Below, in pieces: positions 1 to 64,000 of a stretch of 64,000 nt of DNA; position 1 is the stretch's first letter, and every line of letters begins with the position of its first letter. The position numbers were made by a program, and so were the translations under genes. Location: NCBI RefSeq assembly GCF_003918875.1, contig NW_025765669.1, positions 3,410,001 through 3,474,000 of the forward strand, read 5' to 3'. This DNA is from Haliotis rubra (lineage: Eukaryota). The notes below the pieces were generated by a model that ran no database searches, had not been told where the DNA came from, and was given only the letters and a program-made list of their open reading frames with translations.

Positions 1-630
1 CAACACATATATACAAGCTGCGGAATAAATGGGGGACGACATGATTTATGGGTGTATGAATAAAGTACAAAGAAAGAGGTATAGGGATGTAGGAAAGTAA
101 GAAAATAGAGGAGAGAAAGGATGGTATTATCAAGCATTGGTTTGCGTCCATCTATATTAGTATAGGGGCCAGTTTTTCTGCAAATTTGGTCTTGTCTCCA
201 GAAATGAATTTCTCTATGTTGTGATTATATTTTATTAGCGGTAATAATTGGGAAAATATGGGAATAGTCTTATTGTAATGACAATTTTGAAAGTAACACT
301 TGGTTATTATAAAAAGGTGGTTTTCAAGGATACTCAACTTTGAATCGCCAAGAAGGAAATTATTCATATTTAAGTCTAATTTTAAATATGTTCTACTTTC
401 ATACCAAAATTTGAACTCATTTACCATAGTTTGAACTTTTCGACAGGAAAAAATAAATGTTCTAGTGTTTCACTTTCTGATTGGCAAAATGTACAAATAT
501 TATCCTCTATCAGTCCTATTTTGTAAAGAAATGATTTTGATGGTATGATACGATGGATGAGTTTATATTGGAAGTTCCGTGTCTTGCTGTCCTCAACACA
601 ATTTCGTATTGTATTAAAACATGGGAACAG
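1..630 (-). mobile_element. LINE (L1/Tx1-like) ORF2 3' fragment with zinc-finger region, degenerate
   Basis: The minus strand reads ..ICTFCQSESETLEHLFFSCRKVQTMVNEF.. (CxxC..E..EHLFFxC) and continues into ORF 152-427 (NHLFIITKCYF), typical of a non-LTR ORF2 C-terminus. Confidence 0.7.
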
Positions 631-647
631 GTAAGTTTCTGATATAT

Positions 648-820
648 ATCTCCTACGTAGGACATACTATCTCTTACATATGACTTAGTATCTCTATGAC
701 TTAGTATAGGACTTAAAATCTCCTACGTAGGACTTAGTATCTCCTACGTAGGACTTAATATCTCCTACGTAGGACTTAGTATCTGCTACGTAGGACTTAG
801 TATCTCCTACGTAGGACATA
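648..820. repeat. ~21-bp minisatellite (CTCCTACGTAGGACTTAGTAT)n with a palindromic core
   Basis: About 6-7 imperfect copies, 5 of them in perfect 21-bp register at ~720-820. The core TCCTACGTAGGA is its own reverse complement. Confidence 0.85.
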
Positions 821-1919
821 CTCATGACACTAACTCATAGGCGTAGGAACAGTTTAAAAGTTGGGGGGGCAAGATTTCGAAATTGATAACGGGGGGGTGG
901 GGTGTGGGGTGGAGAGAGGAGATATATGAAAAGGACAGACGAGTTCACTTGCTTTGCAATTTCTCCACAAAGAGTGTCCCAGCCCTTGTCTGCAGCTTTA
1001 GAATACTTCACAAGAAGGTCTTTATAATAACTTATTCTCTTTATATTTGGTCTTAAATATCTGAAAAATAAGAAATTGGAGTCACTGTCATTTTTTCTTT
1101 ATGATAATCATATTTTGGGTGCTGACAAATAGAACAATAGGGTACTGAAAAACAATAGTTTTATACTATAAATATATTATAATTACATTCAATAACAAGG
1201 CAGAAGTGAGCACAGCTCACATACCCCCGCTTATAGTCTGATCGCCTTCAATACCATTATTGAATACCAAAATAATATTTTAGGAAAACTTTCAATTTTG
1301 GCATCATGCAATTGAAAGCCAAAACCCAGAATGGCACCATAAGGGTAAGTACCATGCCAAATTTGAAGTTTGTAAGTGGTACAGTTTTTGAGTTATGCTC
1401 AGAGAAACCATTCCGGACGCACGGACGCACGGACACACGGGCGGACGGGCTGAGCGCTATATACCAGCGACTACGTCGTAGCGGGGGTATAATAATGCAG
1501 CCATTCTTATTTCATACATGAATTCGGCTTTCAGATAAAACTAGCTCTCTCACTGCCAATGTATGAGTTTGAAATCGTGTCTTATTGTTATTGTTTAGAT
1601 TTTCAATAAATCAATCAAACAGCACCTATTATACTTAAAATATGGCTATTACTGTAAACTAAATGTTACTGTATAGACTACACTGTAATGTCAATGTATG
1701 TTGTCAACTTACCGCTGATTCGAATCCATGTTGGCTGTTAATAACAGCCTGACTGCCTCTACTTTCACTTTTGAGTGACATGAATTAAAAATGAATCTAA
1801 AAATTTGGATTCTATCATTAGAGGCTTGAATTTGTGTTTAATTCTTTTTGATCATGTTATTTTTCAACGTTACCAGAGGCTTGAATTTGTGTTTAATTCT
1901 CTATTATGGAAACCCTAGG

Positions 1920-2830
1920 AAAAATTTCCAGATTAATGTATATTAAAAATATGGGGGAAAGAGTCCAGGATCAGACGGTTTTCCAGCAGAATTCTACAAG
2001 TTTCCCTGGAAAGATATCGGAATTATTCTCCTCAGATCTATAACACATGCTTTCTATATTGGAACTTTGTCAATTTTTCAAAATCAGGGCAAATAACCTG
2101 CATTCAGGCGTTACCTAAAAAACTGGTGCCCAATAACTTTATCAAATGTAGACTATAGAATAGCTTCTGGAGTAATAGCAAATAGAATCAAGACTGTTCT
2201 ATGAAATATTTTTAGCGAAACGCAATCGGGCTTTCTTAAGGACCGATTCATTGGGGAAAATACTGAAATATTATATGATATCATGAATTACTGTGAAATA
2301 CACAAAAAGCCAGGGCTACTTATAACAGTAGATTTTGAAAAAGCCTTTGACACTATAGAGTGGCAATTTATAGATAAAGCACTTGAAGGATTCAATTTTG
2401 GACCTTCTCTGAGACAATGGATTAAATTGTTTCAATCAAATAGTAGCAGTGCAATAATAAGCACAGGGCACATCTCAAATTATTTTAATCTTGAAAGAGG
2501 CTGTAGACAAGGAGATCCTATCTCCCCCTATCTATTCATCATTTGTGAAGAATTATTATCTATATCTATTAAGAATAGAACTTGGATAAAAGGTATAGAT
2601 GTTTAATGGTGTTGAATATATAACCTTCCAATATGCTGATGATACAAATTTCACCTTAGAAGGATCACAGGAGGGACTCTCGGAACTTATTGGAACATTA
2701 CAAGATTTTGCTAACGCCTCCGGTTTAAAGATTAATTGTGACAAGACCAAGGCTATTTGGATTGGTTCCAAAAAAATTCAAATGAAAAGCTTTGTCCCCA
2801 TTTGCCTTTGCAATGGTCAAAAGTTGAACG
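1920..2830 (+). mobile_element. LINE (L1/Tx1-like) reverse transcriptase fragment, frameshifted
   Basis: Motifs KSPGSDGFPAEFYK, VDFEKAFDTIEW, GCRQGDPISPYLF, QYADDT and SGLKIN spread over broken frames (ORFs 2283-2606, 2599-2850). Confidence 0.9.
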
Positions 2831-4056
2831 TACTTTTGCTTATTCCCTAGTTGTTTTTATTGTTGAGGAAAGTGTGGAGGAATTGAGGACTGGGTACGAC
2901 ATCTGAATGCTAATGATAATGAAACAGCCGAGGTAAGGGATCAATTGTTGCAAATTCAATTCTCTACACAATAACTTCCCGAAACATAAACACATTTATA
3001 CATTTATTCGGTACATTAATTCAGAATAATATTATGGAGCTTGGGCATAAAATTAGCAATTACAATTCATCATGCACATCAACAACGGTCCATCGGTTAT
3101 CTGTGCCATGAGCAACCCATATGTACCATCTGACAAAATACAACACGCACGCACGCGCGCACGCGCGCACGCGCGCACGAACGCACACACAGAGAGGGAG
3201 GTACATAACGGTAATTTTTCAAACATGTCAGCAGTTACTAGAATGACATTTCATAGTTTTAACATCATTCCCAAACTGAACTTACATTATGGCTAACGCA
3301 CGAGGAGACAAAATAACTTTTGTTTTTTAGTTATTAAAGAAAAACAAAAAAGGTAGGAAATCAAAAGGTACTCTAAAACCATCCACCCACACCACACCAC
3401 CACTCTAGGCATCCGGCATACCACTTAATATGTGTCATCACCCAGAGCTCTTGAGTCCTATTAGTAGCCTCAGCTGGTGCAACTCAACTAGGCATGCAGG
3501 GATTTTACATATGACCCTGTATAGGCGTAAGCTTTGGGCTGAATGTTTAACTGATTTTCACACTTTGTCAGATATAAAAGAATAAACCTAAATTTCAATA
3601 TTTTCATATTAGCATATAGATTAAGATTGCATAGCATCTAGCGTACTATCCAGCCCATTTCTGTTTACAGGCCGACCTATCTAACATAGGTACAACTAAC
3701 TGCGGTGCAAAATAGCATTCGCCTTTCAGACACAACAGAATACAATTCTGTTGAATAGTCGATTACCCATGCAATTTGTGAAATCCAATTTTATTTTTCT
3801 TCCGTCGCGATATTTCAAAGTTTACGCTGAACACCGGGTGTCCTTTAACTCACATTCAACACTGTTGGTATATGTACAAAATAGAATTTTTATTCGTATG
3901 TAAAGTAATAAAATACAACATTTTATAAACTATGTACACTATATACACGAATGGATGATCACTTTTTTAAAAAGTAATATATACAGTATATATTATCTCG
4001 AAAGCACCCAGATAATGACGCCATGTTGTATTTTGGTCTGTGAATCATGGCGAACT

Positions 4057-7000
4057 TTACACCCATTTAAGGAAGTAGACTTCGTGACATCTGGTTCTCT
4101 GTCGGCCGTCAAAGACAGATTGGAACCTGCAGGCGGGGTACACAACGTTGTTGTGAGTCCAGAATATCCTGAAGCCCTCGTCGTACAGACCCCGGAGGAC
4201 GTTCAGCCGGGAGATGTACCTGGACCTCTGCTCTTTGCCAAATACGTGGAACTCCAACGATAGCTGTTTCACACCTTTAAGTGAACCTGTACTGAAAGCG
4301 TATCTCAAAGCTCCCCATTCGGAGTCTTCGATGTCGATCTTTACGTAGTCAATATCTTTCTGGAAATGAAGAAATAGAAGGAGTGAGTGATTGAATATGG
4401 TTTAACGCCGCTTTTCGCAATATTCCTTGGTTATCATGGCGGGGGACACCAGAAATGGCTTCAAATAAAGATATGAAGAAACTACTAAATCATCCACGAG
4501 GGAGACATTAGGGTCCGTTTTAACAAACCCAATCAAACTGTCATCTGACTGACTGACTGACTGAGTTTGGTTTTACGCCGCTTTTAGCAATATTCCAGCA
4601 ACATCGCTGCGGGGGACACCAGAAATGGGCTTCACACATTGTACCCATGTGGGATTCGAACCCGGGTATTCGGCGTGACGAGCCAACGCTTTAACCACTA
4701 GGCTACCCCACCGCCCCTGTCATCCGAGCCCCACAGCTTAGCGTTACATGACAGGTACTGAGCATACCGTTGAGTACATGTGTTTATCAATGTGTATATT
4801 CCTACCTCAGCGTGTCCGTTGTCTTGCCTTATTGCCGTCAGTGTCTTCATTGGCCAGTTCCTCTTGCCGTTACCGTTGATGTCCGCAAGTCCAAGGTTGT
4901 GAAAGTTGACCAGCTTCCCCCTCAGGTGATCTTCCTTGTTCATGCTGTAGTATGGAACGTGGTTATAATCACACAGTGATTGATAAACATTGGTAATAAA
5001 CATATCTTCGATCTGGTCAGCGCCACAACGTGATTAAATACAAAGATGGCCCAAATCAACAGAGTGAGTGACCATCATCCAACAAGTGAATACTTTGTTA
5101 TTGATTTTATAATATAGACATTTTGCTATGAGAATAATGGTGCTGTGGTGGGGTAGCCCAGTGGTTAAAGTATTCGCTTGTCACGCCGGAATCCCGGTTC
5201 GATACTGGGTACAATGTCCGAGGCCAAATTCCGGCGCCTCCAATAATCTACAGACCACTCACAAGTATTATTCATAGCACATGGTGTGAGTAGTTGTCAT
5301 GTATGTCATCTGTGAGTTTCAGTGGCTGCTGTCGACTCTTACCTGGGATCAAAGGCATGCACTTCACAGCCGTAGGTGTCAGCAACGTCATCGTCAAAGC
5401 TGAAGTCGTTGTCAATGCTGTAATTGAAACATGAAGGTGTTGCAGTTTGGTAAACATGACATTGGATATATGTTTTATTTGTTACTCGTGAAAGTATGTA
5501 CACCTATATTATACATGATGGTATTATTATCGTTAATGTCAGCTATACATATACATATGGCTAACCACCCGTGAAGATCCGGGTTCGTCTTCAGCAACCC
5601 GTGCTTGTCGTGAGAGGCGACTAACGGGATCGGGTTGTCAGATTCGCTGACTTCGTTGACACATGTCATGGTATCCCAGTTGCATAGATTCATGCTCATG
5701 CTGTTGATCATTGGATTGTCTGGTCCAGACTCGAATATTTACAGACCCCTGCAATATAGCTGGAATATTGCTGAGTGTGGAGTCAACCAACAGCAAAAAT
5801 CAAACATATAGGTTACCCGAATGAGTAGACGATGCAGTTGTCTTTCTCCAGCTTGTAACGTCCCTGTACACAGATGTCCCAGCCACCGCCGTGAATGTTG
5901 CCCATCCTTATCTTGTCGCGGCACAACACTTGGATGTTGGTCATGTAACTGAAATACAGCATAACAAGTTAGTGTTGGTGAGATATGCGAAATCAGCTTA
6001 AGTTAAGTTAAGTGGATGGGTAAGTGTTCTTTGAATAACTTCATAAAATGACAATGGCGTCAAAATATTTACTGTCTGAGAGAATTTATATGAGAAATAC
6101 TGTGTATATTATCCGTACAATGCATTAGTTATATAGATGACAATAATTTCATACGCAGTGATGATGATGATGATGATGATGATGATGTCAAAACAAACAT
6201 GTGTAATAACTGAGTACAATCATACAGTTGAAACTACACTGAGTACAATCATACAGTTGAAACTACATTTTACACCTCGTATTCATACCAGAATATTTGA
6301 TCATTTATAGTATTGGACGCCTCGTTATAACAAAATGACCTACTCGTTATAAAGAGTTGACAGCTGTTTGTTGGTCATGCTCTGGAGCGTCTCCTCCATG
6401 GGGATTGGATGGGCTGCCTCACCCTCTCCTTTCAATGGCGCTGACTTTTGTTCGGACCGCTTCTCTTTTGTCTCCCCTGCAAATGATACACCGTGTTATA
6501 GGCCGGGAAAATATGGGTGTCCTACAGTTGGTAAACATCACTCAATTTGTTTAACTGAATTGCGAAAGAAAACAACAGTTGCAAAATCGTTCAACGTGTC
6601 ATGCAAAGCTTCCAGAACTTTTTATGATAGAAATGTGGAGGATATTTCCAACCATGGCACATGAAGTGACAAAATTGATAAAAGCTGCAATTTCCCAATT
6701 TCCCCTTGTACCTTATGGGTTTTTTTCAGGTTAACAATTGACTTGCCTGTGCATGTGTTTCTGACAATTCGTGCCCACGATAAATTGCTCTTTAGTCATC
6801 AAATCTACACACACTAACATAACATCGCCTTATCGTTGGAAATGTTTTATGCAGCAAAGAGTAATATCCGTTATTTTTCATGTCACATACTGGACCAGAC
6901 AAACAAGTGACTGTACGGAAGAGTAACTGTCTATGGTGCATGACCAAAACTACCCGATCGACCCCCATACATTAGTCTATTCTCGCGTTAACAAGGGACA

Positions 7001-7402
7001 CAATGCACCAATTTCCACGGAGATACGAAACATCTGTGCTCGTTCATTCACAAAAAGTCAAGCGCGGACACATCCTACGGTACCAACTTCATACACAGAG
7101 ATAAACAGTTAAAGGAGAAGAGCAGGGCCTAGATTTTCGAAGCTCTCGTAAGTAAGATAGTCGTAAGTTAATGTTTAGTATGGGACTTACGACTATCTTA
7201 GCGCTAAGAGAGCTTCGAAAATCTAGGCCCAGGACTTTAGGAGATGTCGTATCTCACATACCTGAGTGTTCGACTTCAGTCCGACCCTTTCTTGCAGATC
7301 CAGGAACATCGGTTGTCTTGGTCGCGTCCTTGAAGCAATGTACAGCAGTAGAGCAGACACCACGAATGCCGTCAAAACGGGCACATACCTGGCAAACTTC
7401 AT
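4057..7402 (-). CDS. METTL24-like / Methyltransf_22 (FkbM-type) SAM-dependent methyltransferase with N-terminal signal anchor, multi-exon
   Basis: Coding exons 7262-7402 (MKFARYVPVLTAFVVSALLLYIAS..), 6344-6476, 5817-5948 (RMGNIHGGGWDIC..CIVYSFG), 5343-5417 (IDNDFSFDD..GCEVHAFDPS), 4806-4944 (FHNLGLA..MKTLTAI) and 4057-4359 (IDYVKIDIEDSEW..VKQLSLEFH..CHEVYFL*). All junctions are GT-AG and phases match for the last five exons. The first junction is phase 0 vs 1, so a micro-exon is probably missing. A non-coding exon likely has its donor at 7969. Confidence 0.85.
4546..4716 (-). mobile_element. tRNA-derived SINE family A (~170 bp)
   Basis: Head GGGCGGTGGGGTAGCCTAGTGGTTAAAGCG..GTCACG..GGTTCGAATCCC (A/B boxes, tRNA-Asp-like). 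Tail GGAATATTGCTAAAAGCGGCGTAAAAC plus (CAGT/CACT)n. More than 25 full or partial copies in the window. Confidence 0.9.
5567..5795 (+). mobile_element. Non-autonomous retroposon family B (~230 bp, no tRNA head, 3' tail shared with family A)
   Basis: ACCCGTGAAGATCCGGG..CAACCCATGCTTGTCGTAAGAGGCGACTAACGGGATCGGGTGGTCAGGCTCGCTGAC..GCTGGAATATTGCTGAGTGCGGCGT. More than 15 copies in the window. Confidence 0.85.
7124..7231. mobile_element. Short palindromic MITE (GGGCC..GGCCC termini)
   Basis: GGGCCTAGATTTTCGAAGCTCTC..GAGAGCTTCGAAAATCTAGGCCC with inner arms TAAGATAGTCGTAAGT/ACTTACGACTATCTTA. Hairpins of similar design at ~19273-19383, ~26550-26642 and ~55628-55733. Confidence 0.75.
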
Positions 7403-7602
7403 TCTGAGACAGGTACAACGCTCAGGTGAGGTACGGGTGATCAATATCCTCAGTTAGCCGTCTGTAAGAAAGGAAGCACGTATTTCAATTTGAAACGAAA
7501 CGGTGGCTGGAGATCCATTCTAGCCCGGATCTTAACAGGCGGAATGTCCAAGGTCACTGGACACAAATCATTATTGTCAGGGACTACTGATCCCAGGGAA
7601 GA

Positions 7603-7775
7603 CTGACTGACTGACTGACTGAGTTTAGTGTTACGCCGCTTTTAGCAATATTCCAGCAATATCACGGCGGGGGACACCAGAAATGGGCTTAACACATTGT
7701 ACCCAAGTGGGGAATCGAACCCGGGTCTTCGGCGTGACGAGCCAGCGCTTTAACCACTAGGCTACCCCACCGCCC
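7603..7775 (-). mobile_element. SINE family A, full length with TSD
   Basis: 12-bp TSD TCCCAGGGAAGA at 7591-7602 and 7776-7787. Confidence 0.92.
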
Positions 7776-8078
7776 TCCCAGGGAAGAATGTCCGGCGGAT
7801 ATTGAGTTCGTAGGGCTGAAAGATCTACGTCAGCGGCCTTCATTCAACGTTATCAACTCCTGACTGCCCAATACGCCTCAATACGCATGCATATGACTCA
7901 TTGTAATCCAAAGCTGGACACCAAAACCGATAAAAAGCACACAACCCTGCAACAGATTCATGTCTTACCTTATTTCGTTATTTGTGACTTCAACAGCACT
8001 CACGTCACTGTATTCCGCTGGTCAAGTCTATGAACTGACCACTCTCACCTTGAATGACCTTCAACTGTTCTTGGCATC

Positions 8079-8117
8079 TTTATAGTTACACCAAGTAGTA
8101 TAACACAGTCACGTGAC
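8079..8117 (-). promoter_or_regulatory. Putative core promoter of the methyltransferase gene (TATAAA plus palindromic GTCACGTGAC E-box)
   Basis: TATAAA on - at 8079-8084 and GTCACGTGAC at 8108-8117, upstream of a strong AG|GTAAGA donor at 7969. Confidence 0.45.
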
Positions 8118-8527
8118 ATGCAGCTACAAGCCTGTAGGCAACTGCTATGCAATACCCATCATCACCCATGCACCCGGAGCATCATTATAGAGCAATTACC
8201 CCATCCACTGATTAAGGAGCCGGTTGCTTTGTAATGCAATAAAGCTCTTATCACCTGATATAACCCGTCAGTTGCACTTATCAGTTCTAACAGTCTTGGG
8301 TCTTTGAAACGAATTTTAGTGATACAAACCACATTGGACAAAGGTTATGACACTCTCTATATGCTTTTTCACCTGGAGATTGTATATTTGAAAAGTTTTC
8401 CGCCTTCATATTTTTGCGAACGGGTAACAATGTGGCTAACTGTATCTGAAAAGTTGCAAAGTCAAAACATTTGAGAATTACTTTTGCATGTTTCATTTTA
8501 CTTTACTGAATCGTTTCATTACACTAT

Positions 8528-8697
8528 GCGGGGCGGTGGGGTAGCCTAGTGGTTAAAGCGTTCGCTAGTAACACCGAAGATCTTGGTTCGATTCCCGACA
8601 TGGGTACAATGTGTGAAGCCCATTTCTGGTGTCTCCCGTCGTGATATTGCTGGAATATTGCTAAGAGCAGCGTAAAACTAAACTCACTCACTCCCTC
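8528..8697 (+). mobile_element. SINE family A
   Basis: Full-length match to the family A consensus. Confidence 0.9.
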
Positions 8698-8897
8698 CCG
8701 CCGATTGCTAAAAACGGCATAAAGCCAAGCTCGCCCACTCACTCATTACACTATATGGTTGTACAAAAAGTTACTTGTACATCTGGATTTAAGGTTGTAT
8801 TATATTATGTTAATCATGTTTCAAAATTTCATTCATTATGTTTACACTAATTACGGCGAAATCTTATAAGAATTAACGGAATGTGAATCAGTGTTAA

Positions 8898-9070
8898 GGG
8901 GGCGGTGGGGTAGCCTAGTGGTTAAAGCGTTGGCTCGTCACGCCGAAGACCCGGGTCGAATCCCCACATGGGTACAATGTGTGAAGCCCATTTCTGGTGT
9001 CCCCCGCCGTGATGTTGCTGGAATATTGCTAAAAGCGGCGTAAAACCAAACTCAGTCAGTGTCAGTCAGT
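8898..9070 (+). mobile_element. SINE family A
   Basis: Full-length match to the family A consensus. Confidence 0.9.
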
Positions 9071-9434
9071 GGATTAGTGTTACATACTTCAACTTTTAAT
9101 TGATCAGGCTTGTGTGGGAGGTTACTCAAATTATCGATCACTCAGATAAAATGTTTTGGCCATTTGTGGATGTGTCTTGCATTTACGTTACCTCTTGGCC
9201 TATTGCCTTATGATTGAGTGTGTAAGTTGTGTTTAACGTGACTAGGGAATGCCTAGATGATGCTATAGCTAGTGTCCGACGTTTACATACATGTACATAA
9301 TATGCTCTCTGCCTCATACCATTCATTCACCTGATTAACGTTGTGTTCCTTATAATAGAGTTGTTGACATCCATAAAAAACCCTCTTCCTTATGTTTACC
9401 ATTTAGGTGAACCCCACCAGCACTTCGCCCTTAT

Positions 9435-9678
9435 GAGTGAGTGAGTTTAGTTTTACGCCGCACTCAGCAATATTCCAGCTATATGGCGGCGGTCTGTAAA
9501 TAATCGAGTCTGGACCAAACAATCCAGTGATCAACAGCATGAGCATCGATCTGCGCAATTGGGAGCCGATGACATGTGTCAACCAAGTCAGCGAGCCTGA
9601 CCAACCGATCCCGTTAGTCGCCTCTTACGAGAAGCATGGGTTGCTGAAGGTTCATTCTAACCCGGACCTTCACGGGTT
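9435..9678 (-). mobile_element. Retroposon family B
   Basis: Full-length copy. A more decayed + strand copy follows at ~9765-9965. Confidence 0.88.
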
Positions 9679-11500
9679 CGCCGCTATGAGACAGGTACCA
9701 TATGCAGTATTATGTATACTTAAGGGTTACATAAATTATATTTTGTGAGTGACGTAATCGTAAAGATACGGGTTTGGAACTGATCTTCAGCAGTCACTGT
9801 TTGTTGTATAAGCCGACTCAACGGCATGTCATCGTATCCCAAATGCGTAGATCGATGCTCATAATGTTAATCACTGGATTGTCTGATACAGACTCGATGA
9901 TTTACAGATCGCTCTCATATTGCCGGACAATGCAGCGATAAACAACAAGCAAACAAACAAACAACGAACAGTTGTAAGATGTAGCAAAACCTCGTTATTC
10001 CGGACCCGTTTATACCGAAAAAGTCCACTTTATGGCCATGATGGTGTAATGCAGCTGGGACGCCAATAACCAGATCCACCCCAGGAGAAAATGTTCATTT
10101 ACCGCTGAAATTTCGTTTGACCTTTTCTGTGAGAATTATACCACATTTTGAGTGAACGTTAGGTGCCAATTGTAGGGCAGGATATGGTCTTATATTTGCA
10201 AACACGTTGGTTGATAACCTATTCTCCGTGATTCAGTCATACAATTTTCGCCACTTTTTTGTTGTTTGCGCTTAAGGGAATCTCTTTTGGTGTCTCCTCG
10301 AGATTGGTAATTCTCAGTCGTTTGAGGCAGAGAAATTTCCTTTGGAGAGTTCCGTCCCTTGCTAGTATCAGGAAGCAGTGATCGAATTACAGTTCGCCAA
10401 GTCTTTAACACCATACCCATGCTTGTGGGTTTAGCCAAAATGATACAGCTCGTGATAAACCAAACTTACTCACCAAGTCACTCACTCACTTAAAATATGG
10501 TGGGTAAGCTGAAACAATAACGCATTAAGAGGAATTTACTCATTTGAGAGAAATTTAGTTCTTTCCCATCTGCGTTAATATTGTTATACCTTGATTTTTA
10601 TCATTTTATAGTTTCGGTCGGAGAATACTTCTCTGAACATTTCTATTTGATTTCAAAAACGTAAACAACAAACAAATACAACAAAACATCTATTGTATTC
10701 AAGAGTGCTGTATATAACCTGCAGACAAGACTCTTTAATCGTTTTCAATACACATGGTAATCATGATTTGCACGAGAGCACGTGATAATCGAGATTTCCG
10801 AGAACAATCGTCATACCATAGCTTGTGTTTCTGTGCGCCTAACAAACATCGTGTTTAAAATCTAAAGATATTTGAATCGCCGATGTCTCAGCAAAATGGA
10901 ACTGACAGCCGATGGTCAAAATCAGATGATGTCCCCAGATCGCGGACACGAGTACCCATATGACGGGTGGCCCCGGGCAATTGTAATAGATGGTGTGTAT
11001 AGATAAATGTTATTTCATAGGCTTAAGTCTAACACGGCAATGAGGTAATGGAGGGCCCCTCAACTTAATGTTATCAATCGTCCCTTTAGGCTAATCCAGT
11101 ATAGATAAATCTGAATTACATTCATAAACGGCGATGATGATTGAGGTATGTCATATGGTTCAGTCGGATAAGAAGTCGTTGATCGTAGTATAGAGTTGCG
11201 TCCCTTGGACATGCAAGATTCTATGAACGTGGGTTCAAATCCCGAAATCCCGACTCGCCAACATGTCTCTTAGACTTCGGGGTCGCCTACCAAAGCTGAC
11301 AAACCTAAATACAAATAGAATAATTTCTTTCTTTCTTTCTGTATTATTTATTTATTTTATAACCAGTCCAGCCCCAGACTCTATTTCGCACAATTTTACG
11401 ACTGCTTCGTATACAAATAAGTAAAAAGGCCTACATAAGCTTACCGAAAACCCGTGTCTGAATTCAACCAAATGCTTCTGAAAGGCTCTCCTATGCAAGG

Positions 11501-11660
11501 AACCCGTGAAGATCCGGGTTAGAATTGATCTTCAGTAACCCATACTTGTCGTAAGAGGCGACTAACAGGATCGGGTGGTCAGGCTCGCTGACTTGATTGA
11601 CACATGTCATCGTATCCCAGTTGCGCAGATCGATGCTCATGCTGTTGATCACTGGATTGT
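11501..11660 (+). mobile_element. Retroposon family B, 3'-truncated
   Basis: 5' two-thirds match, followed by (CA)n. Confidence 0.85.
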
Positions 11661-12321
11661 GACACACACACACACACACACTAATTAAGATAGTCATAAG
11701 GTGTGTATATATTGATCCTAAAATTGATCACATGTCGAACTCATTTTTCGCATACGATGATGTTGGACTGGACTATGCTACTCGCCCATGTTTAGTTTGA
11801 ACGACACTGGCAGTCATACACATAGTGCTATTCGACATTATCTCGGAACTTTCACTTTTCGGATTAATGCTAACATTGAATCACATTTCGATACATTGAT
11901 AATGTTACATTCGATATCGATAACCTAATCAAAATCCGAGTAGTATTTATCATAACAAATCGGTGATAACCTTAATGATGATTCAAAGTGTAATTCTACT
12001 TTAGACGGAGCCCAGTTCCAGTGATAGCTACAGGGAAGGATGACAACGTGTAAACCGCATCTCCCGAACGCACCACTTCGTTGTGACTGGTCAGCAAAAC
12101 AAGGTAACACTGAGCGTTTCATATTATAAACATGTTTTATTTGATTTGGTAGCATGTTTTATTGGTGTCATAGACAAATATTCTATCCAGATAGCATTTT
12201 CTTCGAAGTGGATCATTTCATATGCTCTAAAATGTTGGATTTCTTAGCCCCGATTCGTATTATTAGCGGCCGTCGTGATATATACTAAATGTTGGTAAGA
12301 TCAAAACCTTTACTCAGCATG

Positions 12322-12481
12322 AGGGCGGTGGGGTAGCCCAGTGGTTAAAGCGTTCGCTCGTCACGCCGAAGACCCGGGTTCGGTTCTCTGCATGGGTACG
12401 ATGTGTGAAGCCCATTTTTGTGTCACCCGTCGTGGTATTGCCGAAATATAAAAAGCGGCATAAAACGTTACTCACTCACTC
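12322..12481 (+). mobile_element. SINE family A
   Basis: Diverged full-length copy. Confidence 0.85.
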
Positions 12482-13038
12482 TCTAACTCAGTGTGAGCAG
12501 ATACTCATCTGACTTGTCATATCGAGGAATCATTAGTGCCTATTTCGGTAATATTCCTGCTATACCACCTCGACCTGTAATAAATCGAGAGTGGACCTGA
12601 CAAACTAGTGATTTATATGAGGAACGATCCACGACCGACATAGGTTCCTCGAGATTTGATATTTGTTTTATATTATTTCCTAGATCAAAATGACGCCCTA
12701 TCATGATGTTGTATGGTTGGTGTTAATCCTTTCCCATCTGGCAAGGTCAAGGCCACTCCTTTCAGTCCCTTCTTTCAATCCATGGATCGTCGCAATGTCA
12801 AGGTCACCAGAAGTCTTAGGTAACAGTTTTACATCTCAGTGTAAAGGTCTATACGAATAATTTAACCAGAAAGTAACCTTTGTCCCATTTTCGTCAGAAT
12901 AACCGTCGTGGTAAAGCGGATGGAACGTGGAAGGTCTGTAATCCGATCCCCTGACGTAAAATGGTATTTGTTTTTACCCTTCCTGGTGCTCTGACAGTGA
13001 TGGCTTCGGAATCAGTATACTGTGTCTGAGTCGGGTAC

Positions 13039-13218
13039 GGGGCGGTGGGGTAGCATAGTGGTTAATGCGCTTGCTCGTCACGCTGAAGACCCGGGTTCGA
13101 TTCCCCACATGGGTGAAGCCTATTTCCGTGTCCACGCGTGATGTATTGCTAGAATATTGCTAAAAGTGGCGGAAAACTAAACTAACTCGCTCGCTCACTC
13201 ACTCACTCACCACTCACT
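13039..13218 (+). mobile_element. SINE family A
   Basis: Diverged copy with (CACT)n tail. Confidence 0.85.
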
Positions 13219-13327
13219 GAATAGGGTACGCATGATTAACTGAGGTATCTAAGTGGGCAAACACCAAAACCAGCCACTTCCGAGGATCGATGCTACCGAT
13301 GTCAATCACTGGATTGAGTGCGGCGTA

Positions 13328-13463
13328 AAGTGAGTGAGTTTAGTTTTACGCCGCACTCAGCAATATTCCAGCTATATAGCGGCGGTCTGTAAATAATCGA
13401 GTCTGGACCAGACAATCCAGTGATCAACAGCATGAGCATCGATCTGCGCCATTGGGAACCGAT
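13328..13463 (-). mobile_element. Retroposon family B, 5'-truncated
   Basis: 3' half matches. Confidence 0.85.
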
Positions 13464-13739
13464 GTGCGGCGCAAAGGAGCCAGCTGCAGCCCAGCAAACA
13501 TAACAAGCTGTACACACGTATTCACGTATTCGCTATAAACGTGCATGACAATAACCCTATTACCCCTGATCTCATTTTACTTTGTATGGATAGTGTTGAC
13601 TGAGAATTCCACAGAATATTTCAATCGAATAATACTCATATTTTCAAATTGTCGTGATCTATGTCATCTTGGAGATAAAGGCTTTATAGATTATCATCTG
13701 TATCAGTTTATTGCATGAAGGCCAGAGGCCCATATACAG

Positions 13740-14545
13740 AATAAATATGTATATGTACAACATATACAACATGCGACACACACGTTACATTGAATCTCTT
13801 CTCAATATAAGCGCGTGATAAATAAATAGAGCTACCTTATATTGTAATAGGGATGCTTTACATGAAAGTATTGAATACAGTTTTGTAGCATTAATATTTG
13901 ATTGTAGCCATTGCGGAAAATACAGTTGCCTTAAATCATTATATGCAGGACAAAGAAATAGAAATTGTAATTCATTCTCTACAGTATTACAAAATGGACA
14001 GAACCTTTGTGATTTTATAATAGATGAATATCTTCCTTGATTGATATATAAATCATTTAGGCCAAGTCTCAGGCGCATGAAAACACTACGAAGCTTTTAC
14101 TACGTAAGTTGTATAGATACGACTCAGGTTCAAGTAAAGATTTAAACTCACGATAGCAATCATATCTTGAACTTTCATATAAAGATGAATGCCAGTCTTG
14201 TTTAAAGATATCAATAGCCCTGGTACGAAAGAGTTTGATAAATGCATTAACGTCGCCCAGGGTTTGGGATAGCCAAACAAATCCAAAGCCGTATCTAAAC
14301 AAAAGAATACGAATACGGGTTGCCCAAGTATTTTTACCAATATTATCAAGATGGACAATCATATTGTAGGTTTTTTTGGGCAGACGATGTTCTGGCATAT
14401 TTATTACTTTACACCAGTACTTTAAACAGCGAGAGTAAGAAATTATGTACAAAGGAAATCTCCCACATTCACCGTACACCATATTATTAGGGGTAGACAT
14501 CCCAACATTTAAAAACCTTTTACATGCAAGAAGGTGAACCTTTTC
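13740..14545 (-). mobile_element. LINE 3' end fragment (CR1/L2-group-like ORF2 C-terminus)
   Basis: ORFs 14069-14500 (MVYGECGRFPL..LKYWCK..RLPKK) and 13785-14078 (RFCPFC..VENELQFLFLCPAY..LR). Confidence 0.8.
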
Positions 14546-14629
14546 AATGGCATAAAATTACGATACGTAATGTATTCGAATCTATTTGATGTTTAGGATT
14601 TTTTGGCACTGTCACTGCGTGGGGCAGTG

Positions 14630-14994
14630 AGTAGGAGTAGTGGTTAGAGCGTCCGCCCGGAGTGCGGAAGGTCGCGGGTTCGATCCCCGACCGCGTCATA
14701 CCAAAAGACCTTAAAATATGGTACTTGTTGGTCCCTGCCTGGCGCTCGGTATTAGTGGATACAACAAGGACTGGTCGGCTCGGAGTCAGTATAATGTGTC
14801 TGAGTGGGGTATTCATGCTTCACTGCGGCATGTCATCTCAGTGGGCTAGCACTATAAAACCAGCTTAAGTCTGGGCTAGTACAAGCAGCCGCACATACAC
14901 ATACACATACACACGCATGCACGTCGTCATATGAGCGAAATATTCTCAAGCACGACGTTAAACCCAATTTCACCTCACCTCACCTCACCTCACC
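14630..14994 (+). mobile_element. tRNA-derived SINE family C (~360 bp, (CACCT)n tail)
   Basis: A/B-box head GTAGTGGTTAGAGCG..GGTTCGATCCCC. The central GTCATACCAAAAGAC..ATGGTAC..CCTGCCTGGCGCTCGG resembles the Meta/MESC SINE domain as I recall it. Tail GCACGACGTTAAAC(CACCT)n. Confidence 0.85.
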
Positions 14995-15210
14995 CTGGAT
15001 CAGTGCGCATTGTCTGTTTCTGACTGGATGACGTTCAAATAACCTTATAATTTTAGTGGGCCTTTATTGTTTATAAACAATAGAATTGGGAAAATTATAT
15101 TGGAATTTTCAAGTGGAAACTCATATGGTTGATGCACTGTAATTTTGGTCTGTGATATGCTGCTTCACTTTAAAACAATAGTTAATGTTTTACAGTGTCT
15201 TATATTGTAA

Positions 15211-15365
15211 AGGGGCGGTGGGGTAGCCTAGTGGTTAAAGCGTTGGCTCGTCACGCCGAAGACCCGGGTTCGAATCCCCACATGAAGCCCATTTCTGGTG
15301 TCCCCCGCCGTGATGTTTCTGGAATATTGCTAAAAGCGGCGTAAATCCAAACTCAGTCAGTCAGT
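15211..15365 (+). mobile_element. SINE family A
   Basis: Copy with a small internal deletion. Confidence 0.88.
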
Positions 15366-15730
15366 CTTTGATTGTAAAGGGTGTCAGAGAAGTTCTGACA
15401 ATCATTTTGGGAGAAGGTATTTGTAAGAAGTTGGCAGCTATGACAAAAGAAAGTTTGTACTTTGGTGGCGTTAATACTGATGTTGATGTTTATGCGGTCG
15501 GCACCACATCATTACATTACTTAATATATTTTCGTACCATTATCTCACAGACCCAACTGCTAATGAGAATATTAATGAAAATTCACTGTTGTACGGCTGA
15601 CACATATTATTTCATCGTAGCATATGTGTTCGATAATAGAACATGTCTTGAACTCTCGATTCTTACTCTAAATACCGATTGGATGTTTTCAAGCCCCACC
15701 GCCCAAACCCGATCTCACATAATGCAAATT

Positions 15731-15997
15731 ACCCGTGAAGGTCCCGGGTTAGAATTGGTCTTCAGTAACCCATGCTTGTCGTAAAAGGCGACTATGTTTG
15801 TCGTAAGAGGCGACTAACGGGATCGGGTGGCCAGGCTCGCTGACTTGATTGACACATGTCATCGGTTCCCAATTGCGCAGATCGATGCTCATGCTGTTGA
15901 TCACTGGATTATCTGGCCCAGACTCGATTATTTACAGACCGCCGCCATATAGCTGGAATATTGCTGAGTGCGGCGTAAAACTAAACTCACTCACTCA
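15731..15997 (+). mobile_element. Retroposon family B with duplicated GTCGTAARAGGCGAC hairpin
   Basis: Full-length copy with an internal tandem duplication of the hairpin. Confidence 0.88.
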
Positions 15998-16210
15998 CAT
16001 ACATAACTTAATGTTTCTGATTTTGACAATTTTTTCAAAAGGGTGTTTATGCTGTACAACACCAATCGCCCACTCAACCTCGTCACTCCTTTGTTGATTT
16101 GAAGACCCAAACCAGGTCATGATAAAAATACCAACCAACTGACACATTATCTTACTGAAGAATGTGAAGTCTCTGCTAGGTGTGTGTTTCGCACGTGTCC
16201 AGTATCTGGA

Positions 16211-16380
16211 GGGGCGGTGGGGTAGTCTAGTGGTTAAAGCATTGGTTCTTAACGCAGAAGACACGGGTTCGATTCCCCCATGGGTACAATGTGTGAAGCC
16301 CATTTCTGGTGTCCCCCGCAGTGATCTTGCTGGAATATTGCTAAAAGCGGCGTAAAACTAAAGTCGCTCACTCACTCACT
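16211..16380 (+). mobile_element. SINE family A
   Basis: Full-length match. Confidence 0.88.
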
Positions 16381-17907
16381 CAACCCACTCACACACACAC
16401 ACACACACTCATCAATATCTGGACAGTCACTAAATACAACGTGTTCCACTATAATGAGGGGCGATCGAGTTGAAGCGTTATTCTAGCACGACAATGTGTG
16501 ATACTCGATTCTGATTGGCTGAGAACTCACCAAAGCCGTACTTAAATGACAGTTTAAGGACCGCTAATTAAAGTGACCGATTCTTCGCGTATGAATACAA
16601 CGAACTCGTTGACCCTATTGTTTCTAAATAAACATGTCGGACATCGGCAATTTCTATCTCGGCAGCATCTTTGGTGTTTTTGAAGTAAAAAGCGAATGGT
16701 TTGAAGAAGAATTTTCTTGACCCTAATCCCAGTGAAGAAACAGCGAAGCTAGAAAATCCGTCAGCAGCGCAAAAGCGGCAGTATATTCAAAGCGGGTCCA
16801 GATCTACGTGTGTTGTTGTCCAAATGTTTAATTTAGCGGTCTTAAATCAACGATAAAGGACCGTAAAATTGAAAACAGAGTAGCTTTATCTTCTAAGTGA
16901 ACGCCGAAAACCCGGATTCGATTCCGCTCATGGATACAATATGTGAAGCCCTATCCAGGTGTCCACCACCGTAATGTCACTAGACTATTGCTAGAATTGG
17001 CGTAAATATATATTCACCCCTCCCCATCACGTGGATGATGGTGCCCTGAATGTCCGCCTCGGGGTGTGACGCTCGTATTGACGCCACAGGCGCTACTATG
17101 GGTGTTGTAATATCAGTGTGAGAAACAGCTGTGGTGTAGATAGTCCTGGTGCTTAGTATCAGACAATTATCAAATTAAGAACCTTTCAGTGCCCCGTGGC
17201 CAACTGTCATGACACCCCACCCCCTGGCTGTCACGTGACGTTATTCCATAATAGCATCAGAAGCCAGTGGATCAACGAAGCTGAATCTTCCCGGTCAGAG
17301 ATTCGAATCGGAAATTCAAAATGGCCGCCAATTCACATTTCAAAACGAGCTTGAAACGTCTTTTGCTTTATTGTTTTGTTTGTACCCACATGGGTACAAT
17401 GTGTGAAGCCCATTTCTGGTGTCGCCCGCCCTGATATTGCTTGAATATTGCTGAACGCGGCATAAAACTATACTCACTCACTCGCTCAAGGCATCATGAC
17501 AACATTCGGTACCACTGACGCTCTCCCAAACATGGGGTTCCCCCTGTTTCTCGGGGTCACGGAGTAGTCAGCACGACTACCATGCTCCTCCGTTTAAGCA
17601 AGACAATAAACGGACTTTATTCAATTTGGATTTTATTCTTTTACATAAAGATCACAAAACTGTCAAGCCAGACTCACGCTCGTGTTATCACAATATACTG
17701 TACCGATTTCCCTGTTCTGTTATCAGTTATGACTTTAATGTGGGCCAAGATAGTGAACACGGATGGTCGTACTGCTGGACAGACGAGCCTTTGCTGACTG
17801 TCTATTAGGTCAAATATAACGGTCAACATTTTCGAGCTTTTCAAGGCTTTAAAATCTGAATATAACCTTTCATGGCCGTGTTACGGGGGTGACTTAATTT
17901 TCCAACT

Positions 17908-18062
17908 GTGAGTGAGTTTAGTTTTGCGCCGCTTTTAGCAATGTTCCAGCAATCTCACAGACACCAGAAATGGGCTTCACACATTGAACCCATGTGGGGA
18001 ATAGAATCTGGATCTTCGGCGTGACGAGCGAACGCTGTAACCACTAGGCTAACCCATCGGCC
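17908..18062 (-). mobile_element. SINE family A
   Basis: Diverged copy. Confidence 0.85.
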
Positions 18063-18222
18063 TAATTTTCCAATAATCAACTTTAAATCAATAATAATAT
18101 AATATAACAAGATGTCTTAATAATATAATCGACAGCAAATAATCTCCATAAGCCGTTCAATATTTCACCAGCTACAGCTATTGGTGCCCACATTGCAACA
18201 CTTTTGACCTACTGCCGAGCAT

Positions 18223-18385
18223 GAGGCGGTGGGTTAGCCTAGTGGTTAAAGCGTTCGCTCGTCACTCCGATTACCCGGGTTCGATTCCCCACATGGGTAC
18301 TAAGTGTGAAGCCCATATCTGGTGCCCACCGCCTCAGTATTGCTGGAATATTGTTAAAGGCGGCGTAAAACTAAACTCAATCACT
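18223..18385 (+). mobile_element. SINE family A
   Basis: Full-length match. Confidence 0.88.
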
Positions 18386-18567
18386 TAAGCATTACAGGGA
18401 GGGCTAGGCAGTAGGGAAAATAATGTGGTTCAGGGACTGTGACACCGACACCACCAGGAGCATTTTACCCCGATATAGCAAAGTAAACCTTTTTCTAATT
18501 AATGCTTACGTTTGTCAGCGCCATACCCACCTCATACATCCGAGGCCTGCATAACTTCGGGCTTTTA

Positions 18568-18722
18568 GGGGGCGATGGGGTAGCCTACTGGTTAAAGCGT
18601 TCGCTCGTCACGTCAAAGACCAGGGTTCGATTCCCCACATGGGTAAAATGTGTGAAGCCCATTTCTGGTGCCCCCCGCCGTAATATTGCTAGAATATTGC
18701 CGTAAAACTAAACTCATTGACT
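18568..18722 (+). mobile_element. SINE family A
   Basis: Near full-length match. Confidence 0.85.
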
Positions 18723-19157
18723 CGCTACTTCGGACTATTTGCCTAAATTTGATGACACGCCGTGAGTACTGTTGACAATGGCGTTCAACCAAGCTCCACC
18801 CACACATAAACTTGGCCATTTCTCTCGCCCCTGCACAAGAATCCTGTGTTGTACAGAGACTATGCAAGGGTTATTCCACAATAGATTAAGTAACCCACAG
18901 ATTAAAGGTGCGTTAAACTCGCCCACACTTAACATGGGGATATGTGATAAGGGGTTGTAAGCAAATCTACGGCAACAGCACGACTTGACATTATCGTAGT
19001 GCATGTCTGTGTACAATTATGTAACAACGTTTATCTTTCACCTCGTGACACATGTGTCACGTGGTGGTTCTTCTAATCATAACTGCATCTGACTATCCAA
19101 CCACTATATAGGGTGTTGAATCTGTACATCCAATCACTAGTTCACTGAAACTACAAG

Positions 19158-22100
19158 ATGGCCACGACACAGATCTCTATCCTTGTCCTGGCTTTGATTG
19201 CAGCGGCGGCGGCGGCGGTTTCAGGTAGACAATAGAATTGTGTAGTACGTTATAGAGGGCTGTTCTGAAGTCCTGGGCCTATCCACAACGCGTTCGTACC
19301 ACTACGATATTCGTAAGCCCACGATAAACTGTATACCTACGATATGTCGTTACACTACGAATGCTTTGTGGATCGGGCCCCTGACTTTGCCATTGTGGCT
19401 ACGGTTGGTCTGGTCTTCTAAGGGGCGGTAATTCACTGGGCAGAGTTGCGTCCCTTGGTCATGTAAGTCATTGGTTCAATACTAAATATTCTTTGATTAT
19501 GGTTTGAGATCCTTGGTTTGGTCCGTACAGTGTACGTGTTCACGAGTTTCAACGGGGATGAATGAAAATACCGGAACCACTTGGGTATTTACTTGACAAT
19601 GGACTCAAACACCTCGTTATCATAAATACTGGTCAAATTTAATCTAAACTCACGATTTTACTAACAGCCGTAGGGAAATACTTTGTCAACAAAAGCTGTG
19701 ATCTCTGATGTTGCCTTATATCTCCGTGCGAGAGCGTAAATGTATTCGTAAAATGTACCAGCGGTGACATCCGTCAACACCCAGAGACAAACACACGCAA
19801 AGGCAAGTGAAGTGTTCACCTGACCAAACACGGGGACATATGGTACAAGCCAATGTAGGGAATTACATCGGACTAATTAATTTTTGTTATTGATGTTAAG
19901 GGCGGTGGGGTAGCCCAGTGGTTAAAGCGTTGGCTCGTCACGCCGAAGACCCGGGTTCGAATCCCCACATGGGTACAATGTGTGAAGCCCATTGCTGGTG
20001 TCCCCCGCCGTGATGTTGCTGGAATATTGCTAAAAGCGGCGTAAAACCTAAGTCAGTCAGTCAGTCATTGATGTTACAGTTTTGGAAATATATTCTGCGT
20101 GTGTCGTGAAACGTTTTAAAAGCTTCACAAATGCCTTAAATGCTGTTACCATCCTGTAACGCCTTCATGGGAAGTGCCATATGCCAATCTGTAATATCAC
20201 GCATTTTCGGATCTTTTTAATGCTGGAAATAGATTAAGCAACGCGCTATTAATAGGTTTGTGTGTTTGTCAACATCACCGTCGTCGTCATCATCATCATT
20301 ATTATTGCTTCAAAGTATTTAAGGACGGGCTCAGATTTATGGAGACCTGGTATCTTTTTGGACGTAGCCTAAAAATTAAAACCAAAAATGCTAAGGAAAG
20401 ATATGTTTTAACAAATGATGTCTTTATCGTGTTGTTTAATGTTATACCCGCCAGGACCCTGTGCTGTGCGTCACCAACAGTATCTGGATGCGGAGCAGCA
20501 CCTACTTGGGTCCTCGGAACCACTGTGCGAGATTGACGGTACTTACAAGCCCAAGCAGTGCAGAGGAGCTGGGTAGGTGCACATCTTCCATTGTTCTGGT
20601 GTATAGGGTTAGCCTAGTGGTTAAAGCGTTTGCTCGTCACGCCGAAGACCCGGTTCGAATCCCCACATGGGTACAATGTGTGAAGCCCATTTCTGGTGTC
20701 CCCTGCCGTGATGTTGCTGGAATATTGCTAAATGCGGCGTAAAACCATACTCACTCCCTCACTCTTCCATTGTTGTTGGCAATGTATCTCATTTTCTTGT
20801 GTAAAGTAACTCTGTCTCCTGAGGCACTTCTATGGCCTTTGAGCATATAGCTGGAATATTGCTGAGTGCGGCGTAAAACTAAACTCACTCAATGGGCTTC
20901 GGCGTGACGAGCGAACGCTTTAACCACTGGACTACCCCACCGCCCCGACATAAAGCTGACACGCCTAGTGGAATGAAAATGCTTTTACGTAGATCCAGTG
21001 CGTGGGTGCATAGGTGTTGTTAATTTTTGCCACTGCACTCAACAATATTGAGATATTAAATGCCAATCAGTGTAGAAGCACTTGACCTTGGGAACGGTGG
21101 CTCTGTGGCTCTGTCATCGGAGGCCAAATTCACTTTGCAGAGACCGTAGAGCGGAAGGTCGCGGGTTCGATCCCCGACCGCATCGTACCAAAAGACGTTA
21201 AAATATGGTACTTGTTGGTCCCTGCCTGGCGCTCGGCATTAATGGGTACAACAAGGACTGGTCGGCTCGGAGTCAGTATAATGTGTCTGAGTGGGGTATT
21301 CATGCTTCACTGCGGCATGGTATCTCAGTTGGCTAACACTACAAAACCAGCTTAAGTCTGGGCTAGTACAAGCAGCCGCACAAACGCATACACACGCATG
21401 CACGTCGTCATATGAGCGACATATTCTCAAGCACGACGTTAAACCTTTTCAACTTCATGCAAACCTCACCTCACCTCACCTCCACCCCACCTCACNNNNN
21501 NNNNNNNNNNNNNNNNNNNNNNNNNNNNNNNNNNNNNNNNNNNNNNNNNNNNNNNNNNNNNNNNNNNNNNNNNNNNNNNNNNNNNNNNNNNNNNNNNNNN
21601 NNNNNNNNNNNNNNNNNNNNNNNNNNNNNNNNNNNNNNNNNNNNNNNNNNNNNNNNNNNNNNNNNNNNNNNNNNNNNNNNNNNNNNNNGGTATGTCGTGT
21701 CCAGACACGGATGTTTATAGGCCACCGTGATATATCTCGATTTCTGAATACTCAACATTGTATAAAACCTGGTTTCTGCAGCTGCTACTGTGTCGATTCT
21801 GACGGTATCGACCTCGGCTACTTCAACAACTACGGCGCTGGCACAGACAACATGGACTGCAGTAAGTACTAAACAACGTATATTCCAATTAGAACCAACG
21901 TTGTTCAGGTGTTTATTATTTATTAGCTTCCAAGAAACATCTGTGTTCCGGATTTGATTTTTAACATGTAACCGTTTTAATGTTTAACCATAATGATAAT
22001 TCCTGCGGCGTAAAATAACTCCCTTCAGATCCAAGAAGACCAACTTCATTGAATCCACCATAGTTTCGTGTCAAAATATATATACTGGACAAAAATAGTT

Positions 22101-22488
22101 AGGGATATATGTAAATTTGGAAATTATGAATAATGATCTATTTATTCATTGACACACTGATAAAATATAAATCATAAAAATACCAATATCCCTAACTTAT
22201 TTTGTCCAGTATAATTAATGACAGGCAAGGAATATAACATGCGGACTGAATATAGACATACATATATATTATGTCGTTTTATTCACTACTTTTTAAGCCT
22301 GTGCTCGGGACAAAGCCGCCTACTTGAAGACCGGGCTCATTGGCAAGCTCTTCTTCTGCGACAACAAAGGAAGCTACAGCAAGAAACAGTGCACGGGTTC
22401 TGTCTGTTTCTGCGCAGACGTCAACGGCAAGATGCCGAGCAACGGCCAAACTGTCAACATCGGTGAAATGGACAAGCTCCAGTGTTAG
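19158..22488 (+). CDS. Secreted protein with two thyroglobulin type-1 domains (thyropin-like cysteine protease inhibitor), gene Tg-A
   Basis: Exons 19158-19224 (signal peptide MATTQISILVLALIAAAAAAVS), 20455-20572 (GPCAVRHQQY..PLCEIDGTYKPKQCRGAG), 21782-21861 (CYCVDSDG..MDC) and 22298-22488 (CARDK..FCDNKGSYSKKQCTGSVCFCADVNG..LQC*). Phases 1,2,1 are consistent. TATATA at 19105, AATAAA at ~22542. Confidence 0.9.
19899..20066 (+). mobile_element. SINE family A (intronic)
   Basis: Full-length copy; flanks repeat ATTGATGTTA (TSD-like). Confidence 0.9.
20606..20763 (+). mobile_element. SINE family A (intronic)
   Basis: Near full-length match. Confidence 0.85.
21145..21495 (+). mobile_element. SINE family C (intronic), ending at the assembly gap
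   Basis: Matches the 14630 copy; 5' end truncated. Confidence 0.85.
21496..21688. other. Assembly gap (N run) inside intron 2 of Tg-A
   Basis: 193 consecutive N. Confidence 1.
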
Positions 22489-24293
22489 GGGTGACCCTCA
22501 TATGTTGTGTTTCTATGCGACATTGACCTCTTTATACGATGAATAAACCAAAATGAATCATTTTCTGGTGTTCTGTTTCACGTAGGTTTCTGAATATGAC
22601 ATTTCCAATGCAGCCAGAACATCACCAGGTCTTATCCATTATTTATAGCATGAACCTCATCTGTTCAATCTGAGATATTATCGTTAACATGATTTTAATT
22701 TTAATCGATATTAACATTAACGTAGACGTAACGCCACAAGATGAAAAAAAATATTCGGTGAACTCCCAAAGTCGAAAGATATGTTTATCTCTTGCCTAAA
22801 GCAAATACCAACCAAAGGAAGAAGAAGAGACTGGCTGGGGAAGAAAGAAATGGGAGGCATAAAAGACCATGTCCCTTTGACAATAGGACTGGGAAATCAG
22901 GCGGGCGTCTGATTTCATAACATGCTGTCGTATCATGGCGGAAGTACTGCTGTACGTTGTCAAGGAACAAACTTAGACTTTTACATGCAAATTGTGTGCA
23001 TGACGGTACTACCAGTAGGACAGAACATGCCTAATATTACCCTGTTTTCGAAAATCTAGCATCTATTAATTTTCAGCGATCCATTCATGTAATTTTTACT
23101 GCTATTTTGCCTCTCGTCCAATGTAATCAGTTACAATGGAGTATCGGGACTGGTTAATATTACCCACGTGGTCAACGTATGGGTAGTTGCATACTGATCT
23201 CGTACGTCACACGGGTGTCGTAACGACTTGACCTGAGATTCTAACGATTTGATTGGATAACCGATGACCTCTCAATTAGGTCACGTTGTGACGGAACTAC
23301 TTTTTCATTCATAACAAACACGTGAATTCATTCATTCTACAACTTATATGCATTGTGGGAATGTAAACATTTCTTTCACTCGGTCAGATACCATAGGAAG
23401 GACACTCGTTTCGTATAATTCGTATGTAATGAGACCTCGTGTAGTATTCTCTATTTCTCTGGCGTTGACGTCATCCTAAATGACGTCATAGTATACAAAT
23501 ATACAATACCCTATGCCCATGGGATATACGTTACACCCTCATCTTCAGCAGCCTGTGACTGTTCCATTTTTCGTGCGGTGTCAATACACGCTACAGCCAT
23601 TGGCTACAGATCGGGGGGAGGGGTCCGAACACACACACACACACACACACACACTGATAAAACACACACACACACACACACACTGATAACACACACACAC
23701 ACACCCTTTGAAAATTCCTGGAACCGCCCTTGGAGCCTACAGCAATATCTTGCGTCCGGGCTCCAACCAATTTGGGGGCTTTGCTAGAAACAACTAGTCC
23801 ATTATGCTAAAATATGTTGATATTAGACCCCAAATTCGGGATCCTTCAGAGCACGGGTTTTGAACAAGACATACTTGTTTGTCTTTTAATGCTTTAGGGT
23901 CAGAAGCAGTGTTGCAAAAGAAACTGTAAATGGTAGCTAAGGGCACTGCAATGGTGGACTAGACTTGCGGTTAAAGCGTTGGCTCATCACGCCAAATAAC
24001 GTGTTTGATTCCCATATTGGTAGAAGGGATGAAGCTCATTACACACAGGAAAGTTGCCATAGAAACTCGGTTGGTCTTCGTAGGTCATTGTAACAGAATC
24101 ATGGACAGGACATGTATATTACAGAAAGGGAATCGCATATCTTCGTACCTTTAGGCTCAGGATTTTGGTCACTAAATCACGTGGCTTATCATTGCCCAAC
24201 AGACGGTTATCTAGTACCATTTCACGCGTCCTGTGTTGAAGCGGTATAACTGGACACGCACATCGTAGAGTTTAAGAATAGCTAACATAAGCA

Positions 24294-27200
24294 ATGAAAC
24301 TGCTGGTCGTGTTTTGTGCATTCGTGGCTGGAGCTCTGGGGCAGAATGGCCTACCAATAAACACAGGATGTTCCCCTACGACATGTTTGGCAGTGTTCTG
24401 CATGTCAGCCCAGAACTGTGACGGACGGGTAGAACCGCATGGCGGCTTCTGCGGCTGTTGCCCAATATGTGTCAAGCAGCTATGTAAGTATAATAAGCTC
24501 ATTTTGTTCCGTTCCTGACAGTGGCGACGCGGTAGGCCATGACTACCAGAATCTGCTGGACTTGTGAGCGAGTGGGTTTAGTTTTATGCCGCTTTTAGCA
24601 ATATTTCAGCAATATGATGGACACAAAATCAACCAAGTCACTGAGTCAGTCAGTCAGTGTACATGACTTTACGTCTTTTTAGCAATAATCCAGAATCACA
24701 ACAAGAAATGCCAGAAATGGGCTTCACACATTGTACCCATATGTACAATCAAACCTGGGCCTTCGGTGTGACGAGCGAACGCTTTAACCACCAGACTACC
24801 CCACCGCCCTGATCGTGGACTTGACGTCTTTAAATTACAGCTCCCAAACTGTATATGTTAGCATATTACCGTTTATCCTCACAATTTGGCATGACAATGT
24901 TTCTCGAACCTTGGAAGATTCGAATTAATTTTTGGTTTTAATGAAATAGATATTTTCATGTACATGTACATCGAGTGCATAGCCGTTAAGATCCGGGTTA
25001 GAATTGGTCTTCAGTTCCCCATGCTTGTCATAAGAGGCGACTTAATGGGATCGGGTGATCTGGCTCGCTGACTTGGTTGACACATGTCATCGTATCCCAG
25101 TTGGGAAGATCGATGCTCATGCCGTTAATCACTGGATTGTCTTGTCCAGAGTCGATCATTTTCAGACCTCCGCCATTTAGCTAGAAACATTGCTGAGTGC
25201 GGCGTTAAACAACAAACCAACAACCCGAACCTTGACTGTCAGAATATCCCACAAAAACTCGCCTCCTCTAATTTTCTCCTGACAACGTTCCCTCACTTTT
25301 CATTTCTTTTCATCTAAAGCTGCCGGCGACGCGTGTGGCCCCGGCCATGTTACCGTGGACATTTACGCTCACGAGTGCGGCAAGGGTCTTCAGTGTGATC
25401 CTTCCTCTCATACCTGTGTCAAAAGCACAAGAAGCACTGGTAACTTACACCATTGAATCTGTATTGACAATCATGTATGCATCGTAATCATCTTGAAGTG
25501 ACTAGGACCTGAGGCAGAATCAAACCTGACACTGCACTGCACTGCACGAAGATCCGGGGTAGAATTGGTATTCAGCAACCCATGCTTGTCATAAAAGGCG
25601 CCTAACGCCTAACGGGATCGGGTGGTCAGGCACGCTGACTTGGTTGACACATGTCATCGTATCCAAAATGTGTAGATCGATGCTCATGCTATTGATCACT
25701 GGATTGTCTGGTCCAGACTCGATTATTTACAGACCGCCGCCATATAGCTGGAATATTGCTGAGTGTGGCGTTTACCAACCAAACAACCTGCGCCACGCAA
25801 CACCACGCCACGCCACGCCACGCCACGCCACGCCACGCCATTTCAGACTGAGAATGTACTGTACACGCTATTTGCTCGCTGAATGGCGGTATCTACTAGT
25901 ATTCATATTGCCCTTTGGAAACCATTTCAGCATTATTTCTATTTTACTATTTTCGTATAAACTTCGATCGCATTCAGACATAATTAATCACTTAACATTT
26001 ATGGTGTATCAAATCTCCTCAGGGATGTCGTCGATGAAAATAACTCAAATTAAATCAGATTTGAACACGGTGTACGCAGTGTGCGAAATAGTTTCTAAAT
26101 TTGGCTAGCCAGTCTGGCTAGCTATGCCTGAAAGTTACCAGCCCACAAAATTCACTAGTCCGCAATTTGAACGTAGAAACTAAGCAAATGATTGCAAAAA
26201 ATAGATGAGAATAAGATATTGTCGGCATGACACGGGTTTCATCATGAAGCTGCTAATATAATGAACATTTTTATCAGCCTATAATCTTACATGATTTATA
26301 AGTGTATTATAATTTAACAAGTCGGAGAGAGTGATATATTTACAAAATGAACCCATGAAAATTCACTAGCCAGTCGGGCCAGTGACTGTGGAGATATACT
26401 GCCCCGAGTGGATTTTTATTAGCCACGGGCTCGCAGGCCAGTGGTTATTTCGCACACTGGGTGGACGTCTGTTCAGAGAATAGTAGCAAATGTCTTTGAA
26501 TGCCTGTTAAATATTCTCCATTCTTAACATCGCCTGTTAAATATTATCCACCATATCCACAAAGCGTTCGTAGCGTTACGTCATTCGTAAGCCAATGGTG
26601 TTGTGTCGTAACGTTACGAACGCTTTGTGGATCGGGACCCTGGGACATTAATGACATTTCAGACTAAACACGACAACTGTGTTACGCAATTTCGTAATGA
26701 TGCTTCAACATACTAATATTTTTGTTACCTTAAAAACTACGACGGTAGCAAAGACGATATACCAAGTTACTCGTGCTTTGAGATAAGCAAAGTGGTGACA
26801 CTGCGTCCTAATCACAGGCCCTCGTTTCCTTGAGAGGATTAAAGATTTATTTTTTTAAATATATAAAAAATTGAGATGACCCCCGACTTCACAGTCATGA
26901 TGTTTTGTACTTTGAGGCATGATGTGTCTGAGGTCATCTCAAAAAACAATATTTTCTCATCCTTAATCCTCTCAAAGACACGAGGGCCTGTGATATAAGC
27001 GGACTGTTATAATTTCTATCAGGCTGATGTACCAACAACTCAAATTTGCGCGTATATGGTCTCTGTCTTGTCAGTCCGAGAGACGCGATATCTCTTCTGT
27101 CAGTTTCCACACATGCTCAAAAACATGTTCTCTAAAAGGCGTTGAAAAAATGTTATTTTTCACAGATAGGGGGCTCATAATATTTCTTGTAATTGTTGTA

Positions 27201-29305
27201 CCCACCAGGACCCTGTGCTCTGCGTCACCAGCAGTATCTGGACAAGGAACAAACCCTTCTGGGATCCTCTGAACCACTGTGCGAGACTGACGGTACTTAC
27301 AAGCCCAAGCAGTGCAAAGGAGCTGGGTAGGTGCCCCGCGACACATCCTCGATGTGCCAGGGTATTTTGAGGAGGTTTTTTATAGTGAGTGAGTGAGTAT
27401 GGTTTTACGCCGCTTTTAGCAATATTCCAGCAATATCACGGCCGGGGACACCAGAAACGGGCTTCACACATTGTACCCATGTGGTGAATCGCACCCGGTT
27501 CTTCAGCGTGACGAGCGGACGCTTTAACCACTTGGCTACCCCACCGCCAAAATTTTCTTATACATATGAGTTCTGTTGCATATTTCTGGTGAGCCTTTAA
27601 GACGTCGAGCTTCCGTGAAGTTCCGGGTTAAAATTGGTCTTCAGCAATCGATGCTTGTCGTAAGAGGCGACTGGCTCGCTGACTTGGTTGACACATAGTT
27701 GGGCTGGGACGGGTCCAAATTTTTTACCCGGGTTCCCTAACCGAATACCCGTTATGCTAATTCCTGACATCAAATTTGCAAGAAAAAAGCAACATATTCT
27801 TCTGCTCGGAGGCTAAAATTTCGAGTTTTCAATATCTTAACCATGTTTTATATTCCAGAGAAGTGACTGTAACTTATGTCTTTAGAAATCTTCAAAGACG
27901 ATACAACCTTTTAAATTTTTAATCATGAAAGAATAACATATTACATTGTTTAATGTATTAGTCGGTACCCGGGTCCAACTCATTACCCACCCGTCCCGGG
28001 TATCCGGGTTACCCGTCCCAGCCCTAACACATAGGTCATATTGTTCATCAATGGATTGCCTGGAGCTGACTCAAACATTCAAAGGCCCTGATATAGCTTC
28101 ACTGACAGAGGCGCAAAACAACATTTTTTACATACCTGGTTTCTGCAGATGCTACTGTGTCGATTCTGACGGTAACGACCTCGGCTACTTCACCAACTAC
28201 GGCGCTGGCACAGACAACATGGACTGCAGTAAGTACTGAACAACGTGTTCTCGAGTTAAAAAAACAACACTGTTTCGCTCACACACAGATAAATGGCCTT
28301 TGATTGGGTGACAAGTTAGGGACCGATCATGATTTATGACTGGGGGGAGCATTCACTTGTACATGTACTGCCTTACAAGGGTCCCTTTTCATCATTCACA
28401 AATCTCCCATGGCCAGCCGTATTGCATTGTGACACAGATGCACACTCATGGTTCTCTCTGCTAGATCCAAATAATTCTGATATCAATTTTTAACTAAAGT
28501 TGGGTATGGATAACAATCACTTTCTAAATTCGTCCTTTTTCGTGACTATTCCTGTTTACAAACCACTGAAGCATGCGCATAGGCCTAGACATTGGCAGAA
28601 TGTAGGGAACCCTTCATCATTTATGGCTAGGGAGGTGATGATGATTTTCTGGAGAAAAACGTACTCTCTCCAGACACCATCCTAGCCATAGATTATGAAC
28701 GGTCCCTAAACAAACAATACAAGATGGCTTAGCTTGTCTCCATCAGAAACACATCGATGCTGACAATGATCTGTCTGACCGTGCAATGGAATTCTTAATG
28801 CATGCATGCAAGGAAGTGTCACTGTTTTTCTACTGTTTTCGTCTATAATAATAATGAGTATTTATAAAGCGCTGAATCCATCCACAAGGTGCATGATCAA
28901 AGCGCATAAAATGAGAGAAAAGACACAGGTATAGTGGAATAATATATAGTATGAAATAAAAACTTATGAATGATAGCCTGAAATAAAGCCTATGAATAAT
29001 AGCAGGAGAAAATGTCTATGAATTAAAGTTCATGAACGATAGGGTGAATGATAGGTTTATTCTATGTAGGCGTTGTCCGTCGTACTCGTCCACATTATGG
29101 CCACTTTTTTTCAGCCTGTGCTCGGGACAAAGCCGCCTACTTGAAGACCGGACTTATTGGCAAGCTCTTCTTCTGCGACAACAAAGGCAGCTACAGCAAG
29201 AAACAGTGCACGGGTTCTGTCTGTTTCTGCGCCGATGTCAACGGCAAGATGCTGAGCAACGGCCAAACTGTCAACATCGGTGAAATGGACAAGCTCCAGT
29301 GTTAG
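24294..29305 (+). CDS. Secreted protein: 12-Cys IGFBP-N/FPI-1-like domain plus two thyroglobulin type-1 domains, gene Tg-B
   Basis: Exons 24294-24483 (signal peptide, then ..GGFCGCCPICVKQL), 25320-25439 (AGDACGPG..HECGKGLQCDPSSHTC..), 27209-27326, 28149-28228 and 29115-29305. Phases 1,1,2,1 are consistent. The last three exons are near-identical to Tg-A. Confidence 0.9.
24982..25223 (+). mobile_element. Retroposon family B (intronic)
   Basis: Full-length diverged copy. Confidence 0.85.
25545..25787 (+). mobile_element. Retroposon family B (intronic)
   Basis: Near full-length copy. Confidence 0.85.
26077..26459. mobile_element. hAT-type MITE
   Basis: TIR CAGTGTGCGAAATA/TATTTCGCACACTG; 8-bp TSD GGTGTACG/GGTGGACG. 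Confidence 0.85.
26812..26994. mobile_element. MITE with long inverted arms
   Basis: ATCACAGGCCCTCGT..TTGAGAGGATTAA and TTAATCCTCTCAA..ACGAGGGCCTGTGAT, with inner arms GAGATGACC/GGTCATCTC. Confidence 0.75.
27386..27548 (-). mobile_element. SINE family A (intronic)
   Basis: Full-length match. Confidence 0.88.
27699..28026. mobile_element. hAT-type MITE inserted at a family B copy
   Basis: TIR GGGCTGGGACGGGT/ACCCGTCCCAGCCC; 8-bp TSD ACACATAG. Confidence 0.85.
28317..28708. mobile_element. MITE
   Basis: Imperfect TIR TAGGGACCGATCAT..TATG / CATA..ATGAACGGTCCCTA. Confidence 0.65.
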
Positions 29306-29542
29306 GGGTGACCCTCATATGTTGTGTTTCTATGCGACATTGACCTCTTTATGCGATGAATAAATCGCATTGAATGATAACTGTTTGTTTTTTATGAGTT
29401 CTGTGTTTCGAGACATTCACGTAGCCGTGGTGAGGCGGTGGGGTAGAAATGGGCTTCACATATTGTACCCATGTTGGGAATCGAATCCGGGTCTTCAGCG
29501 TGACGAACGCTTTAACCGCTTTAATATTTTTATGCAAAACTG

Positions 29543-29672
29543 AGGGCAGTGGGGTAGCCTAGTGGTTAAAGCGTTCGCACGTCACGCCGAAGGCCTGGGT
29601 TCGATTCCCAACATGGGTACAATGTGTGAAGCCCATTTCTGGTGCCCCCCGCCGTGATGTTGCTGGAATATT
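29543..29672 (+). mobile_element. SINE family A, 3'-truncated, abutting a LINE fragment
   Basis: Head and body match. An inverted partial copy lies at ~29445-29520. Confidence 0.8.
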
Positions 29673-29689
29673 GAAAATACTCAAAACTA

Positions 29690-30400
29690 GCAAACATGTT
29701 GCAGCATGTTTTATCAAATAATACTTCTAATAACAAATGTCTTTCATGTATCAAAGACATAATGATAAAGGCGGGAACTAATGATGCACTTGTCAATAGA
29801 GATTGGATTAAATGTAAAGTCAAGAATAGCCTTATAGATCTTTTCATACAAAAATGGCATTCAGGTATTGAAGCAAAGTATAGATTTTATAAGATTGTAA
29901 AAACAACAAAATATTGATTTTTGTTTACATCACCTACCTGAAAAATATATATTCAATTTGTTACATTTTAAACTGTCAAATCATATCGTCTTCCTGTTGA
30001 AACTGGAAGATGGTTCAATATTGATTATAATTATAGAAAATGTACATTATGCACCTTAAATGTAATAGGAGATGAGTACGACTACCTTTTTAACTGTCAA
30101 TACTTTAACGAAATAAGAAAAAGGTTTATTCCTAAAAAGTTCATTACAAAGCCATCAATATTTAATATCATTATTTTATTCCAGGCAAAAAATGTATCCA
30201 CTTCAATAACACTGTCCATATTCTGCCGCCATGTGCTCTGTAAATTCAGATAAAAACTCCATTATTGTATTATTCATGTATATGATATCAATGCATGTAC
30301 TTAACCATGTATACTCCCGTATGCAATTATTATATATCTCTTTTAAAACCTCATCATGCTACATTGTAGCCTTGAGTGAATAAAGTAATCTATAATCTCT
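29690..30400 (+). mobile_element. LINE 3' end fragment, degenerate
   Basis: Reads ..LIDLFIQKWHS.., RLPVETGRW..RKCTLCTLNVIGDEYDYLFNC.., then AATAAA and a short-repeat tail. Confidence 0.75.
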
Positions 30401-30923
30401 AATCTCCCGGCCTGTAACCCCCACCCGTCCCAGCCCCAGAAGACACGGTGTCGCAACTTACGAGCGTCCCATATTTTGAACCCTTCAACGTTTCTCATGT
30501 ATATGTCATAGTGATGGATACCATCAACTGAATTATCAACGTTCGTTGTAAAGAAAACACTGGAAAATGAAGGAAAACGATCATATCAATAACATATTGA
30601 AATACCACAAATCCAGTGATTCGAACGTACCTTACCAGATTATTGACCGGATAAAGGTATCAGTCAGCTCTTATCTTGATTACCTCCCTTGAGATTCAGA
30701 TCACGTGTCCCACATTTTGACCGAGTGGTGTGATTCAGCGGTATTAGAAGTACCGGTCACTGTAGGCCACGTCGCCGCTGACGCAAGTTTACATCAGGTT
30801 ATAAAGTCTGTCCGAGGTTTCTACAGGTGTATGGTGTTGCCTGTTTCAATCTACTTACCCTGAGATCGTCTGATAATCACTCCCGGAACATCGCTTCGGT
30901 GTCGTCTGCTAACACAGAGAATC

Positions 30924-33900
30924 ATGACGGATCAAGGTTCAGGGTCCACCGCGCCCGATATGAACAGTGACGCCAAACCCAGGTATTTTTATCATAGACA
31001 GTACCCGTTTTTACCCGTTAAATGAGTAGAATGTCATATTTAAGTTCTTATATTGGGAACTCACAGATCAGTCATGCATGCAGTAATATGTTAGGACCCG
31101 TGAAGATCCGGGTTAGAATCTTCAGTAGCCCATACGTGTCGTAAGAGGCGACTCACGGGATTGGGTGGTCAGGCTCGCTGACTTGGTTGACACATGTCAT
31201 CGTACGAACGACGCTGATGTTTTGATCACTGGATTGTCTGTTCCAGACACTATTAAAAAGTATTATTTACAGACCGCCGCCATGATATAGATGGAATATT
31301 GCTGAGTGCGGCGTTAAACAACAAACCAAACGAAATCAGTTACATGATAGACTCCAATTGTAAGCACTGCAGATCAGCAATTTGTGCAGAACGCGATCTA
31401 TATTAGGAAAGTCTGGCAATTTTGTAATCTTTCAAACCAAGACAAAATAGATTTAATACACGAATGGTACAACAAACGCTAGCATCACCATATAAGTAAC
31501 TTTTACTGTGAATGTTAATAAAATTGCACCCATGTATTTTTGTATCATTTGAAAGGCTGACAAATGTTGTCTTCAAACAAACGACGAGAAACCGACCTGT
31601 TTTCCGTAGTTTGATGGAAGTGTACCATGAAATGTATTTATCATATATTCAAGCGAGAATAATGGGGAAACGTATCGTTTTCAATGTAAATTCACATGTA
31701 TTTTTGTATTTCACGAAACACCGAGAATGTATGAATAATGTTTGTAGTTTTTTAGTGCCTTTGAATAGCACTGGACCATCAGGGTTATCGCAAGTAGACA
31801 ATAGTGACAAAACAAATAACAGTTCGTTGTAACAAATGTTACCATAATGGCATTTTGTTCCTTATTTGGAATTCGGGTCCCAATGTTATGATAGTTTTCA
31901 TTCGTCATATAATTTGATAATACCGATCCCGAATATTTCCTCACAAATATTTCCTATGTCCTCGGGGAAGGTTCTATATTGTGCAAATTTCAGATCCAGG
32001 ATTGAGGAAAGAGATTTTTTAACTTATGAAGGGTCACCTGTGGCTGAGGGTTGCCTCCCTTAGCTACAAGGATCTGCCGGTGGTGGTTCGAATCCATGAT
32101 CAGCATCTGTTTTGATCGTTTACTAGTCAGCGCCTGAGAGTTGAAGGTGCAGCGTTCAACAAGAAACACAATGGTGCAATTCCAGTATCAGATGTCAGGG
32201 TTCCAACCCCAGATTCAAACAATTGATCCTTATTTTAATATCTCAGAAGCAATGGCTTGTGGGTTTTACTAAAGTTGTAACGACTGACTGAGTTTGGTTT
32301 TACGCCGCTTTTAGCAATATTCCAGCAACATCACGGCGGGGGGGACACCAGAAATGGGCTTCACACATTGTACCCATGTGGGGATTCGAACCGGGTCTTC
32401 GGCGTGACGAGCCAACGATTTAACCATTAGGCTACCCCACCGCCACCTAAAGTTGTAACGACTCAGATCTGTAGAACTGATATATATATGAACTAATGAA
32501 CACATTCACTCACCCACACACGGTGACACCTTAACAAGTACTAACCTGTGCACAATGTAAATACACAGTGCCGTATTTCCAGGCCCTTCCGGTCCAAGTA
32601 CCAGAATCTGATTGACATGGGATATAGTTTAACAGTCAACGAGGACGAATCTCTTGCTGTGGTGGAGGCCCCTGGACCTTCGTTTGAGTCATTTGATGTC
32701 TATGGTAAGATTAAAGGATGTTTGGTTTGTTTGACAATTAGTGGTGGTCCGATTAATTGAAATAATCGAAGATTGGTCGTAGTGACTAAACGACCAAGCA
32801 ATCGATCACAATTTCTCATAATCGAACACAACCAATTCTTGAACACTGGTTTTCATTAACAATATCTTTCACATGGTTGGTTTTGTCTGTTACATTTCGT
32901 AAGCACTACAAGCTCGTTTCAAGTCACGATTGAATTTATCTTAAAGATTCCAAGAAATTTATGTTCCTAACATACTAGTCATCCTTTAAAGATGTGAAAT
33001 TTTGCCAAAAAACCCCAAAAGAACTACTTGTTTTTTACCTTATTTTGTGTGTATTAACAAATTTCATAAATGATGCTAACCAATTATTTTCGATGATTGA
33101 TCGGTAGTAATGAACCAATCATCAATTATGAGATTTTAACCAATTCCCAACACTATTGACAATTCAGAACACCTTGTATAACTGCAAACAGTCGGAATGT
33201 AGTGGAAGGTGTAGAGGAAATGGTACTGCTTGTTTAGAGAATATTTCTATCATGTTCTTAAATCTTTGGCAAAATATGTTTTTCTAGTATGTTTATACAA
33301 GTAATTCACAAAATACTTGATACTGATTATTATTTGCGAATGTAATAAATGTGCATGCCTGATAGTATCTTAATATGTCTTTTCGGATAAAATTAAATGT
33401 GTTTCCCCTTTCCGGTCATAGTGTAGAGATTATGTTTATAAATTATATGAAATATTATAGGTGTCCCCTCTTCCAAATATTACTAGTAGCTGCGTACTCG
33501 GTCGAGTTTATAGTGGCAGGTCGCTAAGGTACCAGACCGCAGTTCAAAGTGATTACTCATGTTTAACGCCGCATTCAGCAATATTCCTATTATGAAAGAG
33601 TGAGGGAGTGAGTTTAGTTTTACGCCGCACTCAGCAATAGTCCACTTATATAGCGGCGGTCTGTTAATAATCGAGTCTGGACCAGACAATCCAGTGATCA
33701 ATAGCATGAGCATCGATCTGCGCAATTGGGAACCGATGACATGTGTCAACCAGGCCAGCGAGCCTGACCACCCGATCCCGTTAGTCGCCTCTTACGACAA
33801 GCATGGTTTACTGAAGATTCATTCTTACCTGGCCCTTTACGGATCTTCCTGTTATGAGACCGCGTTCTGTAAATAATCATGATCATAAGCATCGATCTGC

Positions 33901-35428
33901 TCAACTGGGATATAATAACATACATCAAATAAGTCAGCGACAGTTTCTCAGATTCTAAGCTGCATCTTCACGGTCCCTTAAGGCTTAATGGCGAGCGCAA
34001 CCAGGGTAACAAGTACCATATTTAAGTCTTTTCGTATGACGCGATCGCTGGGGATCGAACTACAGACTTTCCGCTCAGTGGGTACCACCACATAGGCACA
34101 GAGCGGGTTGTCCAATGTGGGAATATTGGGATAGAATAAATTTATTTTATCATGTGTCGTCGAACCTAGACGGTATCAATCGTTATTCATCCTTCAAGAT
34201 ACAGTCAAACACCGTCTGGTGGACGTTGAAGGGACCCATGTAATACTTTGAATTATCCAAGATTCGGCACAACCGCAAAATGTGGACTTAATTAGGAATA
34301 CGCCGGAACCAAGCTTTTACTTCGAAGCAACCTCACGTTCGACTCATCAAAGTTAAACGGTGTTTAACTGTTCTTACCTCCTCCCTGACTTAAGGTGTTG
34401 GGGTAGCCTAGTGGCTGAAGCGTTCACTCGTAACGAAGGTCCGGGTTCGATTCCCCATATGGGTACAATGTTTGAAGCCCATTTGTGATGTCCCCTGACG
34501 TGATGTTGCTGGAATATTGCTAAAAGCGGCGTAAAACCATACTCACTCACTCCTCCCTAACTTGATTACTTGCAGGCCGCTGTGATATTACAGAAATGTT
34601 GCAGCTCGGTAAATAATTTTCATTCACTGACTTATTCACTAAGGAAGTGTAATTGACAATGCAAGTATTCTATTTCGTCTTTCAGGGAACTGTAAGATCT
34701 GGAGCATCATGAGACTCATGGGTGCCTGTAGGTATTTTGCCTATCATTATCCCCTCGATAAGACAGGACACTCATTCATGGACTACGGCCAAATGACAGA
34801 TGGTATGTTTACATTCATGGCGTCCTCCCAGTTTGAAATTGAAAAGTCCATGTATGACCGTCATGTGTCAAAGTGGCCGGTGAAGGTCAAAGTACAGCTC
34901 GGATACATCGGGAAGTCTTCCACCAACTCAGTCAGCAGTTTAATTGTGCCATCAACAGGCGAGACATTGGTAAGAAATGTCAACCAGATCGTTGCCATTG
35001 ACAAAGAAACGCGGAAACCGACGCCATTCCCGTCATGGTGGAAGGAGAAACACGGCGAGAAGGCTGTCAGGAAGGAACCACTGATTGTCCAGAAGCTTTC
35101 CAAACCTGACAACGCCCACACCTACACCTTGCGTGTGTCGTGGAGCGAAACAGACATGTACAATCACGTCAACTGGGCGTCTTATGTGGTGTTCTCCATC
35201 GATGCCCTCCACCACGGGATCAAAGAGGGAGTGTTGAGAGGCATGAACAAGGAGGTGGTCAAGAATGGAATACAGAGGATGCAGATGGCTTACTTTGGTG
35301 AATGTGTGGAAGGGGATCAGTTGACTGTTTACTTCTGGGAGGTGGAGGACCAGCCTAGGACTGTGTATTTTGCCATAGAAAGAGATGGAACATCCGTCTT
35401 TCAAAACACATTAACATACCACCAGTAG
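30924..35428 (+). CDS. TE-1: double hotdog-fold, acyl-ACP-thioesterase-like protein
   Basis: Exons 30924-30982 (MTDQGSGSTAPDMNSDAKP, phase 2), 32583-32704 (..MGYSL..PGPSFESFDVY, phase 1) and 34686-35428 (743 nt). Motifs LGYIGKSS, VAIDKETRKPTPFP, SETDMYNHVNWASY and YFGECVEGD. TATAAA at 30800. Confidence 0.85.
31096..31330 (+). mobile_element. Retroposon family B (intronic)
   Basis: Full-length diverged copy. Confidence 0.85.
32286..32446 (-). mobile_element. SINE family A with TSD (intronic)
   Basis: CTAAAGTTGTAACGACT on both sides. Confidence 0.9.
32739..33155. mobile_element. hAT-type MITE in TE-1 intron 2
   Basis: TAGTG..CACTA termini; perfect 8-bp TSD TTGACAAT. Confidence 0.8.
33598..33845 (-). 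mobile_element. Retroposon family B (intronic)
   Basis: Full-length copy. Confidence 0.85.
34394..34552 (+). mobile_element. SINE family A (intronic)
   Basis: Diverged full-length copy. Confidence 0.85.
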
Positions 35429-35687
35429 GAACAATATTTGTTAATTTATCACCGTCTTTAGAAGTAGATGCTTCTCGTCATGATGATCACCGGTTACCCA
35501 GAACATACATATCTGTCTCCAGAGTAATTTTGCCATAGAAAGAGATGGAACATCCGTCTTTCAAAACACATTAACATACCACCAGTAGGAACAATATTTG
35601 TTAATTTATCACCGTCTTTAGAAGTAGATGCTTCTCGTCATGATGATCACCGGTTACCCAGAACATACTTTTCTGTCTTAAGAGTAA
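35368..35687 (+). repeat. 160-bp tandem duplication spanning the TE-1 stop codon and 3' UTR
   Basis: TGCCATAGAAAGAGATGG.. starts at both 35371 and 35531. Confidence 0.9.
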
Positions 35688-37466
35688 TATGCATTTGATG
35701 AATGAAAGATATTTTACTGTAGTATTATGAGATTCGCCCTACATGTGTCTTAATTTGTCAGCTTCTTACCAGTGCTGGTGGATTCACCAAAGCTTTACCG
35801 CTTTGTCTAAAACCAACATCACTTCCTTGTTTCGTTCGATGTTAAACTGTGACGCTGTAGTAGAACTTGACTACTGTTCGAAGCGGCGCTAAAAGGTACA
35901 GATGCTAAATCTCTGGCTTATATACCAAATTGAATGAACATGAACTCAAAATTACTCCTTCAACTTCGCAAAAAGCATTTGCCTCTCTCTTGTCAACATT
36001 CGTATGACCTGACTTATCCTGTAATTTTTGACAGGGCACGTCAACAGCCGTTTTGAAAGGCAGTCGTTTAATCGTATGCTATTTATTTTGTTATGTACCT
36101 AGGACCCTACCAAGAAGAAGGGTCCCTTGTTAAGAATGTAAATATGTAGTCATATTACAGCTTACTGTATAAAACACCGACATTGTAAAGTGTTTACTTC
36201 GTTGAATTCCGGAATTGTTACGAGTATATCTGCTTGAACTTCATATTTTCAGTTGTCAAGCTCTCAAGCTTCATTTTGCTCGTTCCATTGCTAAAAGGGC
36301 AACGAAAATATGCCGCATGTCACAAGGAACGTTTGCAATGTATACCAATACATTTGGTTTTTATTTTGTATGTGTAAGATTTTGCTTATTTCAAGGGGAT
36401 ATCAGGCACAGTGACTGATTGGGTATGATCTCAAACGGCACAGGGCGTTATCAATCACAGGGCTGCGTGGTACAGATTCGAATTTTGACACGCTACCGTG
36501 ATTATTTGCTTCCAAAAACCACAAGATTGGGTTAGGACTGGCTAATAAAAGAGTGGAAAGGAAAGGACAGGACGCCGTGATCTAAACCAAGTAATTATTT
36601 GCGTATCTGCTTCCAAAAAGCACAGTACTAGGTCACTGTGTACACAGCTGGCTGATAAGAGTGAACAGGAGTCGTGTTGCACTATTGCGCTGAATGACGT
36701 GTCACTGATTTGGTCTCGTCTATATATTTTTGTATATGTCACTGATTAAATAAACATACTGCAACGTTATCTTTGTTTTTGTTTGTTTGGGGCTTTTTTG
36801 TATAATTCTATTTATATTGTTGATTCATATGTAAGATGTGACTTCATATTATGGTTGCGTTGATGGAACTATAAACGTAAAAGGCAATGTGCACACTTTG
36901 GATACGAGGGTTCATGCTGTGTATACTTTGGGTCTTTTACGTTTATAGTGAGTGAGTATGGTTTTACGCCACTTTTAGCAATATTCAAGCAATATCCGTG
37001 AGGGGAACACCAGAAATGAGCTTTACACATGTACCCATGTGGGAAATCGGACTCGGATCCTCTGTGTGAGGATTGAACGCTTTAACCGCTGGAGCTACCT
37101 CCATAGTATAACAAATCAGAAACGTGTATGATAATCAAGGTGAGATGAGGGATAGTGTAAGACGACAATACACCATTTTTTTATGTAAAATTGAGGAATT
37201 TAAAATAGGATTTGTAATTTCAAATTGATATTTAAGCAGTGTTTGTTTTGAAGATGTTAGAGATTTTTTTAATAGAAACACATGCAGAACATATCAGTGA
37301 TTCGGTGAGCATCGTTTTACGCTGCGTTTTGCAACATTCCAGCAACATGACGGCGGGGGCACTAGAACTGGACTTAACACAATGTAGCCATGTAGGGAAT
37401 CGATGAGCGAACGCTTTAACTACTAGGCTACCCCCACCGTCTTAAAGTTCTTAGTTCCTAAGAAAG

Positions 37467-37818
37467 GTGAGGTGAGGTGAAATTGGGTTTAACGTCATGC
37501 TTGAGAATATTTCGCTCATATGACGACGTGCATGCGTGTGCATGTGCGGCTGCTTGTACTAGCCCAGACTTAAGCTGGTTTTATGGTGCTAGCCCACTGA
37601 GATACCATGCCGCAGTGAAGCATGAATACCCCTCTCAGACACATTGTACTGACTCCGAGCCGACCAGTCCTTGTTGTACCCATTAATGCCGAGCGCCAGG
37701 CAGGGACCAACAAGTACCATATTTTAACGTCTTTTTGGTGTGACGCGGGCGTTGATCGAACCAGCGACCTTCCGCTCTCCGGGCGGACGCTCTAACCACT
37801 ACACCATGGAGGCTGTCC
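37467..37818 (-). mobile_element. SINE family C with TSD
   Basis: 11-bp TSD TCCTAAGAAAG at 37456-37466 and 37819-37829. Confidence 0.9.
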
Positions 37819-38597
37819 TCCTAAGAAAGACACAATTGGCGCCATGAATTTGTACAACACTTACACATAAGGCTGGGTGGTCGCCGTCGAGGATGAAATC
37901 ATTGTATCGCCAAATGGTGACCATTCCACAAGCCATTGCATTCTACTGTAACAGTTCACTGCATCAATAGCATTCAGTCGGTGTTCGCCTAATATTTTAT
38001 TAAATGAAAACGCCTATTATGCTCCGATACGTTTCATATTGGGGATTGCAATATCCTGAAAGTTAATTGGTAAACATTTATTTTGAACAATGACAGTGGT
38101 AGCACCTGTTTGGGACGTTAATGTGTCCCGTTCTCAAGCCGCCAACTGGGCCATCAACACAATCCAGCAGATACCGCGGTTCCCCGGAATATTATTCCAT
38201 CTTTGGCATGGTATGTTTTTCTGGCAAAATAATACGATCTTGGAATTACCTTCAACCTATATATTCAACCCTTTGATTGGTACGGTAAGGACAGTTGGTT
38301 GACAATGCCTTGGCGGTCCCAACGGAAACCTTCTAGTTGTAGTTTAACAATGGGGTAAGTAGGCTCCACGGTGTGATGTCCGTTTTCACTTTAGATGGTG
38401 TAGCTGATGAAACTAAGACATTGTTACCATGTATTGTGTAATTGTTTAATGTCACACTGATTACCTTCACAATAACAGAGTTGTCATCAATGGTTTTTGG
38501 GGGAGTTGTATCAAAAAGGACTTGCAAAGCCCCCATTTAAACATTGGTCGTTATCGGTGTGAAGTACATGTGACGAAGTGATCAGTTGACGACCGGC

Positions 38598-41500
38598 ATG
38601 GAAGAAGGAAACAGCGCGGAAGAAAGGAATAATGCGGAAGCCAGGTAAAAGCAAAAAGGGCTCTCGGACAATTGTCTGTTTACTTTGGGAGAGTTTATAG
38701 AGTGATGTCAGGCAGTGTTCGAAATATATCTTACTCTACAGTAACAAATTATTAGCATTGTTAATCTATAGGATGTTTGGCACTTACCTCACCTCATCTA
38801 CACACACGATTTTCATCACATTCCACGCACAACACTGTAAAGGATATTTTAGGTGTCAGAGGCCCAGATAAGCCGCGTATCCGGGTAAAATACGCATGGA
38901 AAATTTCCAATTACGCATTGAAAAATAATTGTTGCGTACCAATTACGCATTTAAAATGTTACATACGCAAAAAGTTTAAAACAAATGCGTACGGAATATA
39001 TTTATAAAAATCGCTTGCGTAATGAAAAAGACATCGATTGCTATCAAGTTGTACTGATAGTATAGGACTAGTGTTGTACTGTCAGTATAGGATGAGTGAT
39101 TTTTTTATGAAATCATTTCCATTATATTTATGTTGGTTTTGATTAGATATGACATAAGGCAGAACATACCTGCTTAGTAAACTTACTCAATGACATAATA
39201 CTTAGGTGAGTAAAATGACTGAAATACGCACATATTTGAAAGCTGTGGGTAACGGAAAATGAAATACCCACTCAATATTCATAATACCCACTCCAAAAAA
39301 ATACAGTGGGTTCAGTACCCACATGAGTTAAATCTTATCTGGAGCTCTGCGGTGTTTTAACAGCACGCTCATGTTCTCGAAGTTTGTGACTTGTAAGTCA
39401 CAATCGAAACACTTTCACTGGGAATTTCTGAGGGTGGGGCTGGTTTTACCTTTTTTAATTTCAATATCCCCTGATTTCAAGCAAAAGGATACGAAAACGG
39501 AAGCCTATTGTTGTTTCGACGGATATGGAAGAAGGAAACAGCGTGGAAGAAACGAACAATGTGGAAACCAGGTAAAAGCAAAAATGGCTCTCGGAGAATT
39601 GTCTGTTTACTTTGGGAGAGTTTATAGAGTGATGGTAGGCAGTGTTCGAAATATAACTTACTCTACAGTAACAAATTATTACTATTATCAATAAATAGGA
39701 TGTTTGGCACTCACCTCACTCGAATATCGAACACATTCCAGCACCGTTCCTTCTCCTTGTTCGTGGGTGTCAGCCACAAAGATAAACTTCTAAGACCTTC
39801 ACCACTTCCGGCTTCCCTCCTTTCGCGTCGTGATTTAACTGCAATATTGTTTAAAGCGGTGTTAATCCAATCTGCCTCACTACCTCATTAAATCCAGAAC
39901 TATAGACCCAATTACTGATCTAGGTTTATTGCCACGTGTGTCTGAACTGAGAATTTATCTGTGTGTAAAAATTTAAGGAAACCTTCCTCCCAAATTAACT
40001 ACCCCTGTACCAATGATCAAGGTACATGTACACATCAGAGTGTCAGACAAGACGCCTATGCATTTGATTTCATTCCCTGATACCATTACATTTCATTATA
40101 CCTCGAATAAACGTTTTGTTTTACGCACAATTTCGGTTACTGATGGTGTAACTTTAAGTGAATGGGCGACCTTTTTGTTTTGTTCTAAAGGCGATAGCTC
40201 TCCTTTGGAAATGTTGTAAGCGACGGTCCTTGATTTTTGTACACACACACGATTTTCATCACATTCCACGCACAACACTGTAAATGATATTTGAGGTGTT
40301 TTAACAGCACGCTCATGTACTCGAAGTTTGTGACTTGTAAGTACAATCGAAACACTTTCAAAATATTCACTGGGAATTTCTGAGGGTGGGGCTTGTTTTA
40401 CCTTTTTTAATTTCAATATCCCCTGATTTCAAGCAAACGGATACGAAAACGGAAGCCTATTGTTGTCTCGACCGACATGGAAGAAGGGAACAGCGTGGAA
40501 GAAAGGAACCATGTGGAAGCCAGGTAAAAGCAAAATGGTTCTTGAGAATTGTCTGTTTACTTTGGGAGAGTTTATAGAGTGATGGTAGGCAGTGTTCGAA
40601 TATAACTTACTCTACAGTAACAAATTATTACTATTATCAATAAATAGGATGTTTGGCACTCACCTCACTCGAATATCGAACACATTCCAGCACCGTTCCT
40701 TCTCCTTGTTCGTGGGTGTCAGCCACAAAGATAAACTTCTAAGACCTTCACCACTTCCGGCTTCCCTCCTTTCGCGTCGTGATTTAACTGCAATATTGTT
40801 TAAAGCGGTGTTAATCCAATCTGCCTCACTACCTCATTAAATCCAGAACTATAGACCCAATTACTGATCTAGGTTTATTGCCACGTGTGTCTGAACTGAG
40901 AATTTATCTGTGTGTAAAAATTTAAGGAAACCTTCCTCCCAAATTAACTACCCCTGTACCAATGATCAAGGTACACATCAGAGTGTCAGACAAGACGCCT
41001 ATGCATTTGATTTCATTCCCTGATACCATTACATTTCATTATACCTCGAATAAACGTTTTGTTTTACGCACAATTTCGGTTACTGATGGTGTAACTTTAA
41101 GTGAATGGGCGACCTTTTTGTTTTGTTCTAAAGGCGATAGCTCTCCTTTGGAAATGTTGTAAGCGACGGTCCTTGATTTTTGTACACACACACGATTTTC
41201 ATCACATTCCACGCACAACACTGTAAATGATATTTGAGGTGTTTTAACAGCACGCTCATGTACTCGAAGTTTGTGACTTGTAAGTACAATCGAAACACTT
41301 TCAAAATATTCACTGGGAATTTCTGAGGGTGGGGCTTGTTTTACCTTTTTTAATTTCAATATCCCCTGATTTCAAGCAAACGGATACGAAAACGGAAGCC
41401 TATTGTTGTCTCGACCGACATGGAAGAAGGGAAAAGCGTGGACGAAAGGAACCACGTTGAAGCCAGGTAAAAGCAAAAATGGTTCTTTGAGAATTGTCTG

Positions 41501-42026
41501 TTTACTTTGGGAGAGTTTATAGAGTGATGGCAGACAGTGTTCAGAACATAACTTACTCTACAGTAACAAATTATTACCATTGTTGTTGTTATTTTACACA
41601 TTTTTAAATTTTAATATCCCTGATTTCAAGCAAAAGGATATGAAAAGGAGAGCCGATTGCTTTTTCGTTTGGAGCATATTGTTTCCAGCGAAATTTGTCG
41701 TTGCTTTGATTGTTGTTTTCAAGTGGCCTCAAATACATTGTCAATATTTCAAATTTCCTGTTTGATTAACAAACTCATTTATGCTTCAAACGTAGAAGAA
41801 ACATGGGCTTCCGTAAAAGGAGGCTGGTCACCATAGTGCGCGTGATGTAATATTTCTACATTCTTTTCAAATGCAGGCTCTTTGCCCCTTTCCGTCACCT
41901 TGAGAAAATAGGATACAGGTTAAGACTCTTGGAGAACGAGTCACTTGCTGTTGTACACGTCCCCGGTCTTTCTGACGACGCCTTTGATGTCGACGGTAAT
42001 ACAAGAATTGTATGGTGGTGCGATTT

Positions 42027-42061
<35 letters not shown>

Positions 42062-45000
42062 ATGTGAATGTTTCTGATTGCGAAAAAATCCACACTCTAA
42101 CTGATGTTGAAAGTTATATTATAACCCCAGTGAATGGATCGATGTTGTCAATTTTCTATTTTCTTCACCTAGAGGAGTATACAACCCAGGTTACCTGTAG
42201 TTGAACTAATAACGCTGTTATTGGTCCATATATACTCAATACGTTCACTGACATACTATCTATGCGGATATTTGAAAAGTATCTGAAAATGTATGGGGAA
42301 TAGGCAGGGAGGAGTATGAGTGAGTGAGTTTAGTTTACGCCGCACTCAGCAATATTCCAGCTATATGACGGCGGTCTGTTAATAATCGAGTCTGGACCAG
42401 GCAATCCAGTGATCAACAGCATGAGCATCGATCTGCACAATTGGGAACCGATGAAATGTGTCAACCAAGTCAGCGAGCATGACCACCTGATCCCATTAGT
42501 CGCCTCTTACGACAAGCATAGTCGCCTTTGTGGCAAGCATGGGTTGCTGAAGACCTATCTTCACGGGTGGAAGAGTACGAAAAAATATACATGGTGTTCA
42601 GGTGCAACTGGCTTTGTCATGAAATCAAGGAGAGAGAGTTGAAAGGAATCGGACGGAAGTGAAAACCAGCTCTGATACATGAAAATGAAGCGGTCATATA
42701 CCATCATGTACCTCAGCTGGGATTCGAACATGGGCGATCTTATCTTACTCCTAATCACACGACCTTACGATAGTTGTGCCAAGTATTTGAACAGAAAGAC
42801 ATCTATGTATATCTAGTAAACAATGTTTCAGATATTCTCCTTAAACACAACTAAAGTACCCACTTCCACCCAGTTATACCCAGAAACTGAAAGTCACGGG
42901 AATAAGTGTATGTTTATCCCTAGTTCGATACAAACGGATTGGTGATATAAGTACTGATGATATCCCGAGGACCAAAGTGGGGAAGTTATTGAGTTCGAGT
43001 TTCGAGTTTGGTTTATACGACATTATTCTTTCCACTTCAGGGAACTGCCACGTGTGGAGCATTGTAAAGATAATAGGTGCAGCTGTTCATTTCTACGACA
43101 TTATTCTTTCCACTTCAGGGAACTGTCACGTGTGGAGCATTGTAAAGATAATAGGTGCAGCTGTACATTTCTACGACATTATTCTTTCCACTTCAGGGAA
43201 TTGCCACGTGTAGAATATTGTAAAGATAATAGATGCAGCTGTACATTTCTACGACATTATTCTTTCCACTTCAGGGAACTGCCACGTGCGGAGTATTGTT
43301 AAGATGATAGATGCAGCTGTACATTTCTACGACATTATTCTTTCCACTTCAAGGAACTGCCACGTGTGGAGTATTGTGAAGATGATAGATGCAGCTGTAC
43401 ATTTCTACGACATTATTCTTTCCACTTCAGGGAACTGCCACGTGTGGAGTATTGTAAAGATGATAGATGCAGCTGTACATTTCTACGACATTATTCTTTC
43501 CACTTCAGGGAACTGCCACGTGTGGAGTATTGTAAAGATGATAGGTGCAGCTGTACATTTCTACGACATTATTCTTTCCACTTCAGGGAACTGCCACGTG
43601 TGGAGTATTGTAAAGATGATAGGTGCAGCTGTACATTTCTACGACATTATTCTTTCCACTTCAGGGAACTGCCACGTGTGGAGCATTGTAAAGATAATAG
43701 GTGCAGCTGTACATTTCTACGACATTATTCTTTCCACTTCAGGGAATTGCCACGTGTAGAATATTGTAAAGATAATAGATGCAGCTGTACATTTCTACGA
43801 CATTATTCTTTCCACTTCAGGGAACTGCCACGTGTAGAATATTGTAAAGATAATAGATGCAGCTGTACATTTCTACGACATTATTCTTTCCACTTCAAGG
43901 AACTGCCACGTGTGGAGTATTGTGAAGATGATAGATGCAGCTGTACATTTCTACAACATTATTCTTTCCACTTCAGGGAATTGCCACGTGTGGAGTATTG
44001 TAAAGATAATAGGTGCAGCTGTACATTTCTACGACATTATTCTTTCCACTTCAGGGAACTGCCACGTGTGGAGTATTGTAAAGATGATAGGTGCAGCTGT
44101 ACATTTCTACGACATTATTCTTTCCACTTCAGGGAACTGCCACGTGTGGAGTATTGTAAAGATGATAGGTGCAGCTGTACATTTCTACGACATTATTCTT
44201 TCCACTTCAGGGAACTGCTACGTGTGGAGTATTGTAAAGATGATAGGTGCAGCTGTACATTTCTACGACATTATTCTTTCCACTTCAGGGAACTGCCACG
44301 TGTGGAGTATTGTAAAGATGATAGGTGCAGCTGTACATTTCTACGACATTATTCTTTCCACTTCAGGGAACTGCCACGTGTGGAGTATTGTAAAGATGAT
44401 AGGTGCAGCTGTACATTTCTACGACATTATTCTTTCCACTTCAGGAACTGCCACGTGTGTGGAGTATTGTAAAGATGATAGGTGCAGCTGTACATTTCTA
44501 CGACATTATTCTTTCCACTTCAGGGAACTGCCACGTGTGGAGTATTGTAAAGATGATAGGTGCAGCTGTACATTTCTACGACATTATTCTTTCCACTTCA
44601 GGGAACTGCTACGTGTGGAGTATTGTAAAGATGATAGGTGCAGCTGTACATTTCTACGACATTATTCTTTCCACTTCAGGGAACTGCCACGTGTGGAGTA
44701 TTGTAAAGATGATAGGTGCAGCTGTACATTTCTACGACATTATTCTTTCCACTTCAGGGAACTGCCACGTGTGGAGTATTGTAAAGATGATAGGGAGGGC
44801 TGTCGATTTTGCACACTGTTATCCTCTGGACAGTTCAGAACGCTTCTTCCTGGACTATGGGATACTTTTCGATCGATTGTTCACCTTCATGGCTTCTTCG
44901 TCCTTTGAGTTTAACAAGTGTTTGTATGAACCTCTTGTGTCAAAATGGCCGCTCAAGGTCAATGTGCAGCTCGGATACATCGGGAAGTCTTCCACCAATT

Positions 45001-45500
45001 TTGTCAATAATGTTGTTGAACCATCATCGGGGGAGATACTGGTGAGAAATATCAACCAGCTTGTTGCCATTGACAAGGAAACGCGGAAACCGACGCCATT
45101 CCCGTCATGGTGGAAGGAGAAACACGGGGAGAAGGCTGTCAGGAAGGAACCACTGATTGTCCAGAAGCTTTCCAAACCTGACAACGCCCACACCTACACC
45201 TTACGTGCGTCGTGGAGCGAAACAGACCTGTACAATCACGTCAACTGGACGTCTTATGTGGTGTACTCCATCGATGCCCTCCGCCACGGGATCAAGGAGG
45301 GAGTGTTGAGAGGCATGAACAAGGAGGTGGTCAAGAATGGAATACAGAGGATGCAGATGGCTTACTTTGGTGAATGTGTAGAAGGGGACCAGTTGACTGT
45401 TTACTTCTGGGAGGTGAAGGACCAGCCTAGGACTGTGTATTTTGACATAGAAAGAGATGGGACATCCGTCTTTCAAAACACATTAACATACCACCAGTAG
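38598..45500 (+). CDS. TE-2: thioesterase-like paralog with repeated N-terminal cassette exons and an acceptor array (possibly partly pseudogenised)
   Basis: Exon 1 is 38598-38644 (MEEGNSAEERNNAEA, phase 2). 90-nt phase 2-2 exons at 39482-39571, 40434-40523 and 41377-41466. Then exon 41877-41995 and last exon 44758-45500 (743 nt, open). Confidence 0.7.
38857..39349. mobile_element. MITE (CAGAG..CTCTG termini) in TE-2 intron 1
   Basis: TIR CAGAGGCCCAGATAAG/CTTATCTGGAGCTCTG. The empty site GAGGTGTTTTAACAGCAC is seen in the paralogous units at ~40293 and ~41236. Confidence 0.75.
39350..41580 (+). repeat. ~945-bp tandem repeat (~2.4 units), each unit carrying one 90-nt cassette exon
   Basis: Near-identical blocks offset by 943-952 bp (e.g. 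identical ORFs at 40096 and 41039). Homologous units at ~50140-51200 and ~51565-51950. Confidence 0.92.
42027..42061. repeat. (CAT)n microsatellite; others at 6159-6187 (GAT)n, 23628-23704 (CA)n and 58964-58997 (CAT)n
   Basis: Direct inspection. Confidence 0.9.
42317..42568 (-). mobile_element. Retroposon family B in TE-2 intron
   Basis: Full-length copy, absent from the homologous TE-3 intron. Confidence 0.87.
43014..44795 (+). repeat. 78-bp tandem array (22 full units plus the terminal junction) made from the intron/last-exon junction of TE-2
   Basis: Unit TACGACATTATTCTTTCCACTTCAG|GGAACTGCCACGTGTGGAGTATTGTAAAGATGATAGGTGCAGCTGTACATTTC. Acceptor positions end at 43040 and then every 78 nt to 44444, then 44523, 44601, 44679 and 44757. 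Single-copy homolog at 52643-52720. Confidence 0.97.
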
Positions 45501-46529
45501 GAACAATATTTGTTAATTTATCACCGTCTTTAGAAGTAGATGCTTCTCGTCATGATGATCACCGGTTTCCCAGAACATACTTATCTGTCTTAAGAGTAAC
45601 ATGCTTTTGATGAATGAAATTCAACTCCGAATTGTATTTTACTGTTGTATTACTGAAATTCGCCCTACATGTGTCTAAATTTGTCAGCTTCTTTACAGTG
45701 CTGGTGGGTTCACCAAAGCTTTACCGCTTTGTCTAAAACCAGCATCACCTTGTTTCGTTCGATATTAAACTGACAAGCCGTAATGGAACTTGATTACTGT
45801 TCGAAACGACGTTAAGAGGTAAAGATGCTAAATCACTGGCTTATATACCAAATTGAATGAACTTGAACTTAAAATTACTCCTTCAACTTCGCAAAAAAGC
45901 AGTTGCCTCTCTCTTGTCAACATTCGTATGACCTGACTTATCCTGTAATTTTTGACAAGAGCACCTCCACAGCCGTTTTGAAAGGCGCTCGTTTAATCGC
46001 ATGCTATTTATTTTGTTATGTACCTATACAAAAAAATGTCCCTTGCTAAGAATGTAAATATGTAGTCATATTACAGCTTATGGTATAAATCACCAACATT
46101 GTAAAGCGGAATTGTTACGAGTATATCTGCTTTAACTTCATTTTCAGTGGTCAAGCTCAGTCACGTGGCTTCATTGCTCTTTAACCGTTCCATTGCTAAA
46201 AGGACAACGGAAATATGCCATATGTCACCGTGAACCTTAAATTTGGCAATGCATACCAATACATTTTGTTTAGAGTTTGCACCTATATGAGGCTTAGTTA
46301 TTTCATGGAATTATCAGGCACAGTGAGTGCCTGGTACAGCTTTATTTTCACAAGCTGTCGTGATTATTTGCTTCGCAAAACCACAAGATTGGGTCAGGAC
46401 TGGCTAATGAAAGTGTGGACACAACTTGTGTTGCTCTATTGTGCGGAATGACTTGTCATAAATTTTGTCTATATTTATGTATGTGACACTGATTAAAACA
46501 CAGCCTGCAAAGTAATCATTGTTTTTATC

Positions 46530-47180
46530 AACAACATACGGGGTATATAGTATTCTGCGTGTCTGTTCGTCCGTCCATTTCTAGAATTGTATTTTTCCCG
46601 TTTCCATGGCTACAAGTTTGACTTTGACTTTATTCTAAGTTGTGTCCTTGTCCTGACCATATCTCTAAACTAATTACTATTCATTCACGAAACTGTGTAC
46701 ACACAGGGAACACGTTGTGAACAGGTGCCTTCGACATTTAGGAATCTAAAAATTTAAATTTTTCCCGTTTCCATGGCAACAGGTTTTGACTGTTAATAGT
46801 TGTGTCCTTGTCCCGACCATATCTTTGAATAAATATTCATTCACAAAACTTTGCACACACATTGATCAGATTGTCAACAGGTGACTTTTGCTACTTACTG
46901 ATTTTTAGAACTTTTATTTTTTCTGTTACAGGATCATCGTTATATTATATCATACGCTACCTACCACTTATGACATCCACTTGACCATTTAACACAATAA
47001 AACATGACATACAAATGTAAGTTCCATACCGGCCCTGTTCCTTTTTTGCCAATAACACGATAACCTGGATACATAATTATACCTTCATGACGTTTTACAT
47101 ATGACTCTTGTAGGACTTGATGATTATCTCTATCGAATTTGTTGGAGATGGGGGATTTGTCATCTCTTGGTGACTCTAGC
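46530..47180. mobile_element. Helentron/HINE-like non-autonomous element
   Basis: GGGGTATA..(GTCC)n-type start, two internal ~165-bp repeats (TTTTTCCCGTTTCCATGGC..GTTGTGTCCTTGTCC), and a terminal GGGGGATTTGTCATC..GTGACTCTAG hairpin. Absent from the paralogous region downstream of TE-1. Confidence 0.55.
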
Positions 47181-47499
47181 ATATCATGACATGAACTCAC
47201 TACACATTTATGTTTGCGTTCATGGAGCTATAAAAGTAAAAGGAGGTGTTCACGTTTAGGGTACTCGTACTTATACTGTGCTCACTGGGGGGGTGGGGGA
47301 GAGGTTGGGTATTTACGTTTAAAGTGAGTTAGTATGGTTTTACGCTGCTTTTCGCAATTTTCCACCAATATCGAATAGGGGTCTTTTCCTGTTTCTTTCT
47401 TTTGCTTAAAATGCGTTTTAAATAGAATTATTCTTGTTATTTCAAATTGATATCTAAGAGATTATTAGATAGGAATCACATACAGCACATTCAAATGTA

Positions 47500-48938
47500 T
47501 ACTCTCCCAAAAAAGAAACGCATCATGAAAATAGCAATTTCATGTAGCAATGAATTAAAACGTGATTCATTTTACGAAAGGTTTTGCTCTGTTTATGAGT
47601 CCTATGGTGTTTATGTTTTGAAACATCACAACAAAACGCACCATCCGTAACATACCCGTATTTAACAGCATGATTTTCAATTTCGGCGTGTAGTGTCACA
47701 GAATACACATTTCACATGTAATGCGCGTGAAAGTTGGGGATCAGATAGTCTCAATGATGGGTATAAAAGGTTGATCGCTATCTGTCGATTATTCACTGTA
47801 TTTGGAATATTGTTTACGAACGCAAAATACCACGTCTATGTGAAGCCAGCCGTCATATCGCCATTGGTTTGCTTGAAGCTGGCCAGTCTCAACGTGCAGT
47901 TGCCCGACGCATGAATGTTCACCAAAGCACCATTTCACGGCTCTGGGAGAGATATTGCCGGCAGAATGCGGGTACATCACCCGCGTCATCGAACAGCTAC
48001 GGCGACCAGTACCGCTCGACAAATACCCGGATTGAGGAGGTTTTCAGCACAGACCGTCAGGAACAGGTTGAGAGAGGCTGGTTTACGTGCCAGAAGACCT
48101 TATTTTGGCCCTGTGCTTCGACAACAACATCGTCGACATCGAATTCAATGGTGCACCAAAGTTCAGGCCCTGAACCTACCGAATTGGCGTAGAATCTGGT
48201 TCGGTGATTAATCACGATTTCTATTGGAACGGCGTGATGGAAGAATGCGGGTGTACAGACGTCGACGTGAACGTTTTGCCGACGCTTGCGTTCCCCAGGT
48301 GGATAGATTCGGCCGGGGCGGTGTTATGATGTGGGGGGAGCGATCACCTGCCGTAGTAGAAGTGATTTGGTGATGATCCTGGGCAACCTGACAGCTCAAC
48401 GGTACTGTGACGAAATCCTACGCCCACACCTCCTTCCAATCATTGACAATGCCAGGCTCCACACATCACGTCCTACTAGAGACTTCCTCCAGAACCACAA
48501 CATCAGTGTGCTCCCCTGGCCCTCAAGATCACCGGACTTAAACCCGATCGAACATCTGTGGGATGCCCTGGACAGACGGGTGCGACGCCTTAACCCTCAG
48601 CCCCAGACACTTCAGCAACTCGCACAGGCACTACAGGCAGAGTGTGCTGCAATTGAGCAACACGAGATTCTGAGACATATTCGTTCGATGCCGAGGCGAT
48701 GCCGTGCAGTTCTGGATGCCCACGGTGGTCACACGAGGTATTGACTTCAACGCCACCACACGTCTCCATGTGACACTCAAACTGACTTTCCTCGAGTTGG
48801 TGCCAAAGACGGATAAGTCTGCATTCCCAGTGTGCAATTTCGCTATATTTCATTGACTCATAAAGCCTACAAGATGTTTCAAAATAAACATAAAAATACA
48901 GTTGAAATTCCTACATGCGTTTCTTTTTTGGGAGAGTA
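47500..48938 (+). mobile_element. Tc1/mariner DNA transposon with intact ends and a disrupted transposase
   Basis: 24-bp TIRs TACTCTCCCAAAAAAGAAACGCAT / ATGCGTTTCTTTTTTGGGAGAGTA with TA TSD. Motifs SQRAVARRMNVHQSTISRL (HTH), SAQTVRNRL, WFGD*SRF, DNARLH and WPSRSPDLNPIEHLW in shifted frames. Confidence 0.95.
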
Positions 48939-49777
48939 TATATTAATGAATGAGTGAGTATGTTTTTACTGAACACCACGGCAGGTGCAATAGAATGGAC
49001 AATCACAAAATGGATTTTTACAACACTCACACATACAGTTGGATGGTGGTCGTCGAGGATGAAAGCATTGTATCGCCAAATGGAGAGCCTTTCATACACA
49101 AGCCAGTGCCTTCTCACATAACACAGTTGACTTCATAATGTATGACATTCACGCAGTGGTCATCTAATATACTATGAAATGAAAACGTCGCCCATTATGC
49201 CTCGATACGTTGCATACTGACGATTGCAATATCCTGATAGTTAATTGGTAACGTTTTAATTGAACAATGACAGTTGTAACACCTGTTGGGGGCATTAATG
49301 TTTCCCGTTCTCCAGCCGCTTACTGGGCAAGCTACAAACCAGCAGATTCCGCCGTTCCCCGGAATATTATTCCATCTTTGAAATCGGTATGGTAGGTTTC
49401 TCTGGCAAAATAATGCCATCTTAGAATTACCTTCAGTAGAAATATGTTCAACCCATTGAGTGGTACGGTAAGGACAGTTGGTTGACAATGCCGTGGCGGT
49501 TCTTAGGAAAACCTTATAGTTGTAGGTTAACAATTGGGTAAGTAGGCACCTCGGTGTGTTGTTCGTTTTCAGTTTAGATGGTGTAGCTAATGAAACTGAG
49601 ACATTGTCACTATGTATTTGGTAAACGTTTAATGTCCCCCTGATTACCTTCATAATAACAGAGTTGTCATCAATGGTGTTTGGTGGATTTGTGTCAGGAA
49701 GGAGGAAAGCCCCCATTTAAACATTGGTCTTTATAGGTGTGAAGTACGGGTGACGAAGTGATCAGCTGACGACCGCC

Positions 49778-52700
49778 ATGGAAGAAAGGAACAGCGTGGA
49801 AGCCAGGTAAGAGCAAAAATGGCTCCCGGAGAATTTATTTTGTACTTTGGTAGACTTTATAGAGTGATGACAGGCAATGTTCGAAATATAACTTACTCTA
49901 ATTATTACAAATTATTACAATTTGTTTTCAATCAATAGGATGTTTGGCACTCGCCTCATCTCACCTCACCCCACCCCCACCTCACCTAAGCTTAACTCAG
50001 TCTGGCTGTGGTCTGTCGCCTTTGGACAACATGTTTGCAGATTGTAATCTAATCATTAGGGGCCAACTATTTGATATTTGACTTTAGGACGTCATGAAAA
50101 AGGTCTCTGACTCCTTTCACAGAAATAATTGCGTGTAATAAAATAGAATATTGAACACATTCCAGCACCGTTCCTTCTCCGTCTTCACCACTTCAGGCTT
50201 CCCTCTTTTCAAGTCGTGATTTAACTGCAATATTGCTGAAAGCGGCGTTAATCCAATATGCCTCACTCCCTCATTAAATCCAGAACTATACAGGGTCTGT
50301 GCTTACCGGTGTCGACCCAATTACTACTCTGGGTCTATTGCCACGTGAAATAGAACGGAGAATTTATGTGTGTGTATAATTTTAGAAAACCGTCCTCCCA
50401 AATTACCTGACTGACTGAGTATGGTTTTACGCCGTTTTAGCAATATTCCAGCAATATCACGGCGGGGACACCAGAAATGGGCTTCACAAATTGTACCCAT
50501 GTGGGGAATCGAACCGGGGTCTTCGGCGTGACGAGCAAACGTTTTAACCACTAGGCTACCCGACCGCCCCCCAAATTAACTACCCCTGTACCCATAATCA
50601 AGGTAAACATCAGAGTGTCAGACAAGATGCCCATGCATCTGATTTCATTCTCTGAAACCATTGCATTTCATTATGACCTCGAATAAACGTTTTGTTTTAG
50701 GCACAAATTTGGGTCACCGATGGTGTAACTTTAAGTGAATTGTTAACCATTTTGTAATATAAACTGGCGTGCAAAAGAAAATACATACACGATTTTCATC
50801 ACATTCCACGCACAAAACTGTAAAAGATATTTGAGGTGTTTTAGCAGCACGTACATGTACTCGATGTTTGTGACTTGTAATTCACAATCGAAACATTTTT
50901 CAAAATATTCACTTGGAATTTCTTGGGCTGGGGTTTGTTTATCATTTCTAAATTTTAATGACCCCTGATTTCAAGCAGAAGGATACGAAAACGGAAGCCT
51001 ATTGTTGTCTCGACCGGCATGGAAGAAGGAAACAGCGTAGAAGAAAGGAACTATGTGGATGCCAGGTAAAAGCAAAAATGGCTCTCGGAGAACTGTCTGT
51101 TTACTTTGGGAGAGTTTATAGAGTGATGGCAGGTAGTGTTCGAAACATAACTTACTCTACAGTAACAAATTATTAATATTATTAATCAATAGGATGTTTA
51201 GCACATGTAAATTATTTAATTATGTATTGATGTTTGCTAAAGTTATAGTGTATCGCTGCAAAGTCACTGGAAGTGATTGTAATTTTGACACTTTCATAAA
51301 AGATCTAAAATTACATTAAAATATGGAAACATATCGGAAAAAATATATGTGAAAAAGTAAAATCTGTATGTGCATAGTCTTTAACACTTATGACAACTGT
51401 ATTACTAATTATGACCTATCATATTTAACCCCAACACCCTGGTATGTCCATCCACGTGACACTGTACAGGGGATTAAAATCGTGGAATTTTATTTGCTAA
51501 TAAATGATGCTGAAAAAAGAAGAAAAGGATATTTGGCACTCACCTCACCTCACTCACCTGACTTAGACACACGATTTTCATCACATTCCACGCACAACAC
51601 TGTAAAGGTTATTTTAGGTGTTTTAGAAGCAAGCACATGTACTCGATGTTTGTGACTTGTAAGTCACAATCGAAACATTTTTCAAAATATTCACTTGGAA
51701 TTTCTGGGGATGGGGCTTGTTTTACATTTGTAACTTTCAATGTCCCCTGATTTCAAGCAAAAGGATACGAAAACGGAAGCCTATTGTTGTCTCGACCGAC
51801 ATGGAAGAAGGGAAAAGCGTGGAAGAAAGGAACAATGTTGCATGCCAGGTAAAAGCAAAAATGGCGCTCGGAGAATTGTCTGTTTACTTTGGGAGAGTTT
51901 ATAGAGTGATGGCAGGCAGTGTTTCGAAACATAACTTATTATACAGTAATAGTAGTGGCCTCAAATGTATTGTCATTATTCCAAATTTCTTGCTTGAAAT
52001 TTCGAGTTTTGAAAGACATGAATTATCGTATTTCAAGGAAGTAGTCGAAACCATGACAAAATCATCGAAATTTTAAGTTTTTAAAACATCCTCGAAATTT
52101 CGAAGCAACGAAACTTTCGATTAAAAGCGTCATTTATGCTTCAAACGTAGAAGAAACATGGGCTTCCGTGAGAGGATGTTGGTCATCATAGTGCACGTGA
52201 TGTAATATTTCTCCACTCTTTTCAGATGCAGGCTCTTTGCTCCATTCCGTCACCTTGAGAAAATGGGATACAGGTTAAGACTCTTGGAGAACGAGTCACT
52301 TGCTGTTGTACACGTCCCCGGTCTTTCTGACGACGCCTTTGATGTCGACGGTAATACATAAATTGTATGGTGGTGCGATTTATCACCACCACCATCATCA
52401 ACATCATCATCATCATATGTGAATGTTTCTGATTGCGCCAAATCCACACCCTAATTGATGTTGAAAGTTTCCCCAGTGAATGAATGGATCGATATTGTCA
52501 GTTTTCTATTTTCTTCACCTTGGGGAGTATACGACTAATATCGTTGTTATTGGTCCATATATACTCAATAATTTCATTGACATACCATCTATGCGGATAT
52601 TTGAAAGGAAAATGTGTGGGTAATAGGCAGGGAGAGTTGTATGACGACATGATTCTTTCCACTTCAGGGAACTGCCACGTGTGGAGTATAGCGAAGATAA

Positions 52701-53410
52701 TAAGTGCAGCTGTTCATTTTGCACACAATTATCCCTTGGACAGTTCGGAACGCTTCTTCCTGGACTTTGGTATACTTAGCGATGGATTGCTCACCTTCAT
52801 GGCTTCTTCGTCCTTCGAATTTGACAAGTCTTTGTATGACCCTCTTGTGTCAAAATGGCCGCTCAAGATCAATGTACAGCTCGGATACATCGGGAAGTCT
52901 TCGACCAATTTTGTCAGTAATATTGTTGAACCATCATCTGGGAAAATACTGGTGAGAAATACCATCCAACTGGTTGCCATTGACAAAGAAACGCGGAAAC
53001 CGACGCCATTCCCACCATGGTGGAAGGAGAAACACGGCGAGAAGGCTGTCAGGAAGGAACCACTGATTGTCCAGAAGCTCTCCAAACCTGACAACGCCCA
53101 CACGTACACCTTGCGTGTGTCGTGGAGCGAAACAGACATGTACAAGCATGTCAACTGGGCGTCGTATGTGGTGTACTCCATCAATGCTCTCCACCACGGG
53201 ATCAAGGAGGGAGTGTTGAGAGGCGTGAGCAAGGAGGTGGTCAGGAATGGAGTGCAAAAGATGCAGATGGCTTACTTTGGTGAATGCGTGGAAGGGGACC
53301 AGCTGACTGTTTACTTCTGGGAGGTGGAGGACCAGCCTAGGACTGTGTATTTTGACATAGAAAAGGATGGAACGTCTGTCTTTCAAAACACATTAACATA
53401 TCATCAGTAG
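49778..53410 (+). CDS. TE-3: thioesterase-like paralog with cassette exon(s)
   Basis: Exon 1 is 49778-49806 (MEERNSVEA, phase 2). A 90-nt cassette at 50976-51065 and a 91-nt frameshifted cassette at 51758-51848. Then exon 52226-52350 and last exon 52668-53410 (743 nt). Confidence 0.8.
50408..50569 (-). mobile_element. SINE family A inserted after the cluster duplication
   Basis: Flanked by CCCAAATTA on both sides. The empty site CCTCCCAAATTAACTACCCC is present in the paralogous units at ~39985 and ~40935. Confidence 0.9.
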
Positions 53411-55118
53411 GAATGATTGCTGAATTATACAGACACATTATTCAACTGGTATTCATTATGTCAGTGCAAGAACATGGCGGAACAAAATGGCCGACAGCAC
53501 ATGGCCACCTTGCTGGAAAAAGGACAAGGGTTAATATATAACATGAAAACAAAGCAATCATGTGTCGATGTGTATGTGTGTTATGTATTGTAAATTAGAA
53601 TAACTAGAAAGAGATAACTCTGCGCAACTTCCGCCGTCAACCTCTAGGGGAGATCACTCTCCTGAGGGAGGTAACACTGCTCACGGTGGTTGCATACTTC
53701 AACTTACAAAAGTAACGGAGTCAAACCTCAGGGTTCAGAGTCACCTGCTGAGCGAGTACCGTATGTAAACATCTGAAGAGATAGAGACATGTGACAGCTG
53801 TGATTGGATGAAAATAGTGTAACATTTTTATGTTTTTTAAATGCACATCCATCCAGTAATTAAAACTGATCACAATTTTAAGTATTTAGTGCTGTCATTT
53901 TTATCACCATGACGTATGTTTACTGTGTATACAGATATTTTCCAGTAGGTAACATTTGGTGGGGAACTGGGGCTGATGGGTTCAGCTTCCTGTGCTCTGG
54001 AAAGTAGCAACATAAGATAGCCGGAATTTGTGTTTTATTGTAGTTAAAAGGCCAAACTGTACCCATGTGTACATGGAATGGCTGTTGACAGCCTGGATGA
54101 TTTTTGGAAAAATATAACGTTACTATAGAAGTCTATGGGAAAACATCTGGTGTTGTGTAGCCTCAGGCATGGCGACCGATGATTTAACCACTTGGCCCTA
54201 CCGCCCTCCCTATAATAGATGAAGGACGAGACCTGTACATGCTATTTAATAAAACGTATATTATTGATCGGTTGATTTCAGGTAATTGAAATGTGTTCAG
54301 GTTTTCTCGTTATTGACATGTGTGTCGTCATTAATGTTACTAATTGTGTATCTAAATGGCTTCCCTGATATATTATGGGGAGGGGGTAGGTGGGAGAGGG
54401 GGATTGGACTCATCTAAAATGATCGTCTGTGATGAAAAACGCTAAAACAGACCGTATAAACACGCATGTAATGAAAACTTTTCTTTGTCATTGCATTGAT
54501 TTAGATAAAAGAGTTTGTGAAGCCAGGTAAATTAGTGTGTAAAGTCGCTTTTGTGGTCATTGAAATAAAAACGTTCATGAGAATGGTGGGAAGCTATGGC
54601 GGTTTTAAAGTGCTATCCTACCGCACCTTAACATAGACGCCGGATTCATACACACTCAGAGCTTATCGGTCCTTGTTGTATCCACCAATGAGACCAGCGA
54701 CATACCAGCTGACATGCACCATCTTAAACGTATGACTTGACCCTGGGATCGAACCCAAGCCTTCTACTCTCCAGGCTGACGCTCTATTAAACTCGACCAC
54801 GGATACTGTAAGAAGCTAAGTCTTACACTACAACATCGAACATGTCTGGTACTAAAGCCTGAAACGGGGTTCCTTAATTGTTAGATTAGTTCAAGCCACC
54901 CCTCGATAGCACAGCAATACCACTGTAATCTCCAGCTTGTAGCTCTCACTCGTGTCGCTGCGTTTGACTGTTCCGACAGTACTTAGAAGCAAACATCCAC
55001 TGGGATTCTAGTTTAGAATAGGTCTGCCATCGAATCCCTAGTGTCGATTGCTGTCATAACATCAATTACTGGATAGTTTAATCCAGAGTTTAACATTTAC
55101 ATGCCACCGATGGAACAT

Positions 55119-55367
55119 ACCCGTGAAGATCTGGGTTAGAACTGATCTTCAGCAACCCATGCTTGTCGTAAGAGGCGACTAACGAGATCGGGTGGTCAGG
55201 CTCGCTGACATTGTTTACTCATGTCATCGGTACCCAATTACGTAGAACGATACTCATGATGTTGATCACTGGATTGTCAGGTCCAGATTCGATTATTTAC
55301 AGACCGCCACCATAAAGTTGGAAGATTGCTGAGTGCGGCGTAAAACTAAACTCACTCACTCACTCAC
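55119..55367 (+). mobile_element. Retroposon family B with TSD
   Basis: Full-length copy; GATGGAACA is repeated on both flanks. Confidence 0.88.
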
Positions 55368-55779
55368 AGATGGAACACGTGCCGTTAAACATACAAAACA
55401 AAACACAAAGCTCGAGTCAAGTATCTTCTGTAATAACCTAAATATAAAACGTGGAGAGATTCCAAAACGCTTTACCTTTGTGGTATCCATGGATTTGGTG
55501 TGTCTGGATTTGCGGAGCTGGCAATGACAATGTTTGTTACTTTAATTTGTAAACTCATATTCTTCAACTCAATGGCTCATCATTGTCGACCCGATGTTTT
55601 TTAATTCACAGTGTACATTTATCACACCTGGGCCCAGTTGTACAAAGCGACCTTAATGCTACAACTACCATGTCTATGTTAGAATTACGATCGTCATAGC
55701 GCTGCTAAGATCGCGTTGTGCAAGTGGGCGCTGGTCCTTTGAGATTTTACATTTTGAGATGAAAACACCACTGAAACTG

Positions 55780-58327
55780 TCAGTCGTGATAAACAAACGT
55801 GCTCTGGAATATAGACTGGCCCAATTTCTGAATATCGAAATGTACAGTTTTGTCATCCTGGTCCGATGCCCACACCCAAATAGTCAGCTCATCGTTCTCT
55901 AAACTCTCCCCGATGTAAGTGTTCCTCATGGACTTGATGCCACGTTTGACCACCCCCTTGGTAACAGCTCCCATGCAACCTTTCTCTATGGCATAATGCA
56001 ATGCGTTGACGCAGTAGTACGCATAGTATGCGTAGTTGGTGTGATTATGATTGTCAGTGTGCACCCATGCGACCTTGACATTGTACAGCACAGCGCCACC
56101 TGGCCGCTCTAATTTTGGAACTATCATTGGATTTTTCAAGATGGCGGATCCGCCATGTTTCTCCCTCCACCAATCCGGAAGAGGTTTAGGTCGTCTGCTT
56201 GTTTTATCCATTCCAACGAGATGATTGATGTTTTTGAGGATGGTCTGACCGGTTGATGGAACAATAATGGAACCAACGGAACTGAAGGATGACTTGCCAA
56301 CATACCCGAGTTGATACAAAACATCTAAGGGGTTCTTAGGTACGGATATGTCATAAAGTTCCCTTTCTGTAACGAACTCGGATGAAGCTGCGAACGCCAG
56401 TCTGTCCGACGTGAGCTCAGCGTAGTCAAATAGTGTCCTTCCAGACACATCCAGGGGACAGTGGGAAGCAAATATTCTAGCTATGGTTACAAATCGCATC
56501 AAGCTCGGCATTGTGGGATTACCTGAAATGGAGAATTCTTGTCGATATGTGATACTCGTTGAAACAATGATCAAAAGAAACATTTATACGACCTGAAACA
56601 GAAGAGTAAGACTAATTCGGTAACCATACAGTTTGAGTTTAACGCCGGTAACAGGTTCTGACAGTATTACCGTTATTTCTCTTGTCAGCATACGAAAGTC
56701 GTAGCTAAGATCATGCACTTTGTGCTAGTACACCAAGGTCTTAGCAATTTTGGTGAAATCAATCAGGGCGAAAAGTGTGTGATTCTTTATTCCTGCCTCA
56801 TGCACTTACGCACGCAAGAACGCACGCCCACTATTATTTCTATTTTTGATATAGACTTAATTACTGGATACGTCAGTTCGTTAAAAAATTAAAATTATCA
56901 TTAAAACTAGCATGCGACACAAACACTGTATTTACCGTCTCTGTCCAAGGATTCAAGTGAAAAGCCAGGAGTATGTACGATAGACTGCGTCTCTGTCGTG
57001 TCCACCGTCTGACTGTATCCCATGTTCTTCAGGCTGGCCATGAAGCGTCTGTAATGAGTGAGTGAGTTGTGTTTTACGCCGCAGTTGGTTAAACACGGTT
57101 GTGTTGCACTTAATGTTGTCTAGAAACAAAATGCTTAGTACCTTCACATTCTTTCTTAATGCATTATGTTCGGGTGTGTCGAACATCGGATAATAGAGGT
57201 ACTTACGTAGTTCCCTTTACTGACTGAGTGAGTTGGTTTTACGCCGCTTTTAGCAATATTCCAGCAATATCACGGCGGGGACACCAGAAATGGGCTTCAC
57301 TCATTGTACCCATGTGGGGATTCGAACCCGGGTCTTCGGCGTGACGAGCCAACGCTTAAACCACTAGACTACCCCACCGCCCCTAGTTCGCTTTAAATAA
57401 CTTCGACACAACTGAGCAAAGGCCTGGCAAACAGGTCGGTGATGGCATGAACCGTGACTCATGATGGGGTAGGATAACGTACTACAGACAAGGGCATAAT
57501 TATAAGAATCACATGCATCAACCAATAGGTAAGTGATCATGACTGTTTACAAGAATTCCCGTAATGGTTGATGAACGTTATACAACAGACGACTGTTATA
57601 TTGAGTGCGTTTGGTCTAACGGCGCTTTGAATGTTCCCGGTATATAACATCTTCTGGGGTGAGTTTAGTTTCACGCCGCTTTTAGCAATATTCTAGCAAT
57701 ACCACGGCGGACGGACACCAGAAATGGGCTTCACACATTATACCCATGTTGGGAATCGTACCCGGGTCTTCGGCGTGACGAGCGAACGCCTTAACCACTG
57801 GGCTACCCCATCGCCCATTTCATATTTGAGAAGGATCACTGCATATTATATAATCAAATATGGATACATGAAAATACCGTGACTAGAATTAGTACAGAAA
57901 ATCACATTAAAGAAATCATTCATGTATAATATTTGTATCTTTGAACTGAAAAAGCATTACAAAAAATCTGTCAACCCTACGATTTGTCCCACCCGACACT
58001 AAGGAATAACATTTTATGGAGCTTCAATGTGTGACCCAGTAATAAGGGGGAGTAACTCTAATCTCAACTGATTTCAACCTTTGACCAGAAGCAAAACGAC
58101 ACCGAATTACCTCAGTTGTTCACTGTTAACAAACCACCAAACCCGTATTCTTTTGTTGAACACACAACTAACCGGGAAAGAAGTCCTGAAATGGCATCAT
58201 CACTTTGTTCTGGTGACCCGTCAGTACTGAACTGTCTCAGATACGAGCAAGACAGAACACCACGTCTGAAAAGCGTTGGCAGTCCAAGATGCTGGCAGAG
58301 TCCGGTTGCGGTGTAAATGGTGAACAT
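55780..58327 (-). CDS. TE-4: divergent thioesterase-like paralog with a mitochondrial-presequence-like N-terminus
   Basis: Exons 58173-58327 (MFTIYTATGLCQHLGLPTLFRRGVLSCSYLRQFSTDGS.., phase 2), 56936-57048 (..NMGYSQ..PGFSLESLDRD, phase 1) and 55780-56522 (743 nt). Motifs LGYVGKSS, DKTSRRPKPLP, HTDNHNHTNYAYY and YIGESLEND. Confidence 0.85.
57219..57383 (-). mobile_element. SINE family A (intronic)
   Basis: Full-length match. Confidence 0.9.
57658..57816 (-). mobile_element. SINE family A (intronic)
   Basis: Full-length match. Confidence 0.88.
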
Positions 58328-58964
58328 TACAACAACTTCTTCTGTTGAAGAGCACAGTTGTTGAATCAGTCAACTATCGTCGATTGTTAGCGCAGCTACT
58401 TCCCTGTATTCTAGACAGACGAGACAAGGAAATGAACGTGACGTTTGACTGGTTTTCTCTCTCGGTGCACGGTCGTGTGTCGGCGAAGCACCCGTCCCGT
58501 CATGTTGTATATGTGTCTTTCATTATTTATGATAATAGAGTCATTTCTGTGTTAGATGATCGCATTTTATATTTGATAACTAATTTCATTATTTATATCA
58601 AGAATTACAAACATGTTGGCCTATAGACTAACGCTTAATCTCTGAATATATAATTTTGACAGTAACAAATACTAGTAATCCTTTGGAAAGGAGACCAGAT
58701 GAGATGGAGATTCAGAACCTGAGTCATTTCGGGCTTTAGCATTGCAGGGAGGGCTGGGCAGGAGGAAGAATAATGTGGTTCAGGTATTTTGAGACAGACT
58801 ACTATGCCTGAACCGTAGGAAATCTAGATTTGCTTCATTTAGAGTTTTAACACTGCAGGGAGGGCTATTCAGTTGGGAATATAGTGTGGTCCAGGGACTG
58901 TGAGATAGAGTAGTTGGCCTACACAAATAGGTACTACTCCCTTAAGTTTGTTATCTGAAATTAC

Positions 58965-58996
<32 letters not shown>

Positions 58997-60769
58997 TTTA
59001 TTTCCTCCATTAGGAGATTATTGTGAAGATATTTACAAATTTGGACAGTAGATGGACATTTACATGTTTTGCATAGCTACAAGAAGATGCTATATATTTA
59101 CATGTCAATTATATATAATTAAAATTAAATTCTGAATTATTCTATATCGCCAAAGGTAAATTATCTGATTTTTACAAACCTGTTATGACCATAGTAGCAT
59201 ATTTCATTATGATAGGCCATATTTTACAAGATTATTTATTTATGGTATTGTTTTTATTCAAAATTCTTCCTGCTCTGTTAATATGTCGGGATATCATGAC
59301 TTCTATTTTATCATGCCAGTCACTACGATGGTGGTACTGTAACTTTCATAGGTAAGTGATGAAGAAAATATGTTGATTTCGTGCCAAGATTTCGAATTTA
59401 TTGATAATTCTGACATATCTCTACACAGTGTGTATATTTAAGGTCTAGATATTTGTTCAGTAATCCATTAAACGATGTTTATATATACGATGGAAGCTTT
59501 GTAGAGCAATAAGATACGTTCTAACCTCTGCAAAATGTGTGTTGTGTTTTTTCTCCAGACAGACATTTTGTTTTGCATTGTTGCATTGCACGCGATATAT
59601 TTCGGGCACTGCCCTAAATTGTGCATGATTTTCAATTTTCGAATCAGGTCCAAAGCTTTTGTTTTGTGTGTTTGTGTTTAACGGTGCACTCTGCTATATT
59701 CCAGCTATATGACGGCGGTCTGTAAATAAATCGAGTTTTGACCAGACAATCCAGTGATCATGAGCATATACAAAGTGAAGTGTGGTTACCGGAAATGCAG
59801 TGCGACAGGACACCCTATAATTTCAATAGTCGAACGCTAAATCCGCTCATCGCGACTTGAGAAGGGAGTTAACTCTTACAGCTTTACACTTCACTTCATG
59901 GGCACAATTCATATTTTTGTGTTTCAAGTAAACCATTTGTAGTACTGGCGGTGTGGAAACACTGAGAGTTAGACTGAAATATGGACGTTCGTGAAGGATA
60001 GTGATTTTCCTCATTTCATCTGTAGCCTCGAAACAAAGGTTCATATTAACTCAAAACTGTTTGAATATTTTATGACCGCTTTTGAATTTGTTTTCTTCAA
60101 CGCCATGTATTGTCACAGAAACTGGTAAAACATACAACACGGTTGAAATGTGTATTTGCCAGCACATTTGAGATTATCATCACAATCAAAATTTAATATA
60201 TATGCTTATAATAGTTCAAGTTCTTCAATATAGTCTTCACTTTATTAATAATATTATTTTGTGTGTTTAAAACATGTAAATTTTGCAAAGCTTACTTAAA
60301 TCATACACTTACATGAGCAGTTATGTCAACAGACGGGAATTTAGATGCCGTCTCGACAGACGTCGGACGAACAGGCCAATATGTAGTAAAACATATTATA
60401 TTCTTTGGTACTCTTAACAAAGGGTAATCAGTAAGATTGGTAATACTGACAATATGGTTTGTTGTTTAAGGCCACACTCAGGGGTATCTCAGCTCTATTA
60501 CGGCGGTCTGTGAATACTCGAGTCTTTATTAGATAATCCAGTGGTCAACAGCATGAGCATCGATCTACGCAAATGGGATTCGATGGCATGTGTCAACCAA
60601 GTTAGAGAGCCCGACCCCCCGATCCCGAAAATATGTCTCTGAAGCAGATATGCACACTTAAGACCTTTTTCAGAGGTTGTACCTGAGAAGATCCGGATCC
60701 CATGCTTCGGATCATCAAGGGTCCCCCCTTTCAGAAAGCGATCATAGCTTTCACACAGGTTTTTCATCG

Positions 60770-61007
60770 CTTTGTTTACGCCAAGCAATATTCCTGCTAT
60801 ATGATAGCGGTCTGTATCTAATCGAAATCGATTCTGGACCAGACAATCCAAAAATTGACATTTATATGCGCATCGCTCCAAGCGATTGGAATACTTAGCG
60901 ATGTATAAACCAAGTCATCAAGCCTGACCATCATCCATCCACGTTAATCGCCTCTTACGACAAACATGGGTGGCTGGAGACCAGTTCTAACCCGGATCTT
61001 CACGGGT
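60770..61007 (-). mobile_element. Retroposon family B, diverged
   Basis: Full-length diverged copy. Partial copies at ~59670-59765 and ~60455-60630. Confidence 0.8.
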
Positions 61008-62169
61008 TTTATCATCACAAATATGATTTACATTGCTCTCAAATACTATCCTATCATTAAGTATATTCGATATATCAGATATACAATAACACTAAAATAC
61101 ACCACTCTGACGTCATCCAATTGTCAGTCGATACTCGCCATGTAATGCAAATTGTCTTTAAATGACCTCGACGGTGTCTGTTCCACGTAGAGATTAACTT
61201 TTACAATTACAATCACTGCAATCATTATGTAGAACATGACCAAAGTCTAAGGCCACTGAGCGTAATATCACCGTCATACAGTCACCAACGACACAACACA
61301 CTTTACCCGCATGTTGTATAATCTTCACATTTAGAGGTCAATTTCTGGGACAGGACCGGGTAAACCCTGCTCTATTCTAGGACGTAGTATGGAAAACGAA
61401 TGATCTATTCTGGGACGAGGCCCTACTAAAACCTCGAATTCTCTCCTGTAATTAAAATGTGAAATAAAATGACCTTTCCGTCTGCTCTATGAAAGGCTTC
61501 TTGTGACACGCTTTATGAAGATATGTTTAAGCTTGTGATGTTAAGCTTTGACAACGCGTGTTTAGAAACCTGACAAAATAGGTCACTGGATACCGTCCTT
61601 CATACGGTGACGATGTCGGACGCGGCGACTCCAGGCCGGTTTGTAGGCCGAGGCAATACTTTTCTAGGACGGAGCAGGACACTACCCTGTTCCGGAAAGG
61701 AGACAGGCCTATATATATGTTTCAATATTTGTCCAGGAAGATATGAGCGTCTGTTACGAGGAGTTGTGACACTAAGGTAAATGTAAGTACATATTTTAAT
61801 ATATTGAATAATATAATACTTTGATTAATAGATTATCAATTCAGCTAGAACTAAGCATAGTAATAATGACTTCCATATAAGGAAGTGTTACTACGTCTAC
61901 TCGCGGGGAATGTTATTGAAGCCAGGCCTACTGGCCCACATATGACATATGAATGGATGGCGGGACTCAAAAGGGCAACTCTGTTGTTGTTTGTGTCATG
62001 TTCAAATCTGTATTGTTTTTTAGTTCGTTGTTTACTCAGAAATATCACCAGAACAAGCTGGAGTCAGCTTGGACTTTATAACCCGGCCCTGTCGAAGCTG
62101 AATGGCGACCACGTGATAGACAAATTGATTCAACTTATTTGTGATGATCTTACTGTCTATCTCTTCGTT

Positions 62170-62295
62170 CACCGCGCTAAAAGACCCAGGTTCGATTCCC
62201 CACATGGGTACAATGTGTGAATCCCATTTCTGGTGTCCCCCGACGCGATATTGCTGGAATATTGCTAAAAGCGGCGTAAAACTAAACTCAGTCAG
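62170..62295 (+). mobile_element. SINE family A, 5'-truncated
   Basis: B box, body and tail match. Confidence 0.8.
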
Positions 62296-62304
62296 TTCAA
62301 GCTA

Positions 62305-62850
62305 CTGATTAGTACCTCTAGCCCCTCGCCTGGCTGTTCTGTTGGCTGTACTCACTCCCCTGTAACTGGCTTAACTGCTACTATTAATTAACTCGTAAGG
62401 TCAGGTGTTGGTTGTGAGTAGGTGACTACCGGTACTTGCTATAGATAATAGAGAATCACGGCTCAGTGATTATTATTGATTAGTAGATGATCACTGTTGC
62501 TAATAATTGACAAAACAAATATGAAGATTCTTTATTTATTACATTCACAAATATATTAATTCAGATCCTGACACATTCTCTGAATGCTGAGGCAGGTACT
62601 CTAGTCCAAGGCGTTTAATCTTGTCATTTCTATCTACATATTGCTTCCTTCGTTTGGGAGCAGACTGTCCACACTTAAGTTGCAAAAGCTGTACTTGGCT
62701 AGATGCTTCCTCGTGGATAAATAAGTACCGGTAGTCATCTATTCACAAACAAAACCTAACCTAACGAGCTTAGTAGCAGTTAATCCAGTTACAGGGGAGT
62801 GAGTACAGCTAACAGAACAGCCAGGCGAGGGGCTAGAGGTACTAATTAGT
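62305..62850. mobile_element. Foldback/MITE element with ~70-95-bp inverted arms
   Basis: TTAGTACCTCTAGCCCCTCGCCTGGCTGTTCTGTT..AACTGCTACT is mirrored by AGTAGCAGTT..AACAGAACAGCCAGGCGAGGGGCTAGAGGTACTAA. Confidence 0.85.
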
Positions 62851-63435
62851 GCCTTGTAACAACAGGGGTCTAGAGGAATAATGTCACCTGCATTTGTCAT
62901 TTCAGCAGGTTCCCTAGAGTAGTTTAACTTTGTGATTAATAGCATATAAAATACGTCATTATCAGTTTTCATTTGAGAAATATAAAATGTTAGAGATAAT
63001 AAACAGGGTAAAATACCCACCAAGGATGAAATTCCTCTGTAACCTGGACGAGATACAACAGCACTTCTCTAACAAGAAAAGAAACTGTGATGCAAGAATA
63101 TCGTTTAGATGAAGGAGTTAATGATTCTCCGCGTATCAACGTGATACAACGACGTAATAAAAGCAGGTATTAAATGCGAACAATTGCATCGAACCTGGCT
63201 TCACAGTGTCAGGTGTCATAAATGATCGAGAAATTCCTCTCGATGATTCCTAAAAATTGTATCGCGAGGGATAAAGTAAACAAACAAGAATTACCTCCCT
63301 TACATCTACTAACCGTGTCTCGTTGGACTAATAGCTTTGTTATCAGCGAATGGTTGTCATTATCCGGACATGTGTTTATCTGAATGTGTAGGAAAAGCAG
63401 GATTTTATGGATGTCAACTTCTTTATTGTGAATAA

Positions 63436-63545
63436 CACGACGTTTCGGAGTGTATGCTTGCTCCTTCATCAGGTGACGTTTCGGAGTGTATGCTTGTTCC
63501 TTCATCAGGTGACGTTTCGGAGTGTATGCTTGCTCCTTCATGTGA
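63436..63545 (-). ncRNA. Tandem minimal type-I hammerhead ribozyme motifs (Penelope-like element terminus), 36-bp repeat x ~3
   Basis: The minus-strand unit is CAC-CTGATGA-A-GGAG(caagcataca)CTCC-GAAA-CGTC. Two complete cores and one lacking CTG, followed by AATAAA. Confidence 0.7.
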
Positions 63546-64000
63546 ATGTGTAGACCCTTTAAAGGGAAACTGAGACAAAGTTTTGTATTTTTTCAAATGG
63601 ACTGTGTAAGATCTGACCAATGGTGACACCAGAGGCCTGTAACAGATCTATTATATGGTAGCTGTGTCAGTGGTCCAATGTTGACTGCATGGAACTCTGA
63701 GTAGAAGAAAGGTCGGGGCACGTTGTGCTGAGTCACCTCTCAGAGTAACAGTATTTATGCACCGACCGTTCAGCCTTCCTTTCAGTACGAAGGAGGCTAT
63801 GACTTCGTGCTATTATACTCCTAGGCCAAATGTAGAGATAACATCATTATCAGGTAATATGATACACCAGGCCTTATCACCCACACTGCATATCCTGATC
63901 ATGTTGAACACCAGTGCTTGTCACCGTCCATTAAACCATGTGGTTAATACTCATGCAGTTGGTCTATGAACATGTGGACACTGTTTCAACAGCAGGGTAA

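What the first reader, a model, noticed from the sequence alone, without database searches (positions are those of the whole stretch)
30924..58327. Thioesterase paralog cluster with interchangeable N-terminal targeting modules on a shared phase-2 junction
Seen: the four paralogs share one core (a phase 2-1 exon plus a last coding exon of exactly 743 nt), but their upstream phase-2 exons are unrelated. TE-1 has a 19-aa neutral peptide. TE-2 and TE-3 have an acidic MEEGNS/MEERNS-type peptide plus KRIRKRK-containing cassettes. TE-4 has a 51-aa peptide that is Arg/Leu/Ser/Thr-rich and acid-free up to ..LRQF-STD, resembling a mitochondrial presequence with an R-2/R-3 cleavage motif. Inference: one enzyme scaffold is sent to mitochondria, cytosol and nucleus by exon swapping. 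A nuclear acyl-thioesterase could influence nuclear acyl-CoA pools.
Basis: partly seen in the sequence, partly recalled or inferred. Interest (0 to 1): 0.8.

Follow-up and report, generated by a model that had tools for sequence, protein, structure and literature searches.

The report
Abalone thioesterase paralogs with different leaders
Four neighbouring abalone genes encode the same uncharacterised fatty-acyl thioesterase with different short N-terminal leaders: one looks like an inherited mitochondrial import signal, two carry a young, conserved nuclear-signal-like mini-exon, but no protein location has been tested and this is an ordinary way for duplicated genes to diverge.

Summary
The window is Haliotis rubra. 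The four paralogs are RefSeq models LOC124272481, LOC124272484, LOC124272485 and LOC124272430. Each has a phase 0-2 leader exon, a phase 2-1 exon of 113-125 nt and a 743-nt last exon.

The protein is a double-hotdog thioesterase whose closest solved folds are FatA/FatB and bacterial acyl-ACP thioesterases. The Asp, His and Glu that align with the FatB and bacterial catalytic residues are kept in all four.

- **Shared junction.** It is an ancestral molluscan intron, also found in Mercenaria, Lottia and Aplysia. It is not a site of exon swapping.
- **TE-4 leader.** The presequence-like leader is the ancestral state. It has no acidic residue before position 36, and an R-x-F/W/L-S/T motif is kept in all ten leader-bearing Haliotis TE-4-type proteins.
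- **TE-1 to TE-3.** They form one derived clade that replaced this leader.
- **KRIRKRK cassettes.** They are partial copies of exon 1 joined to former intron sequence. They also occur in H. asinina. The basic half shows pN/pS of about 0.1-0.2, so it is probably translated and constrained.

Localisation is untested, and I could obtain no RNA evidence. This looks like relocalisation of paralogs after duplication, a known process. Other first-reader notes of this scan cover the cassettes, the splice-site array and TE-2's origin on this same window.

The parts
30924..30982 (+). TE-1 (LOC124272481) leader exon. 59 nt, 19 aa, mildly acidic, no targeting features.
   Evidence: Exact mapping of P0019. 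The peptide is conserved in H. rufescens, H. cracherodii and H. asinina. Residues 1-20 are disordered in the AF2 model.
32583..32704 (+). TE-1 phase 2-1 exon, 122 nt. Encodes the first helix and strands of the N-terminal hotdog, including the internal MGY methionine.
34686..35428 (+). TE-1 last coding exon, 743 nt.
38598..38644 (+). TE-2 (LOC124272484) leader exon. 47 nt, acidic MEEGNS... peptide.
39482..39571 (+). TE-2 cassette copy 1. Intact 90-nt phase 2-2 exon with AG and GT sites; not used in the RefSeq model.
40434..40523 (+). TE-2 cassette copy 2, 90 nt, encoding KRIRKRKPIVVSTD followed by MEEGNS...
41377..41466 (+). TE-2 cassette copy 3, 90 nt.
41877..41995 (+). TE-2 phase 2-1 exon, 119 nt. 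The internal Met of the other paralogs is Ile here.
43012..44794 (+). Array of 22.8 copies of a 78-nt unit, made of the end of the intron plus the start of the TE-2 last exon. It repeats the 3' splice site and makes the acceptor ambiguous.
44758..45500 (+). TE-2 last coding exon, 743 nt.
49778..49806 (+). TE-3 (LOC124272485) leader exon. 29 nt, peptide MEERNSVEA.
50976..51065 (+). TE-3 cassette, 90 nt. Present in predicted isoform X1 and skipped in X2.
51758..51848 (+). TE-3 second cassette copy. It is 91 nt because of a 1-nt insertion, so it breaks the frame if included. Not in the models.
52226..52350 (+). TE-3 phase 2-1 exon, 125 nt.
52668..53410 (+). TE-3 last coding exon, 743 nt.
58173..58327 (-). 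TE-4 (LOC124272430) leader exon. 155 nt, 51 aa, presequence-like, with the motif R-Q-F-S at residues 31-34.
56936..57048 (-). TE-4 phase 2-1 exon, 113 nt.
55780..56522 (-). TE-4 last coding exon, 743 nt.

Best explanation
This is a tandem family of an uncharacterised animal double-hotdog thioesterase. Its fold is that of FatA/FatB and bacterial acyl-ACP thioesterases.

Shown:
- The ancestral molluscan gene has three coding exons. Exon 1 encodes only a disordered leader and ends in phase 2.
- In the outgroups and in the TE-4 clade that leader looks like a mitochondrial presequence.
- TE-1 to TE-3 form one derived clade with other, unrelated short leaders.
- In the TE-2/3 lineage, a partial tandem duplication of exon 1 joined to former intron sequence created a symmetric 90-nt exon. 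Its new 5' half encodes KRIRKRKPIVVST. The exon was amplified and has persisted since before the H. rubra / H. asinina split.
- Gene conversion keeps the C-terminal half of TE-1 to TE-3 nearly identical, while the leaders and the N-terminal hotdog stay distinct.

Inferred:
- TE-4 is imported into mitochondria and cleaved near R-Q-F|S.
- TE-1 and the cassette-less TE-3 isoform are cytosolic by default.
- Cassette-bearing TE-2 and TE-3 isoforms gain a polybasic signal, most simply a classical NLS, in a dose set by cassette number and skipping.
For: - **Identity and models.** and exact mapping.
- **Fold and catalytic residues.** AF2 mean pLDDT is 93.8, with residues 1-20 disordered. Foldseek ranks acyl-ACP thioesterases 2ESS, 5X04 and FatA first, E about 1e-16, TM 0.62-0.77. 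A family profile hits 5X04 at 3.8e-10. D217, H221, N223 and E266 are kept in all four paralogs.
- **Ancestral architecture.**
- **Presequence-like leaders.** Lottia, Aplysia, Lymnaea and Mercenaria X1 have them. R-x-[FWL]-[ST] is kept in all ten leader-bearing Haliotis TE-4-type proteins.
- **Phylogeny.** TE-1 plus TE-2/3 is one clade nested among presequence-bearing lineages, with support 100/99. The N-half-only tree gives 98.
- **Cassette origin.**
- **Cassettes in H. asinina.** They are 87 and 90 nt, and the internal ATG has become ATC.
- **Constraint.** pN/pS is 0.09-0.18 for the basic half against 0.76 for the acidic half. Interspecies identity is 88% for the basic half against 75% and 64% for the flanking introns.
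- **Gene conversion.**
Against: - There is no localisation data and no dedicated predictor (TargetP, MitoFates, cNLS Mapper) was available.
- TE-4's own leader is only weakly basic: net +2 in the first 30 residues, helical moment 0.50.
- R-x-x-S is also a basophilic kinase consensus.
- No RNA reads could be obtained, so cassette inclusion rests on RefSeq predictions plus conservation.
- The pN/pS values come from six short, non-independent copies.
- A purine-rich exon half could instead be conserved as a splicing enhancer.
- H. cracherodii lacks the cassette, so it is dispensable in some abalone.
Confidence: 0.6

Rival explanations
1. The leaders are poorly constrained first exons that drifted apart, and the cassettes are neutral exonised junk. 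All four enzymes work in the same compartment.
For: The leaders are short, disordered and fast-evolving. The acidic half of the cassette has pN/pS of about 0.8-1.2. One cassette copy is frame-broken. H. cracherodii has no cassette.
Against: The R-x-F-S motif and the scarcity of acidic residues (absent before position 12-47 in most leaders) persist in otherwise divergent TE-4-type leaders and in distant molluscs. The basic half of the cassette is more conserved than its introns and has pN/pS of 0.09-0.18. Its length changes only in multiples of three.
Confidence: 0.15
2. The cassettes are alternative first exons. Transcription starts at each copy and translation starts at the internal ATG (MEEGNS...), so KRIRKRK is 5' UTR and is never made.
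For: The 3' half of each cassette is a copy of exon 1 including its ATG. From that ATG the frame exits in phase 2, as exon 1 does.
Against: Both H. asinina cassettes have ATC in place of the ATG, yet keep the frame and the KRIRKRK motif. Similarity to exon 1 starts only about 8 nt before the ATG, so the promoter and 5' UTR were not copied. Every copy has a conserved AG acceptor. Substitutions in the basic half are mostly synonymous.
Confidence: 0.1
3. The cassette is translated and selected, but its polybasic stretch next to an acidic stretch does something other than nuclear import. Examples are nucleolar retention, binding to acidic membranes or RNA, or regulating the enzyme.
For: Polybasic clusters are not specific to importin. 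The copies are repeated and each sits next to an acidic tract. The family's substrates are lipidic.
Against: KRIR and RKRK both fit the K-K/R-X-K/R consensus of classical NLS (established knowledge). No transmembrane or lipid-anchor feature was seen.
Confidence: 0.2
4. One reading: leader exons are interchangeable modules exchanged between paralogs at a shared phase-2 junction (exon shuffling).
For: All leaders end in phase 2, and the cassettes are phase 2-2, so any combination stays in frame.
Against: The junction is an inherited intron present across Mollusca. Each leader type needs only one change on the tree and is orthologous across three species. No leader was found attached to another core, and no relic presequence exon was found upstream of TE-1 to TE-3. 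Recombination signals lie in the 3' half, not in the leaders.
Confidence: 0.05

Closest known systems
Plant FatA/FatB and bacterial acyl-ACP thioesterases (TE14; e.g. 5X04, 2ESS, 2OWN)
   Same: Double-hotdog fold with TM 0.62-0.77. Profile match at E 3.8e-10. The Asp, His and Asn of the D-x-x-x-H-V/T-N motif and the downstream Glu are conserved. Plant members also carry an N-terminal organelle-targeting peptide (established knowledge).
   Different: Only 13-18% identity. Pfam Acyl-ACP_TE is not hit and Acyl-ACP_TE_C is below its cutoff. The position of FatB Asn283 is Tyr or His. The family is animal (molluscs, Capitella, Branchiostoma) and its substrate is unknown.
Mammalian type-I ACOT gene cluster, e.g. 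cytosolic ACOT1 versus mitochondrial ACOT2 (from my own knowledge, not tested here)
   Same: Tandem thioesterase paralogs with near-identical catalytic parts that are sent to different compartments by the presence or absence of an N-terminal leader.
   Different: Those enzymes are alpha/beta hydrolases, not hotdog proteins. No nuclear-signal-like cassette is known there.
Protein subcellular relocalisation after gene duplication (PMC2790464, PMC2817416)
   Same: Duplicates diverge mainly in N-terminal targeting information, including loss of mitochondrial presequences.
   Different: Here localisation is only predicted. A new, amplified mini-exon is added, and gene conversion homogenises the 3' half.
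Dual targeting by alternative start sites, e.g. PRDX5 (PMC3759418)
   Same: Mercenaria and Liolophura each have a long and a short predicted isoform from one gene of this family; the Mercenaria long form has a presequence-like leader and its short form starts at the internal Met.
   Different: In Haliotis the two forms are fixed in separate paralogs. The internal Met is lost in TE-2.

Membership tests
TE14 acyl-ACP thioesterases (FatA/FatB/bacterial) | Tandem double-hotdog fold | tested here: met
   AF2 mean pLDDT 93.8. The top 44 Foldseek hits are all acyl-ACP thioesterases, E 1e-14 to 1e-17.
TE14 acyl-ACP thioesterases (FatA/FatB/bacterial) | Pfam Acyl-ACP_TE (PF01643) or Acyl-ACP_TE_C (PF20791) at the gathering score | tested here: not met
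   PF20791 scores 15.4-19.4 bits against a cutoff of 21. PF01643 is not reported.
TE14 acyl-ACP thioesterases (FatA/FatB/bacterial) | Catalytic D-x-N-x-H motif plus Glu in the C-terminal hotdog | tested here: inconclusive
   Asp217, His221 and Glu266 are kept in 65-69 of 70 family members and in all four paralogs. The Asn position is Tyr in TE-1 to TE-3 and His in TE-4.
TE14 acyl-ACP thioesterases (FatA/FatB/bacterial) | Hydrolysis of acyl-ACP | not testable with these tools
   Needs an enzyme assay.
Pfam 4HBT_2 hotdog thioesterase superfamily (PF13279) | Score above the gathering cutoff of 25.5 bits | tested here: met
   25.9-38 bits for the four paralogs.
MPP-cleaved mitochondrial presequence (TE-4 leader) | N-terminal stretch free of acidic residues, net positive, rich in Arg, Leu, Ser and Thr | tested here: met
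   The first acidic residue is at position 36. Three Arg lie in residues 1-31. Heuristic count only.
MPP-cleaved mitochondrial presequence (TE-4 leader) | R-2 or R-3 cleavage motif | tested here: met
   R-Q-F-S at residues 31-34. R-x-[FWL]-[ST] is kept in all ten leader-bearing TE-4-type Haliotis proteins.
MPP-cleaved mitochondrial presequence (TE-4 leader) | Amphipathic helix; import and cleavage | tested here: inconclusive
   The best 11-residue helical moment is 0.50, no higher than in the non-presequence leaders. Import is not testable here.
Classical monopartite NLS (cassette) | K-K/R-X-K/R core | tested here: met
   KRIRKRK in four copies and RRIRKRK in one, across the five H. rubra copies, and KRIRKRK in both H. 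asinina copies.
Classical monopartite NLS (cassette) | Importin-dependent nuclear accumulation | not testable with these tools
   Needs a localisation experiment.
Exon shuffling / interchangeable modules | The same module found on different cores, or exchange between paralogs at the junction | tested here: not met
   Each leader type is monophyletic and orthologous. The intron is ancestral. No relic leader was found.
Cassette (alternatively spliced symmetric) exon | Length a multiple of three, AG/GT sites, and inclusion and skipping isoforms | tested here: inconclusive
   Lengths of 90 or 87 nt and conserved splice sites. Isoforms X1 and X2 exist only as RefSeq predictions. No reads were available.

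The most novel reading that the evidence does not exclude
A functional nuclear-import signal arose de novo in abalone. A tandem duplication joined intron sequence to a partial copy of exon 1. The resulting 90-nt symmetric exon was then amplified and is alternatively spliced. It sends a FatA/FatB-type acyl thioesterase, otherwise mitochondrial or cytosolic, into the nucleus in a graded way. Meanwhile gene conversion keeps the C-terminal halves of the three TE-1 to TE-3 paralogs the same.
Probability: 0.25. Interest if true: 0.6.

Novelty: new member of a known kind. Interest (0 to 1): 0.4.

Why it matters
The locus is a compact natural case in which one enzyme family appears to have been redistributed among compartments by changes confined to a leader exon. 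The origin of one putative signal can be traced to a datable duplication junction. It also draws attention to an unnamed animal family with the fold of plant and bacterial acyl-ACP thioesterases, whose ancestral form looks mitochondrial. That raises a testable possibility that it acts on mitochondrial fatty-acid-synthesis intermediates. None of this overturns current ideas, because relocalisation of duplicates by gain or loss of N-terminal signals is well documented.

Tried and rejected
- **RNA evidence.** Two run searches found no run on record as RNA. Runs X6-X8 and X1, laid on 38000-43000, gave contigs that cross exon-intron borders, with enormous depth only over interspersed repeats (38835-39500 and 42175-42675). 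They are genomic DNA or repeat matches, with no exon-exon joints. Expression and splicing therefore could not be checked.
- **Search with the TE-2 leader region.** It returned only the three known RefSeq proteins, so no transcript-derived protein confirms the cassettes.
- **Relic presequence exon upstream of TE-1 to TE-3.** Permissive tblastn found nothing credible.
- **Basic half of the cassette as copied 5' UTR of exon 1.** Rejected: similarity upstream of about -8 is no better than in shuffled sequence.
- **Rfam scan of the window.** No hits.
- **Phage-collection search with a cassette repeat unit.** Irrelevant, and empty.
- **Literature search for animal acyl-ACP thioesterases in molluscs.** Nothing on this family.
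- **Exon shuffling.** Considered and rejected; see the rival explanations.
Full report
**What is there.** The window is from Haliotis rubra. The last exons of the four paralogs match RefSeq proteins at 100% identity: LOC124272481 (TE-1, P0019, 307 aa), LOC124272484 (TE-2, P0016, 362 aa), LOC124272485 (TE-3; isoform X1 is P0015, 328 aa; X2 is P0170, 298 aa) and LOC124272430 (TE-4, P0001, 336 aa). Every gene has a leader exon ending in phase 2, a phase 2-1 exon (122, 119, 125 and 113 nt) and a 743-nt last exon. All introns are GT-AG. The TE-1 leader is mildly acidic rather than neutral. The TE-2 and TE-3 leaders are homologous to each other. There are five cassette copies: three in TE-2, all intact, and two in TE-3, of which one is 91 nt and would break the frame.

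**What the protein is.** Pfam places the protein in 4HBT_2 just above threshold, with Acyl-ACP_TE_C just below its cutoff. An AlphaFold2 model of TE-1, built on 70 homologues, is confident: mean pLDDT is 93.8. It is a double hotdog. Residues 1-20, exactly the leader exon, are disordered.

Foldseek ranks acyl-ACP thioesterases first: Bacteroides 2ESS, Umbellularia FatB 5X04, Arabidopsis and Lemna FatA, and Lactobacillus 2OWN, with E 1e-14 to 1e-17 and TM 0.62-0.77. A profile of the family reaches 5X04 at E 3.8e-10. In that alignment FatB Asp281 and His285 correspond to Asp217 and His221, and FatB Asn283 corresponds to Tyr219. In the 2ESS alignment a Glu corresponds to Glu266. Asp217, His221, Asn223 and Glu266 are nearly invariant in the family and present in all four paralogs. 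Position 219 is Tyr in TE-1 to TE-3 and His in TE-4. The enzymes are therefore probably active thioesterases, with substrate unknown.

An exhaustive search found 636 relatives at E 0.001 or better. Those whose origin I looked up are from gastropods, bivalves, a chiton, Capitella and Branchiostoma. All are uncharacterised or automatically named.

**The shared junction is inherited, not a shuffling site.** The same 0-2 / 2-1 / 1-0 architecture, including the 743-nt exon, is found in H. asinina and H. cracherodii. Mercenaria (134, 116 and 752 nt), Lottia (167, 116 and 767 nt) and Aplysia (194 and 125 nt, with the last exon split once more) share it. The phase-2 intron therefore predates the gastropod-bivalve split.

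A maximum-likelihood tree puts TE-1 and TE-2/3 in one clade with support 100/99. That clade is nested among lineages whose exon 1 is presequence-like: Mercenaria X1, Lottia, Aplysia, Lymnaea and the Haliotis TE-4 clade. Each leader type needs only one change on the tree. The result holds when only the N-terminal half is used. No relic presequence exon lies upstream of TE-1 to TE-3.

The simplest history is an ancestral presequence-bearing gene, one replacement of the leader on the stem of TE-1/2/3, then divergence of TE-1 from TE-2/3. TE-2 and TE-3 split after the H. cracherodii lineage separated and before the rubra-asinina split.

**TE-4 leader.** No acidic residue occurs before position 36. 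Arg sits at 21, 22 and 31, and R-Q-F-S at 31-34 is followed by an acidic, Ser/Pro-rich linker. All ten leader-bearing TE-4-type Haliotis proteins examined keep R-x-[F/W/L]-[S/T] at the matching place, although the surrounding sequence diverges. This matches the R-3 / R-2 plus Icp55 pattern of MPP-cleaved presequences (established knowledge).

There are caveats. The net charge is modest and the helical moment is not distinctive. No dedicated predictor was available. R-x-x-S is also a kinase consensus.

**Cassettes.** Each 90-nt exon is phase 2-2. Its 3' half, together with the following intron, is a copy of exon 1 and its intron. The similarity starts only about 8 nt before the ATG. The acceptor and the first ~12 nt correspond to a stretch of intron 1 that H. 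cracherodii still has about 95 nt upstream of its phase 2-1 exon, without the AG. I found no source for the remaining ~25 nt. The KRIRKRK-encoding half is therefore new coding sequence made from non-coding DNA at a duplication junction.

The cassettes are not peculiar to H. rubra. The H. asinina TE-3 orthologue (P0169) has two, of 87 and 90 nt, both with KRIRKRK and both with the internal ATG changed to ATC. Its TE-2 orthologue has decayed remnants. H. cracherodii has none.

Between species the basic half is 88% identical, against 75% and 64% for the flanking introns and 79% for the acidic half. Nei-Gojobori counts over six copies give pN/pS of 0.18 for the basic half, 0.09 for KRIRKRK alone and 0.76 for the acidic half. 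The counts are small and the copies are not independent. Even so, this pattern, the in-frame length change and the loss of the ATG in H. asinina argue that the cassettes are translated as internal exons and that the basic motif is under selection. They argue against the alternative-first-exon reading.

KRIR and RKRK both fit the classical K-K/R-X-K/R consensus for a nuclear localisation signal. Whether the motif drives nuclear import or does something else is open.

RefSeq predicts TE-3 isoforms with and without the cassette. TE-2's internal Met is Ile, so TE-2 at least cannot start at the MGY position.

**Gene conversion.** Within H. rubra the TE-1 and TE-2/3 last exons are 60-70% identical over their first 200 nt and 95-97% identical over their last 440 nt. 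A tree of the C-terminal half groups TE-1 with TE-2/3 by species or lineage. For example, H. cracherodii TE-2/3 groups with H. cracherodii and H. rufescens TE-1 at 99. The N-terminal half groups by orthology. The 'shared core' is thus actively homogenised, while the leaders and the first hotdog escape. This is the only recombination seen between paralogs, and it does not involve the leaders.

**What could not be done.** No RNA run was available. The runs found were DNA or repeat matches, with no exon-exon joints. Exon usage therefore rests on RefSeq predictions and comparative evidence.

**Verdict.** The anatomy is real but already present in public gene models. The mitochondrial reading of TE-4 is well founded in silico and is the ancestral state. 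The cytosolic reading of TE-1 is a default. The nuclear reading of TE-2/3 is plausible but unproven. 'Exon swapping' is not supported. Overall this is a further example of relocalisation of duplicates through leader-exon change. Its more interesting side is a conserved, amplified mini-exon of non-coding origin, in an uncharacterised animal FatA/B-like thioesterase family. Other first-reader notes of this scan describe the cassettes, the splice-site array and a hybrid origin for TE-2 on this same window.

Noticed in passing
window 43012-44794: A 78-nt unit, made of the last ~24 nt of the intron plus the first ~54 nt of the TE-2 last exon, is repeated 22.8 times at 96% identity. It gives about 23 equivalent 3' splice sites. 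The unit is 26 codons and the frame stays open across long stretches of the array, so use of an upstream acceptor would insert 26-aa repeats into the first hotdog domain.
   Followed up: partly
window 34986-35428, 45058-45500 and 52968-53410: The 3' 440 nt of the TE-1, TE-2 and TE-3 last exons are 89-97% identical, against 60-70% for TE-1 versus TE-2/3 in the first 200 nt. Trees of the C-terminal half group by species, so gene conversion is ongoing.
   Followed up: yes
window 35367-35688: A 160-nt tandem duplication (2 copies, 97%) spans the end of the TE-1 coding sequence, its stop codon and the start of the 3' UTR. The TE-1 and TE-2 3' flanks are about 90% identical over about 560 nt.
   Followed up: no
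window 47869-48744: Decayed Tc1/mariner-type transposase remnant between TE-2 and TE-3, seen as an HTH_38 ORF and a DDE_3 ORF.
   Followed up: partly
window 38835-39500 and 42175-42675: Very high-copy interspersed repeats, with summed contig depth of 1e5-1e7 in public runs. Related copies lie in the TE-1 intron (33601-33807) and near TE-4.
   Followed up: no
window 51758-51848: The second TE-3 cassette copy has a 1-nt insertion near its 3' end (91 nt), so including it would shift the frame. It may be a decaying copy.
   Followed up: partly
L001 (H. asinina) 5180-5400 and 5940-6160: Decayed cassette remnants in intron 1 of the H. asinina TE-2 orthologue. One has lost the AG acceptor. This suggests the cassette predates the TE-2/TE-3 split and was lost from asinina TE-2.
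   Followed up: partly
window 21496-21688: A run of 193 N (assembly gap or masked). Left untouched.
   Followed up: no
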